Below the pieces are notes generated by a model. That model made no database searches and was not told the origin of the DNA. It saw only the letters and a list, made by a program, of their open reading frames with translations. Shown piece after piece: positions 1 to 64,000 of a DNA stretch of 64,000 bases; position 1 is the stretch's first letter; the number at the start of each line of letters is the position of its first letter. A program made the position numbers and the translations under genes. The DNA is from an uncultured Candidatus Saccharibacteria bacterium (lineage in GTDB: Bacteria; Patescibacteriota; Minisyncoccia; UBA6257; Colwellbacteraceae). The DNA lies in assembly GCA_964643135.1 (NCBI GenBank), contig CAZXPC010000001.1:39726-103725 (forward strand), read 5' to 3'.

Positions 1-31
1 CCAGCAGGCGGTACGGGGCAATGTCGGAACC

Positions 32-370
32 ATGATTATTTTCCGGGTAGGCGGAGAAGACGGCAAATTGCTGGAGTCCGAGATGGCGCCGGTCTTTGAA
101 GCGAAAGATATGATTAACCTGGGTCTCCAGGAGTTTTATATTAAACTCACTATCGACGGAGAAACATATGACCCATTCTCAGCCCAGACTCTTAAGGTTT
201 TGGAACCGACTCACCAGTCGTTTAAGAAGAGGATAATCGACGCTTCAAGGAGAAAGTATGCGCTTCAGGCCGGTACCGCCAGAGAACTCATGGCCGCCGA
301 AGAAGCTGAACTCCGCAAGGCTTCAACCCCGCCGGTTAAAGCTGAAGATGTTCCGCCGCCTTTGATATAG
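32..370 (+). CDS. TraD/TraG/VirD4-like type IV coupling-protein ATPase, C-terminal fragment (5' end lies outside window)
   Basis: The 112 aa align with the C-terminal region of the 589-aa protein at 2151-3920 (shared FRVG..D..LE.E..P.F...D..NL....YIKL.IDG....PFSA.TL block). No N-terminal Walker motifs are visible because of truncation. Confidence 0.5.
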   Translation: MIIFRVGGEDGKLLESEMAPVFEAKDMINLGLQEFYIKLTIDGETYDPFSAQTLKVLEPTHQSFKKRIIDASRRKYALQAGTARELMAAEEAELRKASTPPVKAEDVPPPLI

Positions 371-383
371 TCTAGCGCGTTTT

Positions 384-2141
384 ATGGATAAAGAGACCAA
401 AAACTGCCAAAATTGCAAAAGAGAATTTTTAATTGACCGGAAAGATTTTGATTTCTACGCCAAAATCAAAGTTCCGGCGCCGACTTGGTGCCCGGACTGC
501 CGCATGGTCCGGCGGATGATCTGGTGGAACGAACGTCATTTTTTTAAACGCCAAAACCAAGACGGCAAAACGGCTCTCTCTACTTATCCCGAGGAATCTT
601 ATTTTAAGACCATCGATAAAGAAACTTGGTGGTCCGATAAATTTGAGGCGAAAGATTATGGCAGAGATTATGATTTCTCGCGAACATTCTTTGAGCAGTT
701 AAAAGAGCTCTCAGCTGATGTTCCGTTTCCGGACAAATCCGGGACAGATATGCTCAACAGCGAATACAGCAATGTTTCGAACGGTCTGAAGAATTGTTAC
801 ATGTGTTTTAACGATACCGATTGCCAGGATTGTCTTTATACGGTTTTTTCGTCTGACGTGAAAGATAGCGTCGATGTATTTACGACCGGCAATGCCGAGT
901 CTTGCTATGAATTGTATACGACCGGCGACAATTATCGGTTATTTTTCGGAGTTAGATCCCGGGGTTCGAGGGAATCGTATTTCTTGAGCCACGCCTTTAA
1001 TTGCTCCAATTGTTTTGCCTGTATTAACCTGCGAAACAAGGAATACCATATTTTTAACGAGCCTTATTCCCAAGCCGATTATCTAAAAAAATTGGCGGAG
1101 TTCGACTTGGGATCGCATTCATCACTTCAGGAAATAAAAAGCAGATTCGATAGTTTCAAATTGAAGTTTCCGTATGAATATATGAGCGGGGCCCGCAATA
1201 GCGGAGAAATTTCCGGAGACACGATCTTCGGTTCCAAGAACATTCAAGACTCTTACGCGCTCTATGACTCAGAAAATGTTCGTTATTCTCAAAGTTTGGC
1301 TTTTGCCACCAAGGACAGCTATGATTTTACTAACTGGGGAGTGAAAAGCGAGCTGGTCTATGAAGCGGTTGAGTGCGGGGATTCGATTCGGAACATTAAG
1401 TTCTCTTATGGTTGTGCTACGAATTCACAGAATTTGGAATATTGTCTCAATTGTTTTTCTTCGGAAGATTGTTTCGGCTGCGTGGGCCTCAAGAAAGCCA
1501 AGTACTGTATTTTCAACAAGCAATATTCTAAGGAAGAGTATTTCGAACTTAAAGAAAAGATTGTTGCGCAGATGGACACCGCTCCTTATATTGATAAGCT
1601 CGGCAGAATTTACCGATATGGCGAGTTCTTTCCGATCGATATGGCGCCTTTTGCCGCGAATGAAACCGCGATCACCGATTGGATTGATCTAAGCAAGGAG
1701 AAGGCTTTGGAATATGGACTTATTTGGCGCGAGCCGAAGCCGAACGAATATAAGATTACCATCGGATCGGCGAAACTGCCGGATCACATCAAAAATACGG
1801 GTGATGAGGTCCTGAAGGAGATAATCGGTTGTGAGGCATGCGGCTTGGGTTACCGGATTGTTCCGAAAGAGCTGGATTTTTATCGGCGATTTGGTTTGCC
1901 TTTGCCGAGGTTTTGCATCGACTGCCGGTTTAAGAAAAGAGTTAGCCAGCGCAATCTGCCTAGGCTTTACGAGAGTAAGTGTCAGTGCGGCGGGTCGGCG
2001 TCTCAAAACAAGGTCTATAAGAATTTGGCCGAACATTTTCACGGGACCGAGAGTTGTCCAAACAAATTCAAGACACCTTATCGCCCCGAAGATCCGCGTA
2101 TAATTTATTGCAAGGATTGCTATAACCGAGAAATATTCTGA
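384..2141 (+). CDS. Cysteine-rich CxxC-repeat protein of unknown function (paralog A of 17540-19300)
   Basis: 585 aa with many CxxC pairs (NCQNC, WCPDCR, NCYMCF..CQDC, NCSNCFAC, YCLNCF..CFGCVGLKKAKYCIFNKQYSKEEY, GCEACG, FCIDCR, YCKDCY). Both termini carry a related DFY..K.PxPTWCP.CR / LDFYRR.GLPLPRFC.DCR motif. About 55-60% identity by eye to the 586-aa ORF at 17540. Confidence 0.6.
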   Translation: MDKETKNCQNCKREFLIDRKDFDFYAKIKVPAPTWCPDCRMVRRMIWWNERHFFKRQNQDGKTALSTYPEESYFKTIDKETWWSDKFEAKDYGRDYDFSRTFFEQLKELSADVPFPDKSGTDMLNSEYSNVSNGLKNCYMCFNDTDCQDCLYTVFSSDVKDSVDVFTTGNAESCYELYTTGDNYRLFFGVRSRGSRESYFLSHAFNCSNCFACINLRNKEYHIFNEPYSQADYLKKLAEFDLGSHSSLQEIKSRFDSFKLKFPYEYMSGARNSGEISGDTIFGSKNIQDSYALYDSENVRYSQSLAFATKDSYDFTNWGVKSELVYEAVECGDSIRNIKFSYGCATNSQNLEYCLNCFSSEDCFGCVGLKKAKYCIFNKQYSKEEYFELKEKIVAQMDTAPYIDKLGRIYRYGEFFPIDMAPFAANETAITDWIDLSKEKALEYGLIWREPKPNEYKITIGSAKLPDHIKNTGDEVLKEIIGCEACGLGYRIVPKELDFYRRFGLPLPRFCIDCRFKKRVSQRNLPRLYESKCQCGGSASQNKVYKNLAEHFHGTESCPNKFKTPYRPEDPRIIYCKDCYNREIF

Positions 2142-2150
2142 TCAAGAATA

Positions 2151-3920
2151 TTAACCGTATCTTTCGCGGTCGTCGGTGTCATCATCGTCTTCAACTTTCA
2201 GGCTGTTTTTTAAGGTTGCGGCGAGGGAATCTGCGTTCTCTTCTTCGGAATTCTTGATGTGGTGCTTCGTCTCTTCATGAGGCTTAAGGTCCGATAAGGA
2301 AATTGTTTTTTCGGTTGAAACCGGCCGGGCGCCCGGGCGCTCATGCCGGCGTTCTTCCGGTTTTTTCTTCTTAGCATCAAATTCGATGCCAAGATTGGCG
2401 AGATCGGCGATATATTCGTTGGCCGCGGCGGCTCTCGGGGCAGGCCTGTTGAAGACGCTTGTTTTTGCCGAAGGTGCGCCCTTGGCCCCTCCGCCGCTCG
2501 ATGGCTGCCGTGCCGGCGCCGGTTTTTCTTGTTCCGCGCTGACCCGGCCAGCCCATTCGTTGATCTCTCTTTCGACTGAATCGCGGGAACGGCCGTAAAG
2601 CTTGCGGGATGATTCAATGATCTTTTCCTTCATGCCTTCTGAGGCAGGGAGCTCGATAGGCGGCAGAGTGTGCGCCGAAAACGGCCGGCTCGTGATGCCG
2701 TCGATCATAAGTTTTATATAAATAGAATAATTAGGTAGATTGACGATATCTTGAATGGTGAATTCAGGAGTAAATTCATTTTCGAGGAACTCGGCGTCAG
2801 CGGCGCCAACGCGGAAAACGACCATGGTGCCGACGTTGCCGAAAACGGCATCGCGGACCTTAGTCGAACCTCCGCCTCCAGCCGAAGAAACTGATGTAAT
2901 GAGCTGGCCGGTATACTGATGGGCGAGCGTCAAGTTGAGCCGGTACTTGCGGGCCTCCGACAGAATGTTGGAGAACGAGTCGGTGGCAAAGTTCTGGAAT
3001 TCATCTACATACAAGAAAAAGTCTTTCCGGTCGGCTTCGGGAATGCGGACGCGTTCCATGGCTGAAAGCTGAATTTTAGTGATGAACATGGCGCCCAGGA
3101 GAGCTGAGTTGTCTTCGCCGATTCTGCCTTTTGAAACGTTCAGAAGGAGGATCTTTTTATTGTTCATCAGATCGAAGATGTCGATGGTGCTCTTTTGCTG
3201 GCCGACGACGTTTCGGATGATGTTGGTCGATAGGAACTGTCCGACTTTGTTCTGAATCGGGGCGATAGCCTCGCTCCGGAATTTATCCTGCCAGCCTTCG
3301 TATTCGTGAATCCAGAAAGCCCTGACTACCGGGTCTTTAACGTTGGAGATTATTTTTTGGCGGTAGCTTTTGTCCACCAAGAGCCGCGGGATGCCGAGCA
3401 GAGTTGTATCCGGAGTGTCGAGCAGAGCGAGAATAGCGTTATTCAAAATATATTCCATACGGGCCGACCAGGCGTTCGACCAGATCTTGGTAAAGATGCC
3501 CATCAGGCCCGAAGCGACCAGATGCTTGTATTTAGGGTCCGGTAACTCCAAAACATTGAAGCCGATGTGATAGTCGGTATCAGCGGGGTTAAAGTAGATT
3601 ACGTCCTGGAGGCGGTGGGCGGGAATTTGGTTTAAGAGGTCTTCGACGAACTCGCCGTGGGGATCGACCACACACAGGCCGTCGCCGTTCGTAACGTCTT
3701 GGATCGCCAGGTTTTTAAGGAGGACGCTCTTACCGGTGCCGGTTTTACCGATCACATACATGTGTTGTCGGCGGTCTTTTCTTTTAATGCCGAAGAGCTT
3801 GTCATGATTCCGGAAGTTAGTCGTGCCGAAAAAAACGACATCAGGTTTCTTACCTAGGAAATCCTGAGCTTTCTTTTCTTCGGTCTTTTTCTTATCCGGG
3901 GCGTGGCTTCCGTGGCTCAT
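2151..3920 (-). CDS. Type IV secretion/conjugation coupling-protein-like ATPase (TraD/TraG/VirD4/TrwB family), with low-complexity acidic C-terminal tail
   Basis: Walker A VIGKTGTGKS. Walker B/DExx-like FFLYVDEFQNF. RKYRLNLTLAHQ motif typical of TrwB/TraD family. C-terminal Gly/Pro/Ala-rich linker and EDDDDTDD tail. Confidence 0.7.
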   Translation of the reverse strand: MSHGSHAPDKKKTEEKKAQDFLGKKPDVVFFGTTNFRNHDKLFGIKRKDRRQHMYVIGKTGTGKSVLLKNLAIQDVTNGDGLCVVDPHGEFVEDLLNQIPAHRLQDVIYFNPADTDYHIGFNVLELPDPKYKHLVASGLMGIFTKIWSNAWSARMEYILNNAILALLDTPDTTLLGIPRLLVDKSYRQKIISNVKDPVVRAFWIHEYEGWQDKFRSEAIAPIQNKVGQFLSTNIIRNVVGQQKSTIDIFDLMNNKKILLLNVSKGRIGEDNSALLGAMFITKIQLSAMERVRIPEADRKDFFLYVDEFQNFATDSFSNILSEARKYRLNLTLAHQYTGQLITSVSSAGGGGSTKVRDAVFGNVGTMVVFRVGAADAEFLENEFTPEFTIQDIVNLPNYSIYIKLMIDGITSRPFSAHTLPPIELPASEGMKEKIIESSRKLYGRSRDSVEREINEWAGRVSAEQEKPAPARQPSSGGGAKGAPSAKTSVFNRPAPRAAAANEYIADLANLGIEFDAKKKKPEERRHERPGARPVSTEKTISLSDLKPHEETKHHIKNSEEENADSLAATLKNSLKVEDDDDTDDRERYG

Positions 3921-4012
3921 AGATATTGCTTATTGGCTAATAAGTAAGATAGCATAAAAATAGGAGATTGAAAATTTGATTTTTTCCGGGACTTCAGGCT
4001 AATATTAACGGC

Positions 4013-4582
4013 ATGTCATTGGCGTATAACGAACTAAAACCGGGAACTTTTTTGGATATCGACGGCGAACCGTGGGAAGTCTTGGAATTCGCCTTTTTAA
4101 GGATGCAGCAGAGAAAGCCGGTGGCCAAGACTAAGCTTAGAAACTTAGTGACTGGCCGCGTGATGGAGCAGACTTTTCATCAGAGCGACAAGATTGAAGA
4201 GGCTGATTTGCAGAAAGAAGACATCAAGTTTATCTACGCTAATAGAGGAGAGTTTTGGTTTACGGCGCCCAACGACCCGTCTAAGAGATTTTCCCTCCCG
4301 GAGAAGAAGATTGTCGGTAAATCGGAATTCTTAAAGCCCAATATGATCTTAATTGCGCTCAAGTTCGGCGATGATGTCGTTGAAGTTAAGATGCCGATTA
4401 AGGTTGAGTACAAAGTTATCGAAGCTCCGCCGGCGATTAAGGGCAACACAGCTCAGGGCGGCAATAAATCGGTTACGATCGAGGGCGGCGGCAAAGTTTT
4501 AACTCCGCTTTTTGTGAATGAAGGAGACATAATTCGAGTTAACACCGAAACCGGCGACTACGTTGAACGCGTCAACGCCTAA
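4013..4582 (+). CDS. efp: Elongation factor P
   Basis: 189 aa. N-terminal NELKPGTFLDIDGEPWEVLEF and KPG...KTKLRNLVTG..MEQTF pattern of EF-P. Length is typical. Confidence 0.9.
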   Translation: MSLAYNELKPGTFLDIDGEPWEVLEFAFLRMQQRKPVAKTKLRNLVTGRVMEQTFHQSDKIEEADLQKEDIKFIYANRGEFWFTAPNDPSKRFSLPEKKIVGKSEFLKPNMILIALKFGDDVVEVKMPIKVEYKVIEAPPAIKGNTAQGGNKSVTIEGGGKVLTPLFVNEGDIIRVNTETGDYVERVNA

Positions 4583-4629
4583 AAGCTGATCAGGCCACAC
4601 TCATCCACAGGCGGTCAAGTTGTATCTGT

Positions 4630-4648
4630 ATAGCATATGTGCTATATT
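4630..4648 (+). promoter_or_regulatory. 19-nt motif ATAGCATATGTGCTATATT (inverted arms ATAGCA-N4-TGCTAT fused to a TATATT -10-like box). An identical copy lies upstream of the HTH-murA gene at about 47332-47350 on the other strand.
   Basis: Exact 19/19 identity between the two sites in the same gene-relative orientation. Here it is preceded by TTGTAT at -35 spacing (17 nt) and sits about 37 nt upstream of the glmS ATG. Confidence 0.55.
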
Positions 4649-4685
4649 CGTCTTAAGAGGTTAACTAAAAATAAATTTTCTAGAA

Positions 4686-6527
4686 ATGTGCGGAATTGTC
4701 GGCTATACCGGTAAGAGAAAACCACTACAAGTCCTTGTCGACGGTTTGCGAAGCCTTGAGTATCGCGGTTATGATTCCGCCGGTGTCTCGTTCTGGGACG
4801 GAGAGAAAATAAAAACTATAAAAAAAGCCGGCCGGTTAGACAACTTGGTCGGACTTTTAACGGGCGAAGTGGATTACCCCGACCAGGCGGCGATTGGCCA
4901 CACGCGCTGGGCTACCCACGGCGAACCAAATGATGTGAATGCCCACCCGCATTTTGACTGCCATGAAGAAATTTCTTTGGCCCATAACGGCATTATCGAG
5001 AACTACAAGATTCTGAAGTCTAAGCTCGAGAAGAGGGGCCACAAATTTAAATCTCAGACCGACACCGAAGTCATTACCCACTTAATTGAAGAGGAATTTA
5101 AGAACCCGAAGAACGACACCTCCGAAAAGGCGATTCTGAGTTCGGTTAAGAAATTACGGGGAGCTTTTTCATTGGTCATCTTGATCAGGAGAGAGCCCAA
5201 TAAACTTTTTGCGATTAGGAACTTCAGTCCGCTCATTTTGGGCATCGGTACCGATGAATATATTATTGCCTCAGATCCGACGCCGATTATAAAATACACC
5301 AAGCAGATCATATATATGAATGACGGTGATATGGCAGTCGTCACTCCCGCGGGTTATGAATTTATTGACTTCCGCCACCAGTCTTTGAATAAAGATGTGA
5401 GCGAGATTGACTGGACTGTGGAAGAGGCGGAGAAGAGTGGCCATGAACATTTTTCGATGAAAGAGATTATGGAACAGCCCGAAGTGATCGAAAACGTTTT
5501 ACGAGGCCGGCTCTTAGTCGAGGAAGGGCGAGCTAAATTGGGCGGCCTGGACTCTGTCCAAGAGAAATTGAGAAATATTAAACGTATTATTATCACCGCT
5601 TGCGGTACGGCTGGTTTTGCCGGCAATGTCGGAGAATACATGATCGAAGAGTATGCCGGGATTCCGGTTGAAGTTGATTTGGCTTCGGAATTTAGATATC
5701 GAAAGCCGATTATTGACCCAGACACCGCTGTTATCTGCGTTTCCCAGTCCGGGGAGACGGCTGATACGCTGGCGGCCTTGCGCGAATCGAAAGAGAAGGG
5801 GGCGCTGACCTTGGGAGTCGTGAATGTCGTTGGCTCTTCAATTGCTCGTGACAGCCATGCCGGGGTTTATACGCACGCGGGTCCCGAAAAATCGGTGGCT
5901 TCGTACAAGGCGTTTACTTCACAGCTGACGGCTATGGCGCTCTACACATTATTTTTGGGCAGACAGCGAGGTATGTCGGTTGTGACTGGCAAGCGAATCG
6001 CCGAAGAGCTGAAACTGATCCCGGACCTAATGCGCGAAGTATTAAAACAATCTGATGAAATTAAAGATATAGCTAAGAGATATAAAGATTTCAATAACTT
6101 CCTATATGTCGGACGGAAATATAATTATCCGATTGCTTACGAAGGCGCGTTGAAGATGAAAGAGGTCTCGTATGCGCACGCCGAGGGCTACAGCTCGGCC
6201 GAAATGAAACACGGCCCGATCGCGATGATCGATAAAGATTTTCCGACCGTAGCAATTATTCCCAAAGACAGCGTTTACGAAAAGAATTTTTCAAATTTGC
6301 AGGAAATTAAAGCCCGAAGCGGCCCGATTATCGCGATTGCGACTAAGGGCGACAAAGATATCAGGCATATTACGAAAGATGTGATTTTTATACCCAAGAC
6401 TTTGGAAATGCTAACTCCGCTTTTGTCAGTGATTCCGCTCCAGCTTTTTGCTTACCACTCAGGTGTGGCGCGCGGAAGAGACGTTGATAGGCCGCGAAAC
6501 TTGGCAAAGTCGGTTACGGTGGAGTAA
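4686..6527 (+). CDS. glmS: Glutamine--fructose-6-phosphate aminotransferase (isomerizing)
   Basis: 613 aa. N-terminal MCGIVGY Ntn-amidotransferase start. Two SIS domains (VSQSGETADT). C-terminal ...VDRPRNLAKSVTVE. Confidence 0.95.
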   Translation: MCGIVGYTGKRKPLQVLVDGLRSLEYRGYDSAGVSFWDGEKIKTIKKAGRLDNLVGLLTGEVDYPDQAAIGHTRWATHGEPNDVNAHPHFDCHEEISLAHNGIIENYKILKSKLEKRGHKFKSQTDTEVITHLIEEEFKNPKNDTSEKAILSSVKKLRGAFSLVILIRREPNKLFAIRNFSPLILGIGTDEYIIASDPTPIIKYTKQIIYMNDGDMAVVTPAGYEFIDFRHQSLNKDVSEIDWTVEEAEKSGHEHFSMKEIMEQPEVIENVLRGRLLVEEGRAKLGGLDSVQEKLRNIKRIIITACGTAGFAGNVGEYMIEEYAGIPVEVDLASEFRYRKPIIDPDTAVICVSQSGETADTLAALRESKEKGALTLGVVNVVGSSIARDSHAGVYTHAGPEKSVASYKAFTSQLTAMALYTLFLGRQRGMSVVTGKRIAEELKLIPDLMREVLKQSDEIKDIAKRYKDFNNFLYVGRKYNYPIAYEGALKMKEVSYAHAEGYSSAEMKHGPIAMIDKDFPTVAIIPKDSVYEKNFSNLQEIKARSGPIIAIATKGDKDIRHITKDVIFIPKTLEMLTPLLSVIPLQLFAYHSGVARGRDVDRPRNLAKSVTVE

Positions 6528-8681
6528 CTAGTGTCCGCCGTATTTTTTCTTGAGAGCGGAGATTTCTTCCGGCGTTAAGTTGTTGTAGACGGCGAGCCAA
6601 TCGCTCGCGATTTGATGAGCGGCGATACTTAGATCGACTCGGCCGTCGCAGACCTGGCCTTGCAAATAAATTTCGACTAAGTCTTTCTCGTGAAAGCCCG
6701 GCACGGGCGCCGCGGCCTCAGGAAATAAGTTCGCGATATCATTTGATCCGCCCAAGGCCAACGGCACAATGTGGTCAACTTCATAAGCGCCCTTGGCCGG
6801 CGGGTAAGGTAAGTCATATTCCGCAAAAACTTGCTTGCGCAATTTGGGGGAGACGTTGCGAACGGACTTGGTGTAGCCTTTGACGCAGATTTCTTCGACT
6901 GTGGCGTTGGGAAAAATCGCTCCGGGCGAACAATCCGAATTGGGTAGAGGGCCTTTTATTTCGCACGAAGCAGTTTTGATCCGCGTCAAGATTGGTGGGA
7001 GGGGCGCGGCGGCTGATGAACTGGCGAGGAGCGATTGCATATTTTCTTTCGCGGCCTTATTTGACTCTGAGTGGCGGAAAGATATGAGGCCGGCCGCGGA
7101 GATTGTGAGCAGAAATGCGACCAAGGGAATTAGAAAGGGGATTTTGTTCTTCGATTGCCTAAAAAGATAATAGAAAAATAGCCCATAAATCAGGATAACC
7201 AGGACAAATGGAAATTGGGGGATGGTAAGCGATGCGAACGGCAAGCGAGAGAAAAGATTGATGATGCCAAGTTCATAGCGAAGCAAGACATAAGATATTT
7301 TGCCGGGAACGAAGGCGACGATATTCGAAATAATGCCCGCGAAGCCGGTTGCGAAACCAAAGATCATGGTGAAAGGAATGAATGGCAGCACTAATAGGTT
7401 GGCTGGGATAGTAACGAGCGACCAAGTTCCCATCTTCCAAATAATGAAGGGCAGAATAAAGATATAGACCGCAATTGTGAGAGCAGCGGATTCGCGGAGC
7501 CACGTCCATTTAATTACTTGGAGCTTTTCCTCGACTCGGGGAGTGAAAAACAATACGGCAATCGTGGCCAAAAAAGAGAGTTCGAAAGAGACATCAAAAG
7601 CCAGAATAAACGGGTTAAGGAAGATCATAATGACGCCGGCGCAAATTAGGGCCCGCCCCGCGTCATAAGTGCGGCCGGTCAGTCGGGCGATGAGGACTAG
7701 CAAGGCCATAATGCCGGCGCGAATTGAAGTCTGCGCTGCGCCGGTCATCAGAATATATGAAAGAACGCCCAGCATGGCTATGATGCCGCCGAAAACGGCC
7801 GGCAGGAAACCGAACAGCTTTAAAATCATGTTAGAGACCAGGCTGACATGATAACCGGCGATAGTTACCAAGTAGACTAAGCCGGTTGAGGTCAAAGCTA
7901 TTTTCTCATCTGCGCTAAACGAGGCGCGGTCGCCTAAAATTAATCCCCGCATGAATCCCGATTCGGGTTCTGATATTGATGAATCTAAATTGGCGACTAG
8001 CCGGCCGCGGACTAAGAAAAGCCACCGTTTCAGGAAATTTCCGCCGCCGGTCGAAATGACTGTGATTTTTGGGTTTCGGACGACGTAGAAGATGCCGTCT
8101 TTTTTCAGATAATTTATGTAGTCGAAAGTTGCGCCCTGGTCAGTCGAGAAGTTCGCAGGTTTCTCTAATTTACCGGTAAAGGAAATGTTGTCGCCGTATT
8201 TATATTCCTGATCCCCTTTAGAGATGAGAAGAATATTGGTGTTTGTTCCTTGTCGCTCGGTCCCGACAACAATTTCAGTGCCGCTGTCTTTAACGATAGG
8301 CATATCTTTAATAAGTCCGGACAGAGTAACCGAGCTGCCCGTTTGATTTTCAAAAACAACGGGAGCCGGTTTATCAATAATCTCGAACCTAATGATCCCG
8401 AGCGAAAAAGCGAAAATAAAAAAAGATATTAATTTCATCCATTTTCCAATTTTCTCAAGGTCAGACCTCGAGAAAATGAAGAATAGGCCGATTACTAGCG
8501 AGATTGTCCCAAGGAAAGCGGCGGCGTAAAAGTCGAAAGGCAGAAATGACTTCCAAAGTATGCCCAGGACGAAACCCAGACACACCGAATTAAAGACCAT
8601 GTTTCTAGTCATGCTTATCTTTTTGGCTTGTATTTTTAGCCTGGAAAAATCATAATACGGGCGCGATGAAGAAAAAATCAA
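6528..8681 (-). CDS. comEC: ComEC/Rec2-family DNA internalization channel protein with C-terminal HNH-like nuclease motif (no metallo-beta-lactamase domain)
   Basis: N-terminal DUF4131-like region. Competence domain motif LILGDRASFSADEKIALTSTGLVYLVTIAGYHVSLV and multiple TM helices. C-terminal ~150 aa contain YEVDHIVPLALGGSNDIANL (HNH signature). The usual HxHxDH beta-lactamase motif is not seen. Confidence 0.75.
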   Translation of the reverse strand: MIFSSSRPYYDFSRLKIQAKKISMTRNMVFNSVCLGFVLGILWKSFLPFDFYAAAFLGTISLVIGLFFIFSRSDLEKIGKWMKLISFFIFAFSLGIIRFEIIDKPAPVVFENQTGSSVTLSGLIKDMPIVKDSGTEIVVGTERQGTNTNILLISKGDQEYKYGDNISFTGKLEKPANFSTDQGATFDYINYLKKDGIFYVVRNPKITVISTGGGNFLKRWLFLVRGRLVANLDSSISEPESGFMRGLILGDRASFSADEKIALTSTGLVYLVTIAGYHVSLVSNMILKLFGFLPAVFGGIIAMLGVLSYILMTGAAQTSIRAGIMALLVLIARLTGRTYDAGRALICAGVIMIFLNPFILAFDVSFELSFLATIAVLFFTPRVEEKLQVIKWTWLRESAALTIAVYIFILPFIIWKMGTWSLVTIPANLLVLPFIPFTMIFGFATGFAGIISNIVAFVPGKISYVLLRYELGIINLFSRLPFASLTIPQFPFVLVILIYGLFFYYLFRQSKNKIPFLIPLVAFLLTISAAGLISFRHSESNKAAKENMQSLLASSSAAAPLPPILTRIKTASCEIKGPLPNSDCSPGAIFPNATVEEICVKGYTKSVRNVSPKLRKQVFAEYDLPYPPAKGAYEVDHIVPLALGGSNDIANLFPEAAAPVPGFHEKDLVEIYLQGQVCDGRVDLSIAAHQIASDWLAVYNNLTPEEISALKKKYGGH

Positions 8682-9712
8682 AGAAAACTATATTTGTGGG
8701 CCTCTCGGGCGGGGTAGATTCCTCGGTGGCGGCCTATCTGCTCTTGAAACAGGGCTACCGTGTCGTGGGTGTTCATATGCGTTGCTGGAATGAGGGTGAC
8801 TGTGATGTCGAAGAAGCTGAATATGCCCGCCGCGTGGCTGAGCACTTAGGCATACCGTTCTACCTTTTCGATCTAGAAAAGGAATATAAAAAGGCGGTTG
8901 TCGACTACATGATTAAGGGCTACAAAGAGGGAATCACGCCAAACCCGGACGTTATGTGTAACCGCGAAATTAAGTTCGGTGTCTTTTTGAAGAAAGCGAT
9001 CGAACTCGGTGCCGACTATATGGCAACCGGCCATTATGTGAAGCGGATTGGCAATAAACTCGCGATCGCCAAAGATCTTTCAAAAGACCAATCATATTTC
9101 TTATGGACTTTGACTGAAGCGCAGATCAAGCGTTCGCTTTTCCCAATTGGGGACTGTCAGAAGAAAGATGTGCGTAAAATTGCTAAGAGAATTGGCTTGC
9201 CGACTTGGAACAAGAAAGATTCGCAGGGTATTTGCTTTATTGGCCAGGTTTCGATTAAAGATTTTTTAAAACGCTATATTAAAGGCAAGCTAGGCAATAT
9301 TGTTGATGAAAAAGGGAATGTATTGGGCCATCACGAGGGCGCACAGTTTTATACCATCGGCCAGAGACATGGCTTAAATATCGGCGGCAGCGACTTGCCG
9401 TATTATATAAAAGCCAAGAATATCAAAAAGAATTTGCTGATTGTGGCTAAGGGTGAAGCCAATCCAGCGTTGTACCGCAAAGAAATTAAACTAGCGCAGG
9501 TAAACTTGAACCAAGTCGTTCCGAAATCTGGACTTAAAGTCATGACGCGGGTTCGCTACCGCCAGCCGTTGTTTACGGCTCGTTTCTATCAGCTATCAGC
9601 TAAAAGCTATCAGCTTATCTTTGACGTCAGTCAAAAGTTTATTGCCCCGGGCCAATCGGCCGTAATATACGACAAAAAGGGAATTATGCTCGGCGGGGGA
9701 GCCATTCTGTAA
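8666..9712 (+). CDS. mnmA: tRNA-specific 2-thiouridylase
   Basis: PP-loop SGGVDSSVAAYLL. C(101)-containing NPDVMCN motif. MnmA-typical length (348 aa). The start overlaps the divergent comEC start. Confidence 0.9.
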   Translation: MKKKSKKTIFVGLSGGVDSSVAAYLLLKQGYRVVGVHMRCWNEGDCDVEEAEYARRVAEHLGIPFYLFDLEKEYKKAVVDYMIKGYKEGITPNPDVMCNREIKFGVFLKKAIELGADYMATGHYVKRIGNKLAIAKDLSKDQSYFLWTLTEAQIKRSLFPIGDCQKKDVRKIAKRIGLPTWNKKDSQGICFIGQVSIKDFLKRYIKGKLGNIVDEKGNVLGHHEGAQFYTIGQRHGLNIGGSDLPYYIKAKNIKKNLLIVAKGEANPALYRKEIKLAQVNLNQVVPKSGLKVMTRVRYRQPLFTARFYQLSAKSYQLIFDVSQKFIAPGQSAVIYDKKGIMLGGGAIL

Positions 9713-9857
9713 GAGGTGTCACCTCGTCAGTTACCGAATAACCACCCAAGGGGAAGCCTTGGCAGCATATCTTGACGGAGTAGTGTTGCTGTGTTACGAT
9801 GGCTCCACGCTAAGAAAGGGAGTAAATCCCCTAAATTGGCGGTAGGATTGACCCACT

Positions 9858-10499
9858 ATGAAGATCAGATCAGTTGCGCTGACGGCTCTGTTGGCGCTGA
9901 CGATGACGACGCTCATCTGGCCCGCGAACTTGGCGAGCGGCGAAGGCAACTCGACGGCTGGCCAGACGCATACAGGCCACATGAGTGGCACGAACGTGAT
10001 GACTGACCTGCAGCTGCAGGCGATGAACGAAGCCAGACTCGCTACGATCCAGAAGCCCAGCTCGTCTGATTCGGCTCAGGGAGTGCCCGTGGCCGATCTG
10101 CGGAAGGCAACTCAGCAGGACACCTGCGGATCGAAGATCAACCAGCCTGACGATCGGCTACCCCAGGGAGCTGGCCTCGTGAGTAGCAGTAAGGGCTACA
10201 AGGCGGGCGAGCGGACCGCGTGGATGACGATTCCCGAAGGGATGAATCTCTATGCTACGGCTCTCGACAAGCCGTTCTGGATGTTCAGCCGCTACAGCGA
10301 GGAGAGCGTTCTTCCAAACGGCGGACGCAGCTACCAAGACGGCTTCCAGTACAGCCCATGCCATGGTTGGTCCTGGCAGTGGGTTGCGGCCGGCTGGACT
10401 CACCAGATCTACCTGCAGGCTGCCGAGAACAACACGAACTTCTATGTCGTTCTCGTCCCTGATCAACAAGGTACGTGCAGTAACGATTGCGGTGGCTGA
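9858..10499 (+). CDS. GC-rich island gene G1: secreted protein of unknown function (signal peptide, several Cys)
   Basis: N-terminal MKIRSVALTALLALTMTTLIWPANLASG signal peptide. Codons are strongly GC3-biased (cgc/gcg/ctg/acg), unlike the backbone. Own promoter-like TTGACG-17-TACGAT at about 9770-9798. Hairpin plus CTCTTTTTT terminator at about 10536-10578. Confidence 0.6.
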   Translation: MKIRSVALTALLALTMTTLIWPANLASGEGNSTAGQTHTGHMSGTNVMTDLQLQAMNEARLATIQKPSSSDSAQGVPVADLRKATQQDTCGSKINQPDDRLPQGAGLVSSSKGYKAGERTAWMTIPEGMNLYATALDKPFWMFSRYSEESVLPNGGRSYQDGFQYSPCHGWSWQWVAAGWTHQIYLQAAENNTNFYVVLVPDQQGTCSNDCGG

Positions 10500-10711
10500 A
10501 GCCAACAACAGTTCTTCGAAGGACTAAGTCCTTCACCCCTATGACGGTTTCCACCAACATGGAAATCTCAAGGGGCTCTTTTTTATTCAGGGCTTGACAG
10601 TATATAAAAGATTGTGTTAACATATCGCCGTTCTTAGAACCTTAAGAAAGACATATTCTGGCTGGCGAAAGGGAGGTAATTACAAGCTTTATCTTACTTT
10701 CGCCCGTCAGG

Positions 10712-11344
10712 ATGGGCATGTGGTATGTTATGAGGACTACGTCGATCGCGATCGCATTCGGAGCGCTCATGCTGCTCGCTGTTATGCCGATGAACACCGC
10801 CAGCGCCGGTATCTCCGCACCGTACGGGGATTGCAAGGTCAGCGACCTGCTGATCTGCGCCGCAGACAGCACGTACAATTGTCCCAGCAACCCGCCCCAG
10901 CAACCCGACAGAAGCGGCGGGATGTATGGCAGGACACAGACACCTGCCAGCGTGCTGATCGGAAGCCAGAACATCCCTACGATCAACAACTGGAACTACG
11001 ACGAATTTCCTGGCATGGTCATCCATATGTTCACGGTCATGTCGACGTGTGGGCACGCAGCTACGGTCTGCACCGTCCCGCCGGCGGGGTATGAAACTGC
11101 CCAGGGAGGCTATTGTATGGGAGTCACGAGGTCGTGGTTCCAGCAAGGCAGTCCAGATTCCTTTTGGTTCCAGGCGCCGACGTCCACTTACTGCCACGCT
11201 TATTACAATGACTGCGTGCCGAGTGAAGCGGTGACGGTTCGGCTCGATGCGAACCTTGAGACGCCTCTTCCAGCAGTCTTGGTCGTAGCTGGAAACCTGA
11301 ATCAGTACTACTACAGCTGCGGCTGCGGTAATGCGGCTCCTTGA
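10712..11344 (+). CDS. GC-rich island gene G2: secreted cysteine-rich protein of unknown function
   Basis: Signal peptide MRTTSIAIAFGALMLLAVMPMNTASA. 14 Cys in mature part. GC3-rich codons. Terminator hairpin plus GGGCTCTTTTTT at about 11383-11424. Confidence 0.6.
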   Translation: MGMWYVMRTTSIAIAFGALMLLAVMPMNTASAGISAPYGDCKVSDLLICAADSTYNCPSNPPQQPDRSGGMYGRTQTPASVLIGSQNIPTINNWNYDEFPGMVIHMFTVMSTCGHAATVCTVPPAGYETAQGGYCMGVTRSWFQQGSPDSFWFQAPTSTYCHAYYNDCVPSEAVTVRLDANLETPLPAVLVVAGNLNQYYYSCGCGNAAP

Positions 11345-11495
11345 AGCTCGCACCCAAAAGTCCTGTGAAATATCAGGCACCCCGTCCTAGCGAAACCTAT
11401 CTACATGGGAATCGCTAGGCGGGCTCTTTTTTACTCAAAAATAAATTTCTTGCCAAAAGCTCTGTACGGGTGTAACCATTATAGAGAGGATAAGG

Positions 11496-11738
11496 ATGCC
11501 GGAACCCGCTCAAGAGCTGAAGAGGCTCATCCAAGATCTTGCCAAGGAACTTGGCCCGGAATACAGGATCATTCTGGTGACGCGCAAGGGGGTCCGTCGA
11601 TTCCTCTTCCTTGCGTTCCTAGTCATCTTTGCGGCTTTTGTGCTCGGGCACGTGGCCGGGATGACGCTTGCCCAGAAGGTTTGTGACGGCGGCTGGCTCG
11701 GCGACTTCGCGTACGGTAATTGTCCGCGGAAGCCTTAG
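11496..11738 (+). CDS. GC-rich island gene G3: small single-pass membrane protein
   Basis: 80 aa. GAGAGGA Shine-Dalgarno-like sequence 6-7 nt upstream. Hydrophobic helix FLFLAFLVIFAAFVLGHVAG. Hairpin plus GGGCCTTTTTT terminator at about 11768-11800. Confidence 0.45.
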   Translation: MPEPAQELKRLIQDLAKELGPEYRIILVTRKGVRRFLFLAFLVIFAAFVLGHVAGMTLAQKVCDGGWLGDFAYGNCPRKP

Positions 11739-11857
11739 CGCGGTCGCAAGCCACTCAGGGCACTGCCCCCCCGCTCCAAGATCTGGAACGGGCCTTTTTT
11801 ATTTTTGCTGCGCGGTTTTGATACTTTTGAGTTTTTCATATAATATGGAACTTACTT

Positions 11858-13189
11858 ATGAGAATATTAACGAGGGATCTTATTACTAAGACTGGCGAGA
11901 CGGTTAAAGTTGCCGGCTGGGTCAATGCGCGGCGCGACCAAGGCAAGATTATTTTTATTGATCTTCGGGACAGAAGAGGCATTGTTCAGGTGGTGATGAC
12001 ACCGAAAAATGAGGCGGTTTATACTATTGCCAAAGAATTGCGCGGCGAGTGGGTGATCGAAATCGTGGGCGTGGTTAAAGAACGCCCGGCCGCGATGGTC
12101 AATCCGAACATTGCAACCGGTAAAATAGAAATTCAGGTGAGCGAGCTAAAAGTTTTAGCTAAGGCCGAGCCTTTGCCGTTTGATTTACACGAGCGAGAGT
12201 TAAACCTCGAGCTCACAACTCAGCTCGACCACCGCGCGCTGCTTTTGCGCCACCCGCGCTTACAGGCAATTTTTAAAGTCCAGGCGGTGATTATCGATTC
12301 ATTTAGAGAATTTTTGAAATCGCAAGAATTTGTGGAGTTCCAGGCGCCGTGCATTACGCCGGCCACAGCCGAGGGGGGAGCAGAAGTTTTCCAGATCAAC
12401 TATTTCGATAAAAAGGCATATCTGACGCAATCGCCGCAGCTATATAAACAGATCGTGATGACCACTTTTGAAAGAGTTTTTTCGGTCAATAAAGTTTTCC
12501 GGGCTGAGCCATCGGCTACAACCAGGCACTTGACCGAGATTGTCTCGCTCGACGCCGAGATGGGCTTTATCGAGTCGTGGCAAGATGTGCGTGACATGTC
12601 TGAAGCGACTGTGAGATATGTTTTAAAACAAGTTGGCGAAAAATGTGCCGAAGAACTTAAAATAGTGGGCGCGACACTGCCGGTTATGATAGATAAGACG
12701 CCGACATATTCCTTAACCGAGGCGCAGGAGAAGATCTTCGCCGCAACCGGCAAAGATGTTCGCGGTGAGAAGGATCTGAATCCGGAAGATGAGCGCGCCA
12801 TTTGCGAAATAGTTAAGAAAGAAACCGGCTCCGATTTTGTTTATGTTTATGGCTACCCGACCAAGAAAAAGCCATTTTATGTCTACCCGAATCCGGATAA
12901 GCCGGAGTTCAATGAAGGCATGGACTTACTCTGCCGCGGCGTGGAGTGGCTGTCGGGCGGGCGGCGCGTCAACGATTACGAACAGCTCATGAGGCATGTT
13001 AAAGAGTGGGGCATGGACCCCGCTAAGATCGAGATGTTTTTAGAAGCGTTTCGGTACGGCGCGCCGCCTGAAGGCGGGTTCGCCCTGGGCGCGGAGCGGA
13101 TGACGATGCAAATCTTGGAACTCGCGAACGTGCGTGAAGCCGCGATGTTCCCGCGCGACATGAACAGAATTGATAAATCTCTGAATTGA
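11858..13189 (+). CDS. aspS: Aspartate--tRNA ligase, short archaeal/eukaryotic-type class IIb (possibly non-discriminating)
   Basis: 443 aa. N-terminal OB-fold. Motif 2 VFRAEPSATTRHLTEIVSLDAEMGF resembles archaeal-type AspRS more than AsnRS. QSPQLYKQ flipping loop. Motif 3 GGFALGAERMTM. Confidence 0.75.
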   Translation: MRILTRDLITKTGETVKVAGWVNARRDQGKIIFIDLRDRRGIVQVVMTPKNEAVYTIAKELRGEWVIEIVGVVKERPAAMVNPNIATGKIEIQVSELKVLAKAEPLPFDLHERELNLELTTQLDHRALLLRHPRLQAIFKVQAVIIDSFREFLKSQEFVEFQAPCITPATAEGGAEVFQINYFDKKAYLTQSPQLYKQIVMTTFERVFSVNKVFRAEPSATTRHLTEIVSLDAEMGFIESWQDVRDMSEATVRYVLKQVGEKCAEELKIVGATLPVMIDKTPTYSLTEAQEKIFAATGKDVRGEKDLNPEDERAICEIVKKETGSDFVYVYGYPTKKKPFYVYPNPDKPEFNEGMDLLCRGVEWLSGGRRVNDYEQLMRHVKEWGMDPAKIEMFLEAFRYGAPPEGGFALGAERMTMQILELANVREAAMFPRDMNRIDKSLN

Positions 13190-13227
13190 TGATTAAATAG
13201 GCTAACTCAATTAAAAAATAAAAACAC

Positions 13228-13824
13228 ATGAAGAAAGAAAGGACATTGGTGGTGGTGAAGCCGGACGGAATACAGAGAAGTCTGATAGGAGAAATAATCA
13301 GCCGCTATGAACGCGCCGGCTTGAAGCTTGTCGGCATGAAAATGGTTACCGTTACGCCGGAATTTATTGAAAAGCACTACACGCTCGATCCGAATTGGCG
13401 CCGCGTAACCGGCGAGAAGACGATTGCCTCATACAAGTCTAAAGGCCAAACTCCGCCGTCTGAGGATCCGCTCGCGATTACGGCTGTGATTTTGGCTAAC
13501 CTCAAGAAATATATGTCGGCCGGCCCGGTTGTGGCCATGGTTTGGCAGGGCGTGCACGCAGCCGGCATAATCCGGAAACTGACCGGCGGCACCGAGCCTC
13601 TTTCATCTGACGTCGGTTCGATTCGCGGCGATTACACGATTGATTCGTATCAGCTGGCCGATGTCGACAAACGCGCGGTCCGCAACTTGGTTCACGCTTC
13701 AGGCAACGCCCAAGAAGCCGAGCAGGAGATTAAACACTGGTTCAAACCTGAAGAGTTAATTGACTACCGCTTGATTTCTGACGAAATTCTCTACGACGTA
13801 AACTTGGACGGGATCCTGGAATAG
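13228..13824 (+). CDS. ndk: Nucleoside diphosphate kinase (with internal insertion)
   Basis: ERTLVVVKPDGIQRSLIGEIISRYERAGLKLVGMKM N-terminus. Active-site region NLVHASGN. 198 aa, longer than the canonical ~140. Confidence 0.85.
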   Translation: MKKERTLVVVKPDGIQRSLIGEIISRYERAGLKLVGMKMVTVTPEFIEKHYTLDPNWRRVTGEKTIASYKSKGQTPPSEDPLAITAVILANLKKYMSAGPVVAMVWQGVHAAGIIRKLTGGTEPLSSDVGSIRGDYTIDSYQLADVDKRAVRNLVHASGNAQEAEQEIKHWFKPEELIDYRLISDEILYDVNLDGILE

Positions 13825-13974
13825 AGATTTGGTATAATATATTTAGTCCCACCAATAATAGATTCCGGCTCGCAAATTATAAGGGAGGGCGAACTTGATT
13901 CGAGTCCTTGGACTCTGAACTTAGCCCACCATCATGGCGTTAGCGCCGAGGAATCAGGTGGGATTTGAGGTTAT

Positions 13975-15144
13975 ATGAGAGTTAGTTATAGAATATTAGG
14001 GATGTTCAAGAAATTTCTGCCTCAAATTGCGATTGCCTTGGTCGGCGCGGGAGCGCTCGGCGGGTTTTTTGTGTGGAAGAATATTTCTTTGCCGGATTCA
14101 GCTTCGGGCGTCGCCTTGCCCGTGCTTGACTACAGTCATATGCCGATTCTTTCGATCGTCAAGAACGAAGATGTTCTGAGGCCGGCTATAAAACAGCTGG
14201 GCACCAAAGCTCTGATGGCAAAATTAGTAGCGGAATCGAACGGCGGCTCGGCTTTCGATTGTCACCAGGAAGCTCACGCGATCGGGCGGCTGGCTTACGA
14301 GATTTATAAACAATTGGCTTTCGGCGACTGCGATGCTTCGTGCCACTCGGGGTGTTACCACGGCGCGATGGAGCGATTCTTGAACGAAAAAGGGACGGCC
14401 GACCTTGCCGCCAATATCGACTCCGTCTGCAGCTCCTTTAAGACCAGTTTCAGCAATTTTGAGTGTCTGCATGGCGTCGGCCACGGACTCTTAGCCTACG
14501 AAGATTATGATATGCCGTTTGCGATCCAAGAGTGCCAGAAGTTGAAAGATGCTTTCAGCACCGACTCATGTTACGGCGGCATGTTTATGGAAAATATTTT
14601 AACTGCTCAAGGCCTGGGCGCCAGTCAGAAGGTTTTTCATGCCACGAAGTGGGCCAATAAAACCGATCCGCTCTACCCGTGCGATAAGTTGGATCAGACT
14701 AATTACGATTTGCAGTATCAGTGCTATGAGATGCAGACAAGTTGGATGCTCACGATCTACGGTTATGATTTTAAGCCGGTGAAGGCTGAGTGCTTAAAGG
14801 CGCCGCAGAATATGATTCCGGTTTGTTTCAAGAGTTTCGGCCGGGACGCCGCGGGTAATTCCTTGCGCAATCCGGTGACCATGAAATCAACGTGCGGCAT
14901 GGTGCCGGCGGGAGATTATTATGACCAATGCGTAATCGGCGCGGTCAATGTCGTAGTGGATTTTTGGGGGCCGGCTCTGAAGGGTCAGGCGGCTGATTTT
15001 TGTAAAATATTAACCGGTGAAGGGAAAGACACATGTTATTCTACTCTGGCGGGGAGGTTGCCCGGCTTGTTCTCTTCTCATGACGACCAGGCGGCTGCTT
15101 GCGCTACATTTGAGGATAAATATCAAAAATATTGTAAAATTTAA
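13975..15144 (+). CDS. Membrane-anchored cysteine/histidine-rich protein of unknown function
   Basis: N-terminal TM helix. About 24 Cys. Duplicated C.HxxxHxxxxLAYE motif (DCHQEAHAIGRLAYE / ECLHGVGHGLLAYE) suggests metal binding. A 2-nt gap to the next ORF suggests an operon. Confidence 0.6.
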   Translation: MRVSYRILGMFKKFLPQIAIALVGAGALGGFFVWKNISLPDSASGVALPVLDYSHMPILSIVKNEDVLRPAIKQLGTKALMAKLVAESNGGSAFDCHQEAHAIGRLAYEIYKQLAFGDCDASCHSGCYHGAMERFLNEKGTADLAANIDSVCSSFKTSFSNFECLHGVGHGLLAYEDYDMPFAIQECQKLKDAFSTDSCYGGMFMENILTAQGLGASQKVFHATKWANKTDPLYPCDKLDQTNYDLQYQCYEMQTSWMLTIYGYDFKPVKAECLKAPQNMIPVCFKSFGRDAAGNSLRNPVTMKSTCGMVPAGDYYDQCVIGAVNVVVDFWGPALKGQAADFCKILTGEGKDTCYSTLAGRLPGLFSSHDDQAAACATFEDKYQKYCKI

Positions 15145-15146
15145 GA

Positions 15147-15557
15147 ATGAAAGCAAATTTCAAAATCAGCGCGCCGGTTATCTTAGGCCTAATAGTTCTG
15201 TCGGGGATCGGCGTTTATGTTTTTTTCGGCCAGCAATTATTTTCCAATGACTTGGCGTCGGCCAATAGCCAAAGCGCCGCAGTGGTGGTTACTATGAATA
15301 ACGATGCATATAGCTCGACTGATATCACTGTTAAGCAGGGCCAAGCGGTTAAGTTCGTAAATGAGTCAAACGAAGATTATTGGCCGGCTTCAAACATTCA
15401 CCCCGACCACACGATTTACCCGGAGTTCGACCCGAGGAGGCCGGTCCATCCCGGTGAGAGCTGGTCATTTAAATTCGACAAAATTGGCTCATGGCGCTTC
15501 CACGATCACTTACACTATCCAGATATCACGGGCGTCATCAACGTTGAGCCGAATTAG
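15147..15557 (+). CDS. Membrane-anchored cupredoxin-like (plastocyanin/amicyanin-fold) protein
   Basis: N-terminal TM helix. C-terminal H..H...H/H..P pattern (HPDHTIYPEFD ... WRFHDHLHYPDITGVINV) reminiscent of type-1 copper sites. Size is 136 aa. Confidence 0.5.
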   Translation: MKANFKISAPVILGLIVLSGIGVYVFFGQQLFSNDLASANSQSAAVVVTMNNDAYSSTDITVKQGQAVKFVNESNEDYWPASNIHPDHTIYPEFDPRRPVHPGESWSFKFDKIGSWRFHDHLHYPDITGVINVEPN

Positions 15558-16144
15558 GCTAATTTCTTCGAGACAACGCTCCAGTCGACGGCCTTCATAA
15601 AAGATTCGATGTAGTCGGCGCGTTTTAGGCCGTAGTCAGTTATGTAGGCGTGTTCAAAAACATCGATTGGCAGAAGTATCTGGCATCCGCCCAAGTGGCC
15701 TAAGTCGTGTTCGTTAATCCAAACATTGAACAATCGGTTAGCATCGGGGTCGTGGTAGAGAATCGCCCAGCCGATGCCGCGCATAGCAGCGGTTGTTTTG
15801 TAGTCGGTTTCCCAAGCTTCATATGAGCCAAAATCTTCAATGATTTTTTTATAGAGCGGAGATGAACTATCGATTGCCATGCCGCCGTTTTTCATCGCGC
15901 CAAAATAGTGCTCGTGGATGCGCATGCCGTTAAATTCCCAGCCGAAGCGGCGCTTTAGTTCGTTATATTCCGGTGACGACGGCGTACCCGCTTTAAGATC
16001 TTTGGATATAGCAGCCAGTTTCTCGAGCAGTGTGTTCACGTTTTTAACGTAGCCCTGATAAAGCGTGAAATGGTTTTTTAGTGCGGCGTCGCTAAAACCG
16101 GGAGTTCCTATTAATGAGTCGTAATTTTTTGGTGAGTATTGCAT
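15554..16144 (-). CDS. Superoxide dismutase, Fe/Mn family
   Basis: HHTKHH-equivalent N-terminal region (KNHFTLYQGYV). C-terminal DVFEHAYITDY matches the Fe/Mn-SOD D-x-WEHAYY signature. 196 aa. Confidence 0.9.
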   Translation of the reverse strand: MQYSPKNYDSLIGTPGFSDAALKNHFTLYQGYVKNVNTLLEKLAAISKDLKAGTPSSPEYNELKRRFGWEFNGMRIHEHYFGAMKNGGMAIDSSSPLYKKIIEDFGSYEAWETDYKTTAAMRGIGWAILYHDPDANRLFNVWINEHDLGHLGGCQILLPIDVFEHAYITDYGLKRADYIESFMKAVDWSVVSKKLA

Positions 16145-16249
16145 AGGGTTTATAAATTTGCTTTTTATTATACCATTTCTCTTGAAGACGTTCGCCTCAA
16201 AGAAGATTTACAAAAGAGCGGCGCTAAGGCTATAATAATTCAATAATTC

Positions 16250-16912
16250 ATGGCTGAAAAAGAGGAGGCAAAATCTAAGAATCAAGAACCTGCCGCCGCG
16301 GCAAAGAAGAGCAAACCGAAAGTTCCAAAATATCCTTTTACCCGCTGGGGTGCGGCTGTTTTGCATGAACCGACTAAGCCGGTTGAAATGAGTTACCTCA
16401 AAACTGGCGAGTTTCGAGACGTAACTAACCGGATGATTGCCAAACTCAAAGATACGGGCTGGGGATTGGCCGCTAACCAGATCGGTTTGCCGCTCAAAAT
16501 GGCTCTCGTTTGGATCGAACCGATTCCGAAACATCCTGAATTTCAGCCGCTTCCGCCGACATTCTTAATCAATCCAACTATTTTAGAGCGCTCGGAGGAA
16601 TTGCAGTATGGCTGGGAGGGCTGTCTCAGCTGCCCGGGTGTGCGTTTTTATATCCCGCGGCCGGAGTGGATAAAAGTTAAATATACCAATCAGAACGGCG
16701 AAGAAATTCAGGAACAGGTGGAGGGCCTTTGGTCAGTTTTGTATAGCCACGAGATCGACCATCTTTACGGCCGAGTTTGTGGGGAGCGAGTTATGACGGT
16801 TAACGGCGAGGTGGTTCAGGGCGCGATCGTTTCCGACTATGAATATTTCAAAAATCCTAGGAAAGTTCCGATGGGAGCTCTCGGCCTCGTAAAATCAGAA
16901 GAAATTAACTAA
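16250..16912 (+). CDS. def: Peptide deformylase (copy 1, Lys-rich N-terminal extension)
   Basis: Motif I GLAANQIGLPLKMALV. Motif II EGCLSCPG. Motif III HEIDHLYG. TATAAT box 11 nt upstream of ATG. Confidence 0.85.
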   Translation: MAEKEEAKSKNQEPAAAAKKSKPKVPKYPFTRWGAAVLHEPTKPVEMSYLKTGEFRDVTNRMIAKLKDTGWGLAANQIGLPLKMALVWIEPIPKHPEFQPLPPTFLINPTILERSEELQYGWEGCLSCPGVRFYIPRPEWIKVKYTNQNGEEIQEQVEGLWSVLYSHEIDHLYGRVCGERVMTVNGEVVQGAIVSDYEYFKNPRKVPMGALGLVKSEEIN

Positions 16913-16919
16913 ACAAAAA

Positions 16920-17534
16920 ATGGCCGCCAAGAAAAACAAAAGAGGTGACACGATCGGGCGTTTGCCGCAGTGGAATGATGACGTTTTAAGGAATTCCGCC
17001 AACGAAGTCCCTTTGGCCTATCTGAAGACGAGTGAATTTAAGAGTGTGGTCAAAAGAATGTTTTCGATGATTAAGTGGGCGGTCGGTTTAGCCGCCAACC
17101 AGATCGGCGTGCCGCTTCGGATAGCCGTTATTGAGATTAAGAGAACTGCAACTAGGCCGGACATTACGCCTGTTCCTCCGTCGGTGATTGTTAACCCGGT
17201 GATACTTAAATATTCTAAAGAGCTCCAGTACGGCTGGGAGGGTTGCATCAGCATGCCGCGGCCGGGTCTGTTTTTCTTTGTGCCGAGAGCGAAGCGCATC
17301 AAAGTCAGGTATTTTAATGAGAAGGGGGAAAAGGTAACTAAAGAGTTGAATGGGTTTCCGGCTATAGTTTTCCAGCACGAGATCGATCACTTGAATGGCA
17401 AGTTCTGCGGCGAGCAGGTTATGGTTTTAAACGGCCATGTTCCCAAAGGAGCCATTCTTACCAGAAAGGAATATAAGAAGAATCCTCGGCAGATTCCCGA
17501 GGGAGTTAGGCATCTGGTAAAAAAGTTAAATTAA
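16920..17534 (+). CDS. def: Peptide deformylase (copy 2, tandem paralog)
   Basis: GLAANQIGVPLRIAVI, EGCISMPR and HEIDHLNG motifs. Confidence 0.85.
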   Translation: MAAKKNKRGDTIGRLPQWNDDVLRNSANEVPLAYLKTSEFKSVVKRMFSMIKWAVGLAANQIGVPLRIAVIEIKRTATRPDITPVPPSVIVNPVILKYSKELQYGWEGCISMPRPGLFFFVPRAKRIKVRYFNEKGEKVTKELNGFPAIVFQHEIDHLNGKFCGEQVMVLNGHVPKGAILTRKEYKKNPRQIPEGVRHLVKKLN

Positions 17535-17539
17535 TTTGA

Positions 17540-19300
17540 ATGTTCACGACCGAGCATAAGACCTGTCAGAACTGCCGCCGGTCGTTTGACATAGATGGGG
17601 AAGACTTTGCGTTCTACGAAAAAATGAAAGTTCCGCCGCCAACCTGGTGCCCGGAGTGCCGCATGATCCGGCGCATGGCTTGGTGGAACGAGCGCAATCT
17701 TTTTAAGAAAAAAGATATTGACGGGAAAGTTATTTTCTCGGCTTACCCAGAAGAATCATATTTTAAGATCATCGATCGCGACGAGTGGTGGAAAGACAGC
17801 TTTGATGCTATGCAGTACGGCCGGGATTATGATTTTTCAAAGCCGTTTTTCCCGCAGCTGAAAAAACTGGCGGGCGAGGTGCCGTTTCCTTCGCGAGCTG
17901 GAACCAACTTGGTCAATTGCGACTACTGTAACAATTCCAACAATTCCAAGGATTGTTACATGTGTTTTAATGTCGATGAATGTGAAGATTGCATGTATAT
18001 GGTTTTTGCGAAGAAAAACAAGGACGCGATCGATGGTATTAGCGTTTACCAATGCGAATCTTGCTATGAAACCACGCTCTCGGGCATTAGCTATAAAAAT
18101 AATTTTGCATATCAATCGCCATATTGCCGCGATTCTTATTTTTTAAACTATTCGGATAATTGCAACAATTGTTTCGGTTCAGTAAATTTGCGGCACAAAG
18201 AATATTACATTTGGAACAAGCAGTATTCCAAAGAAGAATACTTTAAAAAGATAGAAGAATTTAATTTGGGTTCCCATGCTGCTCTGGAGAGCCTGAAGAA
18301 TAAATCAAAAGATTTTTTCTTGCGCTTTCCGTATCCATATATAAAAGTGTGGCACAACAGCGGAGTGATTACCGGGGATAATATATTCGAGTCAAAAAAT
18401 ATTAGAGATTCGTTTGCAATCGAAGAGGCTGAGAACCTGCGTTACTGCCAAAGCGCCGTCTTCGGCATCAGGGATTGTTACGACTATACGAATTTCGGCA
18501 ATAACGCCGAACTGATCTACGAATCGGTTGAATGCGGCGAATCGATCAGCAATTTGAAATTTTGTTTCGGCTGCTGGTCCAATTCGCGAAACTTGGAATA
18601 TTGTTTGAATTGCCATTCTTCGGAAGACTGCTTCGGCTGTGTCGGCCTGAAGAAAGCCAAGTACTGCATCTTTAACAAGCAGTATTCAAAGGAAGATTAC
18701 GAGAAACTTCGGGCGCGGATAATTGAGCAAATGAACAAAAACCCCTATCGGGACGCGAAGGGCCGGGTTTATAAATATGGGGAATTTATGCCGCCCGAAA
18801 TGGCGCCTTATGCGGCTAACGAGAGTGTTGTTGTCGACCGAAATCAGTTTGACCAGGATAAGGCGCTGTCTTATGGGCTTCGTTGGCGAGAAGTTGATCC
18901 GGTTGAATATAAGACAACCATTAATGCGGCCGATATGGCGGACCACATTAAAGATGTGTCTGATGGCGTAACTCAAGAACTAATTAGCTGTTTGAATTGC
19001 AAGCGGGCCTATCGAATTCTCCCGAAGGAATTGGATTTCTATCGGAGGTTGAACTTGCCCTTGCCGCGGCGTTGCCCGAATTGTCGTTACGAAGAGCGAA
19101 ACAAACAAAGAAATTACCTAAAACTCTATCCCGGCACGTGCCAGTGCGCCGGCGCGGCGTCAGGGAATAAAGTTTATAAGAATGCCGCCAGACACTTTCA
19201 TGGCGAAGAACCATGCCCGAATAAATTCGAGACAGCTCACGACCCAAAGGCGCAGAGGATTGTTTATTGCTTGGAATGCTACCATAAAGAATTGTTATAG
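17540..19300 (+). CDS. Cysteine-rich CxxC-repeat protein of unknown function (paralog B of 384-2141)
   Basis: 586 aa. Same architecture and motif order as 384-2141 (TCQNCRRSF, WCPECRMIRRMAWWNER, NCNNCFGSVNLRHKEYYIWNKQYSKEEY, YCLNCHSSEDCFGCVGLKKAKYCIFNKQYSKEDY, LDFYRRLNLPLPRRCPNCR, VYCLECYHKELL). Confidence 0.6.
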   Translation: MFTTEHKTCQNCRRSFDIDGEDFAFYEKMKVPPPTWCPECRMIRRMAWWNERNLFKKKDIDGKVIFSAYPEESYFKIIDRDEWWKDSFDAMQYGRDYDFSKPFFPQLKKLAGEVPFPSRAGTNLVNCDYCNNSNNSKDCYMCFNVDECEDCMYMVFAKKNKDAIDGISVYQCESCYETTLSGISYKNNFAYQSPYCRDSYFLNYSDNCNNCFGSVNLRHKEYYIWNKQYSKEEYFKKIEEFNLGSHAALESLKNKSKDFFLRFPYPYIKVWHNSGVITGDNIFESKNIRDSFAIEEAENLRYCQSAVFGIRDCYDYTNFGNNAELIYESVECGESISNLKFCFGCWSNSRNLEYCLNCHSSEDCFGCVGLKKAKYCIFNKQYSKEDYEKLRARIIEQMNKNPYRDAKGRVYKYGEFMPPEMAPYAANESVVVDRNQFDQDKALSYGLRWREVDPVEYKTTINAADMADHIKDVSDGVTQELISCLNCKRAYRILPKELDFYRRLNLPLPRRCPNCRYEERNKQRNYLKLYPGTCQCAGAASGNKVYKNAARHFHGEEPCPNKFETAHDPKAQRIVYCLECYHKELL

Positions 19301-19334
19301 AAATTAGGGTATATTTATATTATTATTCGAACCA

Positions 19335-20420
19335 ATGAAACTCCGTGAATACGAGGGTAAGGAACTTTTTAGGAAATATGGCATTGAGCCTCCCAAAGGA
19401 GAGCTTATTAATTCAACTTCCTCAGCGGTTTTAAAAGGGCCGGTGGTTTTGAAAGCCCAGGTTCTGTCGGGCGACCGCAAAAAGCACGGTGGAATTATAA
19501 TAACTAAGGAGAGTGATATTGGAAATAATATTGCGAAGCTTTTGGGTCGCGAGATTAACGGCGAAGTGGTGGAAAAGATATTAGTTGAGGAACTTATTGA
19601 TATTGCCGCCGAATATTATGCTTCGATTAGTTACGACACGGTTACGCGCGGGCCGGTTTTGGCGCTTAATGTTACTGGCGGGTCCGGCATCGAAAAGGCA
19701 GAAACATTTCCTTTGGATATCCTTGAAGCGACTATTCCAGAAAAATACCTAGAAACTATTCTTATTAAAACTGGTTTTCCAGCCAGTGATATCGCTGAAC
19801 TTTCCAAAATTATTCAAAACCTGTGGCAATTATTTATTAAAGAATATGCATTGCTCGCCGAGATTAACCCGATTTTTAAAACGAAAAGCGGCCACTTTGT
19901 CGCCGGGGATGCCAAAGTTATCCTAGATGATGAAAAAATCAATCCAAACGAACGAAGGTTTGTCTCAATGGGCGGGGATATTGCGATCTTGGCTTCCGGC
20001 GGCGGAGCGTCGATGCTTAATATGGACGCGCTTTTACACTATGGCGGCAAGCCTGCTAACTACACTGAATATTCTGGGAACCCGAAAGGTGAAGTAGTAA
20101 AAGAGCTCACAAAAAGGGTTCTGAGTCAGCCCGGCATAAATGGCTTGTGGGTTATCGGCGGTACGGCTAATTTTACAGATGTCTTTGAGACGCTTTCAGG
20201 GTTTGTGGAAGGTCTGGAGTCGCTTCCAGAGAAGCCTAAATACCCGATCGTAATTCGCCGTGATGGCCCGCGACAGAAAGAAGCGGCAGAGATGCTCAAG
20301 ATTTTCGCAGCCGAGAAGGGCTATGACATGCATATCTATGACCGAGAAATGCCGATGGAACAAAGCGCCAAGCTGATGGTTCAACTCGCAAATGAGTTCG
20401 CTCGTAAATCCAAAATCTAA
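19335..20420 (+). CDS. sucC: Succinyl-CoA synthetase beta-subunit-like ATP-grasp protein (SucC/AclB/CcsA family)
   Basis: MKLREYEGKELFRKYGI N-terminus typical of SucC. ATP-grasp region. 361 aa, slightly short. Confidence 0.75.
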   Translation: MKLREYEGKELFRKYGIEPPKGELINSTSSAVLKGPVVLKAQVLSGDRKKHGGIIITKESDIGNNIAKLLGREINGEVVEKILVEELIDIAAEYYASISYDTVTRGPVLALNVTGGSGIEKAETFPLDILEATIPEKYLETILIKTGFPASDIAELSKIIQNLWQLFIKEYALLAEINPIFKTKSGHFVAGDAKVILDDEKINPNERRFVSMGGDIAILASGGGASMLNMDALLHYGGKPANYTEYSGNPKGEVVKELTKRVLSQPGINGLWVIGGTANFTDVFETLSGFVEGLESLPEKPKYPIVIRRDGPRQKEAAEMLKIFAAEKGYDMHIYDREMPMEQSAKLMVQLANEFARKSKI

Positions 20421-20519
20421 AACCCAAATGACAAATCAAGCTCTAAACCCAAAATCCAAATATTTGTCATTAAATCATTTGAATTTGATTAGTCATTTAG
20501 ATTTTGTCATTTAATCACC

Positions 20520-21452
20520 ATGGCTATCCTCATAAACAAAGACACAAGGGTACTCATACAGGGAATAACTGGTTCCGAAGGCTCGCGCGCGTGTAAAGAG
20601 ATGCTCTCATACGGCACCAAAGTCGTGGCCGGCGTTACGCCCGGTAAAGGCGGGCAGGAGGTTGCGGCTCAATTCAATGGCGAGGAGAAAAGAGTCCCAG
20701 TGTACAACTCGGTCAAGGAAGCGCTTGAAAAGCACCCAGATATTAATGCCAGCCTAATCGCTGTGCCGGCCAAATTTATTCGTGGAGCTGCGCAAGAGGT
20801 GATTGTTTCTAGAATCCCGCTAATAAATATATTAGCAGACCACGTTACAGTCGAAGATTGCGCGCTGATTTACGCACTTGCTAAAAAAGCCGGTGTGCAA
20901 GTTATCGGTCCATCTTCGATTGGGATTATCTCTCCGGCTGAAGGCGTCAAGCTTGGCGCGATCGGAAGCGGTGAAACTAAAGACGTTTTTACTCCCGGCC
21001 CGGTTGGCATAATTTCAAAAAGTGGGGGAATGACGGCCGAAATTTCTTCTGTTCTCTCGCGCGCCGGAATGGGGCAGAGTACAGTTATTGGAATCGGCGG
21101 CGACCAGATAATCGGATCAGACTTCGCTGACATATTAAAACTTTTTAAGGACGATGTAGAAACAAAAGTAGTCGTGATCTTCGGCGAAGTCGGCGGCAGC
21201 TACGAAGAACAAATGGCCGACTATATTATTACGGAAAAATTCAATAAACCAGTTATCGCAGTTATCGCCGGCGCATTTTCGGAAAAACTGCCGAAAGAAA
21301 CTGTCTTGGGCCACGCCGGCGCGATTGTTTCTGGCGGAAAAGGGAGCTACAAGTCAAAAATCGAATCGCTCACCAAAGCGGGAGTCTATTTGCCCAAGAC
21401 ACTGGAAGAGATCCCGACCATCTCTAGACAGCTAAAGGTTGTTAAAGTATAA
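20520..21452 (+). CDS. sucD: Succinyl-CoA synthetase alpha-subunit-like CoA-binding protein (SucD/AclA-N/CcsB family)
   Basis: [12 protein letters not shown] ... [14 protein letters not shown] CoA-binding motif. Catalytic His motif [13 protein letters not shown]. Confidence 0.8.
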
Positions 21453-21459
21453 TTTACAC

Positions 21460-22113
21460 ATGGAGAAAAATGGATTTATAAATATATTTGTTTTGCTAGT
21501 TGCCCTTGTTATTATCGTGGCGGTTGGTGTTGGCGGATATTCCCTGATGAAAAATTCAGTGCCATCGGCTGATAAACAGAACCAACAGAATGGTCCCGTA
21601 CCGGGCACAGATACAGGGCTGTCGGCGAGCAATACTTTATTTTTTGACGCAGATTCACCGCCATTTATATATGCTAACTATGATTCTATTACCGTAAAAG
21701 AAAATCAGAAAATGGGAGGAACAGTATCTATCGAAAAAAGACTTGACGGAGAACTTTATATAGACGGCAAGAAAGTTATTTTATATTCTCCAGATCTAGA
21801 AACAGCTAAGAGTCGCAATGATGTTCGTGAGGAAGTTATAGGCAAAGTATCTCTTAATGCGAATGTTTATGATTTTCTTGGAATCCACCCCGAACTTATA
21901 CCGGAGAGTTGGAAAGCCAAAGATAGGCATGGCCTGGATCTCTTCGTCTACTTTTTCGGTACCATTTTCCAGGATTCTAGTGGCAGATTACTAGCTATTG
22001 AAGTTCACATTGATCCTGAGAATGGCCGGCTAGATCTTCTTTACATGCCACTCTTAGATACTTCGCCTTCAAGTCTCTGGTGTTCTAACTGTTACGCCGC
22101 CGTACTTGATTGA
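21460..22113 (+). CDS. AT-rich membrane-anchored hypothetical protein
   Basis: Likely start at ATG 21460 (MEKNGFINIFVLLVALVIIVAVGVGGYS TM helix). GC visibly lower than backbone. Confidence 0.45.
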   Translation: MEKNGFINIFVLLVALVIIVAVGVGGYSLMKNSVPSADKQNQQNGPVPGTDTGLSASNTLFFDADSPPFIYANYDSITVKENQKMGGTVSIEKRLDGELYIDGKKVILYSPDLETAKSRNDVREEVIGKVSLNANVYDFLGIHPELIPESWKAKDRHGLDLFVYFFGTIFQDSSGRLLAIEVHIDPENGRLDLLYMPLLDTSPSSLWCSNCYAAVLD

Positions 22114-22774
22114 AATAGAGAATCCTATAAATATGAATAAATATTATGTCTATGTCGGATTATCAATTATGGCGCTGGCTATCGCTGGCGGGGTTTTGAG
22201 TGCCAGAGCTTATACGCATCTTGGAGGATCTCTTGCTGTAAGAAATATCCAAGTGCAAAAGGGATGGTATTTGCTTGGGGATGGTAGCGATATTCCGGTG
22301 TCATTGGTTGATAAGGCTGAGTATGCTTATCAATATATGCCGTTATTAAATCGTTATATTACGATAAAACCCTTAAATGTTTATCAACAGGATGTTCAGA
22401 AAGCTGCAGCAGATTATAAGCCTATGGGTATAAATCTTACCGAGGATTCATTTGATAAAGAACTGTTTGGTTCAGTTTGGCTGTATTTTGATGAGCCATC
22501 CACGATTTCTTTTACTGTTTATAAAGGTTTAGAAGAACAAAATGACGGGGTGCAATATCTATTATCCGGCTGGAATTTAAAATACATTAATTATTCCATG
22601 ATCGGGAAAAAATTTAGTGAAACTTCCGGGAACTGTAAAATTGAGAAAGCCTATACTTATAATCCTAAGGATGGCTGGGTGAAACTGTTAGACGGGTTGC
22701 AGCCAATCGATCAGGAGTCGCTTGGGTCCGGTTTCGCGGTTAAAGTTCAAGATGCCTGCGAAATGAAGATATAG
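22106..22774 (+). CDS. AT-rich membrane-anchored hypothetical protein
   Basis: N-terminal TM helix YVYVGLSIMALAIAGGVL. Overlaps the previous ORF by 8 nt. Confidence 0.45.
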   Translation: MIEIENPINMNKYYVYVGLSIMALAIAGGVLSARAYTHLGGSLAVRNIQVQKGWYLLGDGSDIPVSLVDKAEYAYQYMPLLNRYITIKPLNVYQQDVQKAAADYKPMGINLTEDSFDKELFGSVWLYFDEPSTISFTVYKGLEEQNDGVQYLLSGWNLKYINYSMIGKKFSETSGNCKIEKAYTYNPKDGWVKLLDGLQPIDQESLGSGFAVKVQDACEMKI

Positions 22775-23060
22775 GATGCTCAGAGAATAACGCCCATCCC
22801 AGCGATTTTTACCGAATAAAAATAATAATTAAATTTATGAAGAGGATTATATTAATAATTGTTCTGGTGGTAGTAGTCGGTGCGATTGGTTGGTATCTCT
22901 GGACCGTGATGAATCCCAATCATCTTCCGCCAGCATTCCCGAATTAACTTTCGAAGCATTCCTTAAAGAAGGCGAGTGTATATCTGCCCAAGACGTTGGA
23001 GGATATGCGAGCCATCTTAAGAAGTCTGATTTAGGCCCATAAATATTGGGTTTTTGGCTC

Positions 23061-23090
23061 TTGACAGAGTTGGGTTATTAATGGTATAAT
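23061..23090 (+). promoter_or_regulatory. Sigma-70-type promoter TTGACA-N18-TATAAT driving island gene G4
   Basis: Consensus -35 and perfect -10. GGAG sequence follows 8 nt before ATG 23111. Confidence 0.55.
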
Positions 23091-23110
23091 TGACCTTGGA
23101 GAATCCAAAC

Positions 23111-23401
23111 ATGACAGCCGTACCTTCCACCGCAGATGCGAACGTCGTCGGCCGAAAGTTCCTCGAGAAAGTCCTCACCGCCAGAGCGAGGGAAATGCTC
23201 GGCGGCACCTATGATGTGCCAGAAACTGCACCGGGGCATCCTGTTGGCCAGATCGCGGGAGCGGTCGATAAGCTCTGCTCATCGCTCGGCGAAGAGGACA
23301 AGCGCGTCGTCTCAGGCCTTCTGGAGGATATGGTCCTTGCCGAGGTCAAAGCACGCTTCGCCACGTACAATGCTGGACTTGGCAAGACCGGCAAGAAGTA
23401 G
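23111..23401 (+). CDS. GC-rich island gene G4: small soluble protein of unknown function
   Basis: 96 aa from ATG 23111 (the ORF-track start at 23090 is TTG). GC3-rich codons. Hairpin plus GGGCCTTTTTTA terminator at about 23440-23470. Confidence 0.5.
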   Translation: MTAVPSTADANVVGRKFLEKVLTARAREMLGGTYDVPETAPGHPVGQIAGAVDKLCSSLGEEDKRVVSGLLEDMVLAEVKARFATYNAGLGKTGKK

Positions 23402-23484
23402 CATGGTTCGCACTCCCGCCTAGGCACATTTTGTGCCACCCGAACGTTTCGACGTCTCGGGCCTTTTTTATTTCAAAGAAATAT

Positions 23485-23514
23485 CCCCTTTATTGACGAT
23501 CGTAAATAAAGGGG
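23485..23514. promoter_or_regulatory. 30-bp perfect interrupted palindrome CCCCTTTATT-gacgatcgta-AATAAAGGGG immediately upstream of a TATAAT box (about 23521)
   Basis: 10-bp perfect inverted arms around a CGATCG-centred spacer, seen directly in sequence. Confidence 0.4.
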
Positions 23515-23577
23515 ATCGGGTATAATGATGTCAGACACACTATTTACCAATTATTATTTAACGACTACTATTAAGTT

Positions 23578-24321
23578 ATGCAAAAGTGGAAAACGGGGAT
23601 AAGTACTCATAAGAACGGCGAACTGCACGTAAGGGGGGAAAAGCTGATCGACATGATTGGCAAGGCGAGTTTTGCGGACACGGCGTTTTTTGTAATGTCC
23701 GGGCGAATGCCGAACAAGAAAGAATCGGTCATGTGGAATGCTATTTTAACTGCCGCAGTCGAGCATGGCGTTGAAGCGCCGTCGGCTTTTGTCGCAAGAA
23801 CTGTCGCTTCAACTGGTAATCAATTTAACGCGGCGCTCGCGGCCGGAGTTTTGGCGATGGGCAATTGGCACGCCGGAGCAATAGAGAAATGCGCGGAGAT
23901 TTTGCAAACTGCGATTGCGGACAAGAAATCGGCCAAGTCGATTGCCTATGAAACGATTTCCAAGGGCGAGCGACTCTCGGGTTATGGCCATAAGGTCTAC
24001 AAAGACGCCGACCCAAGAACAGCCAAAATATTAGAAGTTGCGAAGAAAAATAAATTTGAAGGTGCGCATATAAAATTGGCGCTAGAAATCGAAAAGCATT
24101 TAGAAAAAGAAAGCGGGAAGCATTTGCCACTAAACATTGATGGCATTATTGCGGCGGTGATTTCTGACCTCGGCCTCGACTGGAGAATCGGCAAAGGAAT
24201 TTTTGCGTATGCGCGTATGCCGGGGCTTATTGCGCACATCCATGAAGAGATGGTCAACGAAAAACCTTACCGCCGCCTCGAAGAAGATGATGTTGAATAT
24301 ACGGGTCCGGAAGTTGTATAA
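23578..24321 (+). CDS. Short citrate-synthase-like protein (catalytic C-terminal domain only; citryl-CoA lyase/Ccl-like)
   Basis: 247 aa. GYGHKVYKDADPRTAKILEVA matches the citrate synthase G(F/Y)GH.VY..DPR motif. WHAGAIEK corresponds to the HGGA.E catalytic His region. The N-terminal large domain of canonical citrate synthase is absent. Confidence 0.7.
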   Translation: MQKWKTGISTHKNGELHVRGEKLIDMIGKASFADTAFFVMSGRMPNKKESVMWNAILTAAVEHGVEAPSAFVARTVASTGNQFNAALAAGVLAMGNWHAGAIEKCAEILQTAIADKKSAKSIAYETISKGERLSGYGHKVYKDADPRTAKILEVAKKNKFEGAHIKLALEIEKHLEKESGKHLPLNIDGIIAAVISDLGLDWRIGKGIFAYARMPGLIAHIHEEMVNEKPYRRLEEDDVEYTGPEVV

Positions 24322-24333
24322 ATAGGAGTCTTG

Positions 24334-24404
24334 CGGGCTGTCGTATAGTGGTAGTATACATGGCTGGGGGTCATGCGGCCTGGGTTCAATTCCCAGCAGC
24401 CCGA
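24334..24404 (+). tRNA. tRNA, probably tRNA-Pro (anticodon GGG); no encoded CCA
   Basis: 7-bp acceptor stem CGGGCUG/CAGCCCG. T-arm CUGGG-UUCAAUU-CCCAG. D-loop with GG. Anticodon stem CAUGG/UCAUG with loop CUGGGGG. Followed by hairpin AAATCGCCC-tttcg-GGGCGATTT at about 24412-24436. Confidence 0.7.
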
Positions 24405-24447
24405 CAGAAAATTAAAATCGCCCTTTCGGGGCGATTTTGCCTTTCTA

Positions 24448-24684
24448 TTATTTGGCTGGAGTTGGGGCGGCTGGAGCCTTGGTTGGGGTAGCGGCAACTC
24501 TCAGGTTCTTGCTAAAAGTCTTGATGCACTGAACACAGGCGACGAGTTTCTCGCCTTTTTCGTTCTTAGTTTTCTGTAAGTTTGGGTACTTGCGAGACCA
24601 GTTGGTTGGGTTGTAGTTACCACGAAGCTTAATTCGGTGGCCAACCATGATCGAACCTTTGCCGCAATTTTCACACTGTTTCAT
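24448..24684 (-). CDS. rpmB: 50S ribosomal protein L28
   Basis: Start at internal Met: MKQCENCGKGSIMVGHRIKLRGNYNPTNWSRKYPNLQ matches L28 (C..CGK...GN.VSH...T.R...PNLQ). The ORF-track N-terminal extension is likely spurious. Confidence 0.8.
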   Translation of the reverse strand: MKQCENCGKGSIMVGHRIKLRGNYNPTNWSRKYPNLQKTKNEKGEKLVACVQCIKTFSKNLRVAATPTKAPAAPTPAK

Positions 24685-24737
24685 GCGGAATATGATATGA
24701 TAGTCAGAGATAAATGTAAAGAGGGGCAACACACTAT

Positions 24738-25364
24738 ATGAATCCATCAGTTTTAACCATATTCCAATTCATTATTCTGATCTTTTCGGCGATTATCCAC
24801 GAGGTCGCGCATGGCCTGATGGCGCTGAGCTTGGGCGATGAAACGGCTAAACGGGAGGGGAGGCTGACGCTTAACCCTATAAGCCACATTGACCCGGTTG
24901 GCACGATCTTGCTCCCGCTTTTAATGATTATGAGTGGTTCGCCGATTGTGTTCGGCTGGGCCAAGCCGGTGCCCTATAACCCGATGGCGCTTTATAAGGA
25001 TTTTCGGTTTGGGCCGCTGAAGGTCGCTTTGGCTGGGCCGTTTTCTAATTTGGCTTTGGCGGTTGTTTTTGGACTAATCATTAGACTTGGCGGAGGATTT
25101 TTCTCGGGTATCACTTTGCAGCTTTTGACTCTGATTGTGGTGATCAATGTTCTTCTTTGCATTTTTAACCTGGTTCCGATTCCGCCGCTCGACGGTTCCA
25201 AGATCCTCACTACTTTCTTGCCTCGTGAAGCCGCTTTTAAAATGGAAAGACTCGGATTTATGGGAATTCTTTTGGTCTTTCTTTTTCTTTATCTTTTTTC
25301 GGATACTTTGGGGAAGGCGGTTTTATTTGTATCGTCATTGATCACCGGCACCTCAATCCAGTAA
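24738..25364 (+). CDS. Site-2 protease family (M50) membrane metalloprotease
   Basis: HEVAHG zinc motif within first TM helix. LDGSKIL second motif. Polytopic hydrophobic protein. Confidence 0.8.
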   Translation: MNPSVLTIFQFIILIFSAIIHEVAHGLMALSLGDETAKREGRLTLNPISHIDPVGTILLPLLMIMSGSPIVFGWAKPVPYNPMALYKDFRFGPLKVALAGPFSNLALAVVFGLIIRLGGGFFSGITLQLLTLIVVINVLLCIFNLVPIPPLDGSKILTTFLPREAAFKMERLGFMGILLVFLFLYLFSDTLGKAVLFVSSLITGTSIQ

Positions 25365-25365
25365 G

Positions 25366-25393
25366 TTGACAGGAAATCACTTTCTGTTATTAT
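25366..25393 (+). promoter_or_regulatory. Promoter TTGACA-N16-TATTAT for rpsL-rpsG-fusA
   Basis: Consensus hexamers about 115 nt upstream of rpsL. Confidence 0.45.
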
Positions 25394-25507
25394 TTGGAAC
25401 TGTATCGACCTGTGTTCGATGCTTTTGTTTTATGGCTAAAACATTTGTGTCGGAGTTGCCACGGGAAGAACTAAGTTTTAAAAGAAGAATTAATAAAATA
25501 TTTTTGT

Positions 25508-25927
25508 ATGCCAACAATTTCACAACTCGTAAAACGAAAAAGGACTAATCCTTCCAAAAAGGACAAGAGTCCGGCTTTGGGTTACTACTTTAACGTTATT
25601 CAAAACAAACCAGTTTATTCAGTTTCGCCGTTTAAGCGCGGCGTTTGCTTAAAGGTTTTTACCACCACACCAAAGAAACCGAACTCAGCGCTTCGTAAAG
25701 TTGCTCGTGTTCGCTTAACCAATGGCCAAGAAGTCACAGCTTATATTCCGGGCGAAGGCCACTCTTTGCAGGAGCACTCAGTCGTTATGATCCGCGGCGG
25801 TAGGGTTAAGGACTTGCCAGGCGTTCGATACCACATTGTTCGCGGCCGGCTCGACACGACCGGAGTAACGGACCGAAAACAGCAAAGGTCAAAATATGGC
25901 GCCAAGACGCCTAAGGCTAAAGCCTAA
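25508..25927 (+). CDS. rpsL: 30S ribosomal protein S12
   Basis: [11 protein letters not shown] ... [17 protein letters not shown] ... [29 protein letters not shown]. Confidence 0.95.
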
Positions 25928-26016
25928 CCAATAACAAATAACCAATAACTCATAACAAATAACAGGAATGCATTTGTATCCCGTTATAAGTCATCAGTTA
26001 TAAGTAATAAGTTAAA
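25928..26016 (+). repeat. AATAAC/GTTAT imperfect-palindrome element copy 1 (subtype A, AATGCATT core) between rpsL and rpsG
   Basis: Left arm ccaataacaaataaccaataactcataacaaataacag. Centre gaatgcatttgtatccc. Right arm gttataagtcatcagttataagtaataagttaa, ending 4 nt before ATG. Confidence 0.7.
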
Positions 26017-26019
26017 AAT

Positions 26020-26505
26020 ATGAGAAAGAAACGTAATTATGCGAGAGTAAGGCGGCCGGATGTTAAGTATCAAGATGTAGCTTTGGCCCGCTTCATTAAC
26101 AAAATGATGTACGACGGCAAGAAATCAACCGCTGAACAAGTTGTCTACGGCGCTTTGGACATTGTCGCCAAAGAAACCAAGAAGGACGCCCTGGTTGTTT
26201 TCACAACTGCCATGGAGAATGCCTCGCCGCTAGTAGAAACCGTTTCGCGAAGAGTTGGCGGCGCTAACTATCAGATTCCTGAAGAAGTCCGCCCAGCCCG
26301 CAAATTTATCTTATCTTCAAGGTGGATTATCGAAGCTACCCGCGGCAAGAAGGGTAAGCCAACGGCTGAGAAGCTTGCTGAGGAATTGATGGCCGCTTTC
26401 AAGAACGAAGGCGCCGCAATCAAGAAGAAGCTTGATGTTCACAGGATGGCCGAAGCCAACCGCGCTTTTGCCCACTTTGCCCGCAAGAGAACTCCAACGA
26501 GCTAA
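26020..26505 (+). CDS. rpsG: 30S ribosomal protein S7
   Basis: RRPDVKYQDVALARFINKMMYDGKKSTAEQVVYGA ... typical S7. 161 aa. Confidence 0.9.
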   Translation: MRKKRNYARVRRPDVKYQDVALARFINKMMYDGKKSTAEQVVYGALDIVAKETKKDALVVFTTAMENASPLVETVSRRVGGANYQIPEEVRPARKFILSSRWIIEATRGKKGKPTAEKLAEELMAAFKNEGAAIKKKLDVHRMAEANRAFAHFARKRTPTS

Positions 26506-26592
26506 CTAATAACAAATAACAAATAACTCATAACAAATAACAGAAATGCATTTGCATCCCGTTATAAGTTATCAGTAATAAGTAATAAGTTA
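26506..26592 (+). repeat. AATAAC/GTTAT imperfect-palindrome element copy 2 (subtype A) between rpsG and fusA
   Basis: taactaataacaaataacaaataactcataacaaataacag - aaatgcatttgcatccc - gttataagttatcagtaataagtaataagttaat, then ATG. The centre contains the perfect palindrome AAATGCATTT. Confidence 0.7.
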
Positions 26593-26594
26593 AT

Positions 26595-28694
26595 ATGCGT
26601 AAATACCCAATTGAAAAAGTTCGGGACATTGGAATCATCGCGCACATCGATGCCGGTAAGACCACCGTTTCGGAGCGTATTCTTTTCTACACCGGAGTTT
26701 CTCACAAAATCGGCGAGGTGCACGAGGGCGAAACCGTCATGGACTGGATGGACCAAGAGCGTGAGCGAGGCATTACGATCACTTCCGCTGCGACCACCTG
26801 TTTTTGGACCCCGACTTATGTAAACGGCGACAAAAAGTTTGAACACCGAATTAACCTAATCGATACCCCGGGCCACATCGACTTTACGGTTGAAGTTAAG
26901 CGATCGCTCCGGGTGCTTGACGGCGCGGTCGTAGTTTTCGACGGCGTTTCCGGCGTGGAACCGCAGTCCGAAACCAACTGGCACTATGCCGACGACTACA
27001 AAGTTCCTCGCATCTGTTTTATCAACAAGCTCGACCGCATGGGCGCGAGTTATGAATTTTGTTTGAAATCTATCCGAGAAAGGCTCACTCCGAACGGCGT
27101 ACCAATTCAACTTAACATCGGCACCGAAGGCGAATTTAAAGGCGTGATCGACCTCATTAAGATGAAGGCCTATGGCTTTGAAGGCGACAAGGGCGAGACA
27201 ATCGTTGAAATTGAAATTCCGGAAAATATGAAGGAAGAAGCTCAAACTTGGAGAAACCAGATGATCGAAAAGATTGCCGAGACCGACGACGCGATGTCGA
27301 CCAAATATTTGGAAGGCGCCGAATTCACAGTTGACGAATTGAAGGCGGCCTTAAGGAAGGCGACCTTGAAAGTGCAGCTGGTGCCAATCGTTTGCGGATC
27401 GGCTTTGAAGAACAAAGGAGTGCAGCTCGTGCTCGACGCTGTTATCGACTACTTGCCGTCTCCGCTCGATGTGCCTCCGGTTAAAGCGATTGACCAGAAA
27501 ACCGGTTTGGAAGTTTTGCGCCACCCGGATGATACCGAACCTTTCACAGCACTTGCGTTCAAAATCGCGGCTGACCCGTATGTGGGCAGTCTTACTTTTT
27601 TCCGCGTATATTCAGGAACATTGAAGAAGGGTAGCTATATTGTGAACGTGACTAAGGGCAGGCAGGAACGCGTTGGCCGAATATTGCGTATGCATGCCAA
27701 CGAACGAGAAGAAATTGATGAAATCTATGCCGGTGAAATCGGCGCACTGGTAGCTCTTAAAGACACTACAACCGGAGACTCATTGACCGACCCGGAACAC
27801 CCGGTAGTTTTGGAAAAAATCGACTTCCCGGAACCGGTTATCAGCCAGAGAATTACCCCGAAGACTAAGGCTGATCAGGAAAAACTTGGCGTGGCTTTGA
27901 GGCGATTGGCCGAAGAAGATCCGACTTTCCGCGTAGCTGGCGACCCAGAAACCGGTGAAACTATCATTTCCGGCATGGGCGAATTGCACTTGGAAGTTTT
28001 GGTTGAACGTATGCGCCGGGAATTTAGCGTCGACACGACTGTCGGCCGGCCGCAGGTTGCTTACAAAGAAACTATTTTGGGCGAATCTGAAGCTGAAGGT
28101 AAGTTCATCAAGCAGTCCGGCGGCAAGGGTCAGTACGGTCACGTCTGGCTCCGTATCAAGCCTTTGGAACGCGGGAAGGGCTTTGAATTCATCGATGCTA
28201 CTAAGGGTGGATCAATTCCTAAAGAATTTATTAAGCCGGTTGAGAAGGGTGTCGAAGAGGCCCTTAGCCGCGGTGTAGTCGCAGGTTTTAAGATAATTGA
28301 TACCGAGGTCACCGTTTTTGACGGATCTTACCACGATGTCGACTCGTCTGAAGCAGCCTTCAAGATCGCCGGTTCGATGGCTTTGCAGGAATGCGTTAAG
28401 AAAGCTAAACCGGTTATTCTGGAACCAATTATGCGCGTGCAGACGCTGGCGCCGGTAGAATTCTTCGGCGACATCACGGGCGACATCTCTTCAAAGCGAG
28501 GACGCATTAACGAAATCACTGACAGAGGAATGATTAAAGTGACCGACTCCGAAGTTCCGCTTTCTGAAATGTTCGGCTATGCGACCAAGCTGAGGTCCAT
28601 GACCCAGGGCCGAGGATCCTTTACGATGGAATTTTTGAAGTACGAACCGGTGCCGAAGGCGGTAGAGGCTGACATCGTCGCCGGCAAAAAGTAG
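26595..28694 (+). CDS. fusA: Elongation factor G
   Basis: G1 [22 protein letters not shown]. 699 aa with EF-G domains IV-V ([11 protein letters not shown]...). Confidence 0.95.
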
Positions 28695-28833
28695 AAATTT
28701 CTTTAAAACCAGCGATCTTCTGCGTTGCGGGTCCCGACAAACTTCGTCGAAGTAGTATTCAAAGACTACATCTCCTCGTTTGTCCTCCCGCGCCTTGGAT
28801 CTCATCTGATTTTATAGAAATTTAAGTATAGTA

Positions 28834-28866
28834 AAAAAGCGTCCCGTTCTACGGGGCGCTTTTTGA
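28834..28866 (+). terminator. Intrinsic terminator after fusA
   Basis: Stem AGCGTCCCG / CGGGGCGCT with 5-nt loop followed by TTTT. Confidence 0.55.
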
Positions 28867-28870
28867 CCTC

Positions 28871-28898
28871 TTGACGAATTATTTTAGATCAGTATACT
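28871..28898 (+). promoter_or_regulatory. Promoter-like TTGACG-N16-TATACT upstream of island gene G5, followed by a 150-nt leader with an 8-bp inverted repeat AATTTGAG/CTCAAATT (about 28918-28942)
   Basis: Hexamers and inverted repeat seen in sequence. Confidence 0.4.
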
Positions 28899-29056
28899 AG
28901 CAAGTCTGTTCTTTATAAATTTGAGTTACTAAACCTCAAATTCTGCGGTGGACAGAAGGAGATTTCTTCTAAGAAGCCTCTTCCTGCCCCCGCGGAATTT
29001 GTGTGTTTCGAGCCTCACGGCTTGAGATACGCGGATGATGCGGTTCCCAGTCAGCA

Positions 29057-29842
29057 ATGAAAGGGGACGATGGACATATGGGGATGTCCACCGAAAAACG
29101 ATGGAGTCGATACAACATGTCGCCTGCGACCCAGACCACCACGACGCCGATCCGCAAGACCGTTGACGTCAGCGCCGAAGCGATCCGCGAGGACGCGATC
29201 AGCCAGTTCCGCGCGACCCAGAAGCAGCCGCAGTTCAAGGCCATCATCGGCCAAGTCCTGCCGGCCGGGACGCTCGAGAACATGAGCCGCTCGATCCAGC
29301 AGTCGCGCGCCAGCACGCTCACGGGCATCGTCGGCGTTCAGGAGGGCAACCTCCCGATCGTACTGCACCTGCCCAGCCACGTGCTCTCGCTCTGCGACCG
29401 CCTCGCGATCGCGAACGGCGGCAAGCTCGAGAACGTGCCGACCTGGATCAACCAGGTCCAGCGCCGCACCCCCTGGGCCATGATGCCCGAGGGGCAGCTC
29501 CAGGGAACGACCGACTTCGACCTCCAGGGCGTGCCGACCGTCAACATCACGACGGAGATCCGCACCTGCCAGGCCGAGAAGCGCAGCTTCCCGACGACCG
29601 AGCAGCTCGTCGACGCGATCAACGCCGCGCGGGCCAAGGCGCAGCACGACGACGAGGAGTTCGTCCTCGTCGGCAAGACGTTCCTCGCGTTCGGCGACAT
29701 CGCCGGCCAGGGCTACACGCCGACCATCACGGTCGGCGAGGACACCCAGACGCTCGGCCGCGTGCCGTTCGTCGAAGGCGAGGAGCTCGAAGACGAGGCC
29801 GTGCTCGCGAACTACGACACGGTCTACGGCTTCTCCAGCTGA
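29057..29842 (+). CDS. GC-rich island gene G5: soluble protein of unknown function
   Basis: 261 aa. Roughly 65% GC with about 90% GC3 (cgc/gcg/atc/ctc/gag/ggc codons). AAGGGG SD-like sequence upstream. Perfect 11-bp stem GGACCTAGATT/AATCTAGGTCC plus T6 terminator at about 29868-29930. Antisense ORFs 28969-29328 and 29051-29899 are shadow ORFs. Confidence 0.6.
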   Translation: MKGDDGHMGMSTEKRWSRYNMSPATQTTTTPIRKTVDVSAEAIREDAISQFRATQKQPQFKAIIGQVLPAGTLENMSRSIQQSRASTLTGIVGVQEGNLPIVLHLPSHVLSLCDRLAIANGGKLENVPTWINQVQRRTPWAMMPEGQLQGTTDFDLQGVPTVNITTEIRTCQAEKRSFPTTEQLVDAINAARAKAQHDDEEFVLVGKTFLAFGDIAGQGYTPTITVGEDTQTLGRVPFVEGEELEDEAVLANYDTVYGFSS

Positions 29843-30006
29843 ACCCGCCCCCGTGTGCGTCCCAATCGGACCTAGATTAAAGCAATAAGAGTCTTGCACT
29901 CTGAGCTAACAATCTAGGTCCACTTTTTTACTCAAAAATATTGACTTAGATTTTCGCTGGTATAATATTATGTCGCGGGAGACATTCCGCTGTGAGGTAC
30001 GCAAAA

Positions 30007-30225
30007 ATGAAGACAGGAATTGTATTGGCACTGGGAGCAATGCTCGCGCTCACGTTCGTGACCATGGCCATTGCCCAGCCCGCTCAGGCTGAAGCAGGGA
30101 GAGTGTGCTATGTTGGTCCCACATGGATAGCTGACCAGCAGTACACGCAGGGCTGGGTCGCATGCTGTCCGGACGAGAGCGACCCTACCACCTGTGGTTA
30201 CGGCGGCTACTGGGTCAAGACCTAG
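30007..30225 (+). CDS. GC-rich island gene G6: small secreted cysteine-rich peptide (72-aa precursor, about 44-aa mature)
   Basis: Start at ATG 30007 (the ORF-track start at 29992 is GTG). Signal peptide MKTGIVLALGAMLALTFVTMAIAQPAQA/EAG. Mature part has 4 Cys (VCYVGP...ACCPDESDPTTCGYGGYWVKT). GAGGT SD 9 nt upstream. Hairpin plus T6 after stop. Confidence 0.5.
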   Translation: MKTGIVLALGAMLALTFVTMAIAQPAQAEAGRVCYVGPTWIADQQYTQGWVACCPDESDPTTCGYGGYWVKT

Positions 30226-30568
30226 TAGATCCAAAGGTCCACAATATCGACACGGTGTCTTTTTTCCTCTCACAACGCCCGAATGAAAGCTCTTAGAGCA
30301 ATTAAGTCGGGTTTATTTTTATCCGGCAATTTCTAAACGGCAAACGGCAACTCATTTTATAGGCGAGCGAGTTACTTTAGATCGGACTTCGAGCGCTGAT
30401 CTTTGTATTTCGGGGTGCCCCGTTGCGAAGCAATGGGGAGCGCAGCGACGGATGGCGAAGCGAAAACCGCAACGCGAGTTTGAGCGAGAGACTATCCGGT
30501 AAGCGAGCAGTTATCCACACCCATAACAATTTAAAGATGTTTTGGACAAGTTTTTTATCTTTCCACAG

Positions 30569-30596
30569 TTGACAGAGAGACGCACTCTAATATAGA
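30569..30596 (+). promoter_or_regulatory. Promoter-like TTGACA-N16-TATAGA about 210 nt upstream of tuf
   Basis: Consensus -35. Sits at the end of a 570-bp non-coding gap. Confidence 0.35.
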
Positions 30597-30808
30597 ATTA
30601 GAAACCTTAAGTCGCAAAGACTTAATCTTTGATAACTGTTGGAAATTTCGTTCATCTTTTGAGCGAGACGAAGTGAAAATTTTGATGCATACAAGAAGCT
30701 TGTACGCTGAAAAATTTTTGCAAAGTCGCAGCCAAAATATGGACGGAAGTGACAAAGTTGTTATCGAAGAATAAGTCTAAATATTAATTAACCAAATTTA
30801 GCAAAACT

Positions 30809-32008
30809 ATGGCAGAGAAAGCAAAATTTGAACGTACCAAACCGCACGTTAACGTCGGTACTATTGGTCACGTCGACCACGGCAAGACATCTCTTACCGC
30901 GGCTATTACTCACGTCCTTTTCTTGAAGGGCTGGGCGAAGAAAGAAGAAAAGGTTGACGACATCGACAACGCTCCGGAGGAAAAAGCTCGTGGTATTACT
31001 ATCGCGCTTCACCACTCTGAATACGAGTCTCAAAAGAGACACTACGCTCACATAGATGCACCAGGGCACGCTGACTACATCAAGAACATGATCACCGGTG
31101 CGGCTCAGATGGACGGCGCAATTTTAGTTGTGTCGGCTGCTGACGGCCCGATGCCTCAGACTCGAGAACACATTCTTCTTGCTAAACAGGTTGGAGTACC
31201 TGCCATAGTGGTATTCCTTAACAAATGCGACATGGTTGATGACCCAGAACTTATTGGTCTCGTTGAAGCCGAAGTCCGCGAACTTTTGACTAAATACGGT
31301 TTCCCAGGCGACACCACTCCAGTTATCCGCGGTTCAGCTGTTAAAGCTCTTGAAGCTAAGTCAGCTGACGACGCCGGTGCTAAGCCAATTCTTGAATTGG
31401 TTGAAGCTTTGGACAACTACATCCCAGATCCTAAGAGAGAAACTGACAAGCCGTTCTTGATGCCGATTGAAGACATCTTCTCGATTGAAGGCCGAGGTAC
31501 CGTTGTAACCGGCCGTGCCGAAAGAGGTATCTTAAAAGTTAACGACGAAGTTGAAATCATTGGTCTAAGGCCAACTCAGAAGACTATCGTTACCGGTATC
31601 GAAATGTTCAACAAGCTTTTGGATGAAGTCCAGGCTGGAGACAACGTTGGAATTTTGCTCCGAGGTTTGAAGAAAGAAGACGTTGAACGCGGCCAGGTTA
31701 TTTGTAAGCCAGGCGCTGTTACTCCGCACACTGAATTTGAATGTGAAATCTACGTTCTGACCAAAGAGGAAGGCGGCCGACACACTCCGATTTTCCCAGG
31801 CTACAAGCCACAGTTCTACATTAGAACTACGGACGTAACCGGTGAAGTTACTTTGGCTACTGGCACTGAAATGGTTATGCCAGGCGACACCGTTAAAGTT
31901 TCTGTTAAGCTTATCGCTCCAGTTGCGCTTGAAGAGAAACAGCGTTTCGCTATCCGAGAAGGCGGCAAGACCGTGGGTGCCGGCGTGGTCACTAAGATCA
32001 CTAAATAG
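30809..32008 (+). CDS. tuf: Elongation factor Tu
   Basis: [29 protein letters not shown]. 399 aa. Confidence 0.97.
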
Positions 32009-32052
32009 CGCTTGACAGTTCGCTCCTAGTACATTAAATTCTACACACCAAT

Positions 32053-32379
32053 ATGGCAAAGACAGATACACAAATCGATAAGATCCGCTTGAGGATTAAG
32101 TCATACGACCACCGGTTGATTGACAACTCCTGCAAGCAGATCATCGAAACCCTGGAGAGGCACGATGCCAAAATCGTGGGCCCAATCCCATTGCCAACAG
32201 AATTTAAGAAATATACGGTGAACCGTTCGACTTTCGTTCACAAGGAATCCCGCGAACAGTTTGAGATGCGCATCCACAAGCGCGTGATCGACATCTTGAA
32301 CCCGGTCACAAAGATCATCGAATCCCTAAAAGATTTAAATCTTCCCGCCGGAGTCGACGTCGAAATCAAAATGGTATAG
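32053..32379 (+). CDS. rpsJ: 30S ribosomal protein S10
   Basis: [39 protein letters not shown] ... HKRVIDI. Followed by perfect hairpin AGCTCCCC-GAAA-GGGGAGCT at about 32385-32404. Confidence 0.93.
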
Positions 32380-32532
32380 AACAAAGCTCCCCGAAAGGGG
32401 AGCTTCTGGTTATAATACAATCATGCACAAACCCGAATTAATTCTTTTGCTGATAGCGCTCGTGATCCTTGGAGCCTATATTTACTTCTACCAAGGGCCG
32501 ATTACGATGCAGACAATCCACCGCTTCGGCTT

Positions 32533-33171
32533 CTAGGACTTGGCCTGCTCGCCAACTTTGGATTTCCATTCTTTTATAAGGTCTTGAATGGCTGAGAGGC
32601 CCGCCGAATAAGTCGACATGATCTTTTCAACCCTTTCTCTTTCGCTTAGATTTAATGTATTGCCGATATCGATCATGCTTTTTTGCCGGTCGGTCAATAG
32701 TTTATTGGTTTTCTCTACTTCTTCAAGATAAATGGCCGCTATCCTCTCGGCTCTCTTCCGGTCGGCAATATCTCTGATATTGCACTGGATCATTTTAGTG
32801 CCGTCGATAGGGTATAAGTTGCTCACAAATTCTACTTCAACCACGTGTCCATCTTTGGCCTTGAGCGGCATATCTTCGTACCGGACATAGCCCTTGTCTT
32901 GGAGTTCTTGGAAGACTGTCTTGCTCTCAGCAATGTCTCTAAAAGCGCCAAGCTCATAAAGTTTTTTTCCGACTACTTCCTCGAGAGAGTAGCCTATTAA
33001 TTTGAGCAAAAAAGGATTGGCGTCGATGATCTTCTCTGTCAGCGGGTCGATAAGGAAAATGCCGTCTTGGGCCATCTCAAAAAGCTTCCTGAATTTTATT
33101 TCGGAGATCTCGAGCTGATGGCGCATTTCTTCCGCCGTAATATTAGGATTGCTGGTGATCTTATTCTCCAT
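32533..33171 (-). CDS. Stand-alone PAS-domain protein with C-terminal coiled-coil, inserted antisense between rpsJ and rplC
   Basis: PAS fold signature MAQDGIFLIDPLTEKIIDANPFLLKLIGYSLEEVVGKKLYEL. No recognizable output (kinase, GGDEF, HTH) domain. Confidence 0.65.
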   Translation of the reverse strand: MENKITSNPNITAEEMRHQLEISEIKFRKLFEMAQDGIFLIDPLTEKIIDANPFLLKLIGYSLEEVVGKKLYELGAFRDIAESKTVFQELQDKGYVRYEDMPLKAKDGHVVEVEFVSNLYPIDGTKMIQCNIRDIADRKRAERIAAIYLEEVEKTNKLLTDRQKSMIDIGNTLNLSERERVEKIMSTYSAGLSAIQDLIKEWKSKVGEQAKS

Positions 33172-33226
33172 CGTGACTTGGGAATGATTATACCAAGAAT
33201 CAAGGGGGGGGCATAGAGGCAGGGTG

Positions 33227-33255
33227 TTGACAAGAAAATAAGTATCGTCTATTAT
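33227..33255 (+). promoter_or_regulatory. Promoter TTGACA-N17-TATTAT for the rplC (S10-type) operon
   Basis: Consensus -35, 17-nt spacer, TATTAT -10. A G7-8 homopolymer lies just upstream at about 33204-33211. Confidence 0.5.
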
Positions 33256-33291
33256 GTATCCACTTGAGAAAACCTAACGAAAGCGGGCGCG

Positions 33292-33312
33292 ACCCCTTAC
33301 GGGGTTTTTCTT
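33292..33312 (+). terminator. Leader hairpin ACCCC-TTAC-GGGGT followed by TTTTTCTTT: attenuator-like element between promoter and rplC
   Basis: Located about 35 nt downstream of the predicted TSS and upstream of the AATAAC element and rplC. Confidence 0.4.
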
Positions 33313-33321
33313 TATCAAGAA

Positions 33322-33406
33322 CAGATAACGCATAACTGATAACAAATAACAGAAAAGAAGCGAAAGCCAATTGTTATGAGTTATAAGTGATTAGTTATAA
33401 GTTAAA
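33322..33406 (+). repeat. AATAAC/GTTAT imperfect-palindrome element copy 3 upstream of rplC
   Basis: acagataacgcataactgataacaaataacag - aaaagaagcgaaagccaa - ttgttatgagttataagtgattagttataagttaaat, then ATG. Confidence 0.65.
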
Positions 33407-33409
33407 TTT

Positions 33410-33847
33410 ATGAAAGGACCATACGTCAAAGCCAAAAAGTTAACGATGAGCCAAATCTGGCAAAACAACCGCGTTGTTCCGGTAACTTATATTGAAATTT
33501 TGGATAAGCCCGAAGGATGGGATTTGAAGGTCGGTGATCTATTAAAAGTAACCGGTACAACTAAAGGTAAGGGTTTCCAAGGCGTAGTTAAGCGCCATGG
33601 CTTCGGCGGCGGTCCGTCGACTCATGGTCAAAAGAACCGGCAGAGAATGCCTGGTTCAATCGGTAATACGACTCCTCAGAGAGTGCTTCCAGGCCGCCGT
33701 ATGGCCGGACACATGGGCGTTGAAACTCACACTATCAAAAATGTAGTTTTGGTTGAATTGGCCGAAGACGGCAAGAAAGGGGCAGTTAAAGGCGCTATCC
33801 CGGGCTGGAGGAACAAGACTATTAAAATTCGCAAATCCCAGAGTTAA
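33410..33847 (+). CDS. rplC: 50S ribosomal protein L3 (short form, 145 aa)
   Basis: KGKGFQGVVKRHGFGGGPSTHGQ ... R.PGSIGNTTPQRVLPGRRMAGHMG. The internal region present in E. coli L3 is missing. Confidence 0.88.
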   Translation: MKGPYVKAKKLTMSQIWQNNRVVPVTYIEILDKPEGWDLKVGDLLKVTGTTKGKGFQGVVKRHGFGGGPSTHGQKNRQRMPGSIGNTTPQRVLPGRRMAGHMGVETHTIKNVVLVELAEDGKKGAVKGAIPGWRNKTIKIRKSQS

Positions 33848-33858
33848 ATATATTAGAT

Positions 33859-34542
33859 ATGAAAGCTGATTTATACAATGTAAAGGGAGCCAAGACCGGC
33901 ACGGTAGAATTACCGGAACGAGTTTTTGGCCGCAAGTGGTCAGCTCAGTTGGTTCACCAGGTTTTGGTTGGCCAGATTAAGAATTCCCGCCAGGTTTTGG
34001 CGCACGCTAAGGGGCGAGATGAAGTTCGCGGCGGCGGCAAAAAGCCTTGGGCGCAGAAGCACACCGGTCGCGCCAGGCACTCATCTATTAGATCTCCGCT
34101 TTGGAAGGGTGGTGGCGTGGCTCATGGTCCATCAAAAGATGTTAATTTCTCGGTTAAGGTTAATAAGCGCATGAAACAGGCTGCGATTTTTGCCGTGCTC
34201 TCACGCAAATTGAAAGATGGCGAAATCAAGATTGTTGAATCTTTGGGTATTGAGGCTCCTAAGACGAAGAATGTGGCAGAGCTATTAAAGGCATTAGGCG
34301 GAGCGACCAAAGTAGTCGTTGGCAGCCATCTTCTGATTCCGGACTTGACCAATAAGAATATTTTTAAGGCATCAAGAAATATTCCGAAAACTAAAAGTTT
34401 GAGCCCAAAGGCTTTGAACGTTTACGACTTAATGAGATACAAGAGTATTTTGTTAGATCGATCAGCTGTCGCCGCAATCGATTCTACCTACACCGATGGA
34501 GTTGAGAAAAAAACCGTCAAGGAAACCGCTAAGTCTAAATAA
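33859..34542 (+). CDS. rplD: 50S ribosomal protein L4
   Basis: GGGKKPWAQKHTGRARHSSIRSPLWKGGGVAHGP. Confidence 0.9.
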   Translation: MKADLYNVKGAKTGTVELPERVFGRKWSAQLVHQVLVGQIKNSRQVLAHAKGRDEVRGGGKKPWAQKHTGRARHSSIRSPLWKGGGVAHGPSKDVNFSVKVNKRMKQAAIFAVLSRKLKDGEIKIVESLGIEAPKTKNVAELLKALGGATKVVVGSHLLIPDLTNKNIFKASRNIPKTKSLSPKALNVYDLMRYKSILLDRSAVAAIDSTYTDGVEKKTVKETAKSK

Positions 34543-34544
34543 AA

Positions 34545-34802
34545 ATGAAATCCGATTTTGCATTCATAATCAAAAAGCCGTGGATCAGCGAGAAATCGAC
34601 TGCTTTGTCGCAGGCCGGCAAGTATGTCTTTTTGGTTGACCCGACCGCTAAAGCCGCGCAGATTAAGCAAGCGATTGAGAAGATTTACAAGGTCCACGTG
34701 GTGAAGATGAATGTTATTAATACTAAAAAGAGCGGAGTTATAACCAAGAAAGCGATTGTGATGCTGAAACACGGCGAGAAATTAGATGTAATGCCTCACT
34801 AA
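34545..34802 (+). CDS. rplW: 50S ribosomal protein L23
   Basis: 85 aa. IIKKPWISEKSTALSQAGKYVFLVDPTAKAAQIKQAIEKIYKVHV. Confidence 0.85.
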   Translation: MKSDFAFIIKKPWISEKSTALSQAGKYVFLVDPTAKAAQIKQAIEKIYKVHVVKMNVINTKKSGVITKKAIVMLKHGEKLDVMPH

Positions 34803-34803
34803 T

Positions 34804-35646
34804 ATGAAACACTATAAGCCATATACAAAGCAGAGAAGGCACATGACAACCGTTGATTACTCGGTCTTGTCAGATGTGAAGCCGATGAAGCGAGCGACTT
34901 ATGATTTAAAGAAGAACATGGCGCGCAACAACCAAGGCCGAATTACCGTGCGTCATCAGGGTGGTGGCGTGAAGAGGCTCTACCGAGAAGTCGACTTTGG
35001 CCAGACCAAGCTTAATGTTCCGGGCCGAGTTGAACACTTGGAATATGATCCATACAGGACATCTTTTATCATGAGGGTGGTCTTTAAAGACGGCGACAGG
35101 AGATATATGATCGCTCCAAATGGCGTTAAAGTCGGTGACCCAATCTTGATTGCGGAAAACGCCGCACTGACTCTGGGCAATCGTTTGCAATTAAAGAATT
35201 TCCCGATTGGCTATTTGGTGCACAATGTTGAGATCAACCCCGGTAAAGGAGGCCAAATTATCCGTAGCGCCGGTGGAGAAGCTCAAGTTTTGGCTCATGA
35301 ACACGGCTACACCCACTTGAAGATGCCGTCAGGAGAAATCAGGAAGTTTTTGTGGACTAACTATGGCTCCATGGGCAAGGTTTCTAATCCAGACTGGAAT
35401 TTAACCGTTATCGGCAAGGCCGGACGATCAAGAATGATGGGCATTAGGCCGACCGTCCGAGGCTCGGCGATGAACCCGGTTGACCACCCATACGGAGGAG
35501 GTGAAGGTGCACAGCCGCGAGGAACCCGCAAGCCGAAAACGATGTGGGGTAAGGTCGTGGGCGGAGTTAAGACCCGAAACCGCAAGAAGTGGTCGAATGA
35601 TTTAATCGTTCAGAGGAGAGTCAGCGTGAGAGCGAAGAAAGATTAA
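34804..35646 (+). CDS. rplB: 50S ribosomal protein L2
   Basis: RHQGGGVKRLYREVDF ... PNG.K.GD ... MNPVDHPYGGGEG. 280 aa. Confidence 0.93.
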   Translation: MKHYKPYTKQRRHMTTVDYSVLSDVKPMKRATYDLKKNMARNNQGRITVRHQGGGVKRLYREVDFGQTKLNVPGRVEHLEYDPYRTSFIMRVVFKDGDRRYMIAPNGVKVGDPILIAENAALTLGNRLQLKNFPIGYLVHNVEINPGKGGQIIRSAGGEAQVLAHEHGYTHLKMPSGEIRKFLWTNYGSMGKVSNPDWNLTVIGKAGRSRMMGIRPTVRGSAMNPVDHPYGGGEGAQPRGTRKPKTMWGKVVGGVKTRNRKKWSNDLIVQRRVSVRAKKD

Positions 35647-35682
35647 GACCAACGAGCAACCTACGAATAAAAATATAAATCC

Positions 35683-36024
35683 ATGAGCAGAAGTTCAAAA
35701 AAAGGACCATACGTAGACCCAAGACTGATCAAGAAACTTAGCGCGGCCAGTAAAGATGGCAAAGGCGCGAAGACAGTTATTAAGACTTGGTCAAGGGATT
35801 CGGAAATTTCTCCGGAAATGATCGGCTATACTTTCGGCGTCCACAACGGCAAGGATTTTATCGAGGTTTTCGTAACCGAAGAGATGATCGGCCACAAGCT
35901 CGGCGAATTTTCTCTGACACGCAAGTTTATCAGACACGGCGGCAAGATCCAGAAAGATTTGGAAATAAAGGCGAAAGAAGCTGAAAAGGCAACCGCCGTA
36001 GCGGCTAAAACTGGCGGCAAGTAA
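35683..36024 (+). CDS. rpsS: 30S ribosomal protein S19 (C-terminal Lys/Ala-rich extension)
   Basis: [18 protein letters not shown] ... [48 protein letters not shown]. Confidence 0.9.
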
Positions 36025-36035
36025 TATTTAAATAT

Positions 36036-36533
36036 ATGCAACAAGCAACGGCAAAATTAAGTAACCTGAGTATCACCCCGCGTAAAGTGAGGTTATTGGT
36101 TGATGTGATCCGCGGCAAGCATGTTAACGCCGCCTTGGCTCAGATTCAGATGGCTAATATCCGCCCGGCCGATGCTATTAAAAAGCTGCTGCTTTCAGCT
36201 ATTTCTAACGCCAAAAATCAGAAAATGGACGTGAATAAACTTTACGTTAAGACGATTATGGTCAACACCGGACCGATGCTGAAGCGCTTTTTGCCCCGCG
36301 CGCGCGGATCGGCGACCGAACTTCAAAAGAAATACAGCCACGTGATTGTAGTTTTAGCTGAATCTGATACAGTAAAAGCTCCAAATTATTTGATCTTGGC
36401 AAAACCGAAAAAGAACAAAAAACCGGTTAAGGAAACGACCAAGAAAGAGAAACCGAAAAAAGAAGCTGAAGAAAAGATCGGCGGCGAAAAGAAAGGCTTC
36501 GTCAAGCAAATATTCAATAGAAAATCAGTATAA
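36036..36533 (+). CDS. rplV: 50S ribosomal protein L22 (C-terminal Lys-rich extension)
   Basis: ATAKLSNLSITPRKVRLLVDVIRGK ... PRARGSATELQKKYSHVIVVL. Confidence 0.88.
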   Translation: MQQATAKLSNLSITPRKVRLLVDVIRGKHVNAALAQIQMANIRPADAIKKLLLSAISNAKNQKMDVNKLYVKTIMVNTGPMLKRFLPRARGSATELQKKYSHVIVVLAESDTVKAPNYLILAKPKKNKKPVKETTKKEKPKKEAEEKIGGEKKGFVKQIFNRKSV

Positions 36534-36547
36534 GCTAATTAATCACT

Positions 36548-37243
36548 ATGGCACGAAAAGTTAACCCAAATGTATTCAGGCTAGGCATTAATCGGACATG
36601 GGACTCCCGGTGGATTAACTTACGAAACATGAAAACGTGGCTCGCCGAAGATGAGGCTATTCGCGAGATCATTATGAAAAAGATCGGTTTGGCCGGCATC
36701 TCTAGAATCGAGATAGAGCGAACGGGGGACCGATATAAGATATTCATTAAGGCCGCCAAACCAGGTATTATTATCGGCCGCGGCGGCAAGGGTATCGAAG
36801 ACCTGACCAAGCTCCTCGAGAAATCGATCAAGGGACGCGTGGCTTTGAGCCTGAACGTTGAAGAATTGAAAAGGACCGAGGTGTCGTCATACGTTATTGC
36901 GCAGAACATTGCATGGGATTTGGAGAAGAGAATGAGGTACCGCCGGACGATCAAGAAGTATCTTGATATGGTTATGCAAAATCGAGACGCCAAGGGCTGC
37001 AAGATCGCTGTTTCAGGCAGGCTTGACGGCAATGAAATCGCGCGCGGCGAGCACTTGTCTAAGGGTAAATTGCCTTTGTCGACCTTACGAGCCAACATCG
37101 ATTACGGAACCGCTACGGCTATAACTGCCATGGGAACGATCGGTATTAAGGTTTGGATTTACAAGGGAGAAATCTTTGCTAAACAAATAACTGATAACAA
37201 ATCACGAATAACAAATACAAAAACAGAGAATCAGTCGTTATAA
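36548..37243 (+). CDS. rpsC: 30S ribosomal protein S3
   Basis: ARKVNPNVFRLGINRTWDSRW ... KH domain GIIIGRGGKGIEDL ... GRLDGNEIARGEHLSKGKLPLSTLRANIDYG. The 3' end runs into repeat element copy 4. Confidence 0.92.
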   Translation: MARKVNPNVFRLGINRTWDSRWINLRNMKTWLAEDEAIREIIMKKIGLAGISRIEIERTGDRYKIFIKAAKPGIIIGRGGKGIEDLTKLLEKSIKGRVALSLNVEELKRTEVSSYVIAQNIAWDLEKRMRYRRTIKKYLDMVMQNRDAKGCKIAVSGRLDGNEIARGEHLSKGKLPLSTLRANIDYGTATAITAMGTIGIKVWIYKGEIFAKQITDNKSRITNTKTENQSL

Positions 37244-37270
37244 GTTATCTGTTATAAGTAATAAGTTAAA
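37183..37270 (+). repeat. AATAAC/GTTAT imperfect-palindrome element copy 4 (overlaps rpsC 3' end, ends 5 nt before rplP ATG)
   Basis: aaacaaataactgataacaaatcacgaataacaaatacaaaaacagagaatcagtcgttataagttatctgttataagtaataagttaaa. Confidence 0.65.
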
Positions 37271-37275
37271 AAAAC

Positions 37276-37695
37276 ATGTTAGTCCCAAAGAAAGTAAAAC
37301 ACAGGAAGTGGCACAAAGGCCGATCGAAGTCGAGGCTTGTTGAAACACGCGGCACGAGCTTGGCTTACGGCAGCTACGGTTTGCAGGCCACTCAGCCTTT
37401 TTGGCTTAATTCCAGGCAGATCGAGGCGGGACGCCGAACGATCACCAACTTCGTTAAGCGCGGCGGCAAGATCTGGATTCGCGTTTTCCCGGATAAGCCG
37501 GTAACAAAAAAGCCGCCTGAAGTTACTTTGGGAGGAGGTAAGGGTGCGGTTGACCGATACGTTTTCCCGGTCCGACCAGGTAGAATAATTTTCGAAATGG
37601 ATGGAATTCCAGAAGAAACCGCCCGCGAGGCTTTGCGATTGGCCGGCCACAAGCTGCCTTTTACCACCAGGTTTGTTAAAAAGGGACAGTTGTAA
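37276..37695 (+). CDS. rplP: 50S ribosomal protein L16
   Basis: LVPKKVKHRKWHKGRSKS ... GSYGLQATQPFWLNSRQIEAGRRTIT ... KIWIRVFPDKPVTKKP. Confidence 0.93.
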   Translation: MLVPKKVKHRKWHKGRSKSRLVETRGTSLAYGSYGLQATQPFWLNSRQIEAGRRTITNFVKRGGKIWIRVFPDKPVTKKPPEVTLGGGKGAVDRYVFPVRPGRIIFEMDGIPEETAREALRLAGHKLPFTTRFVKKGQL

Positions 37696-37708
37696 AAAAC
37701 AATTGACT

Positions 37709-37909
37709 ATGAAAAAGAACGAAATTAAAAAACTTAAGGAACGAAACACGGCTGATCTGAGCAAAGATCTTCATGAATCGCGCGAGCACTTGAGGGTACT
37801 GAAATTCGAACTGGCCCAGGGCAAGATCAAGAACGTGCGTTCAATCAACGAAACCAAGAAAAAGATCGCGAGGATCTTAACATTCATCAAGTTGCAACAT
37901 GGCAAATAA
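37709..37909 (+). CDS. rpmC: 50S ribosomal protein L29
   Basis: Start at internal ATG 37709: MKKNEIKKLKERNTADLSKDLHESREHLRVLKFELAQGKIKNVRSINETKKKIARILT. The ORF-track start at 37601 overlaps rplP and is likely spurious. Confidence 0.85.
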   Translation: MKKNEIKKLKERNTADLSKDLHESREHLRVLKFELAQGKIKNVRSINETKKKIARILTFIKLQHGK

Positions 37910-38174
37910 AGAAATACAACACAGACAGCTAGAAGGAATCGTCACGTCTGACAAGATGATGAAGACGGTTGTGGTCGCAGTTTCCAGAACGACCGTGCAC
38001 CCGAAGTATCACAAAAGATACACTGTGACGACCAAATTCAAAGCTCACAGCGAGGATAACGAATACAAGGTGGGCGACCGCGTCGTAATCGAGGAGACCA
38101 GGCCGATGTCGAGAGACAAGAGATGGAAAGTCGTAAAGCTCATCGCCAAGGCCGCTCTGGCTCAGGCTGAGTAA
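37899..38174 (+). CDS. rpsQ: 30S ribosomal protein S17
   Basis: LEGIVTSDKMMKTVVVAVSRTTVHPKYHKRYTVTTKFKAHSEDNEYKVGDRVVIEETRPMSRDKRWKVVKLI. Confidence 0.9.
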   Translation: MANKEIQHRQLEGIVTSDKMMKTVVVAVSRTTVHPKYHKRYTVTTKFKAHSEDNEYKVGDRVVIEETRPMSRDKRWKVVKLIAKAALAQAE

Positions 38175-38198
38175 AAGAAATCAGAATAAATACTAACC

Positions 38199-38567
38199 AT
38201 GATACAAGAAAGGTCCATACTAAAAGTAGCAGACAACTCCGGCGCTAAAACCGTTCGCTGTTTCAGGGTGCTGGGCGGCAGCCGCAAGAGGTATGCTCAC
38301 TTGGGCGAGATCCTGATCGCTTCCGTTCAGGTGGCTGAGCCGAGAAAAGCGGTTAAAAAGAAGGACGTAGTAAAGTGCGTCGTGGTCCGAACCAGGAACC
38401 CGATTCGCCGGCCCGACGGCAGCTACTTGAGGTTTGATGAGAATGCTGTAGTATTGATCGACGAGAAAAAGGAACCGAAGGCGACTCGCGTGTTCGGCCC
38501 GATCCCGAGGGAGATCAAGCAGTTCGGCTATGACAAAATAATTTCGCTCGCCGAAGAAATTGTGTAG
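38199..38567 (+). CDS. rplN: 50S ribosomal protein L14
   Basis: MIQERSILKVADNSGAKTVRCFRVLGGSRKRYAHLGEILIASV ... 122 aa. Confidence 0.95.
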   Translation: MIQERSILKVADNSGAKTVRCFRVLGGSRKRYAHLGEILIASVQVAEPRKAVKKKDVVKCVVVRTRNPIRRPDGSYLRFDENAVVLIDEKKEPKATRVFGPIPREIKQFGYDKIISLAEEIV

Positions 38568-38570
38568 GCG

Positions 38571-38662
38571 AAACAAATAACTAATAACCAATGACTAATA
38601 ACAGAAACACAATAAATCAGCCCAACCCCTTATTCGTTATGGGTTATAAGTTATAAGTTAAT
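38571..38662 (+). repeat. AATAAC/GTTAT imperfect-palindrome element copy 5 (subtype B) between rplN and rplX
   Basis: gaaacaaataactaataaccaatgactaataacagaaacacaataaatcagcccaaccccttattcgttatgggttataagttataagttaatt. Confidence 0.65.
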
Positions 38663-38666
38663 TCAC

Positions 38667-38972
38667 ATGAACATCCTAAAAGGCGACAAAGTAATGATCA
38701 TGAAAGGCAAGGATCGCGGCAAGTCCGGGAAGGTTCTTAGCGTTACGCCCGGCAATAATACCCTCGTCATCGAGAACCTGAACCTATACAAGAAATCGGT
38801 GAGGCCGAAAAAGCAGGGCGAGAAAGGCAGTATTATTGATTCGCCCCGGCCAGTCAGATTGGATAATGTCATGCTCGTTTGCTCTTCCTGCGGCAAGCCT
38901 GCTAGGACTGGCAGAAAGGTCAACAAGGATAAAAAAGAAAGATATTGTAAAAAATGCAACGCTATCGTTTAG
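38667..38972 (+). CDS. rplX: 50S ribosomal protein L24 (with C-terminal CxxC...CxxC zinc-ribbon-like tail)
   Basis: KGDKVMIMKGKDRGKSGKVLSV ... KOW motif. C-terminal CSSCGKPARTG...YCKKCN. Confidence 0.88.
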   Translation: MNILKGDKVMIMKGKDRGKSGKVLSVTPGNNTLVIENLNLYKKSVRPKKQGEKGSIIDSPRPVRLDNVMLVCSSCGKPARTGRKVNKDKKERYCKKCNAIV

Positions 38973-39442
38973 AAAAAGTTGTGGTCGCGACCGGAGTAGG
39001 TAAATTGAGGAACAGCCCTAAATTTACTGAAAATATTTTACCCGATGTGATCAGGGATTTTGAAGCCATCGTCGGACAGCACCCGGCCACCCGCGGCGCC
39101 AAGAAGTCTATTTCGACTTTCAAGACCAGAACCGGAGACATCGTCGGCATTGTGGCTACGCTCCGCGGCAAAAAGATGAGGCACTTCTTAGAGAGGCTTA
39201 TTAATGTGGCTTTGCCCCGCGTTCGGGACTTCCGAGGCATCAACAATAAGAGTTTTGATGACCGAGGGCATATTTCGATCGGCATTAAAGAACACGTGAT
39301 CTTTCCCGAGATCAACCAGGAAAAGACCAACACAACTTTCGGCTTCCAGGTTACGATTGTCGGCAACACCAAGAATAAGGAAGAGGGCGCCGCATTCGCT
39401 AAAGAATTGGGCATTCCGATGATGAAAACCGCTCAGAAATAA
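38954..39442 (+). CDS. rplE: 50S ribosomal protein L5
   Basis: RYRLEKVVVATGVGKLRNSPKFTENILPDVIRDFEAIVGQHPATRGAKKSISTFKTRTGDIVG ... RDFRGI ... 162 aa. Confidence 0.92.
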   Translation: MQRYRLEKVVVATGVGKLRNSPKFTENILPDVIRDFEAIVGQHPATRGAKKSISTFKTRTGDIVGIVATLRGKKMRHFLERLINVALPRVRDFRGINNKSFDDRGHISIGIKEHVIFPEINQEKTNTTFGFQVTIVGNTKNKEEGAAFAKELGIPMMKTAQK

Positions 39443-39486
39443 TGGAATAAATTGCAATTTTAACCGATTTACCTTAAATTATCACA

Positions 39487-39672
39487 ATGGCAAAAACATC
39501 AGTCATAGCAAGATCGCAAAAGAAGCCCAAATTCTCAACGAGGATTGTTAGGCGATGTTTTCGCTGCGGCCGCAAAAGAGCTTATATGAGGGACTTCGGA
39601 ATTTGCAGAATTTGCTTTAGAGAGATGGCGACCTTGGGCCGAATCCCGGGAGTTAGAAAATCAAGCTGGTAG
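39487..39672 (+). CDS. rpsZ: 30S ribosomal protein S14 type Z (zinc-binding, 61 aa)
   Basis: [23 protein letters not shown] Cys4 motif. Length is 61 aa. Confidence 0.9.
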
Positions 39673-39682
39673 GAACACGCAT

Positions 39683-40066
39683 ATGTATCATAATACAATC
39701 ATAAAAATTAAAAACGGATTGGCGAGAAAGTTCGAAAGAGTAAAGGTTCCTTACTCGAACTTAGATATGGCTATTTTGGAGAGCCTCGCTAAGCACGGCT
39801 ATCTTGAATCCGTTTCCAAAAAGGGCCGCGGTGTTAAAAGGATTATCGAGGCCAAGCTTAAGTATGATAAAACCGGCCAGCCGTCTATTTCCGGAGTTAA
39901 ATTCATCAGCCGGTCTTCGCGCAGGCTTTATGTCGGCTACAAAGATATGAAAAAATCGCACGACGGATATGGATATTTTATCTTCTCAACTCCGAAGGGC
40001 ATTTTGACCAACATTGAAGCTCGGAAGAATAAAGTCGGCGGGGAAATATTATTCGAAATCTGGTAG
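39683..40066 (+). CDS. rpsH: 30S ribosomal protein S8
   Basis: 127 aa. ... GYGYFIFSTPKGILTNIEARKNKVGGEILFEIW C-terminus typical of S8. Confidence 0.9.
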   Translation: MYHNTIIKIKNGLARKFERVKVPYSNLDMAILESLAKHGYLESVSKKGRGVKRIIEAKLKYDKTGQPSISGVKFISRSSRRLYVGYKDMKKSHDGYGYFIFSTPKGILTNIEARKNKVGGEILFEIW

Positions 40067-40093
40067 TTCGACAGTTTCACTCTATATAAACAC

Positions 40094-40651
40094 ATGTCAA
40101 AAATTGCTAAAAAACCAATAATTATCCCCGATGGCGTGACCGCTGTTTTGAAAGACCACATGGTGGAAATCAAGGGCAAGAACGCGACTTTGAACGTTCC
40201 TGTGCTGGAAGGCGTTAAGGTTGAGATTAAGGATAAGGCCATCACTCTTACCTCGGACAGGGCGACTAAGCAGGCCAGTTCAAACTGGGGCACAACCAGC
40301 GCGCACTTAAAGAACGCCATCGCAGGATCAAATGCGGATTTTGTTAAAGAGCTCTCGGTTGTCGGAATCGGTTTCAAGGCAGCGCTTGAGGCCAAGGACC
40401 TAGTTTTGAGCCTTGGGTTCAGCCACCCGGTGAGATTTGCTATTCCGGAAGGCGTTAAGATTACCGTTGAAAAGAACATTGTGAAGGTTGCCGGTCCGAA
40501 CCGATGGCTGGTCGGAGAGACGGCCGCCAGGATTCGTGATTTTAAGAGACCAGAGCCGTATCAGGGCAAGGGCATCCGCTACAAAGATGAGATCGTTAGG
40601 AAGAAAGCGGGTAAGAAAGCAGCGGCCGCAGCCGGTCCTGCCGCAAAATAA
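40094..40651 (+). CDS. rplF: 50S ribosomal protein L6
   Basis: SKIAKKPIIIPDGVTAVL ... two-domain L6 pattern ... PEPYQGKGIRYKDE. Ala-rich C-terminal tail. Confidence 0.9.
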   Translation: MSKIAKKPIIIPDGVTAVLKDHMVEIKGKNATLNVPVLEGVKVEIKDKAITLTSDRATKQASSNWGTTSAHLKNAIAGSNADFVKELSVVGIGFKAALEAKDLVLSLGFSHPVRFAIPEGVKITVEKNIVKVAGPNRWLVGETAARIRDFKRPEPYQGKGIRYKDEIVRKKAGKKAAAAAGPAAK

Positions 40652-40654
40652 CAT

Positions 40655-40746
40655 ATAACTCATAACCAATGACTAATAACAGAAAAACAAAAAATCAGTT
40701 TGAATCCCTATCCGTTATGGGTTATAAGTTATCAGTCATAAGTTAA
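40655..40746 (+). repeat. AATAAC/GTTAT imperfect-palindrome element copy 6 (subtype B) between rplF and rplR
   Basis: catataactcataaccaatgactaataacagaaaaacaaaaaatcagtttgaatccctatccgttatgggttataagttatcagtcataagttaatat. Confidence 0.65.
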
Positions 40747-40750
40747 TATC

Positions 40751-41092
40751 ATGCACGCAAAAACATTAAGGAAAATTAGGAAGGCGACCAGAAACAGAGC
40801 CAAAATTCACGGCACTGCGGCTTTGCCGAGGCTTTCGGTTTTCCGCAGCAACCGCTATTTGCGCGCTCAGCTAATTGACGACAACGGAGGCGTCACCATT
40901 ATCTCGGGCAGTACCGACAGCAAAGTTAAAGCCAACAAGACTAAGCAGGCTGAAAATTTAGGAGCGGTGATTGCTAAGGCCGCCAAGGAGAAGGGCATAG
41001 CTCAAGTTGTCTTTGACCGAGGATCATATAAATATCATGGTCGAGTAAAAGCTCTGGCGGAATCCCTCCGAGCCAACGGTATCAAAATCTAA
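40751..41092 (+). CDS. rplR: 50S ribosomal protein L18
   Basis: [29 protein letters not shown] ... [19 protein letters not shown]. Confidence 0.9.
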
Positions 41093-41188
41093 CTCATAAC
41101 TCATAACCAATGACTAATAACAAAAGCAAAAAACTGAATACATTAAGAATAACCGTTATGGGTTATAAGTTATCAGTTATAAGTTAAA
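41091..41188 (+). repeat. AATAAC/GTTAT imperfect-palindrome element copy 7 (subtype B) between rplR and rpsE
   Basis: taactcataactcataaccaatgactaataacaaaagcaaaaaactgaatacattaagaataaccgttatgggttataagttatcagttataagttaaatc. Confidence 0.65.
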
Positions 41189-41194
41189 TCTACT

Positions 41195-41710
41195 ATGGAA
41201 CCAAGAACAGCACATAGGTCTCGCATGCCGAATATCCAAAAGATCGACGAATTCAAGGATCGGGTCATTGACTTGCGCCGCGTTACCCGTGTGACCAAGG
41301 GCGGCAAGCGAATGCGTTTCAGAGCGACTGTCGTGATCGGCAACGGCAAGGGCAAAGTAGCCGTCGGAATCGCAAAGGGCGCTGACGTTATGGAAGCTAT
41401 CAGCAAAGCCAAATTCCAGGCCAAGAAAGACATTATTGAAGTTAAGATGGTGAAGAAGACTATTCCTCACGAGGTTGAGGCTAAGTTTAGCTCAGCTGTG
41501 ATTATGATTAAGCCGGCTTCGTCCGGACACGGTCTTATGGCCGGCGGAGCGCCCCGTGTGGTTTTGAGCATGGCTGGGATTCAGGACGTCACCGCGAAGT
41601 GTATCAGCCGGACTTCCAACAAACTGACTAATGCGATTGCCACTATCGAGGCCCTCAAGAAATTAAAGGACCCGAAACGGGCCAGGAAAGAGGAAGAGGC
41701 TAAAAAATAA
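41195..41710 (+). CDS. rpsE: 30S ribosomal protein S5
   Basis: IDLRRVTRVTKGGKRMRFRATVVIGNGKGKVAVGIAKGADVMEAISKA ... 171 aa. Confidence 0.93.
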   Translation: MEPRTAHRSRMPNIQKIDEFKDRVIDLRRVTRVTKGGKRMRFRATVVIGNGKGKVAVGIAKGADVMEAISKAKFQAKKDIIEVKMVKKTIPHEVEAKFSSAVIMIKPASSGHGLMAGGAPRVVLSMAGIQDVTAKCISRTSNKLTNAIATIEALKKLKDPKRARKEEEAKK

Positions 41711-41759
41711 CTCTGGAAATAACTTTTAACTTTGAGCTTTTTACTTTAAACTTACTACT

Positions 41760-42008
41760 ATGCAACTTCACGAATTACAACCGCTTTATCCGAACAAATC
41801 CAGGCGCCGACTCGGCCGAGGTTATACTCGCGGTCACAAATCAGGCAAGGGCCAGAAGGGTCAGCGATCCCGCGCCGGCCGCAGCATCCGCCCGGCTGAG
41901 AGAGACTTGATTCAGCGCATGCCGAAATTAAGAGGCTGGAAGAATAAGACAAGCGTTTATAAGAAGGATACGAAACGAGTTAAGGCAAGGCCGGCAATCA
42001 AGAAGTAA
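41760..42008 (+). CDS. rplO: 50S ribosomal protein L15, truncated form (N-terminal extension only, 82 aa). No L30 gene precedes it.
   Basis: RRLGRGYTRGHKSGKGQKGQRSRAGRS ... QRMPKLRGW aligns to the Gly/Arg-rich N-terminal half of uL15. The ORF stops 24 nt before secY, leaving no room for the globular C-terminal domain. Confidence 0.7.
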   Translation: MQLHELQPLYPNKSRRRLGRGYTRGHKSGKGQKGQRSRAGRSIRPAERDLIQRMPKLRGWKNKTSVYKKDTKRVKARPAIKK

Positions 42009-42031
42009 GCCCCAACCCGCACTACGAACAG

Positions 42032-43309
42032 ATGATTAATAAATTTCTACAAGTTTTCAAAATTAAGGAGCTGAGGAATAGATTGCTCACAATCCTGGGA
42101 ATCCTTGTAGTTTTTAGGCTGCTCGCGGCCATTCCCATTCCGGGTTTGAGCGTCGAGAAAATTCAGCAAGCTTTTTCCGGAGGCCTATTGGGTTTCTTAG
42201 ATATATTTTCCGGCGGAGCCTTGTCTTCGCGGTCAATTGTAATGTTGGGACTTGGCCCGTACATTACTTCGACTATCATTATGCAGCTCTTGACTATGAT
42301 TTTTCCGAAGCTCAAGGCGATGTACTATGAGGAAGGGACTGCCGGCCGGGTGAAATTCAACCGGTTTTCCAGATATATCACCGTGCCTTTGGCCGGCCTC
42401 CAGGCTTTTGGTTTTTTGAAATTACTGGCGAGCCAAGGAGTGGTTACAATTACCGATCCCTTTAGCGTTTTTATTAACGTTGTGACAATTACGGCCGGAT
42501 CAATGATTCTGGTCTGGCTGGGCGAATTGATTACCGAGCAGAAGTTCGGCAACGGCGTTTCGATCCTTATTTTTGCCGGAATTGTGAGCCGCTTGCCGAC
42601 TTATATCGTGCAAGCCTATAATGCCTATACTCCCGATCTCTTGGCGGCTTATATCGGCTACACTGCCGTGGCTTTGATAGTGATTGGCCTCATCGTTATG
42701 GTTAACGAAGCCGAAAGAAGGGTGCCGGTTTCTTACGCCAAGCGCATCCGCGGCAACCGAGTTTACGGCGGCGCATCGAGCTACTTGCCTCTCAAAATTA
42801 ACCAGGCCGGCGTTATTCCGATTATCTTTGCCATTTCGATTCTAACTTTCCCTCAATTCCTCGGCACGATTGTGAGCGCTTTCTCCAAGGATATTGGAGG
42901 CAAGATCACCACTTTTGTTAACTTTATATTTAATTACGGACATCAGATTTTCTACGGCCTCTTCTACTTCTTCTTAGTTTTTGTCTTTACCTATTTCTAT
43001 ATCTCAGTTACATCCGACCCGGGAGAAATATCGAAGAGTCTTCAGAGGAACGGGGGCTTTATTCCCGGCATCAGGCCCGGCGAACCGACGACCAACTTCC
43101 TGAAGAAACTTGTTTTTAGAATCACCGTGTTCGGCGCCGCATTCTTAGGCCTGGTTGCCGTGTTGCCGATTATTTTGCAGAGCGTAACCAATACGCCGAC
43201 TCTCACAATCGGTGGCACCGCCATCCTGATCGTTGTTTCCGTCGCGCTCGAAACCGCCAAGCAAATCGATTCTCAGCTGACGGTCCGAGAGTACGAATCG
43301 ATCCAATAA
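42032..43309 (+). CDS. secY: Preprotein translocase subunit SecY
   Basis: 425 aa. 10 TM helices. GLGPYITSTIIMQLL and GGFIPGIRPG motifs. Confidence 0.95.
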   Translation: MINKFLQVFKIKELRNRLLTILGILVVFRLLAAIPIPGLSVEKIQQAFSGGLLGFLDIFSGGALSSRSIVMLGLGPYITSTIIMQLLTMIFPKLKAMYYEEGTAGRVKFNRFSRYITVPLAGLQAFGFLKLLASQGVVTITDPFSVFINVVTITAGSMILVWLGELITEQKFGNGVSILIFAGIVSRLPTYIVQAYNAYTPDLLAAYIGYTAVALIVIGLIVMVNEAERRVPVSYAKRIRGNRVYGGASSYLPLKINQAGVIPIIFAISILTFPQFLGTIVSAFSKDIGGKITTFVNFIFNYGHQIFYGLFYFFLVFVFTYFYISVTSDPGEISKSLQRNGGFIPGIRPGEPTTNFLKKLVFRITVFGAAFLGLVAVLPIILQSVTNTPTLTIGGTAILIVVSVALETAKQIDSQLTVREYESIQ

Positions 43310-43311
43310 TA

Positions 43312-43995
43312 ATGAAGAAAGCCATCATACTTTACGGCCCTCCGGGAGGCGGCAAAGGTACTCAGTCTCAACTTTTAGTTAGAAAATTTGATCTAATTAG
43401 CTTCGATACGGGGAGTCATATCGAATTTATCGTTCACGATCCAGCAAACAAGAAGTCTAAAGAGATCCAACGTGAACGCACCCTGTTTGATAACGGAACT
43501 CTCAATACTCCTTCGTGGGTGCTGAAGATGGTGAAGGACAACGTGGCAAGAATTGCTGATTCTGGTTTTGGCGTGATTTTGTCTGGCTCGCCGAGGACTA
43601 TGTACGAGGCCTTTGGAGACGAAAAGATCGAGGGCCTGGTATCGTTTCTAGTTGAAAAATATGGCCGGGAAAATGTAATTTTCTTTGAGCTGGTTTTACC
43701 CGAGACAAGCTCAGTTTCGAGAAACAGCTCAAGACTGATTTGTTCTCTTTGCGGCAATTCGGTTTTGGGAACATTTTATAAAAATGCCAAGATTTGTCCT
43801 TTTTGCGGCAGCAGGCTGGTTAAGCGCACGCTGGACAAACCCGAAGTTATTAAACGCAGGCTGGAGCAATACCGCGAGCGAACTCAGCCTATTTTTGCCG
43901 AGCTTAGGAGACAGGGTTTCAAGATCATCAAGATCGACGCGACGCCGATGCCCGCTAAAGTATTCGAGAGGATTAGCTCTTATATTCGGAAGTAG
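43312..43995 (+). CDS. adk: Adenylate kinase (long form with Cys4 zinc LID)
   Basis: P-loop LYGPPGGGKGTQ. LID CSLCG ... CPFCGS. Confidence 0.85.
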   Translation: MKKAIILYGPPGGGKGTQSQLLVRKFDLISFDTGSHIEFIVHDPANKKSKEIQRERTLFDNGTLNTPSWVLKMVKDNVARIADSGFGVILSGSPRTMYEAFGDEKIEGLVSFLVEKYGRENVIFFELVLPETSSVSRNSSRLICSLCGNSVLGTFYKNAKICPFCGSRLVKRTLDKPEVIKRRLEQYRERTQPIFAELRRQGFKIIKIDATPMPAKVFERISSYIRK

Positions 43996-44424
43996 TCATC
44001 TCCTCACCGCCAAGCCCTTCTGCAATGTGGGGCCCTAGCTATATAATCTCTCTTACCACTCGCCACCTTAGTCGTCGACTAAACACAAGATTTTCCGGAG
44101 ATTGTCCCCGCGAAGCGGGGAGCACTCCGGCATACGACCGGCAAAATCTTGGTTGTCTCCTCCTGGTTACCGGCTCGGGATGCTTTCGATGATACAGCTG
44201 CGGGCTACTGCTCTAATCTATAGCGACCCAGGCCTTTTCCCGCAAGGAACATCGCGGAAGCCAGTGGAGCTAGGTGCGCCGTTTTATATTACGGCGTCCA
44301 CTGGCTGAGCGCTGAGGGAAAATCTCTCGCTGGAAGAGATTTATCCCGTTTCCTGAGGGAGAGGGACTGGGGGAGCGGGTTTATGGGTTTCTGAACAACA
44401 ATTGATAGTATATAATAAAAATCT

Positions 44425-45183
44425 ATGGCTTTGATAAAAACCGAAAAACAAATTGCTAATATCCGTGAGTCGGGGAAGATTTTGGGCTTGGTTTTGAGGA
44501 AACTCAGAAATGTAACCAAAGTCGGCGTGAGCCTGCTCGATCTCGATAAGTTTGCCCGCGAACTGATCGTGGAGCAGGGCGGGGAACCGGCTTTCTTGGG
44601 CTACCGACCCTACGGTGCCAAAACGGCTTATCCAGCGACTCTTTGCACTTCGGTTAATGATGTGATCGTTCACGGCCGGCCAACTAGCTACGTCCTGAAG
44701 TCCGGCGACGTGGTTAAGCTCGACCTGGGCGTGGTCTATAAAGGCGGCATAACCGATGCGGCTATAACTGTTGCGGTTGGGAAAGTTGATAAAGAAGCGC
44801 AAGACTTAATAAAAGTTACTGAAAACTCGTTAAGGGAAGCGATCAAATTTTGTTCGCCTAAGCATACTTTGGGAGACATCGGTTACGCGATTGAGAAAAC
44901 TGTTTCTGCTAAGAACTTTTTGATTGTTGAAGGGCTGACCGGCCATGGCGTTGGCGAAGAAATACATGAAGATCCATCCGTTTATAACTATGGCCACAAA
45001 GGGAGCGGTATGAAGCTTCAGCCAGGGATGGTTTTGGCAATTGAGCCGATGACCGCGATTGGCACATCTAAAATAATTCAGTTAAGAGATGACAGCTTCG
45101 CGACGGCTGACCAGAGCATGTCGGCGCACTTTGAACACACCGTGCTTATCACAGAGAAAGGCTGCGAAGTCTTAACTGCCTAG
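44425..45183 (+). CDS. map: Methionine aminopeptidase type I
   Basis: Metal ligands in VNDVIVHG, D..KLDLGVVYKGG, HGVGEEIHE and AIEPM...FEHTVLIT. A TATATAAT box lies 6 nt upstream of the ATG (leaderless-like). Confidence 0.92.
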   Translation: MALIKTEKQIANIRESGKILGLVLRKLRNVTKVGVSLLDLDKFARELIVEQGGEPAFLGYRPYGAKTAYPATLCTSVNDVIVHGRPTSYVLKSGDVVKLDLGVVYKGGITDAAITVAVGKVDKEAQDLIKVTENSLREAIKFCSPKHTLGDIGYAIEKTVSAKNFLIVEGLTGHGVGEEIHEDPSVYNYGHKGSGMKLQPGMVLAIEPMTAIGTSKIIQLRDDSFATADQSMSAHFEHTVLITEKGCEVLTA

Positions 45184-45788
45184 CGCTGATCCTTTCGGCG
45201 CGTTTCTAGGTGGGTTTCTTCGGGCTTTTCGATTTCCTCGATGATGGCCGCGGCCTCTTCTTTGGTTAGTCCGCCGGGTAGATTCATGTTGATAGCATCG
45301 GCAGGGTGCTGATAGTCTGGTTTGCTCTGCGGAATACTCTTAGGTATTTCACCTGTCTCGTCAGGGCGGATATCAAACTTCTCTTCGGCTTCTTTCTGAT
45401 TTTGCTTCAAGGCTGAAGCTTCAGCGTTGGTAAGGCCGCCAAAAGCGCCGGCCCCCTTCCCGAATCGGTCCCTAAGAGTCTTTGTCGCAAGCTCAATTCT
45501 GGTTTTTGTTTCTTCCTTGTCCTCGTTTTTGAGGTAGCCCATCGCTTCTTTTTCGGTGAAACCTTTGGGCAAGCCGGTGAATCTGGCTGTTTCCGCATCC
45601 ATTTTGGAGGATCCTATAATTGCCACTTTTTCCTCGCTCTTTCCTTTGTTGGCCGTAAATGAAGCAGCCTCCTTGGCTGTTAGACTTTCCGGCAAGCCGG
45701 TTTTTTTAGCAACCACCTTGCGTATTGGCTCCGGAGTTTCTCTATTCTGATTGTCGGCCGGATAAGAATTTGGGTTTTCTATTGACAT
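45180..45788 (-). CDS. Hypothetical protein with four TGLP/GGLT-x3-T.KEA repeats, charged and low-complexity
   Basis: Repeats TGLPESLTAKEAASF, TGLPKGFTEKEAMGY, GGLTNAEASALKQ and PGGLTKEEAAAIIEE. Convergent 4-nt overlap with map. Confidence 0.45.
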   Translation of the reverse strand: MSIENPNSYPADNQNRETPEPIRKVVAKKTGLPESLTAKEAASFTANKGKSEEKVAIIGSSKMDAETARFTGLPKGFTEKEAMGYLKNEDKEETKTRIELATKTLRDRFGKGAGAFGGLTNAEASALKQNQKEAEEKFDIRPDETGEIPKSIPQSKPDYQHPADAINMNLPGGLTKEEAAAIIEEIEKPEETHLETRRKDQR

Positions 45789-45824
45789 AAGTCTATTATC
45801 TCACAAATATCGCTAAATTTGAAG

Positions 45825-47333
45825 CTAGAAAGTTTTTATTTTGGCGCCGATGGAGTTCAACTTAGTGTGGATTTCTTCGTAGCCGCGGTTGATACTGTAG
45901 ACGTTGCGGAGAATCGAAGTGCCTTTGGCGGCCAGCATGCCCAAGAGAATTATGGCGGCCGGCCTTAGGGCGGGCGGGCAGACCACTTCGGCGGCTTTAA
46001 ACTCGATTGGTCCCACGATTTGCACCCGGTGCGGATCAATCAAATTGATATTGGCGCCGAGCTTTGTCATCTCAGTATAATAAATAGCGCGATTTTCGTA
46101 CACCCAGTCGTGGATCAGGGTCTGGCCTTCAGCTTTAGCCGCGATCGGCACAAAAAAAGGAAGGTTGTCGATATTAAGGCCCGGGTAGGGCGACGGGTGA
46201 ATCTTTTCTTCCAGGGCTTTCAGTTTGGAAGGATAGGTTTCGATATCAACGAGGTCGATCATGCCGTTCTCGCCTTTGTAGCGTTTGAGAATTTTATATT
46301 TAAAACCCATTTTTTCCATCTTTAAGAGCTCGAGAGCTAGGAAGTCGATCGGGCAGCGGAGAATCTTAATTGATGAGTTGGTGACGGCTGCGGCGGCGAG
46401 GTAGAGCATGCTGTCGATCGGGTCTTCGCTCACGGCGTACTCAACATCGCCGGCGATTTCCGGTTTGCCGTGAATCACCAGTTTGTGCGTACCGATGCCT
46501 TCGATTTTAACACCCAGTTTGACCAAGAAATAGCAAAGCTCCTGAACCATGTAGTTCGACGAGGCGAACTGGATGGTGGTTTTGCCCTTAAGTTTCGAAG
46601 CGGCCATGATGGCATTTTCCGTGGCGGTATCGCCGGATTCGTAGAGAACAATGTCGGCCGGTTTGAGTTTGCCGACCGAGACCCGGTAAACGTTATCTAG
46701 GGTTTCGATATTAACGCCAAGGTTTTCTAAAGCATACAGGTGCGGCCGAACAGTTCGCGAACCGAGCTTGCAGCCGCCGGCGTAAGGCAGGTCAAATTTC
46801 TTTAAGAGATGGATCAACGGACCCATGAGCATAATCACGGTCCGGGTTTTTAAAGCGGCTTGAATATTGATATCCTCGATCCTGATCTTAAGCGGGGGAG
46901 TGATTTGGAGAGTGTGGCGGTCCAGCCATTTGGTTTCAACGCCGATGCTGTTTAGTACTTCGACGATTCGGTTCACCTCTTCGATACGCGGCATATTTTT
47001 TAGAGTCGTCTTGTCCTTGTTTAAAAGCGCCGCGCAGAGAAGAACCATCGCGCCGTTCTTGGAAGAGTTGGTGGTAATCGTGCCGGATAAGGGGTGGCCG
47101 CCCTCAATTTGGAAATTCAAAGATTCAGGCAGGTTGATTAGCTGACGGTTAAGAACCTTGCTGATTTTGGAAAGCATTTCAGTCGTAAGATTCTGCTTGC
47201 CGGACTCGATCCGGGCGACGGCGCTTTGGGTGGTGTCTAAAAGCTTGGCTAAATCTTCCTGGGTCAGGCCCTTCTGGTCTCTAAGATCGGCGATAAATTT
47301 ACCTATTTTTTTAGGTGTGGACATGAGAGACAA
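45825..47333 (-). CDS. murA: UDP-N-acetylglucosamine 1-carboxyvinyltransferase fused to an N-terminal XRE-family helix-turn-helix domain
   Basis: N-terminal 60 aa KIGKFIADLRDQKGLTQEDLAKLLDTTQSAVARIESGKQNLTTEMLSKISKVL is a Cro/C1-type HTH. The remainder is MurA (KNGAMVLLCAALL; active-site Cys in LPYAGGCKLGSRTVRPHLYALENLG; C-terminal RGYEEIHTKLNSIGAKI). The true start is probably ATG at about 47324 (the track start is TTG). Confidence 0.85.
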   Translation of the reverse strand: MSLMSTPKKIGKFIADLRDQKGLTQEDLAKLLDTTQSAVARIESGKQNLTTEMLSKISKVLNRQLINLPESLNFQIEGGHPLSGTITTNSSKNGAMVLLCAALLNKDKTTLKNMPRIEEVNRIVEVLNSIGVETKWLDRHTLQITPPLKIRIEDINIQAALKTRTVIMLMGPLIHLLKKFDLPYAGGCKLGSRTVRPHLYALENLGVNIETLDNVYRVSVGKLKPADIVLYESGDTATENAIMAASKLKGKTTIQFASSNYMVQELCYFLVKLGVKIEGIGTHKLVIHGKPEIAGDVEYAVSEDPIDSMLYLAAAAVTNSSIKILRCPIDFLALELLKMEKMGFKYKILKRYKGENGMIDLVDIETYPSKLKALEEKIHPSPYPGLNIDNLPFFVPIAAKAEGQTLIHDWVYENRAIYYTEMTKLGANINLIDPHRVQIVGPIEFKAAEVVCPPALRPAAIILLGMLAAKGTSILRNVYSINRGYEEIHTKLNSIGAKIKTF

Positions 47334-47350
47334 TATAGCACATATGCTAT
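47332..47350 (-). promoter_or_regulatory. Second copy of the 19-nt ATAGCATATGTGCTATATT motif (read on minus strand), abutting the HTH-murA start
   Basis: The plus strand reads aatatagcacatatgctat, the exact reverse complement of the glmS-upstream motif at 4630-4648. Confidence 0.55.
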
Positions 47351-47375
47351 TAGTTGGGAAGAGGGCGCGGCCCGC

Positions 47376-49949
47376 CTAGCTCCGTTTTGTGATGCCGCTA
47401 ATTGTCAGGAACCGGCCGTTGGGGTTGGCTTTGCCGTTCTTGTCAGTCGGCGCGGGTTCATTTTCGTAGCCCATTTTATTGAGTCTTTCTACAAATGCGT
47501 TAGCCAGTTCTTTCTCTTTAATGGTTCGGTAGTTCATTTTATGTTCGCCATTTCTTAAAGCTGATTGGAGTTGGCCCATTTCTTCCGCGTCTAGTTTAGC
47601 CAAGCCAGCTTCTCTATATTCTTCGGGGCTGACTTTTAGCCCAGCCATCAATAACTGTTCGGCGGTAGGCGCCGGTTCTGGCTGTGGCTCAGGTTCAGGT
47701 GCAGGAGGAGCGGGTGCTGGAGCTGGTTCGGGAGCGGCCGGAGTGGGTTCGGGGATCGGGGCGGGCTCCTTACTAATATTGGTTATGAATTTCTTGTCGT
47801 CCCGTTCTTTAACTTCGAAACTATTATAGCCCATCTTCTGGAGCATGCCTTTGGCGTCGGCGTTAGAGGTTGCTGCGCGAACCTTTTCTCCGGTCAGCCA
47901 GTCTACTTCGTCCGGATCTTCGGCAAGGTTTTCATTAAATGATTTTGCCGCGATAGCCTTAAATAATATATTCAATGACTTGCCCGGCAGTTGCGGCAAC
48001 TTTTCTGCTACCGTTTTCTCTAGCGTTATTCCTAACTTATCCGCTATTTTTGAGCTGATTCTGTTCCAGGCGATGTTTGAGTCCAGTCTTTCGAGGTCGG
48101 AAATTTCTTCAGCCGTTAAGCCTATCTCGGCGGCTCGGCGGCGCATAATTTCCTTGAAAGACATATCTGATTTTTCGTATTCAAAATCTCGGATCATCTG
48201 CCTTCGGATATCCTCCATGGTGTAATCTTTTAATTCCACATCATCAGGGAATAGTTTATGGATGTCTTCCGTGCCTTTCATCTCCAGGGCGTCCAGGAGC
48301 CTGATATAATTTTCTCGGTAATTAATTTTGCCCGTTTCGCGCCAGTTTTTTGACCGGCCGAGCAGCATGACTCCTCTAACGGGGATAACCTTGATAAGAT
48401 CCGGCGGCAGTTTTAACTCTTCAACCCGCCTCGCGATATCGGTCAGGTCTCGGTTGGTTTGAATGAAGAAGCTATTTTGAGAAGGGTAATATCTGATCAA
48501 AGTATCGTACCCGTAAGCCTTGAGGGCCTCGTTATGAATGTCGGGCAGGTCCAGTCTCCGGCCGCCCCGCACTTTCCGGTAACTGACCCAGTCGATTAAA
48601 GTTTTGCCCCACTTCGGGTGGTCGATCGGCCGGCCTAGGTCGCCTTCTTTTGCCATAGCCTCGACGGCATGCTGAATATTATTTTTAGACCGCTCGGTAT
48701 TTTCTTTCACCAGTTCCGTGGCCTCATAGATATTATTCAACCTATGTTTTTGTGGAACTTCAAACATCTTTTTCTCTCCGCTGCTCGTGGTGAATTCTTT
48801 CATGACCCATTTCCGGGCGGTAAAAGACAGGGCCGCGTTTTTAGTGTAGGTTTCGTCGAGCGGTTGTCTCGGGTCAAAATCGGGTCCGCCTTCTTGGAAG
48901 ATCTTCATAATTTCTTGGTAGGGGATAATCCGGTAAAGACCATAGAGAGTTTTTGACCAGTCTCCGGCATAGAATTCCGGGGTTATTTCATAATCCAAGT
49001 TGTCGATTTGGGTTACAAATTTAACCAGGTTTCTTTCCCATGGTTCGAGTTCGGTTTGCGAGAGCAGGTCGGTTGCTTCTAAGCTTTCCAATATTACCTG
49101 GGAGGCCGAGGTTGAGGGGCCCTTTTCCTTCTGGTGGTGGTCGGCGAAAAGGCTCCCGTCTTTTTCGAGAGTTAAGCCGGCTGGCCGCCCGCCGGTATCG
49201 ATATTAAATTCGCCCTTCAACCAATTGCCCTTTTTAACCAAGACGATTTCCAAAATTGTGTCCGGAGAATATTTTCTGATTGCTTTTTCCAGCAAATAGG
49301 CCGCGAAATTAGCGTCAAGATCGGGCGTTTGGTGCAGCACGATCTTCTTTAATTTGCCTCCTTTAATAAGATCAATAAGTTTTTGCTTAGCAGCTTCGGA
49401 AGACTCAGATTCTGATCTGGGTTCGTCTCCGGCGAGGCCGTCGGTATGAGTTATTCTATATTTTGCTTCGTCATTGAAACGAGCCTCGGTGCGTTCTTGG
49501 TTTTCCTTTTTCTCTTCTTCAGGATCGATAATGTCTTCCACTTCCGGTTCGTCTTCTGCGGGGACTTCAGCCCGCCCGGGGCCGAGGTTTCTCCTTGCGT
49601 CTATTTCAGCCCACTTAGTTTTATAGTCATTAGGGAAAAGTATCAGAGCCCGGATCTTGTCTCCGATCCAAGCGTTTTCTTGGTATAGCCTTTGCCTTTT
49701 TTCCCGGGTGGACCAGTTGGCTTCGAGCCAGGCCTCGAGTTCACTTTGCGTATGCCCTGACCGATTGGTTTTCACGCCTGCTTCTAAATCTTTTTGAGCC
49801 ATGGCCGACTTAAAATAAGCCGCGCCCATTTGTTCCCAGCTTATATCAGCTTTGAGGTTAAGCGCATAGATAGCAGCCCACCTTTCTTTTTCTTTTTCGC
49901 GGTCGGGCCTTTGCTCAGCGCGCGTTGTGGGGCTAGGGTGTCTTTCCAT
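47376..49949 (-). CDS. Large hypothetical protein with DHH-type phosphoesterase motifs and a Pro-rich (PAPEPEP) linker
   Basis: 857 aa. VLHQTPDLDANFAAYLL (DHH motif I-like DxD) and GSLFADHHQ (DHH motif III). PEPTPAAPEPAPAPAPPAPEPEPQPEPAP linker near C-terminus. Confidence 0.6.
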   Translation of the reverse strand: MERHPSPTTRAEQRPDREKEKERWAAIYALNLKADISWEQMGAAYFKSAMAQKDLEAGVKTNRSGHTQSELEAWLEANWSTREKRQRLYQENAWIGDKIRALILFPNDYKTKWAEIDARRNLGPGRAEVPAEDEPEVEDIIDPEEEKKENQERTEARFNDEAKYRITHTDGLAGDEPRSESESSEAAKQKLIDLIKGGKLKKIVLHQTPDLDANFAAYLLEKAIRKYSPDTILEIVLVKKGNWLKGEFNIDTGGRPAGLTLEKDGSLFADHHQKEKGPSTSASQVILESLEATDLLSQTELEPWERNLVKFVTQIDNLDYEITPEFYAGDWSKTLYGLYRIIPYQEIMKIFQEGGPDFDPRQPLDETYTKNAALSFTARKWVMKEFTTSSGEKKMFEVPQKHRLNNIYEATELVKENTERSKNNIQHAVEAMAKEGDLGRPIDHPKWGKTLIDWVSYRKVRGGRRLDLPDIHNEALKAYGYDTLIRYYPSQNSFFIQTNRDLTDIARRVEELKLPPDLIKVIPVRGVMLLGRSKNWRETGKINYRENYIRLLDALEMKGTEDIHKLFPDDVELKDYTMEDIRRQMIRDFEYEKSDMSFKEIMRRRAAEIGLTAEEISDLERLDSNIAWNRISSKIADKLGITLEKTVAEKLPQLPGKSLNILFKAIAAKSFNENLAEDPDEVDWLTGEKVRAATSNADAKGMLQKMGYNSFEVKERDDKKFITNISKEPAPIPEPTPAAPEPAPAPAPPAPEPEPQPEPAPTAEQLLMAGLKVSPEEYREAGLAKLDAEEMGQLQSALRNGEHKMNYRTIKEKELANAFVERLNKMGYENEPAPTDKNGKANPNGRFLTISGITKRS

Positions 49950-51499
49950 TATTTCTTGCTTACTAAGTCTACGGCTTCGGCTAGCGTTGTGAGGTCGGCT
50001 GATCGGTCAAAGCCCAAGTCTTCCGCAACGTTTTTAGTCAGTTCTTCGAGTTGAATGTTTTTGTCCACTTCGCTGAAGTCTTTTTCCAAAACCTCCTTTT
50101 TATCTGCCAGCCTTTCTTCGGTCTCCGCGGCCTGGTGAACTTTCTGCGATTCCGAGACAACATCTTTAGGCTTGGCGTCAGGATAGCCCTCGCCGGTTGC
50201 AACCTTTTTGACGCTCTCTTTGACCTTAGTCCAGAAAGTTTTTTCGCCGCTGTCTTTGTACGAAGCGCCCTTAATCAGTCTGTGAAGCCTAAGGACTTTC
50301 ACAATGTGTTCATCTTTCATGCCCTTCTTAATAACGCCGGTGTCGATCAGCTTCTTATAGAGTTTGTAATATTTCTTTCTGTAAGCGTCGATCACGTCGG
50401 CCGGTTTCTTGTCTCTCGCTAAGCCGAATTTTTCCAGCTCTTTAGCCAGAATATCCTGAAAAATAGTTTTGTCGTCAGTAGTGGAGTATTCGAAACGGTC
50501 GGCGTCTTCTAAGTGTCCTTCTGTTGCGTGTCCTTCTGTGTGTCCGGTTCCGGCGCCATGGGCTTCAGTAGAGGCGCCGCCGCGGGCGTTGTTTTCGGCG
50601 GTTGCGTTTTGGCTAGGTTGATTTTGCGTTCTGGCGGTCGACAGATCCATTTCGGACGTGGCTCTAACTCCGCCTTCCTCCAATCTTTCCCTATTAGCTT
50701 CGGCACCGGCATTGACTTCCGGAGCGCCGGCTGCGTGGCTTTCAGCCTTAATGTCGCCGATTTTGCCCTTTGCTTTCAACTCGAATATCTGCTTCAGAGT
50801 TGTTTCAGGCGGGAGATTGTACTGGGCAATAATTTGTCGTTTAAGAAGCTCGATTCGGTCTTTCTGGTCGCGGATATCAAGATTCCGATCTTTAACGATG
50901 CCTTCCACCTTGGCCGCTTCAGCGGTTTTATTAAACATCGCCATAGCATCGGCGACGTCCGGATTTTCCATGCTGATTTCACGGGCGAATTGAAGCGCTT
51001 TTTCTTTTCTATCGCGGCCCATCTGTTCCTGGTCTTTGTAGAAGCCGGGCTCGTTCATAGCCTCAAAAGCCGGGCCTTGCAGCCTCTCAAGTTCCATTTC
51101 CTCACGTTCTTTGGCCGGGTCGGTTACCGGTATATCGACATTTCTAAAAGCGGTTCCAACTTTGTTATCCAGCTCTCTTTGTTTCTTTTCTGCCGCCATT
51201 TCTTCGCGCTCTTTAACCGCTCTGGCTTCGTCGTTGATTTCTTCCTGTCTTTGGTTCGCCTTTTTATATGCGCCCACAGAAAAGGCCTCGGTGTTAGCAT
51301 CACCCGGGTTAAACTCCAGTTCCTTCTCTCCTTTCTCCTTGTTTTTCTTATTGGCTTCACGAGCCTCCTTGATCAATGTCTCTTTCGCCAATTCCTCAAC
51401 AGTAATTCTGGCCGCTTCTTTGGCAGCCTCTCTAACCTGAGCGTTCTCATCCGTGTCATTAAGGTCCGGGACTCTTATGTTTTCAAATGATTTTGACAT
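49949..51499 (-). CDS. Highly charged (E/K/A-rich) coiled-coil hypothetical protein; N-terminus paralogous to 51516-52007
   Basis: 516 aa. N-terminal MSKSFENIRVPDLNDTDENAQVREAAKEAARITVEEL matches MSKSIENFKMPNLEDDDAEVQVEDAAKEAAKITTEEL of the next gene. The antisense ORF 50513-51490 is an F/L-rich shadow. Confidence 0.55.
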   Translation of the reverse strand: MSKSFENIRVPDLNDTDENAQVREAAKEAARITVEELAKETLIKEAREANKKNKEKGEKELEFNPGDANTEAFSVGAYKKANQRQEEINDEARAVKEREEMAAEKKQRELDNKVGTAFRNVDIPVTDPAKEREEMELERLQGPAFEAMNEPGFYKDQEQMGRDRKEKALQFAREISMENPDVADAMAMFNKTAEAAKVEGIVKDRNLDIRDQKDRIELLKRQIIAQYNLPPETTLKQIFELKAKGKIGDIKAESHAAGAPEVNAGAEANRERLEEGGVRATSEMDLSTARTQNQPSQNATAENNARGGASTEAHGAGTGHTEGHATEGHLEDADRFEYSTTDDKTIFQDILAKELEKFGLARDKKPADVIDAYRKKYYKLYKKLIDTGVIKKGMKDEHIVKVLRLHRLIKGASYKDSGEKTFWTKVKESVKKVATGEGYPDAKPKDVVSESQKVHQAAETEERLADKKEVLEKDFSEVDKNIQLEELTKNVAEDLGFDRSADLTTLAEAVDLVSKK

Positions 51500-51515
51500 G
51501 GGTTTGGGTTATTGG

Positions 51516-52007
51516 TTATTCTCCAAATGCTATTTTTTTCAGACTTCTTAATGTTTCCAAATCATTGACGTCATTCGCATGATTTATTTCCTTCATCAAA
51601 TCATCGCGTTTGGCCTTTTGGGCTGGGTTGTATGTTCGGAGATCCGGATGAAAAGTTTTGGCCAGTAGCCTATAAATCATCGTTTGTTCTTTCGGCTTGG
51701 GCTGTCTCTTTAAGCTCGAATCAGGTGCGGGGTCTTCTTGCCTGGCGCCCTTGGCCTCGGCGAGTAGTTTCTCGATCATTTCGTCTTCTTCCCTTTCCTT
51801 TTTTTCAGACTCGGCTTTTGTTCTGGCCGCTTCCGCTCGCGCTGATTCAGTTTCTATATATTTCGCATATAATTCGTCGGTTAGGATCTTTTTTGATAGT
51901 TCTTCAGTGGTAATCTTCGCGGCTTCTTTGGCCGCATCTTCAACCTGAACTTCGGCATCATCATCTTCAAGATTCGGCATCTTGAAATTCTCAATTGATT
52001 TGGACAT
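51516..52007 (-). CDS. Small charged protein with C-terminal J-domain-like region (HPD motif)
   Basis: 163 aa. MIYRLLAKTFHPDLRTYNPAQKAKRDDLMKEINHA resembles DnaJ J-domain helix II-III with the HPD tripeptide. Confidence 0.5.
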   Translation of the reverse strand: MSKSIENFKMPNLEDDDAEVQVEDAAKEAAKITTEELSKKILTDELYAKYIETESARAEAARTKAESEKKEREEDEMIEKLLAEAKGARQEDPAPDSSLKRQPKPKEQTMIYRLLAKTFHPDLRTYNPAQKAKRDDLMKEINHANDVNDLETLRSLKKIAFGE

Positions 52008-52155
52008 GTTCTGGTCTTTTAGTTGGTTTTTATTATACCACGTTGACCTTTATTTAATTGAGGGAATAATACCACGTGAGCCAATATCTTGTCAAGGGCT
52101 GGTTATAGAGATAAAAAAAAGAGCGCCTAGGGGTTTGGTTGACCCACAGAGACGC

Positions 52156-52722
52156 TTAGTTGGCTGCCGCATCCTGGCTGCCGAGGATGCCGATCTTATC
52201 GGGATCGCGCACTCGCCGGCCGGGCGTAACGACCGCCACGACTCCGCTTTCCCGGTTCATGCAGATCGCTCCGTTCTGGACCACGTCAACCATGACTCCG
52301 TCGGGGCATTTCTCATGGGTGAAATCCGAGAGAATGATGCCTTCAGGAGTGTTGATGTGGTCGAGCCTGCCTACGGTCCATTCCTGAGCGTTGGTTTGCT
52401 TCTTCAGATCAGGCTCAGCGCCTCTCGCGAGACACATGTAGGTGACGATGGTCATCTTGCGCTTGCCGTCATCGGTAGTTACGACGTACCTTTGACCGAA
52501 CTCGTAGAGGGGGAAGACGATGAGTCCGGTTTGGCAGAGAACTCCGTTCACAACTGCGTCGCGCAGGCTGCCTTCGTCGCCGGATTCTGAGCGGCCTCCC
52601 GGCAAGAATCCCTTGCCTTCCTTGTCGAGCGTCAAGATAAGCCCGATGTTGGCATCATCATCCTTGCGAGCGGGAATGTAGGCAAGGCAGGCGAAGTAAG
52701 ATTCGGTTTGGTTAATCTTCAT
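52156..52722 (-). CDS. GC-rich island gene G7: hypothetical protein (possible degenerate Nudix-like G..E...R..E motif)
   Basis: 188 aa. GC3-rich codons in a visibly GC-rich block. Strong GGAGGT SD 7 nt upstream of ATG. Downstream (minus strand) hairpin plus GGCGCTCTTTTTTTT terminator at about 52100-52150. The plus-strand ORF 51982-52590 is a shadow. Confidence 0.5.
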   Translation of the reverse strand: MKINQTESYFACLAYIPARKDDDANIGLILTLDKEGKGFLPGGRSESGDEGSLRDAVVNGVLCQTGLIVFPLYEFGQRYVVTTDDGKRKMTIVTYMCLARGAEPDLKKQTNAQEWTVGRLDHINTPEGIILSDFTHEKCPDGVMVDVVQNGAICMNRESGVVAVVTPGRRVRDPDKIGILGSQDAAAN

Positions 52723-52784
52723 GCAATACCTCCGGATCTGTTTTTAGCCTCGCCCATAACATGGATAATGTCAACGATTTTATT

Positions 52785-52813
52785 TTGACACTCACTTTTT
52801 AATCGACTACTAT
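52785..52813 (+). promoter_or_regulatory. Promoter TTGACA-N17-TACTAT for mreB
   Basis: Hexamers 17 nt apart, 16 nt upstream of mreB ATG. Confidence 0.45.
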
Positions 52814-52829
52814 TACTGATACTAATCAC

Positions 52830-53837
52830 ATGCTTACTCGAAGAATCGGAATCGACCTAGGAACGACCAACACGGTTGTTTTTGTTCCGAAAAGGGGATT
52901 CATTATTAATGAACCGACCATCGTGGCCTTGAATTTGCCGGATAATTCCGTGCTAGCCGTCGGCAAAAATGCCAAAGAAATGATCGGCCGCACGCCCGGC
53001 GATATCGGCGCTTATCGGCCGCTTAAAGACGGCGTCGTAGCTGACTATTACATTACCCGCGCGATGCTCAAGTATTTTATTGGCAATGCCGTGGGCCGTT
53101 TTAGCTTCTTCAAGCCGGACGTTGTTATTTCCGTGCCCGCCGGGATTACCGCGACTGAAAGGCGAGCTGTTGTCAACGCCGCGCGTGAAGCCGGAGCTAA
53201 AAATGCCTACGTTGTCCGCGAACCGCTTTTGGCCGCGCTCGGCGCCGGTATCGCGATCAACTCCAGTTCCGGTAACATGATCATCAATATCGGCGGCGGA
53301 ACGTCGGAAGTCGCCGTGATATCTTTGGGTGGCGTGGTGCGCTGGTCTTCTTTGCGCGTAGCCGGCAACAAATTTGATGAAGCGATTATAAGTTTTGTGA
53401 AACGCAAATATTCAATCTCGATTGGCGAACAAACTGCCGAAGCTATTAAAATTGCGGTGGGTTCGGCCTTGCCGTTAAAAAATAAATTAGAATTTCAGTT
53501 TAGAGGTCGTGATTTAATTTCTGGATTACCCAAAGACATGACGATCAACTCGAACGAAGTAGCTGAGGCGCTGAATCCGTTGCTGATGGATATCGTTGCT
53601 TCAGTGCAGGGAGTTTTTAACGAAACCCCGCCCGAGCTCGTGGCTGACGTTATGGAAAAGGGGATTATCATTTCCGGCGGCTCAGGACAATTGAGAAACT
53701 TGGACGAATTCTTTAAACGCCTACTCGGAGTGCAAACCTACATCGCCGAAGACCCGATCCTCTGCGTGGCGAAGGGATCAGGGGTGATATTGGAACATTT
53801 AGACACCTATAAGAGGGCTTTGCTTAATAAGAACTAA
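52830..53837 (+). CDS. mreB: Rod-shape-determining actin homolog MreB
   Basis: IGIDLGTTNT phosphate-1. DIGGGT phosphate-2. GGSGQLRNLDEF adenosine motif. 335 aa. Confidence 0.93.
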   Translation: MLTRRIGIDLGTTNTVVFVPKRGFIINEPTIVALNLPDNSVLAVGKNAKEMIGRTPGDIGAYRPLKDGVVADYYITRAMLKYFIGNAVGRFSFFKPDVVISVPAGITATERRAVVNAAREAGAKNAYVVREPLLAALGAGIAINSSSGNMIINIGGGTSEVAVISLGGVVRWSSLRVAGNKFDEAIISFVKRKYSISIGEQTAEAIKIAVGSALPLKNKLEFQFRGRDLISGLPKDMTINSNEVAEALNPLLMDIVASVQGVFNETPPELVADVMEKGIIISGGSGQLRNLDEFFKRLLGVQTYIAEDPILCVAKGSGVILEHLDTYKRALLNKN

Positions 53838-53897
53838 ATTTGACGTTTTTATTCGAATACCCTAAACTTATCGTCTACAAACTAATCACATAAATCC

Positions 53898-54089
53898 ATG
53901 GGAGGAGTACCGATAAAACACCACACCAAAGGCAAAGTTGGGCGCCGACGCAGCCAGCTCGCTAGAAAGCCGATCAATGTTTCGCGCTGCATGAATTGTA
54001 ATTCGCCGAAAGTTGGCCACACTGCTTGCCCTAACTGCGGATATTACATGTCTGCCACGGCCCGCAAGAAGGCTGCCAAGAAATCTTAG
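53898..54089 (+). CDS. rpmF: 50S ribosomal protein L32
   Basis: 63 aa. C.NC ... CPNCGYY zinc-ribbon spacing and basic N-terminus (HHTKGKVGRRRSQ) as in bacterial L32. Confidence 0.7.
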   Translation: MGGVPIKHHTKGKVGRRRSQLARKPINVSRCMNCNSPKVGHTACPNCGYYMSATARKKAAKKS

Positions 54090-54123
54090 TATTCTTAAGT
54101 TCGCGTGCTAAACTAAATAAGTT

Positions 54124-54561
54124 ATGGCAACACGTCAATTGGGAAGAGCCCTTGTCCTGCAATCTCTCTATGAGTGGGATTTTTACGGTCGCAAGAAAAA
54201 TCTGCACGAAATAGTGTTGCGCGACATTAAAGAGTTTGCTCCGGGCTTTACCGGCATGGAATTCGTTGAGAAGCTTTCCAAAGGCGTCCAGGAGAAAATT
54301 GCGGAGATCGACCAGATCATCGAACGCTCTGCTCCAGATTGGCCAATTGTCAAACTCCCGCTTGTGGATAGAAATGTTTTACGCATTGGTTTATACGAAT
54401 TGCTCTTCGCCGACCGCGCCGAAGTGCCGCCTCGGGTCGCGATCAACGAGGCGATCGAACTGGCTAAAATTTATGGCGGAGAAAATTCCGGCAAGTTCAT
54501 TAACGGGGTGATGGGCACAGTTTATAAAGAAATAGGAGAGCCGGATAAAGCCACCGAATAA
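54124..54561 (+). CDS. nusB: Transcription antitermination factor NusB
   Basis: [17 protein letters not shown] ... [35 protein letters not shown] (NusB C-terminal signature). Confidence 0.85.
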
Positions 54562-55247
54562 TGGATCTGAAAAATATTGAGAAGAAAATAGGATATAAGT
54601 TCAAGAATCAAGACTTATTGAAAGAAGCGATTACTCACCGATCTTACCTGAACGAAAAGCCCAATTGGGGAGTTAATCACAACGAGCGGCTGGAATTTTT
54701 GGGCGATGCAGTTTTGGAGCTTATCATTACCGATAATTTATTTAAGAAATTCCCCAAGGAGGAAGAGGGCCAGCTTACTTTATATCGTTCGGCACTTGTA
54801 AATTCTAAGATGCTTGGCGCAGTGGCGAGTCAAGTTGGTTTAACCGAGGAAGTTTTGATGTCGCGCGGCGAAGCGCAGGAATCAGCCAAGAATAGATCTA
54901 AGGACAAGCTGGCGGCCAACGCGATCGAAGCCTTGATCGGCGCTATTTATTTAGACAAGGACTACGAAGCGGCGAAGCATTTTATCGATATTTTTGTCAT
55001 GCCGCACTTGTCTGAAGTCGAGAAGTTGGGCGGCAAAGACGCTAAAAGCACGGTTCAAGAACTGGCTCAAAGTGAGAACAAGACAACCCCAACTTATAAA
55101 GTTTTGGAAGAAAGCGGCCCGGCCCATGACCGGATATTTACGGTCGGGCTTTATTTTGGCAGCGACATGAAGGCCAAAGGCTCGGGCAAATCGAAACAGG
55201 AAGCGGAGCTGGTGGCCGCGGAAACTTGGCTCGCAAACAAAAAATAA
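54561..55247 (+). CDS. rnc: Ribonuclease III
   Basis: RNase III signature NERLEFLGDAVLELII. dsRBD at C-terminus (TPTYKVLEESGPAHDRIFTV ... GSGKSKQEAE). Followed by hairpin AAATCTC-tgctg-GAGATTT plus T-run at about 55309-55340. Confidence 0.92.
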   Translation: MDLKNIEKKIGYKFKNQDLLKEAITHRSYLNEKPNWGVNHNERLEFLGDAVLELIITDNLFKKFPKEEEGQLTLYRSALVNSKMLGAVASQVGLTEEVLMSRGEAQESAKNRSKDKLAANAIEALIGAIYLDKDYEAAKHFIDIFVMPHLSEVEKLGGKDAKSTVQELAQSENKTTPTYKVLEESGPAHDRIFTVGLYFGSDMKAKGSGKSKQEAELVAAETWLANKK

Positions 55248-55595
55248 CCCCACCTCCGAACTCGCTTCCACTCCTCGCCCGCCCTCATCCCATTCCGGGA
55301 AACACAATAAATCTCTGCTGAGATTTTTGTTTTTGCTCACCCGTCTACACGGGCTTGCGCAGATTCCCTTCATGGAACAAGGTCGGGCTTAGCATAGCCT
55401 AGCTTGAGTCTGTTCCGTTGAGGAGCCTCTCGCAGCCGTTCAATGCGGCGAGAAGAAGAAATTTCAGCAGAAATTATCTGTGGTGACGAAATGGAATAGC
55501 GAAAGCGAGGCTGTGCTTCTGAGGGGTAGATCGGATTTCGGAGGCGGGACAATTTGTTTTTCAAATTTAGCGATATTTGTGATATAGTGGAGTAA

Positions 55596-56339
55596 ATGAA
55601 GAAAATAGTTATTTTTTCTTTCCTTTTGCCGATCATCGCTTTCGTTTTTCTTTTTGTATTTAAAAATTATTTGCCGATTACCGGCGCAGCAGTTGAGCCG
55701 AATGTTTTGCATGGCTGGCTTTGGTCATCTAATATCGGTTGGATTAGCTTGAATTGCGATCACACTAACGACGGCACTAATCCCGCATATACTGAGTGCG
55801 GGTCAAGCGGCAACCCGCCGCAATATCAAGTCACACTCAATCCGTTCAGCGGAGCCTTTAGCGGTTATGCCTGGAATGGCAACGGCCCGGGTGCGAGAGC
55901 AGGGATTGGTTGGATACGCTTTGATCCACCGGGACCGTATCCGGAAAATCCTCAAATACCGGCGACTCTTAAGCAACTCGCGTCTGGGCGTTTCCAGGTA
56001 CAAGGCTGGGCTCGCGCCTGCGCTCCGGCGCAAGACCCGGTGGCCTGCTCAGGTTATGCCAATCCGGTTTCGCAAAACACCGGCGGGTGGGATGGCTGGA
56101 TAAAACTCTCCGGCTCGACGACCGATTGTCCGGCGCTCAAAGACTATAGCCCTAATCCGCCCGGCAAACCCTATGAAACGTGTCTTACTGCTGACGGCAA
56201 AAAACTTGAGGGCTGGGCGTGGGGAGGGGATACTATCGGCTGGATCGAATTCGACCCGAGTTTGAATTCGGTAGCCGTGCCGGTCGGATCAAGCCATATT
56301 TGCGAGGTCCGGCCAGGCTCAACCAAGTGTGCGAAATAA
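55596..56339 (+). CDS. Membrane-anchored/secreted Trp-Gly repeat protein (GW.W...IGWI.F repeats)
   Basis: N-terminal TM helix. Repeats HGWLWSSNIGWISL, GYAWNGNG..GIGWIRFDP, GGWDGWIKL and EGWAWGGDTIGWIEFDP. Several Cys. Confidence 0.55.
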   Translation: MKKIVIFSFLLPIIAFVFLFVFKNYLPITGAAVEPNVLHGWLWSSNIGWISLNCDHTNDGTNPAYTECGSSGNPPQYQVTLNPFSGAFSGYAWNGNGPGARAGIGWIRFDPPGPYPENPQIPATLKQLASGRFQVQGWARACAPAQDPVACSGYANPVSQNTGGWDGWIKLSGSTTDCPALKDYSPNPPGKPYETCLTADGKKLEGWAWGGDTIGWIEFDPSLNSVAVPVGSSHICEVRPGSTKCAK

Positions 56340-56342
56340 ACC

Positions 56343-56645
56343 ATGACCACTAAGCAAACATTAATTTACTTGGGTCTAGGATTTGCTATAATTTTAGCGA
56401 TCATCTTCGGTATTTATTTCTATATTCATAACAATCCTGCTAACAACGGCGGGTCGACCCAGAATGGCCAGACCCTAACTAAGGAAGAACAAGAAGAATT
56501 ACTAAAAAGCATTACGGGTACCGCGCCCGGTACCGCCCCGCCAGGTACAGGCTCAACGGGCATTCAGACATCGCCGCCGACAGCCCCGAGCCCAACCCCA
56601 GAAGATTACACCAGGTACAATAGCAAAACCGGAAGGACAAAATAA
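56343..56645 (+). CDS. Small membrane-anchored Pro/Thr/Gly-rich protein
   Basis: TM helix LIYLGLGFAIILAIIFGIYFYI followed by low-complexity TAPGTAPPGTGSTG tail. Confidence 0.45.
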   Translation: MTTKQTLIYLGLGFAIILAIIFGIYFYIHNNPANNGGSTQNGQTLTKEEQEELLKSITGTAPGTAPPGTGSTGIQTSPPTAPSPTPEDYTRYNSKTGRTK

Positions 56646-56655
56646 AAAAAAGAAA

Positions 56656-58056
56656 ATGAAAAATAAAATTATCCTCTATCTCAACATTCTGTTCGCCGGT
56701 TTGGTTTTGACGACCGGGTTCGCCTTTGCGACCGGGAGTTGGTCAGCTCCGACCGCCAATCCGCCTGGCAATAATGCCGAACTGCCTCTTAATGGCAGCG
56801 ATTATGGGCAGACAAAGAAAGCTGGCCTAACTTTAAATACGAGCGGTTTTCCGACCGGCCTCGTTATTGATAAAGGGACTCTCCAAATTTCAGCTTTGGC
56901 TAGCGCCAGTTGCATAGTCAACAATAAAGTTATCTCAACCGACGCTTCTGGGGTCGTGACTTGTGTGACCGCTCCCTTTGCCACTGAGTCCAATCATTCC
57001 AAGACTTCTGATAGTGCTACAACCGCCGGAAGTGCTGGCAGCGCCACTAACGCTACCTATGCGACTAACCTAGCCGGAGGTACCGCAGGGCAAATCCCGT
57101 ATCAAAGCGCGCCAAGCGTTACAACTTTTGATAATGCTCTGAAATGGGTCAAGACCGGGAGTCCAAGTGTCTTTCCGTATACCAACGACACCCTGACTTT
57201 GATCGGGGGTCACGAATACGTTTCAACAGTGAATGATACCGCCATTTTAGGGGAGAGCGGGAATAGTTACGGCGTGTGGGGCTACAGCCACAACAGCATT
57301 GGAGTTTTTGCCACCGGTCTAATATATGGAATAGATGGCTCGAGCAGCGCTGCAGTTCAGCCGGGCATACCCAACCCTTCCGGAGCAAGGTTCAAGGGAT
57401 CGGGATCACTTACGACTTACATATCAAACAATAATGGTGGCTACAGCGTTGACGGCAATGGCCCCATCAGCGGAACGCAATATTGTATTAGCAGAGCTAA
57501 TTGCATATCCGGCTGGAAGAGCACTTGGACGTCTGGCGATGCGGTCAATCTTGTAATGAGAGATGCTTCGGGTAACTTCGCGGCTAATAACATAACTGCC
57601 GCTAATACCATAACTGCCAACAAATTGACCGTTAATACAGTTGACCCTGTTTATACCATTGGCGGGGTGAATTATGCGACCTACATGCCCGGCATGACAG
57701 GCGTTAAAGAAGAAACGACCGGCACGCTCACTTTAAGCGGTAATAAATATGTAGTTGATCTGAATAATTTATCTGAAGGCTCGGATCTCTGGCTCTTCAG
57801 TAAAGCCACGAATCTTAAGAATAATTTGAGTAAACTGACGATTATCTTAACCCCTTCGTTCGATGGGCGAGTGTGGTACGCAAAAGACTTAGTCAATAAC
57901 AAGCTAACTATTTACGGATCTCCAGCTAACAGCTCTCAGCTAACAGCTATAAGCTATGAAGTGAGCTACCGCTTAACCGCGCCTAGGTTCGACTCAGCGA
58001 GCTGGACTAATTATAACCACGATATCGGAGTGAGCGGACTAACCATCAATAATTAA
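56656..58056 (+). CDS. Large secreted Ser/Thr/Asn/Gly-rich surface protein (adhesin/fibre-like)
   Basis: Signal peptide/TM at N-terminus. 466 aa dominated by S/T/G/N/A with repetitive TITANKLTVNTV-type beta-strand-like segments. Confidence 0.5.
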   Translation: MKNKIILYLNILFAGLVLTTGFAFATGSWSAPTANPPGNNAELPLNGSDYGQTKKAGLTLNTSGFPTGLVIDKGTLQISALASASCIVNNKVISTDASGVVTCVTAPFATESNHSKTSDSATTAGSAGSATNATYATNLAGGTAGQIPYQSAPSVTTFDNALKWVKTGSPSVFPYTNDTLTLIGGHEYVSTVNDTAILGESGNSYGVWGYSHNSIGVFATGLIYGIDGSSSAAVQPGIPNPSGARFKGSGSLTTYISNNNGGYSVDGNGPISGTQYCISRANCISGWKSTWTSGDAVNLVMRDASGNFAANNITAANTITANKLTVNTVDPVYTIGGVNYATYMPGMTGVKEETTGTLTLSGNKYVVDLNNLSEGSDLWLFSKATNLKNNLSKLTIILTPSFDGRVWYAKDLVNNKLTIYGSPANSSQLTAISYEVSYRLTAPRFDSASWTNYNHDIGVSGLTINN

Positions 58057-58075
58057 TCGATTCAGAATTTCACCA

Positions 58076-59995
58076 ATGAAAGTTTTAAGTAAGTTATTAA
58101 TATTATTCTTCGGATTATTGTTGGCGGCGGCCGTTTTTTATCCAAATTCCGCTAAGGCCAGTGACTGCGCGGCTCCTTTGCCGGGGATGGTTAATTATAC
58201 CGTAAGCCCTTCGGGGTGCTCTTTTAATACCTCTGAAAGCGGAGGCGTAAATGGGGTGGACGGCGGTAATCTTACAATTCCTTCTAATACCACACTAACA
58301 CTTCAGCCCGGCCAGACAATTGTCTTCAATCCCGGGAATCAAGTTATTGTTTCTCCGACAGGGAAGATCGACGGGCCGCCTAATCAGATCAAAAAAACAA
58401 AACTATGGATGATCGATGCCAATAAAAATGGTTATCCGGCGAGCATGGCTCAATTTGCTTCAGATTCGCTGGGTCTGCCATATGTTAGAAGGAAAGATAT
58501 ATCAGTCTCTAACGGGGTGAATAATGGATTTTATCGACCGGCGTATTCATCCCTCAAAACTGTTGTTGATTGCAACGAAGCCACAGACCCAAGTGTAAGG
58601 GTGTATTGCCCGTCTGCCACTACCGGATCCTATACCAATAATGCTACCTCTTCTTATAGCGATACCGGTAATGCTAATAATGTTACTTTGAACGGGTCTG
58701 GCTATACAGGTGGTAAACCTAACGAAGTTTGGTTCCAATACTGGAAGTCCGGCGAGGCGCCCAGCGCATGCAGCGACAAAGGAGGCTCGGCCACGGCGCA
58801 TCATTATTTTGTTGATCCGTTTGGAGTCCCCATTACTTCCGGTTTGCAAACCAGGTCCGAAACTTTGTCCGGTTTGGATTTCGGGACGGTTTACAAATAC
58901 TGCTACATCTCATTAAACACTTACGGCATCGCTTTTGGCGATATTAATACTTTTACAACTCCACCATATATGTATACCAATGTTGGGCAGAGTGTTATAA
59001 ACCCGACGAGTGCTACATTGGTCGGCAATGTTACTGCCGGCAATATTTCGACAGATGCTTGGTTCGAGTGGGGTTTGGCGGGTGCGGAATCGGGAGTTTG
59101 CCGTTGGCCGAGTGGCGCTATGTATTATCCGAATAGCACCTCGCCTCACACATCGGTTTCTCCCGGTAGTGCTGTGTCATTTTCTGCTAATATATCTGGT
59201 CTTACCTCAGGAACAAATTACGCCTATTGCGCCTTAGGCTCGAACGGATCTCTTAAGAGCTCCGGTGGATCTGCGCTGAATGCCTACGGCTCAGGCATGC
59301 ACTTTACAACACCTTACAATATGAGTGTTTCTGTTTCTGGACCGGGCTCAGTTACCTCGGACCCAGCCGGCATAAACTGCGCGCCTACTTGCTCAGCTAA
59401 TTATAGCCCCAATACCAGAATTACTTTAACTGCCCACCCATCGCCCGACAAGATTCTTCAAAGCTGGGGAGGAGGAACTTGTAGTGGATCTTCTAATACC
59501 TGTGCTTTCTATATTAACGAGGACAAAAATGGATCAAAAACTATAACTGCCACATTCGTTTGCGCGCCTCACAACTTAACAGTTCAAAACGGAACAGGAA
59601 ACGCCAGCGGCTGTACCGGTACAGCGCACGCAATTTCAGCTAACTCGGCAACCTACCCAACAGTTTTCACCGGCTGGAGCCAGAATCCTAGCAACGGAAG
59701 CTTTGCCAACTCCGGAGCATTAAACACAAATTATACTCTGGGCACTGTTGATGAAACAGTGACGGCTAATTATTACACGTATAGCTGGCATTATTGTGTT
59801 CCCGAACAGTGGCCGATACCGAATCCCGAACCGCCACCAAATGGTAATTATTGCAATTTTAACGGCTGGATGGACATAGAAAGCAGCAATGGCAAGTGGG
59901 GAACCATGCATAATTATAACGGCGCATGGTGTAATATTAATGTTTTCGGAGATCCTGATCCGGGAGTTTCGAAGGCTTGCTATAAATGGTACTAA
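58076..59995 (+). CDS. Large secreted protein with Cys-containing bacterial repeat domains (divergent InlB-B-repeat-like: G.GSV.S.P.GI.C...C...Y......TL.A.P....F.GW.G.C)
   Basis: Signal peptide MKVLSKLLILFFGLLLAAAVFYPNSAKA. Segment SVSGPGSVTSDPAGINCAPTCSANYSPNTRITLTAHPSPDKILQSWGGGTCSG fits the Listeria-Bacteroides repeat pattern. Two W.(F/E)WG..G...C modules are also present. Confidence 0.55.
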   Translation: MKVLSKLLILFFGLLLAAAVFYPNSAKASDCAAPLPGMVNYTVSPSGCSFNTSESGGVNGVDGGNLTIPSNTTLTLQPGQTIVFNPGNQVIVSPTGKIDGPPNQIKKTKLWMIDANKNGYPASMAQFASDSLGLPYVRRKDISVSNGVNNGFYRPAYSSLKTVVDCNEATDPSVRVYCPSATTGSYTNNATSSYSDTGNANNVTLNGSGYTGGKPNEVWFQYWKSGEAPSACSDKGGSATAHHYFVDPFGVPITSGLQTRSETLSGLDFGTVYKYCYISLNTYGIAFGDINTFTTPPYMYTNVGQSVINPTSATLVGNVTAGNISTDAWFEWGLAGAESGVCRWPSGAMYYPNSTSPHTSVSPGSAVSFSANISGLTSGTNYAYCALGSNGSLKSSGGSALNAYGSGMHFTTPYNMSVSVSGPGSVTSDPAGINCAPTCSANYSPNTRITLTAHPSPDKILQSWGGGTCSGSSNTCAFYINEDKNGSKTITATFVCAPHNLTVQNGTGNASGCTGTAHAISANSATYPTVFTGWSQNPSNGSFANSGALNTNYTLGTVDETVTANYYTYSWHYCVPEQWPIPNPEPPPNGNYCNFNGWMDIESSNGKWGTMHNYNGAWCNINVFGDPDPGVSKACYKWY

Positions 59996-60001
59996 TAAGC
60001 A

Positions 60002-60205
60002 ATGAAATTAAAACCGCAATTTAATAATTTGGTGAAGTTTTCTGGGAAAGTTCGCTTGGTCGTTCTGCTCGGCCTAGCATTTGGTCTTGTAATCTTGCTA
60101 TTAGTCGGCCTTTTCATCTATAGCCGCCATTCTTGGCCGATGATCGGCGAGGGCGGCCCCATTCCTCCACTTGCGCCGGGCCAAGTTTCGCCAGCTCAAC
60201 AATAA
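60002..60205 (+). CDS. Small single-pass membrane protein
   Basis: 67 aa. TM helix VRLVVLLGLAFGLVILLLVGLFIY. Confidence 0.35.
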   Translation: MKLKPQFNNLVKFSGKVRLVVLLGLAFGLVILLLVGLFIYSRHSWPMIGEGGPIPPLAPGQVSPAQQ

Positions 60206-60211
60206 ATATTT

Positions 60212-60748
60212 ATGATCGTATATGTACACGCTAAGAAAATATTAATAACTCTTTCGGTGGCGGTTTTAGTTTGCGCTGTGCTGGTTATAATTTTTGCAGG
60301 TTCCAGCATCAAGCAGGTTTTTAACCCCGGCCCGCCCGGCCCGCCGCCGACATTTGCACCGGCTCCGGCTAATATCAAAGTTCCGTCCGCGGGAGAAAGC
60401 ATCAGCAATCACGATATCAGCTCGCCTGTAGCCGTGGCGCCTTCGACGACCAATCCCGGCGAAGTTGTCAGGACTTTCAACGTCCGCGCTTTTAACAACA
60501 ATTATGACCACAATACGATTATCGTAAACGATGGCGATTTAGTGAAGATTAATTTTACCGCGGTGGATGATGCTTATGATCTGACTATTCCCGTTTTAAA
60601 GCTGCAGGTTAGCGCCAAGAAGGGCGAAACCAAACTGCTCGAATTCAAGGCGACGCCGGCAGGCAAGTATCTCTTCTATTGCGATCTTTGCGGCGGCATC
60701 AATTCTTCGATGCATGGATATCTGATCATCGCAGCAAAAGCTTCATAG
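60212..60748 (+). CDS. Membrane-anchored cupredoxin-like protein
   Basis: TM helix then Pro-rich linker. C-terminal ... GKYLFYCDLCGGINSSMHGYLII resembles the Cys-x-x-His-x-x-Met end of type-1 copper/cupredoxin folds. Confidence 0.5.
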   Translation: MIVYVHAKKILITLSVAVLVCAVLVIIFAGSSIKQVFNPGPPGPPPTFAPAPANIKVPSAGESISNHDISSPVAVAPSTTNPGEVVRTFNVRAFNNNYDHNTIIVNDGDLVKINFTAVDDAYDLTIPVLKLQVSAKKGETKLLEFKATPAGKYLFYCDLCGGINSSMHGYLIIAAKAS

Positions 60749-60750
60749 AG

Positions 60751-61722
60751 ATGAGCATCCTCATTAAGAACGTCCAGATCGTTGACGGTACCGGGAGCGA
60801 GCCATACAACGCGGATGTTTTCGTCGACAAGAATTTAATTTCCGCGATCGGGAACTTGAAAAGCAAGGAGGCGACCGAGGTTATCGAAGGAGCGGAGAAT
60901 TACTTAACGCCTGGTTTCGTTGATCTAGCATCATCTGCCGACCACGACCTGTCGATATTTCTAAATTCCCCGAAAACCAAAGAAATTAAGAACGGCGTTA
61001 CAACTATCTTAGGCGGCCATGGGGGAGTATCGCTTGCGCCGCTTATCTACGGCAGTTTAGATCTTTTGCGTCCATGGGGCGACGTTTCCAGAATCAATGT
61101 TGATTGGCATAGTGTCGGCGAATTTATGCAAACTCTGACTAAGCTCCAGCTGGGAGTTAATTTTGGTACGCTGGTTGGCTACCAAACCGTGAGAGAGGCG
61201 CTCATCCACAATGAGAAAAGGCCGTTAGCTAAAGATGAACTGAAAGTATTCAAAAAAATATTGATTGATTCATTGGATCAAGGCGCTTTGGGACTATCAA
61301 TAGACGGCGAAGATAATTCCTCTCGCAGTGAGATTAAAGAACTATTAGAAATTGTAAAAAACTATGGCGCCATATATTCGGTATATCTGAGAAAAGGAGA
61401 TAGGGCGAAAGCCGAAGAAGCTTTAAGCATCGCGCGCGAAATAGGTGTAAAAACTTTAATTTGCCTCCCTCGGGGAGAAGAGAATGCCGAGTCTGTAGAA
61501 AAAGTAGGAGGGGATGCGCTTTACGCTCCTTACCCGTTTTTGGACAACATCAGAAGCGAGAATTTGAGCGCTGCAGTTAAAAATATTACCTCAATTCCCG
61601 CGGAATTCTTGGGACTTAAAGACCGGGGAATTATCAAAGAAGGGAAGGTTGCCGATCTGACGATCCTCGACAAAAATGATTATAAGAAAAAAGAGGTAAT
61701 TCTAAAGGGCATAAGAATATGA
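60751..61722 (+). CDS. Amidohydrolase-superfamily protein (possibly catalytically degenerate)
   Basis: Start at ATG 60751 (MSILIKNVQIVDGTGSEPYNADVFVDKNLISAIG ... PGFVDLASSADHD). The usual first HxH metal motif is replaced by SSADHD. Confidence 0.6.
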   Translation: MSILIKNVQIVDGTGSEPYNADVFVDKNLISAIGNLKSKEATEVIEGAENYLTPGFVDLASSADHDLSIFLNSPKTKEIKNGVTTILGGHGGVSLAPLIYGSLDLLRPWGDVSRINVDWHSVGEFMQTLTKLQLGVNFGTLVGYQTVREALIHNEKRPLAKDELKVFKKILIDSLDQGALGLSIDGEDNSSRSEIKELLEIVKNYGAIYSVYLRKGDRAKAEEALSIAREIGVKTLICLPRGEENAESVEKVGGDALYAPYPFLDNIRSENLSAAVKNITSIPAEFLGLKDRGIIKEGKVADLTILDKNDYKKKEVILKGIRI

Positions 61723-62840
61723 GATTAGTGGGCATAAAACTGGGCGGAAGGCCGGCCCGGCCCGGCGATCAATTAATATTTTTCATAGTTCTCGCGCTGG
61801 TCCTTTTCGGTTTTGTGGCGCTTTCCTCCGCTTCTTCTGATTTGGCGAAACTGAAATTTAACGACCCTTATTATTATCTAACTCATCAGCTTGTCTACGG
61901 ACTGACTTTGGGCGTCGCCGGATTTCTCTTCGGATATTTCTTTCCTTATGAAAAATACAAGCGCCTGGCGCCGATAATATTTTTTGCGGCGATATTCTTC
62001 CTGGCGCTCACTTTTGTTCCCTCGCTGGGCTTTAACTCAGGCGGCGCCACCCGCTGGTTGAATCTGGGTCCGATCACTTTTCAGCCGGCCGAGTTTTTGA
62101 AGATCGCTTCTATCATTTATTTATCAGCCTGGCTCTCCGGCGGCAGAAAAAATAGACAGAAAGATTTTGTCCACGGCTTTATGCCCTTCCTCATTATTTG
62201 CGGATTTATCGGCACTCTTTTAATTCTGCAGAAATCGACCAGTTCGCTCGTTATCATTCTGGTTTCTTCGATTGCGGTTTATTTCGCGAGCGGCGCTAGA
62301 TTCAGATATTTGTTTTACTTCGGCGGACTGGGAGTTCTGGGGTTGATAGCGCTCATTATTCTCACTCCTTACCGGTTTCAAAGAGTCGCGACTTTCTTAA
62401 ACCCGAGCATAGACACTTCCGGCAGCGGCTATCAGATCAATCAAGCGCTCATCACCATCGGCTCCGGCGGAATTTTCGGCCGCGGTTATGGCAACTCAGT
62501 TTCCAAAAATTTCCTGCCCGAACGGATTGGGGACTCGATTTTCGCCATTATCGCCGAAGAATTTGGTTTTATCGGCGCAACGCTAGTCATCCTCGGCTTC
62601 CTTTTCCTTGTGATTAGAAGTTATATTCTGGCCTCAAAAGTGCGGGATCAATTCGGCAAATTGCTGCTTATTGGTTTTGCTACACTATTCGGCATGCAGG
62701 CTTTTATGAATATCGGGGCCATTTCGGGCCTGATCCCATTAACCGGCGTGCCCCTGCCGTTTATCAGCTACGGCGGAACTGCTTTGGCCGCTTTCATGAC
62801 TGCCACCGGGATTATGCTTAACATTACAAAAAGGGCGTAG
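61719..62840 (+). CDS. ftsW: SEDS-family peptidoglycan glycosyltransferase (FtsW/RodA); immediately precedes murG
   Basis: 10 TM helices. PAEFLKIASIIYLSAWL and IPLTGVPLPFISYGGTALAAFM motifs of FtsW/RodA. Confidence 0.85.
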   Translation: MRLVGIKLGGRPARPGDQLIFFIVLALVLFGFVALSSASSDLAKLKFNDPYYYLTHQLVYGLTLGVAGFLFGYFFPYEKYKRLAPIIFFAAIFFLALTFVPSLGFNSGGATRWLNLGPITFQPAEFLKIASIIYLSAWLSGGRKNRQKDFVHGFMPFLIICGFIGTLLILQKSTSSLVIILVSSIAVYFASGARFRYLFYFGGLGVLGLIALIILTPYRFQRVATFLNPSIDTSGSGYQINQALITIGSGGIFGRGYGNSVSKNFLPERIGDSIFAIIAEEFGFIGATLVILGFLFLVIRSYILASKVRDQFGKLLLIGFATLFGMQAFMNIGAISGLIPLTGVPLPFISYGGTALAAFMTATGIMLNITKRA

Positions 62841-62873
62841 AAAGTTAGCCGTTTTTAGTTTATAGTTCTTAGC

Positions 62874-64000
62874 ATGAATAAATTTCGAGTCATGGTTACG
62901 GGCGGGGGATCGGGCGGGCACATCTATCCGATCATTGCCGTCGTGACTGAGCTGCAACTCGAAGCGGCCAAACAGAATATCGACCTCGAAGTACGCTATC
63001 TGGGCTCCGCCGGCATGTATAAAAAACTCCTGGAAGACAATAATTTGAAAGTCAGCGGCATTCTTCTTTCTAAGATACGCCGCTATAAATTCTGGTCCAA
63101 TTTCTTGGAGATTCCTAAGTTTATTTTCAGCCTTTTCCAAGCTCTGTGGGGAGTCTATTGGTTCATGCCCGACGTGCTTTTTTCTAAAGGCGGTCCAGGG
63201 TCGGTGCCGGTCGTTTTGGCGGCAAGTTTTTACCGCATACCGATTGTGATTCACGAGTCCGATTCCGTGCCGGGCTTGTCGAACAAGCTGGCCGGCAAGC
63301 ATGCCAAGGTAATTGCTATCTCATATGCCGGCGTAGCTAAGTATTTCCCGGCCAATCAGAAAAACCAGCAGATAGTGCTGACAGGGAATCTGATCCGGCG
63401 CAGTCTTTTCACTAACATTCAGTTTACCCGCGAACAATATAAGCGGAGGCTTGGCTTTGATCCTGCAAAACCGCTGATTTTCATTTATGGAGGCTCTCAG
63501 GGTTCTCAGCGGATCAATAATTTTATCATTAAGAATCTGCCTCTTATTTTGGAAGTCGGCCAGGTCTATCACCAAACCGGCAAAGAGAATTATAACGAGG
63601 TTTTAAACGCGGCTATCGGAGCGTTAGCTGCCGTTCCGGAGGGTCTTAAAAGTTCTTATAAAGCTGTTCCGTATCTGAATTCCGACGCCGAAGTTCAAGC
63701 GGCTTACATCGCTTCCGATTTGGTTATCAGCCGCGCCGGCGGGCAAATATTCGAAATCGGCGGTTTTGGCCGGCCTTCGATACTGATTCCGCTGCCGGAG
63801 TCCGCCCAAGATCACCAAAGAACCAATGCTTATGAATATGAAGCCGCCGGCGCCGGAGTGGTAATCGAGGAAGATAATTTGGCTACCAATCTGTTTCTCA
63901 ATAAGGTGATTGAGATATTGAGCAACAAGGAAAAAACAGACAAAATGATCGAAGCGGCCAAGGCGTTCTATAAGCCGGATGCGGCTTTAAATCTAGCTAA
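62874..64000 (+). CDS. murG: UDP-GlcNAc:lipid I N-acetylglucosaminyltransferase MurG (3' end beyond window)
   Basis: Not in the ORF track because no stop lies within the window. VMVTGGGSGGHIYP N-terminal G-loop. IFIYGGSQGSQ. ESAQDHQRTNAYEYEAAGAG C-terminal donor-binding motif. Confidence 0.85.
   Translation, partial: MNKFRVMVTGGGSGGHIYPIIAVVTELQLEAAKQNIDLEVRYLGSAGMYKKLLEDNNLKVSGILLSKIRRYKFWSNFLEIPKFIFSLFQALWGVYWFMPDVLFSKGGPGSVPVVLAASFYRIPIVIHESDSVPGLSNKLAGKHAKVIAISYAGVAKYFPANQKNQQIVLTGNLIRRSLFTNIQFTREQYKRRLGFDPAKPLIFIYGGSQGSQRINNFIIKNLPLILEVGQVYHQTGKENYNEVLNAAIGALAAVPEGLKSSYKAVPYLNSDAEVQAAYIASDLVISRAGGQIFEIGGFGRPSILIPLPESAQDHQRTNAYEYEAAGAGVVIEEDNLATNLFLNKVIEILSNKEKTDKMIEAAKAFYKPDAALNLA

What the first reader, a model, noticed from the sequence alone, without database searches (positions are those of the whole stretch)
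23060..23470. Island B: single GC-rich cassette (G4) with textbook TTGACA-N18-TATAAT promoter, GGAG SD and hairpin-T terminator inserted between sucD-like and citrate-synthase-like genes
This is a 96-aa soluble protein with GC3-rich codons, flanked upstream by two AT-rich membrane-protein genes (21460-22774) that are also compositionally deviant in the opposite direction. The whole 21.45-23.5 kb stretch therefore looks like an insertion hotspot that splits a sucC-sucD-Ccl-like metabolic unit.
Basis: partly seen in the sequence, partly recalled or inferred. Interest (0 to 1): 0.55.

Follow-up and report, generated by a model that had tools for sequence, protein, structure and literature searches.

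The report
Orphan GC-rich gene splitting citrate-lyase operon
A small gene with no known relatives, carrying its own strong promoter and terminator, sits between two metabolic genes that are back-to-back in most related ultra-small (CPR) bacteria; it is a real lineage-specific add-on of unknown function, one of several GC-rich orphan genes filling a few recurring gaps in this group's genomes.

Summary
TTGACA-N18-TGgTATAAT (23061-23090) is the only perfect sigma-70 match in 64 kb (0.01 expected). GGAG lies 9 nt before the ATG of a 96-codon ORF (23111-23401), followed by two hairpins and CCT6 (23423-23469).

G4 is compositionally deviant: GC 0.595 against 0.476±0.030 for other genes. The two membrane genes upstream deviate towards AT.

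The insertion reading is supported. ccsB and ccl lie 3-12 nt apart in five of the seven closest lineages and are compact in every genome- or metagenome-scan locus with at least 58.5% CcsB identity. Two independent assemblies confirm both junctions.

New points:
- G4 is a true orphan, with no credible homologue among 1.84 billion representatives.
- "Island B" is at least two events. The AT-rich block is bracketed by a duplicated ccsB 3' end (relic at 22951-23034); G4 lies outside it.
- Two relatives carry a different GC-rich orphan module in the same slot.
- GC-richness is weak evidence of recent transfer here. An orthologue of another GC-rich orphan (A1) keeps GC3 0.74-0.82 at 26% identity.

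Verdict: a moron-like accessory module in a chromosome; protein function unknown.

The parts
19335..20420 (+). ccsA-like gene (ATP-grasp plus citrate-binding subunit); upstream part of the split metabolic unit
   Evidence: Pfam ATP-grasp_2 (1.4e-30) and Citrate_bind (1.1e-23).
20520..21452 (+). ccsB-like gene (sucD-like CoA-binding/ligase subunit). Its last ~28 codons (about 21367-21452) are the left copy of the duplicated 3' end.
   Evidence: Pfam CoA_binding and Ligase_CoA. Direct repeat 21375-21428.
21425..21453 (+). Promoter-like site TAGACA-N17-TATAAT inside the end of ccsB, placed to drive TM1
   Evidence: 11/12 match. A consensus match only.
21460..22113 (+). TM1: AT-rich orphan with one N-terminal membrane anchor (217 aa)
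   Evidence: GC3 0.33, z = -3.3. No Pfam, PHROGs, PADLOC or NCBIfam hit. No tblastn hit in the roughly 160 related loci tested. Singleton cluster.
22133..22774 (+). TM2: AT-rich orphan with one N-terminal membrane anchor (213 aa; other gene calls start at 22169)
   Evidence: GC3 0.36, z = -2.8. No family hits. Not similar to TM1.
22837..22947 (+). sTM: 36-codon hydrophobic mini-ORF at the right end of the AT-rich block
   Evidence: Read from the sequence. Only sub-threshold Pfam hits.
22951..23034 (+). Relic (non-functional duplicate) of the ccsB 3' end, reading [27 protein letters not shown]. It marks the right edge of the AT-rich insertion and the former end of ccsB.
   Evidence: 54-nt repeat at 72% identity. 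Translation. tblastn of CcsB against the whole window: second-best hit 22957-23028, E = 8e-4; against the intergenic stretch alone E = 6e-7 (2e-8 with the L169 C-terminus). Nucleotide alignment score 24 against 7.9 +/- 1.3 in shuffles.
23061..23090 (+). G4 promoter: TTGACA-N18-TATAAT with an extended -10 TG
   Evidence: 12/12. Unique in the window, 0.01 expected.
23098..23101 (+). GGAG Shine-Dalgarno, 9 nt before the ATG. The predicted transcription start (about 23097-23099) puts it at the very 5' end of the mRNA.
   Evidence: Sequence. The start-site position is inferred from the -10 hexamer.
23111..23401 (+). G4 ORF: 96 aa, pI 7.9, predicted three helices, orphan
23423..23469 (+). Two-hairpin intrinsic terminator ending in CCTTTTTT
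23483..23516 (+). 34-nt near-perfect palindrome (17-nt arms, 94% complementary) in the remaining native spacer. It overlaps a TTGACG and is followed by TATAAT (23521-23526), but the spacing is 22 nt, which is non-canonical.
   Evidence: (I5). Long inverted repeats also fill the ccsB|ccl spacer of L003, L007 and L009.
23578..24321 (+). ccl-like gene (short citrate-synthase-fold lyase), now separated from ccsB by 2125 nt
   Evidence: Pfam Citrate_synt C-terminal domain, 1.7e-42. Synteny.

Best explanation
G4 is a genuine, self-contained single-gene transcription unit lodged in the chromosome of a CPR/Patescibacteria bacterium; the closest named relative is Candidatus Colwellbacteria.

How it is predicted to work (inferred from sequence, not measured):
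- A near-perfect sigma-70 promoter with an extended -10 starts a roughly 370-nt monocistronic mRNA at about 23097-23099.
- GGAG at the 5' end of that mRNA recruits the ribosome to the ATG at 23111.
- A 96-residue, non-secreted, probably three-helix protein is made.
- A double-hairpin/U6 terminator stops transcription at about 23469.

The unit sits in what used to be the very short spacer between ccsB and ccl. It therefore uncouples ccl from ccsAB; ccl must now depend on its own signals or on read-through.

In evolutionary terms it is a moron-like accessory module. It belongs to a clade-wide class of GC-rich, self-transcribed orphan genes without family matches. These occupy a few recurring intergenic slots: upstream of aspS, ccsB|ccl, and fusA|tuf. 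Where orthologues can be recognised they are very divergent.

The AT-rich TM1-TM2-sTM block next to it is a separate insertion, made through the ccsB 3' end and leaving a duplicated relic.

The biochemical role of the protein is unknown. It has no catalytic motif, is small and helical, and lies in a slot whose occupant differs between lineages. My best guess, at low confidence (about 0.2), is a binding or regulatory protein involved in conflict or host interaction rather than in citrate metabolism.
For: Signals and ORF.

Coding frame: GC1/2/3 = 0.66/0.45/0.67 and an ordinary amino-acid composition, whereas the overlapping frames read like R/S/P-rich off-frame products. The whole mRNA is not unusually structured (z = -1.1).

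Not an assembly artefact: two Logan assemblies (SRR8931233, SRR8931234) are 100% identical to the window across both junctions, over 14062-23803 and 19510-23871.

Extra DNA relative to kin:
- ccsB to ccl is 3-12 nt in L163, L165, L167, L171 and L172.
- It is 94 nt in the Colwellbacteria loci L003 and L083-L085.
- It is 2125 nt in the window.

Orphan status: only itself in the 5.8-billion-protein word-indexed search. Only itself plus three repeat-driven spurious hits in the exhaustive search of 1.84 billion representatives. Nothing in Pfam, PHROGs, PADLOC, NCBIfam, PDB sequences, PDB folds, phage records or viral contigs.

Class membership:
- Five other GC-rich orphan ORFs lie on the + strand of the window. 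By eye each has its own promoter-like site and a hairpin-T6 terminator, though most promoter sites fall short of consensus.
- L168 and L169 carry one GC-rich orphan (GC 0.59 and 0.56 in genomes of 0.445), with a TTGACA promoter and a T7 terminator, in the same ccsB|ccl slot.
- The scaffold of island A is orthologous across genomes, and A1 has a 26%-identical orthologue that is still GC3-rich.

Separate origin of the AT-rich block.
Against: - No expression data: the promoter, start site, terminator and translation are all sequence predictions.
- G4 is short, so its GC3 deviation alone is modest (z = 2.2).
- The structure model is of low confidence (pLDDT 56), so "three-helix" is tentative and fold searches are uninformative.
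- Placing G4 in one class with the other GC-rich modules rests on shared architecture and composition, not on sequence homology. The other modules' promoter and terminator sites were mostly read by eye, not scored.
- No homology to the L168/L169 occupants of the slot could be shown.
- No mobility gene or recombination site explains how the module arrived.
Confidence: 0.65

Rival explanations
1. Recent horizontal acquisition from a GC-rich donor (host, plasmid or phage). On this view G4's composition is a donor signature that has not yet drifted towards host composition. This is the reading implied by the first reader.
For: G4 is GC-rich, and its codon usage is the most deviant among the window's genes apart from the other GC-rich orphans. 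It is absent from five of the seven nearest lineages. The parsimonious reading of the CcsB tree is a gain on the window's branch.
Against: - No donor-side homologue exists among 1.84 billion representative proteins or in the viral and phage collections.
- The GC-rich stretch coincides with the ORF (GC profile), while the promoter, SD and T-tract terminator are of the same type as those next to native genes.
- In the same clade the GC-rich orphan A1 is vertically inherited, only 26% identical between genomes, and still has GC3 0.74-0.82 against backgrounds of 0.54 and 0.40. High GC is therefore maintained in at least one member of this gene class and does not date arrival.
Confidence: 0.2
2. 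G4 is a positional orthologue of the L168/L169 slot gene that has diverged beyond recognition. This implies one ancient insertion at ccsB|ccl, extreme sequence divergence, and several later precise losses.
For: - Same slot, same strand, similar size (96, 108 and 129 aa), the same architecture and the same GC excess.
- The L168 and L169 proteins are only 50% identical to each other where CcsB is 86% identical.
- A1 orthologues are 26% identical at the window-to-L168 distance. At that rate a 96-aa protein would be undetectable.
- By eye there is weak colinear motif resemblance: ...GG(T/D)(Y/F)... then SL.E(D)..R(V/I)V.
Against: - No statistical support: BLASTP finds no alignment, hhalign probability is 0.4%, Smith-Waterman shuffles give p = 0.06 and 0.31, and the flanking scaffolds are not similar.
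- pI differs: 7.9 against 4.7 and 5.0.
- The tree requires at least three independent deletions, each restoring a 3-12 nt spacer. The compact state is also seen in outgroups.
Confidence: 0.25
3. Not a real gene: a chance ORF in GC-rich DNA, an assembly chimera, or a non-coding RNA locus.
For: It is an orphan with no homologue and no conservation evidence. GC-rich DNA produces long spurious ORFs, and three overlapping ORFs of 53-95 aa exist here. One weak sub-threshold Rfam hit lies on the opposite strand (sR32, 21 bits against a threshold of 40).
Against: - Two independent assemblies give identical sequence through both junctions.
- A unique 12/12 promoter, a correctly spaced SD and ATG, and a terminator bracket exactly this ORF.
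- The codon-position GC pattern and amino-acid composition are protein-like only in this frame.
- The mRNA is not unusually structured, and no Rfam family reaches its threshold.
Confidence: 0.05
4. Remnant or solitary component of a toxin-antitoxin or defence module, like those that occupy the same spacer in other CPR lineages.
For: In Microgenomates/Daviesbacteria-type loci the ccsB|ccl spacer holds BrnT/CopG-antitoxin, PIN, MNT/HepT and Phd/ParE pairs. G4 has the size of an antitoxin or a small toxin.
Against: It is a single gene with no partner ORF. There is no PADLOC, Pfam or NCBIfam hit even at permissive thresholds. It has no Rx4-6H (HEPN) motif and no obvious ribbon-helix-helix or AbrB features in the sequence or the model.
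Confidence: 0.07

Closest known systems
Phage 'morons' (autonomous accessory transcription units such as HK97 gene 15; review PMC3594210)
   Same: It is an obvious addition between two genes that are adjacent in relatives. Its GC content differs from that of its neighbours. It has its own promoter and its own terminator, holds a single small gene, and the product is often an orphan (definition quoted).
   Different: Morons are defined in phage and prophage genomes. G4 sits among housekeeping genes (def, ccsAB, ccl, tRNA-Pro, rpsL, rpsG, fusA, tuf) with no phage gene nearby and no viral relatives. In this clade the compositional offset looks maintained rather than a trace of transfer.
Chromosomal hotspots and flexible genomic islets in streamlined genomes; genomic islands reported in Patescibacteria (PMC12455944)
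   Same: The insertion site recurs between conserved core genes, the content varies between lineages, and many inserted genes are hypothetical. Hundreds of islands are reported in Patescibacteria genomes.
   Different: The unit here is tiny, a single gene of about 410 bp, with no integrase, tRNA or insertion-sequence hallmark of its own. From my own knowledge (Daubin & Ochman 2004; Rocha & Danchin 2002, not checked here), orphan and acquired genes are usually AT-richer than their host. TM1 and TM2 fit that rule; G4 and its class do the opposite.
Integron gene cassettes
   Same: Small single-gene units stacked head to tail at a fixed site, as in islands A and C. Junction sequences partly recur: the exact 17-mer TTTTTTACTCAAAAATA occurs at two junctions in the window, and its first 15 bases recur at one junction in L163.
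   Different: No attC-type site and no intI or attI was seen in the stretch inspected (14-28 kb). Cassettes are normally promoterless, whereas each module here has its own promoter-like site and terminator. The recurring junction is a terminator T-tract plus an A-tract, which may simply serve as an UP-like element.
Type II toxin-antitoxin cassettes occupying the same ccsB|ccl spacer in other CPR lineages
   Same: Same landing site, small size and autonomous expression.
   Different: G4 is a single gene and matches no toxin or antitoxin family.
Integrative elements that target the 3' end of a gene and carry a replacement end (relevant to the neighbouring AT-rich block, not to G4)
   Same: The TM1-TM2-sTM block is flanked by an imperfect direct repeat made of the ccsB 3' end. 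One copy completes the gene and the other is a displaced relic.
   Different: No integrase or other mobility gene is present in the 1.6-kb block. The repeats are only 72% identical, so the event is old or the donor was divergent.

Membership tests
Moron (phage accessory transcription unit) | Own promoter | tested here: met
   12/12 sigma-70 consensus with an extended -10; unique in 64 kb against 0.01 expected. Sequence prediction only.
Moron (phage accessory transcription unit) | Own terminator | tested here: met
   Two hairpins plus CCU6; -25.1 kcal/mol, z = -2.8; retained in the fold of the full mRNA.
Moron (phage accessory transcription unit) | [quoted passage not shown] | tested here: met
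   GC 0.595 against 0.476 +/- 0.030 (maximum 0.535). Codon bias B = 0.628, above every background gene.
Moron (phage accessory transcription unit) | Lies between genes that are adjacent in related genomes | tested here: met
   ccsB to ccl is 3-12 nt in L163, L165, L167, L171 and L172, and 94 nt in L003 and L083-L085.
Moron (phage accessory transcription unit) | Resides in a phage or prophage genome | tested here: not met
   The neighbours are housekeeping genes. There are no PHROGs hits and no phage or viral relatives. It is therefore moron-like in architecture but not a moron in the strict sense.
Integron gene cassette | attC recombination site at the 3' end of the cassette | tested here: not met
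   The only inverted repeats downstream of the ORF are the terminator hairpins and the 34-nt palindrome at 23483-23516. Nothing attC-like is shared with the other modules.
Integron gene cassette | Adjacent intI integrase and attI | tested here: not met
   No integrase-like domain among the genes called over roughly 14-24 kb, in the flanking ORFs scanned, or, by reading, in the ORFs between 17 and 28 kb. The rest of the window was not scanned against Pfam.
Integron gene cassette | Cassette normally lacks its own promoter | tested here: not met
   G4 has the strongest promoter match in the window.
Type II toxin-antitoxin module | Two adjacent co-transcribed small genes | tested here: not met
   Exactly one ORF lies between the promoter and the terminator.
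Type II toxin-antitoxin module | Match to a known toxin or antitoxin family | tested here: not met
   No Pfam, PADLOC or NCBIfam hit.
3'-end-targeting integrative element (for the TM1-TM2-sTM block) | Direct repeat formed by the duplicated 3' end of the target gene | tested here: met
   21375-21428 against 22969-23022, 72% identical. The relic translates to a CcsB C-terminus ending at a stop codon. E = 6e-7 locally and 8e-4 against the whole window.
3'-end-targeting integrative element (for the TM1-TM2-sTM block) | Integrase or recombinase encoded within the element | tested here: not met
   TM1 and TM2 have no Pfam hits and sTM only sub-threshold ones, and there is no room for a further gene.
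Citryl-CoA synthetase/lyase (Ccs/Ccl) or split ATP-citrate-lyase unit (flanking genes) | Domain set: ATP-grasp + citrate-binding; CoA-binding + CoA-ligase; short citrate-synthase-fold protein | tested here: met
   Pfam hits. The three genes are contiguous in 38 of 73 related loci.
Citryl-CoA synthetase/lyase (Ccs/Ccl) or split ATP-citrate-lyase unit (flanking genes) | Citrate-cleaving enzymatic activity | not testable with these tools
   Requires biochemistry.

The most novel reading that the evidence does not exclude
G4 may be one occupant of a clade-wide arrangement that I did not find described in a brief literature search. In it, a few fixed intergenic slots in these streamlined CPR genomes hold self-transcribed, GC-rich orphan genes that diverge very quickly. 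The slots seen so far are upstream of aspS, between ccsB and ccl, and between fusA and tuf.

On this reading the 10-20 point GC excess is actively maintained rather than being a footprint of recent transfer. Candidate causes are recombination-driven GC-biased gene conversion or selection. Slot content turns over, and partly conserved terminator-promoter junctions may act as the seams.

Such genes would be candidates for the fast-changing interface between the symbiont and its host or its parasites.
Probability: 0.3. Interest if true: 0.65.

Novelty: new member of a known kind. Interest (0 to 1): 0.4.

Why it matters
For annotation, this case shows that a compositional island in a CPR genome need not be a recent transfer. 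A GC-rich orphan here (A1) is inherited vertically, has diverged to 26% identity, and still keeps its GC excess. Composition-based detection of horizontal transfer would mislabel such a gene.

For biology, CPR bacteria depend on other cells and have very small genomes. Genes that they keep as separately promoted, insulated units in recurring slots, and whose sequence or identity differs between lineages, are good candidates for host-interaction or conflict functions, which are otherwise hard to find.

For metabolism, the insertion separates ccl from ccsAB behind a strong predicted terminator. The citrate-cleaving unit in this lineage must therefore be regulated differently from that of its relatives.

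Tried and rejected
- **Homology searches for G4.** I searched the word-indexed 5.8-billion-protein database, the exhaustive 1.84-billion-representative set, Pfam, PHROGs, PADLOC and NCBIfam, PDB sequences, phage records by tblastn and viral contigs. Nothing credible emerged. The three weak hits are long repeat proteins matched over a 25-39-residue stretch (BRC-repeat-like by my reading). I rejected them as repeat-inflated.
- **Structure.** The single-sequence AlphaFold2 model has pLDDT 56. Foldseek against the PDB gave no hit with E below 0.6, and afdb50 was unavailable. I draw nothing from the scattered WXG100/EsxB-like hits: G4 has no tryptophan and all these hits have E above 0.6.
- **Homology of G4 to the L168/L169 slot genes.** BLASTP, hhalign, Smith-Waterman with shuffles, and comparisons of the 5' and 3' scaffolds were all non-significant. 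The question stays open.
- **Paralogy among the window's island proteins.** None found.
- **Closer relatives.** The genome and metagenome scans gave nothing closer than 72% CcsB identity. The protein search plus contig look-ups reached 80%. No same-species empty site was found.
- **Non-coding RNA reading.** No Rfam family reaches threshold, and the mRNA is not unusually structured.
- **Shared recombination site at module borders.** Only the T-tract/A-tract junction recurs. There is no attC-like element and no target-site duplication around G4.
- **Phage origin of TM1 and TM2.** No viral relatives.
- **Source study.** A literature look-up of the sequencing run SRR8931233 found nothing.
- **A canonical ccl promoter downstream of G4.** TTGACG and TATAAT are 22 nt apart, so this is not convincing.
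Full report
**1. What is there**

The window is a stretch of a CPR/Patescibacteria chromosome. It carries rpsL, rpsG, fusA, tuf, a ribosomal-protein cluster, aspS, two def genes and one tRNA-Pro. The closest named relative by CcsB is a Candidatus Colwellbacteria genome at 72% identity.

- Promoter: TTGACA (23061-23066), an 18-nt spacer whose 3' end carries TG (23082-23083), and TATAAT (23085-23090). It scores 12/12. It is the only exact match in 64 kb on either strand, against 0.01 expected from shuffles, and the only 12/12 site in a whole-window scan.
- Shine-Dalgarno: GGAG (23098-23101), 9 nt before the ATG at 23111.
- ORF: ends at 23401, 96 aa.
- Terminator: two hairpins followed by CCU6. 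The region folds at -25.1 kcal/mol with z = -2.8, and the hairpins survive in a fold of the whole predicted mRNA.

With the -10 hexamer ending at 23090, transcription should start at about 23097-23099. The SD would then sit at the extreme 5' end of a roughly 370-nt monocistronic mRNA. This is inference.

**2. Composition**

I used 64 non-overlapping background ORFs for comparison. Their GC is 0.476 ± 0.030 (maximum 0.535) and their GC3 is 0.537 ± 0.062.
- G4 has GC 0.595 and GC1/2/3 of 0.66/0.45/0.67. It exceeds every background gene in total GC, but its GC3 is only 2.2 sd high.
- Its synonymous codon usage is further from the window average than that of any background gene (B = 0.628 against a maximum of 0.568). 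It also exceeds a null in which the same protein is encoded with host codon usage (p ≈ 0.007). Examples: GTC accounts for 8 of 11 Val codons, and TTA/TTG are never used for Leu.
- TM1 and TM2 are the most AT-shifted genes in the window, with GC3 0.33 and 0.36 (z = -3.3 and -2.8).

**3. It is real DNA in this place**

The 96-aa protein is found on two independently assembled Logan contigs, from SRR8931233 and SRR8931234, in the same context. Those contigs are 100% identical to the window over 14062-23803 and 19510-23871. They therefore run through both junctions of G4 and of the AT-rich block. An assembly chimera is very unlikely.

**4. It is extra DNA**

The flanking genes are a citryl-CoA-synthetase/lyase-like (split ATP-citrate-lyase-like) trio. 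Pfam gives ATP-grasp_2 + Citrate_bind, CoA_binding + Ligase_CoA, and a short citrate-synthase-fold protein.

I scanned species-representative genomes and metagenomes with CcsB.
- Of 73 loci with both genes, 38 have a ccsB-ccl gap of 250 nt or less, and 33 have a gap above 400 nt.
- All 17 loci with at least 58.5% CcsB identity are compact, at 181 nt or less.

A protein search found closer relatives at 71-80% identity, whose contigs I retrieved. L163/L164, L165/L166, L167, L171 and L172 have spacers of 3-12 nt between the ccsB stop and the ccl start. In the window the gap is 2125 nt. TM1, TM2, sTM and G4 have no tblastn match in any of the roughly 160 loci tested.

**5. The junction is a recurrent landing site**

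In the more distant Microgenomates/Daviesbacteria-type loci the same spacer holds varied small cassettes. Pfam on representatives confirms four kinds of toxin-antitoxin component:
- BrnT with a CopG-type antitoxin;
- PIN;
- nucleotidyltransferase with HepT;
- Phd with ParE.

**6. "Island B" is at least two events**

The repeat finder reported a 54-nt direct repeat at 72% identity. One copy (21375-21428) lies inside the 3' end of ccsB. The other (22969-23022) lies just upstream of the G4 promoter.

In the right frame, 22951-23034 reads [27 protein letters not shown]. This is a decayed copy of the CcsB C-terminus, [32 protein letters not shown]. The match is significant:
- tblastn of CcsB against the whole window gives this as the second-best hit, E = 8e-4;
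- against the intergenic stretch alone, E = 6e-7;
- with the L169 C-terminus as query, E = 2e-8;
- the nucleotide alignment scores 24 against 7.9 ± 1.3 in shuffles.

The AT-rich TM1-TM2-sTM block is therefore bracketed by a duplicated ccsB 3' end. That is the signature of integration through the end of the gene, by a Campbell-type or site-specific route. No integrase remains.

G4 starts 26 nt after the relic's stop codon. It lies outside that bracket, in what was the original ccsB|ccl spacer. Downstream of its terminator the remaining spacer contains a 34-nt near-perfect palindrome at 23483-23516. Long inverted repeats also fill the short spacers of L003, L007 and L009, so this part is probably native.

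**7. What G4 encodes**

G4 is an orphan.
- The word-indexed search of 5.8 billion proteins returned only itself.
- The exhaustive HMMER search of 1.84 billion representatives returned itself plus three weak hits. These are repetitive proteins of 244-1779 aa, each matched in 3-7 stretches, the best covering only 25-39 residues of G4. I regard them as spurious.
- There are no hits in Pfam, PHROGs, PADLOC, NCBIfam, PDB sequences, phage records or viral contigs.

A single-sequence AlphaFold2 model predicts three helices (8-30, 44-58, 61-93), but with pLDDT 56. Foldseek finds nothing significant. The protein has no signal peptide, pI 7.9 and no catalytic motif that I can recognise.

The coding frame is supported by the codon-position GC pattern, an ordinary amino-acid composition, and the way the expression signals bracket exactly this ORF. 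The overlapping ORFs look like off-frame products. The RNA as a whole is not unusually structured, and no Rfam family reaches its threshold.

**8. G4 is one of a class**

The window has five more GC-rich orphan ORFs, all on the + strand.

| Module | Coordinates | Location |
|---|---|---|
| A1 | 9858-10499 | between mnmA and aspS |
| A2 | 10712-11344 | between mnmA and aspS |
| A3 | 11496-11738 | between mnmA and aspS |
| C1 | 29057/29078-29842 (GC3 0.93) | between fusA and tuf |
| C2 | 30007-30225 | between fusA and tuf |

By eye, each has its own promoter-like site and a hairpin followed by T6; most of the promoter sites fall short of consensus. None has a significant family match, and C1 is also an orphan in the large database.

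The exact 17-mer TTTTTTACTCAAAAATA occurs at the A2/A3 and C1/C2 junctions. Its first 15 bases were searched for and recur at a module junction in relative L163, and in no other of the 167 loci then held.

**9. The class is old and stays GC-rich**

Relatives show the same pattern in genomes of about 44.5% GC.
- L163 and L168 have GC-rich genes (0.54-0.62) without significant Pfam matches upstream of aspS.
- L170, a 50.6% GC locus, has one too (0.59), where the excess is less striking.

Parts of the island A scaffold are clearly orthologous:
- the A1 terminator aligns with L168 1600-1655 (score 32 against 7.1 ± 1.2 in shuffles);
- the A3 promoter and leader align with L163 142-215 and L168 1995-2070 (scores 29 and 21 against about 8 ± 1.5).

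A1 itself has an orthologue in L168. It lies on the + strand at 921-1559 and is 212 aa, with the same signal-peptide "PANL" motif and a similar cysteine-containing C-terminus ending ...CG(G). It is 26% identical to A1 (E = 4e-7), whereas CcsB is 74% identical. Its GC3 is 0.82 in a genome whose background GC3 is about 0.40. A1 has GC3 0.74 against a background of 0.54.

At 26% protein identity I would expect synonymous sites to be saturated. The GC excess must then be maintained by some gene-specific force and is not a fading donor signature. This weakens the usual inference "GC-deviant, therefore recently transferred" for G4.

**10. The same slot in relatives**

L168 (73% CcsB identity) and L169 (75%) each carry exactly one GC-rich orphan between ccsB and ccl. 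The proteins are 129 and 108 aa, with GC 0.587 and 0.563. The TTGACA promoter abuts or overlaps the ccsB stop codon, and a hairpin-T7 terminator follows the ORF. The two proteins are 50% identical to each other, while their CcsB proteins are 86% identical.

I could show no homology to G4.
- BLASTP finds no alignment.
- hhalign gives a probability of 0.4%.
- Smith-Waterman against shuffles gives p = 0.06 and 0.31.
- The flanking non-coding parts are not significantly similar.

A CcsB neighbour-joining tree places the window basal to (L165,(L171,((L168,L169),(L163,L167)))). One ancestral insertion would need at least three precise losses, whereas independent gains need two events. I favour independent gain for G4. 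However, given the divergence seen for A1, a diverged orthologue cannot be excluded.

**11. How it most likely works**

- Shown: the sequence elements, their uniqueness, the deviant composition, the orphan status, the physical linkage to both neighbours, the absence from most relatives, and the separate origin of the AT-rich block.
- Inferred: strong constitutive transcription, a 12-14-nt leader, translation of a small helical cytoplasmic protein, and efficient termination that insulates ccl. The terminator implies that ccl has lost co-transcription with ccsAB. I found no canonical ccl promoter: TTGACG and TATAAT are 22 nt apart.
- Function: unknown. My low-confidence guess is a binding or regulatory protein with a role in conflict or host interaction. 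This rests on its small size, the lack of any catalytic motif, its autonomous expression, and a slot whose occupant differs between lineages.

**12. Comparison with known things**

In architecture G4 meets four of the five defining features of a phage moron as described in PMC3594210: own promoter, own terminator, deviant GC, and a position between genes that are adjacent in relatives. It fails the fifth, because it is not in a phage.
- It is not an integron cassette: there is no attC or intI, and it has its own promoter.
- It is not a toxin-antitoxin module: it is a single gene with no family match.
- Genomic islands are already documented in Patescibacteria (PMC12455944).

I therefore file G4 as a new member of a known kind, a lineage-specific accessory orphan islet. 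The less ordinary observation is the clade-wide, persistently GC-rich, fast-diverging gene class in recurring slots. That deserves follow-up, but it rests on only a handful of genomes.

Noticed in passing
window 22951-23034 (with 21375-21452): A decayed duplicate of the last ~28 codons of ccsB ([27 protein letters not shown]) lies between the AT-rich membrane-gene block and the G4 promoter. The AT-rich block is therefore bracketed by a duplicated gene end. This is an integration signature, but no integrase is present.
   Followed up: yes
window 9776-11830 (A1 9858-10499, A2 10712-11344, A3 11496-11738): Three tandem GC-rich orphan genes lie between mnmA and aspS. By eye each has its own promoter-like site and hairpin-T6 terminator. 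A1 and A2 have signal peptides and cysteine-rich C-termini; A3 is a small membrane protein. The A1 terminator and the A3 promoter are orthologous to elements in L163 and L168, and A1 has a 26%-identical orthologue in L168 that is still GC3-rich (0.82).
   Followed up: partly
window 28862-30275 (C1 29057/29078-29842, C2 30007-30225): Two GC-rich orphan modules interrupt the normally contiguous fusA-tuf pair. C1 has an extreme GC3 of 0.93 in a 48% GC genome, a leader of about 160-180 nt, and no homologue in the 5.8-billion-protein search. C2 is a small secreted cysteine-containing peptide.
   Followed up: partly
window 11427-11443 and 29924-29940; L163 142-156: The exact 17-mer TTTTTTACTCAAAAATA occurs at two module junctions in the window (terminator T-tract, then A-tract, then the next -35). 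Its first 15 bases recur at a module junction in the closest relative and in none of the other 166 loci then held. It may be a seam for module exchange, or just a terminator with an UP-like element.
   Followed up: partly
window 23483-23526: A 34-nt near-perfect palindrome (ATCCCCTTTATTGACGA/TCGTAAATAAAGGGGAT) lies just upstream of a TATAAT before ccl. It may be an operator or a hairpin. Unrelated long inverted repeats fill the ccsB|ccl spacer in L003, L007 and L009.
   Followed up: no
L012, L013, L019, L023, L025, L027, L028, L032-L034, L119, L132 and others (ccsB|ccl gap): In Microgenomates/Daviesbacteria-type CPR genomes the same spacer holds different small cassettes: BrnT/CopG-antitoxin, PIN, MNT/HepT and Phd/ParE pairs. 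A recurring pair, a 77-82-aa protein with a 115-119-aa protein that looks retropepsin-like by eye, has no Pfam match.
   Followed up: partly
L168 10969-11358 and L169 5771-6097: A family of acidic, GC-rich orphan proteins (129 and 108 aa, 50% identical, pI about 4.7-5.0) occupies the ccsB|ccl slot in two relatives. Each has a TTGACA promoter abutting or overlapping the ccsB stop codon.
   Followed up: yes
L168 867-1625: The public gene call on the minus strand (252 aa) is probably a GC-rich off-strand artefact. The plus-strand ORF 921-1559 is the orthologue of window A1.
   Followed up: yes
L163 1214-1326 (also by eye in L168 and L170) versus window 11800-11857: Relatives have a T-box-like leader upstream of aspS. 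It is sub-threshold in Rfam (35 bits against a gathering score of 93; local E = 1.5e-6) and carries the motif GGGTGGCACCGCG. The window has only about 60 nt with a plain promoter-like site there, so the leader seems to have been lost.
   Followed up: partly
window 17540-19300: A 586-aa cysteine-rich protein with many CxxC pairs, no Pfam match and ordinary composition sits between def and ccsA. In L165 those two genes are adjacent, and no related locus has a homologue. This looks like another lineage-specific insertion.
   Followed up: partly
L165 10835-11368: In a relative with 78% CcsB identity, fusA is followed by a 177-aa ORF with a serine-recombinase 'Recombinase' domain (Pfam 5e-6) and its own terminator. 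The DNA downstream of fusA is therefore variable in kin too. Whether tuf lies beyond is unknown, because the contig ends.
   Followed up: no
window 23578-24321: The window's Ccl is only 53-56% identical to every relative, including those whose CcsB is 78-81% identical. Within the sister clade, Ccl identities are 70-84%. The cause is either faster evolution after separation from ccsAB or replacement by a divergent copy.
   Followed up: no
window 30280-30800: About 500 nt upstream of tuf contain no convincing ORF and no Rfam match. A promoter-like TTGACA-N18-TAGAAT lies at 30569.
   Followed up: no

What the first reader, a model, noticed from the sequence alone, without database searches (positions are those of the whole stretch)
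25928..41194. Family of seven ~90-nt AATAAC/GTTAT imperfect-palindrome elements punctuating the ribosomal-protein operons, each ending 3-10 nt before a start codon
Copies sit before rpsG, fusA, rplC, rplP (overlapping the rpsC 3' end), rplX, rplR and rpsE. Each has a left arm of tandem (A)ATAAC units, for example aataacaaataacaaataactcataacaaataac. A variable centre follows: subtype A carries the palindrome AAATGCATTT, while subtype B is A-rich with CCGTTATGGG. The right arm is made of the complementary GTTATAAGTTAT units ending in AAGTTAA(T/A) just before the ATG. The two arms can pair into a long bulged hairpin, so every one of these r-protein cistrons would have its translation-initiation region embedded in the 3' arm of a conserved stem-loop. 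Typical bacterial S10/spc operons have tight intergenic junctions. Regularly spaced, sequence-related structured elements inside them suggest either a MITE-like mobile repeat that has colonised the operon, RNase III or RNase E processing sites that segment the polycistron (rnc is present at 54561), or a common translational operator that coordinates r-protein synthesis by an unknown binder. This differs from the classical protein-specific autoregulatory leaders.
Basis: seen in the sequence. Interest (0 to 1): 0.7.

Follow-up and report, generated by a model that had tools for sequence, protein, structure and literature searches.

The report
Heptad-armed hairpin cassettes between ribosomal genes
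Seven copies of a ~90-base repeated palindrome built from 7-base units sit between ribosomal-protein genes of a tiny uncultured bacterium, and they belong to a fast-changing, apparently undescribed class of small inserts that fill such gene junctions in its relatives.

Summary
Seven same-strand elements, each with 5 ATAAC-NN heptads, a 19-33 nt centre and 5 GTTAT-NN heptads, end 1-7 nt before the start codons of rpsG, fusA, rplC, rplP, rplX, rplR and rpsE. None lies elsewhere in about 74 kb of this genome.

They are not conserved operators. The closest relatives (SecY 72-78% identical) have tight junctions instead. A Wolfebacteria genome carries the same family at a partly different set of junctions.

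The wider finding is a class. In 80 related Paceibacteria operons, 189 of 791 ribosomal-protein junctions are 61-300 nt long, and most fold far better than shuffles. Some operons have 8-14 of about 17 junctions filled. The inserts are palindromes whose arms are tandem 7-8 nt units of many unrelated sequences. In two sister-genome pairs, a junction element is either near-identical or replaced by an unrelated one.

ATAAC-type elements also exactly fill tRNA-tRNA spacers, and ATAAC arrays occur in phage contigs.

Best reading: proliferating MITE/REP-like cassettes, co-transcribed, folding into a periodically mismatched hairpin that brings the upstream stop codon next to the downstream start codon. 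A positive function is not excluded.

Closest prior art is the TAACTGA heptamer repeats of Beggiatoaceae (MacGregor 2015).

The parts
25924..26015 (+). Element e1, at the rpsL|rpsG junction. An extra unit CTAAC holds the rpsL stop codon (25925-25927). It has 5 left heptads at 25931-25963, the centre AGGAATGCATTTGTATCCC, and 5 right heptads at 25983-26015. The rpsG ATG is at 26020.
26502..26593 (+). Element e2, at the rpsG|fusA junction. It is 93% identical to e1. The rpsG stop codon (26503-26505) lies in the extra first unit. The fusA ATG is at 26595.
33318..33405 (+). Element e3, in the 5' leader of the rplC operon. It lies downstream of a promoter-like site (33227-33255) and a terminator-like hairpin (33291-33306). 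The rplC ATG is at 33410.
37180..37269 (+). Element e4, at the rpsC|rplP junction. The rpsC reading frame runs through the left arm and centre, giving the tail ...KQITDNKSRITNTKTENQSL, and stops at a TAA in the right arm (37241-37243). One unit is ATCAC, which removes the in-frame TAA. The rplP ATG is at 37276.
38570..38661 (+). Element e5, at the rplN|rplX junction. The rplN stop is TAG at 38565-38567. The rplX ATG is at 38667.
40648..40746 (+). Element e6, at the rplF|rplR junction. The rplF stop TAA (40649-40651) lies inside the first unit. The rplR ATG is at 40751.
41089..41187 (+). Element e7, at the rplR|rpsE junction. It is the best-paired copy. The rplR stop TAA (41090-41092) lies inside the first unit. 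The rpsE ATG is at 41195.
41719..41753 (+). Degenerate array with a left arm only, at the rpsE|rplO junction. Its units are ATAACTT TTAACTT TGAGCTT TTTACTT TAAACTT. It ends 6 nt before the rplO ATG at 41760.
51508..51519 (-). Two-unit direct array ATAACCAATAAC between two paralogous genes on the - strand. The first TAA is the upstream stop codon. The downstream ATG follows after 8 nt.

Best explanation
The elements are copies of one family of small non-coding insertion cassettes with heptad-repeat arms. They resemble MITEs or REP elements, and no transposase has been identified. They have multiplied in, and turn over rapidly at, the junctions between cistrons of very highly expressed polycistronic units in Paceibacteria (Patescibacteria/CPR).

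They are transcribed as part of the operon mRNA. In RNA the two arms should zip into a hairpin of 6-bp helices separated by a mismatch every 7 nt. That hairpin loops out the ~90-nt insert and leaves the upstream stop codon and the downstream start codon at the foot of one stem.

This geometry is what makes such inserts tolerable in tightly coupled operons that lack Shine-Dalgarno sequences. It probably also makes downstream initiation depend on a ribosome terminating upstream and opening the outer units.

Shown here: family membership, architecture, distribution, absence in the nearest relatives, turnover between sister genomes, orientation bias and pairing statistics.

Inferred: the mobility mechanism, folding in vivo, and any effect on translation or RNA processing.
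For: **Repeat family and fixed architecture.**
- All seven copies follow the same plan of 5 heptads, a centre and 5 heptads, with related centres.
- All seven lie in the ribosomal-protein clusters; none elsewhere in 64 kb plus 10 kb of flank.

**Not conserved by position.**
- Three relatives with SecY 72-78% identical lack the elements and have tight junctions. One of them carries an unrelated ~100-nt inverted-repeat element at two other junctions.
- Wolfebacteria carries the same family at rplD|rplW, rpsC|rplP, rpmC|rpsQ, rplN|rplX and rpsN|rpsH, plus a second family at six further junctions.

**A class, not a single sequence.**
- 189 of 791 Paceibacteria ribosomal-protein junctions are 61-300 nt long, with a median fold z of -3.2.
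- Occupancy is bimodal, either 0-4 or 8-14 of about 17 junctions per operon.
- The arms are tandem units of many different sequences. Period 7 is found in 21 junctions, period 8 in 7, and in no shuffled control.
- One locus (L207) holds 100%-identical copies at two different junctions.

**Turnover between sister genomes.**
- In L167 against L168, and in L175 against L179, a junction element is either 93-100% identical or replaced by an unrelated family of similar length. Codon third positions in the flanking genes are 89-94% identical.

**Other contexts.**
- The elements exactly fill tRNA-tRNA spacers in 7 of 119 loci and ribosomal-protein junctions in 6 of 119; a seventh locus has one about 900 nt upstream of tuf.
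- The flanking gene's TAA stop codon is often the terminal unit of the element.

**Pairing.**
- Pentamer pairs are 86.8% paired. The first spacer base pairs, with UA and CG both seen. The second spacer base pairs in only 4 of 68 cells.

**Orientation.**
- All 7 window copies and all 5 Wolfebacteria copies have the A-rich end of the centre on the 5' side.
- The reverse orientation would create a terminator-like hairpin followed by a T run (- strand, 26560-26543).
Against: - No transposase, target-site duplication or empty-site allele was found for this family. TA or TAA at both ends is part of the repeat unit, so it says nothing about duplication.
- Only about 74 kb of this genome could be read, so genome-wide distribution is unknown.
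- Orthologous elements in sister genomes are often better conserved than synonymous sites. Junctions tend to stay filled with something of the same length. Both observations fit a positive function better than tolerated junk.
- Dense occupancy of the most constrained operon in a streamlined genome is unexpected for purely selfish DNA.
- RNA folding and any coupling effect are predictions only.
Confidence: 0.5

Rival explanations
1. The elements are selected RNA processing or stability cassettes. The intercistronic hairpins would be cut by RNase III or another RNase, or would block exonucleases. This would segment polycistronic mRNAs and tRNA precursors into units, as the intergenic hairpins of phage T7 mRNAs do (T7 comparison from my own knowledge).
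For: - rnc is present at 54561-55247.
- The elements sit between units of long, highly expressed transcripts, including tRNA-tRNA spacers where translation is irrelevant.
- The same architecture arises from unrelated sequences.
- Junctions stay filled with an element of similar length when the family is swapped.
- Non-replaced elements are 99-100% identical against 89-94% at codon third positions.
- Orientation relative to transcription is uniform.
Against: - Most related operons have none or few of these elements, so they are dispensable.
- The stems are AU-rich 6-bp helices with a mismatch every 7 nt, which makes a poor classical RNase III substrate.
- Compensatory change is not significant.
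- No transcript data were available.
Confidence: 0.18
2. The elements are a common cis-operator read by one trans-acting factor. This could be an RNA-binding protein such as S1, a cold-shock protein or CsrA recognising AUAAC heptads, as proposed for TAACTGA repeats. It could instead be a DNA-binding ribbon-helix-helix protein like omega of pSM19035, which binds arrays of 7-bp WATCACW units in direct or inverted order. Either would coordinate the expression of the flanked genes.
For: - The ATAAC core recurs across phyla with lineage-specific spacers.
- In the window, substitutions in internal units fall almost only on the central base of the pentamer, 11 of 12.
- The unit reads W-ATAAC-W, one base away from the omega heptad (PMC9499535).
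- Forward ATAAC arrays lie just upstream of Shine-Dalgarno sequence plus ATG in phage contigs and upstream of start codons in Beggiatoaceae (PMC4679880).
Against: - Sister and related operons use many unrelated unit sequences in the same architecture, and swap families at a single junction.
- Tolerance of change at the central base is not seen in the broad set.
- Among the 10 window ORFs scanned against Pfam, none matched a ribbon-helix-helix or other candidate binder family; most window ORFs were not scanned.
- The arrays sit inside operons and not at promoter-like sites.
- The start-proximal arm is in the reverse orientation, opposite to the Beggiatoaceae arrangement.
Confidence: 0.08
3. The elements arose in place and are not mobile. 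Each would have formed at its own junction by replication slippage, which favours 7-nt units, together with hairpin template switching. They would then persist as near-neutral sequence.
For: - Period 7 dominates among the tandem arrays.
- Heptanucleotide repeats are the commonest long simple repeats in many prokaryotes (Mrazek 2007, as summarised in PMC4679880).
- Direct-only arrays exist at 41719 and 51508.
- Unit sequences are very diverse.
Against: - Copies at different junctions share homologous, non-repetitive centres and a fixed 5+5 unit count.
- Identical ~100-nt copies occur at different junctions.
- The same family, with the same centre ends, occurs in genomes whose SecY is only about 62% identical to the window's.
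Confidence: 0.1
4. The elements are classical protein-specific autoregulatory leaders, for example the S7 site between rpsL and rpsG, the S8 site, or the L4 site.
For: e1 occupies the rpsL|rpsG spacer. In E. coli that spacer carries the S7 operator, according to my own knowledge.
Against: - The same sequence is repeated before seven different genes.
- There is no Rfam match, even at E <= 1.
- The elements are absent at the orthologous junctions of close relatives.
Confidence: 0.02

Closest known systems
TAACTGA heptamer direct repeats of marine Beggiatoaceae, some Cyanobacteria and Bacteroidetes (MacGregor 2015, PMC4679880)
   Same: - The 7-nt unit shares the TAAC core, since TAACTGA repeated reads ATAACTG.
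- The repeats are intergenic, lie in regions that lack Shine-Dalgarno sequences, and abut start codons.
- They are found before fusA and rplC and inside ribosomal-protein operons.
- TAA stop codons occur in all three frames.
- Phyletic distribution is sporadic.
- Function is unknown.
   Different: - Those are direct arrays of 2-6 units in forward orientation, ending about 1 nt before the start codon. Only one inverted set was seen among 170.
- Here two opposed arrays of 5 units flank a centre, the start-proximal arm is in the reverse orientation, and the spacers are mixed rather than TG.
- Neither the palindromic architecture nor the many-sequence class in Patescibacteria was described there.
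Bacterial MITEs such as Neisseria Correia elements, and REP/BIME/REPIN elements (comparison from my own knowledge)
   Same: - Short, multicopy, non-coding intergenic palindromes.
- Co-transcribed with flanking genes as hairpins.
- Family subtypes, lineage-specific bursts, and variable presence between relatives.
   Different: - The arms are tandem 7-8 nt units with a mismatch in every period, rather than unique terminal inverted repeats.
- There is no GTAG head, and no RAYT or IS630-type gene was seen.
- No clear target duplication was found.
- The elements strongly prefer junctions inside ribosomal-protein operons and tRNA clusters.
- Replacement by an unrelated family of the same length was observed in addition to presence/absence differences.
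Heptad operator/centromere arrays of the ribbon-helix-helix protein omega (ParB of pSM19035; PMC9499535)
   Same: - Contiguous 7-bp units in direct and inverted order, with at least 4 units per array.
- The unit W-ATAAC-W differs from WATCACW at the central base only.
   Different: - The omega arrays overlap promoters of plasmid genes and have a known binder.
- Here the arrays lie inside chromosomal operons and no binder is known.
- Many unrelated unit sequences share the architecture, which argues against a single sequence-specific protein.
Intercistronic RNase III hairpins of phage T7 polycistronic mRNAs (comparison from my own knowledge)
   Same: Irregular hairpins with internal loops lie between the cistrons of highly expressed polycistronic RNAs.
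   Different: The T7 hairpins are not built of tandem units, are not multicopy repeat families, and their cleavage has been demonstrated. Here cleavage is untested.

Membership tests
TAACTGA heptamer repeats (MacGregor 2015) | Tandem direct repeats of the exact heptamer TAACTGA | tested here: not met
   The core ATAAC is shared, but only 2 of 28 left-arm spacers are TG. The spacers are AA, CA, TC, TA and others.
TAACTGA heptamer repeats (MacGregor 2015) | Forward orientation, ending a few nt upstream of a start codon | tested here: not met
   In all seven copies the forward array is distal and the reverse-complement array (GTTAT) abuts the ATG. Only the minor arrays at 41719 and 51508 fit this feature.
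TAACTGA heptamer repeats (MacGregor 2015) | Intergenic, in regions without a Shine-Dalgarno sequence, enriched before translation genes | tested here: met
   All copies lie in junctions of the str/S10/spc clusters, and no Shine-Dalgarno-like motif is visible upstream of the ribosomal-protein genes.
MITE (non-autonomous DNA transposon) | Terminal inverted repeats, size under 500 bp, no coding capacity | tested here: met
   The arms are 33 nt each and inverted. Total length is 83-99 nt. TAA occurs in all three frames.
MITE (non-autonomous DNA transposon) | Target-site duplication flanking the element | tested here: inconclusive
   TA or TAA is present at both ends in 5-7 of 7 copies, but it is part of the repeat unit (TAAC...GTTA).
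MITE (non-autonomous DNA transposon) | Presence/absence variation at orthologous sites | tested here: met
   The elements are absent from the same junctions in L120, L122 and L123. Wolfebacteria has a different set of occupied junctions. Sister genomes show family swaps. No strain-level empty site was found for the window organism itself.
MITE (non-autonomous DNA transposon) | A cognate transposase with matching ends somewhere in the genome | not testable with these tools
   Only about 74 kb of the genome was readable. None of the 10 window ORFs scanned against Pfam is a transposase; the rest of the window's ORFs were not scanned.
REP/BIME/REPIN | 20-40 nt imperfect palindrome with a conserved GTAG-type head, and an associated RAYT gene | tested here: not met
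   The elements have heptad-array arms and no GTAG head. The RAYT gene could not be tested genome-wide.
Ribosomal-protein autoregulatory leaders (Rfam families) | Match to a curated covariance model, and conservation at the orthologous position | tested here: not met
   There is no Rfam hit at the gathering threshold or at E <= 1 over 25300-42100. The elements are absent in relatives.
Omega-type heptad operator arrays (ribbon-helix-helix binding) | At least 2-4 contiguous 7-bp units in direct or inverted order | tested here: met
   Each element has 5 + 5 contiguous heptads.
Omega-type heptad operator arrays (ribbon-helix-helix binding) | Consensus WATCACW, overlap with promoters, and a cognate ribbon-helix-helix gene | tested here: not met
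   The consensus is WATAACW, with a single ATCAC unit in e4. The elements contain no promoter-like site. None of the 10 window ORFs scanned against Pfam matched a ribbon-helix-helix family. Many unrelated unit sequences occur in related operons.
RNase III processing hairpin | Cleavage of the transcript within the stem by RNase III | not testable with these tools
   The rnc gene is present. The predicted stem is 6-bp helices with periodic 1x1 mismatches. No transcript data were available.

The most novel reading that the evidence does not exclude
These 'heptad-zipper' hairpins may be a selected, convergent class of intercistronic device in Patescibacteria that lack Shine-Dalgarno sequences. Under this reading, the periodically mismatched stem holds the upstream stop codon and the downstream start codon together and masks the start region until a terminating ribosome unzips the outer units. 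The stem would equally insulate neighbouring tRNAs. Function would depend on architecture and not on sequence. Cassettes could therefore be exchanged freely between strains while each junction stays filled and each resident cassette stays under purifying selection.
Probability: 0.25. Interest if true: 0.85.

Novelty: new variant of a known kind. Interest (0 to 1): 0.66.

Why it matters
Ribosomal-protein operons are the most conserved gene arrays in bacteria, and CPR genomes are among the most streamlined.

Finding these operons to be hot spots is therefore unexpected. In some lineages half or more of their junctions hold hairpin cassettes with tandem-repeat arms, and sister genomes swap them.

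If the cassettes are merely tolerated, they show which insert geometry is compatible with translational coupling when there is no Shine-Dalgarno sequence. They would also provide very fast strain markers inside a universal marker locus, and a caution for phylogenomic pipelines and gene callers, because rpsC is extended by one of them.

If the cassettes are selected, they would be a new sequence-independent solution for coupling or processing polycistronic RNA.

The work also widens the unexplained TAACTGA/ATAAC heptamer phenomenon to Patescibacteria, Acidobacteriota, tRNA clusters and phages.

Tried and rejected
- **Rfam.** Searches at the gathering threshold and at E <= 1 found nothing relevant.
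- **Promoter and terminator scan.** The elements carry no promoter-like or terminator-like site on the sense strand.
- **Tolerance of change at the central pentamer base.** This looked like a sign of protein recognition in the window, at 11 of 12 substitutions. It is not reproduced in the broad set of 241 unit triples, so it is kept only as a weak lead.
- **Universal arrangement.** ATAAC arrays followed by GTTAT arrays are not the rule. Viral contigs hold 8 loci of that order and 21 of the opposite order.
- **Omega-like ribbon-helix-helix operator idea.** The format matches. I downgraded it once many unrelated heptads and octads were seen in the same architecture.
- **TA or TAA target duplication.** This cannot be separated from the repeat unit itself.
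- **Covariation test on 17 family members.** Not significant against column shuffles, at 38-40 of 500. One ACAAC:GTTGT double change and UA-to-CG changes at the first spacer base exist.
- **Candidate proteins in the window.** Pfam scans of 10 window ORFs found a PAS protein, RNase III and a citrate-synthase-like domain, but no transposase or ribbon-helix-helix protein.
- **Extending the genome beyond the window.** Only about 10 kb more could be fetched, and it holds no further element. The 169-kb NCBI contig could not be fetched.
- **Literature.** Searches found no description of such elements in CPR.

Full report

Yes. The 12-mer pattern ATAACNNATAAC occurs 28 times in the window against 0.05 expected. 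With one mismatch allowed it occurs 56 times against 3.3 expected. All but a few hits fall in seven clusters, all on the + strand, inside the str, S10 and spc ribosomal-protein clusters.

Gene identities were checked by translation and tblastn. A register-aware extraction shows one fixed plan for all seven:
- five left units of ATAAC plus two spacer bases (33 nt);
- a centre of 19-33 nt that starts A-rich and ends in CC;
- five right units of GTTAT plus two spacer bases, ending in ATAAGTTAA;
- then 1-7 nt and the ATG.

The upstream TAA stop codon lies in the first unit in e1, e2, e6 and e7. rpsC reads through the left arm and centre of e4 and stops at a TAA in its right arm. This gives S3 a tail of about 20 residues that includes ITDN, the predicted translation of such heptads (PMC4679880).

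Further checks:
- e1 and e2 are 93% identical.
- The RNA folds score z = -1.8 to -4.6 against dinucleotide shuffles.
- Two independent public assemblies are identical to the window over 36731-44075 and 40667-43745, which together cover e4-e7.
- No element is found in the other ~48 kb of the window or in ~10 kb of extra flank.
- With roughly 27 of ~80 co-directional junctions lying in the ribosomal-protein clusters, seven of seven there has a chance of about 5e-4. This is my own rough calculation.

**2. What organism is this, and are the elements conserved?**

The SecY protein places the window near Candidatus Colwellbacteria (Paceibacteria, Patescibacteria). The nearest database relatives are only 72-79% identical. 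There is no L30 gene, L15 is short, and no Shine-Dalgarno sequences are visible.

Three of those relatives (L120, L122, L123) have no ATAAC elements. Their junctions are tight where the window has e4-e7. One of them, L123, carries an unrelated ~100-nt inverted-repeat element (TCCCGTTAGAAA...TTTCTAACGGG). It abuts the ATG at rplC|rplD and rplP|rpmC.

So the elements are lineage-specific gains. They are not conserved operators.

**3. The ATAAC heptad is widespread.**

My rough expectation from chance is a few tens. Almost every hit extends into longer heptad arrays.

The hits come from Patescibacteria, Pyrinomonadaceae and other Acidobacteriota, Bacteroidota, Saccharibacteria, Nitrospirota and others. 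Spacers are lineage-specific, for example TG, CA and GA.

Contexts vary. Two stand out:
- Seven loci lie in or next to translation-gene clusters; six are ribosomal-protein junctions, and some are the very junctions used in the window: rpsG|fusA in a Pyrinomonadaceae genome, rplR|rpsE in a Saccharibacteria genome and rpsC|rplP in Wolfebacteria.
- Seven loci have the element exactly filling the spacer between two co-oriented tRNA genes.

The flanking gene's stop codon is very often the TAA of the terminal unit.

Viral contigs also carry such arrays. There the opposite order (GTTAT arrays, then ATAAC arrays) is commoner, at 21 loci against 8. The forward ATAAC array then lies just upstream of a Shine-Dalgarno sequence and ATG, with several arrays per phage.

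**4. Prior art.**

The only description I found is MacGregor 2015 (PMC4679880). It reports TAACTGA direct repeats in Beggiatoaceae, some Cyanobacteria and Bacteroidetes. They are mostly in forward orientation and end about 1 nt before start codons, including before fusA and rplC. Their function is unknown.

That paper reports one inverted set among 170. Searches for CPR, palindromic or heptamer descriptions found nothing closer.

**5. The window's family is one member of a broader architecture.**

I fetched 80 Paceibacteria spc operons through SecY and mapped the window's ribosomal proteins on them.

Of 791 adjacent junctions from rplC to secY, 189 are 61-300 nt long. Their median fold z is -3.2, and 101 have z below -3.

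Occupancy is bimodal. Most operons have 0-4 long junctions. Others have far more:

| Locus | Long junctions |
|---|---|
| L207 | 14 of 16 |
| L168 | 13 of 16 |
| L167 | 12 of 17 |
| L212 | 12 of 14 |
| L173 | 10 of 17 |

In these operons the inserts are 75-140 nt palindromes that run from the stop codon to a few nt before the ATG. In many of them the arms are tandem units of unrelated sequences: AATTTTC/GAAATTA, CTAATGC, CAAAGTG, GTAACTC/TACGGAT, AAAATCA, TACGAAT and others. There are several families per operon and 2-4 copies each, some 100% identical.

Period 7 dominates among strict arrays. It occurs in 21 junctions, period 8 in 7, other periods in about none, and no period in shuffled controls.

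Only 10 of the 189 long junctions carry both ATAAC and GTTAT heptad pairs; 18 carry either. One Wolfebacteria contig has the ATAAC family at five junctions and a second family (AATAATGC/GCATTATT) at six.

Paired 7/8-nt arrays are about three times denser per kb within rplC..secY than outside (51 in 393 kb against 24 in 574 kb). Many of the outside cases lie at secY|adk or before map, greA and lysS.

**6. Structure statistics for the ATAAC family.**

These are based on 17 copies: 7 from the window and 10 from L167 and L168.
- Pentamer pairs form in 86.8% of cells.
- The first spacer base usually pairs. Both U-A and C-G occur, so the helices are 6 bp long.
- The second spacer base pairs in only 4 of 68 cells, far below what random bases would give.

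The stem is therefore a ladder of 6-bp helices with an obligatory 1x1 mismatch every 7 nt.

Overall covariation is not significant against shuffles (38 of 500). Isolated compensatory changes exist, such as ACAAC:GTTGT in L167.

The centre is asymmetric. All 12 copies from the window and Wolfebacteria have the same orientation relative to transcription. In the reverse orientation, at least e2's centre plus the T-rich arm complement would form a terminator-like hairpin. The scan flags exactly this on the - strand of e2.

**7. Turnover.**

Two sister pairs could be compared.

L167 and L168 are sister genomes. Codon positions 1 and 2 are 98.7% identical and position 3 is 89% identical. Their junction elements fall into three groups:
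- near-identical: rplW|rplB 112/112, rpsN|rpsH 104/105, rplF|rplR 109/110, while flanking third positions are about 91-97% identical;
- replaced by the other family at almost the same length: rpsS|rplV and rpsQ|rplN;
- strongly diverged: rplN|rplX at 73%. At rpsC|rplP the arms are conserved and the centre differs at about 9 of 35 positions.

L175 and L179 (third positions 93.7% identical) repeat the pattern. Two junctions are 100% identical, and four carry unrelated elements.

The junctions therefore behave like cassette sites with very fast replacement. Resident cassettes are at least as conserved as synonymous sites, and often more so.

**8. Interpretation.**

The evidence best fits a proliferating, MITE/REP-like class of cassettes with tandem-repeat arms that colonise junctions inside highly transcribed polycistrons.

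The regular ending just before the ATG follows from insertion into junctions that are natively 1-36 nt long.

The predicted hairpin loops out the insert and places stop and start at the foot of one stem. This gives a plausible reason why such inserts are tolerated in coupled operons that lack Shine-Dalgarno sequences and between tRNAs. It also gives a plausible route to coupling by unmasking. These last steps are inference.

A single sequence-specific binder is unlikely, whether an RNA operator or an omega-like DNA heptad reader (PMC9499535). The argument against it is the many unit sequences and the family swaps.

RNase III processing remains open. rnc is present.

Several facts keep a positive, architecture-dependent function alive at roughly one in four: the conservation of resident cassettes, their replacement at equal length, the convergent architecture, and the high occupancy of an essential operon.

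**9. Verdict.**

The finding is real.

The element family is a new variant of known kinds (heptamer repeat arrays and palindromic intergenic repeats). It led to an apparently undescribed, wider phenomenon in Patescibacteria.

Noticed in passing
L004+L099 (MGIW01000002, 16001-32000); also L167 and L168: The Wolfebacteria S10-spc operon carries a second ~110-nt palindromic family: AGAGTGATCGCCAATAATGCAAATCTTACGCAAATAATGC...GCATTATTAAATTTTAATTCGCATTATTCGCGAATACTA. It sits at six junctions, interleaved with five ATAAC-family copies. Its centre shares AGAAATGCAT with the centre of window element e2 (e1 has AGGAATGCAT).
   Followed up: partly
L017, L019, L042, L064, L079, L084, L098: ATAAC heptad palindromes fill (L042, L079: lie within) the spacer between two co-oriented tRNA genes, for example tRNA-Ile|tRNA-Ala and tRNA-Gly|tRNA-Cys. 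In L084 and L098 the centre has the same orientation relative to transcription as in the window.
   Followed up: partly
L137-L157 (IMG/VR contigs): Phage contigs carry GTTAT arrays, a centre and then ATAAC arrays directly upstream of a Shine-Dalgarno sequence and ATG, before ORFs of unknown function. There are two or three such sites per contig (L143, L146, L150-L152).
   Followed up: partly
L175 versus L179; L167 versus L168: Sister genomes with 89-94% identity at codon third positions carry unrelated elements at the same ribosomal-protein junction, while other junction elements are 100% identical. The junctions behave like cassette sites.
   Followed up: yes
window 28695-30808: The fusA-tuf link of the str operon is interrupted by about 2.1 kb. 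This stretch holds an ORF (29057-29842, 261 aa) lying in a 62% GC kilobase with no Pfam match, in a genome of about 47% GC. It also holds a small ORF with a hydrophobic, signal-peptide-like N-terminus (29992-30225). It looks like foreign DNA.
   Followed up: partly
window 32533-33171 (-): A reverse-strand PAS-domain gene separates rpsJ from rplC. As a result, rplC has its own promoter-like site (33227-33255) and a leader with a terminator-like hairpin (33291-33306). Relatives L122 and L123 have a longer conserved leader with the same hairpin.
   Followed up: partly
window 36548-37243: Ribosomal protein S3 (rpsC) gains a C-terminal extension of about 20 residues by reading into element e4. A unit changed to ATCAC removes the in-frame TAA. 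Automatic gene calls for S3 in such genomes may carry repeat-derived tails.
   Followed up: yes
window 30511-30519: A perfect DnaA-box sequence (TTATCCACA) lies in the non-coding stretch upstream of tuf. Cumulative GC skew rises steadily across the window, so nothing indicates an origin here.
   Followed up: no
window 384-2141 and 17540-19300; 432-547 / 17591-17706: Two paralogous ~585-aa genes with no Pfam match on record for the one looked up (MDKETKNCQNCKREF... and MFTTEHKTCQNCRRSF...). The first lies next to TraG/VirB4-like ATPase genes.
   Followed up: no
L122 5418-5548: In a relative, the rpsC|rplP junction holds a ~110-nt insert flanked by a direct duplication of TAATTACCATGTT. That duplication includes the rplP start codon. 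The stretch also contains an assembly gap (a run of N).
   Followed up: no
L120 junctions (rpsH|rplF, rplF|rplR): In the closest relative (SecY 78% identical), short junctions carry direct 8-mer arrays of ATTTAAAG/ATTTAAAT just before the ATG.
   Followed up: no
window 41760-42008: The L15 gene (rplO) is only 82 aa long, and no L30 gene is present between rpsE and rplO.
   Followed up: no
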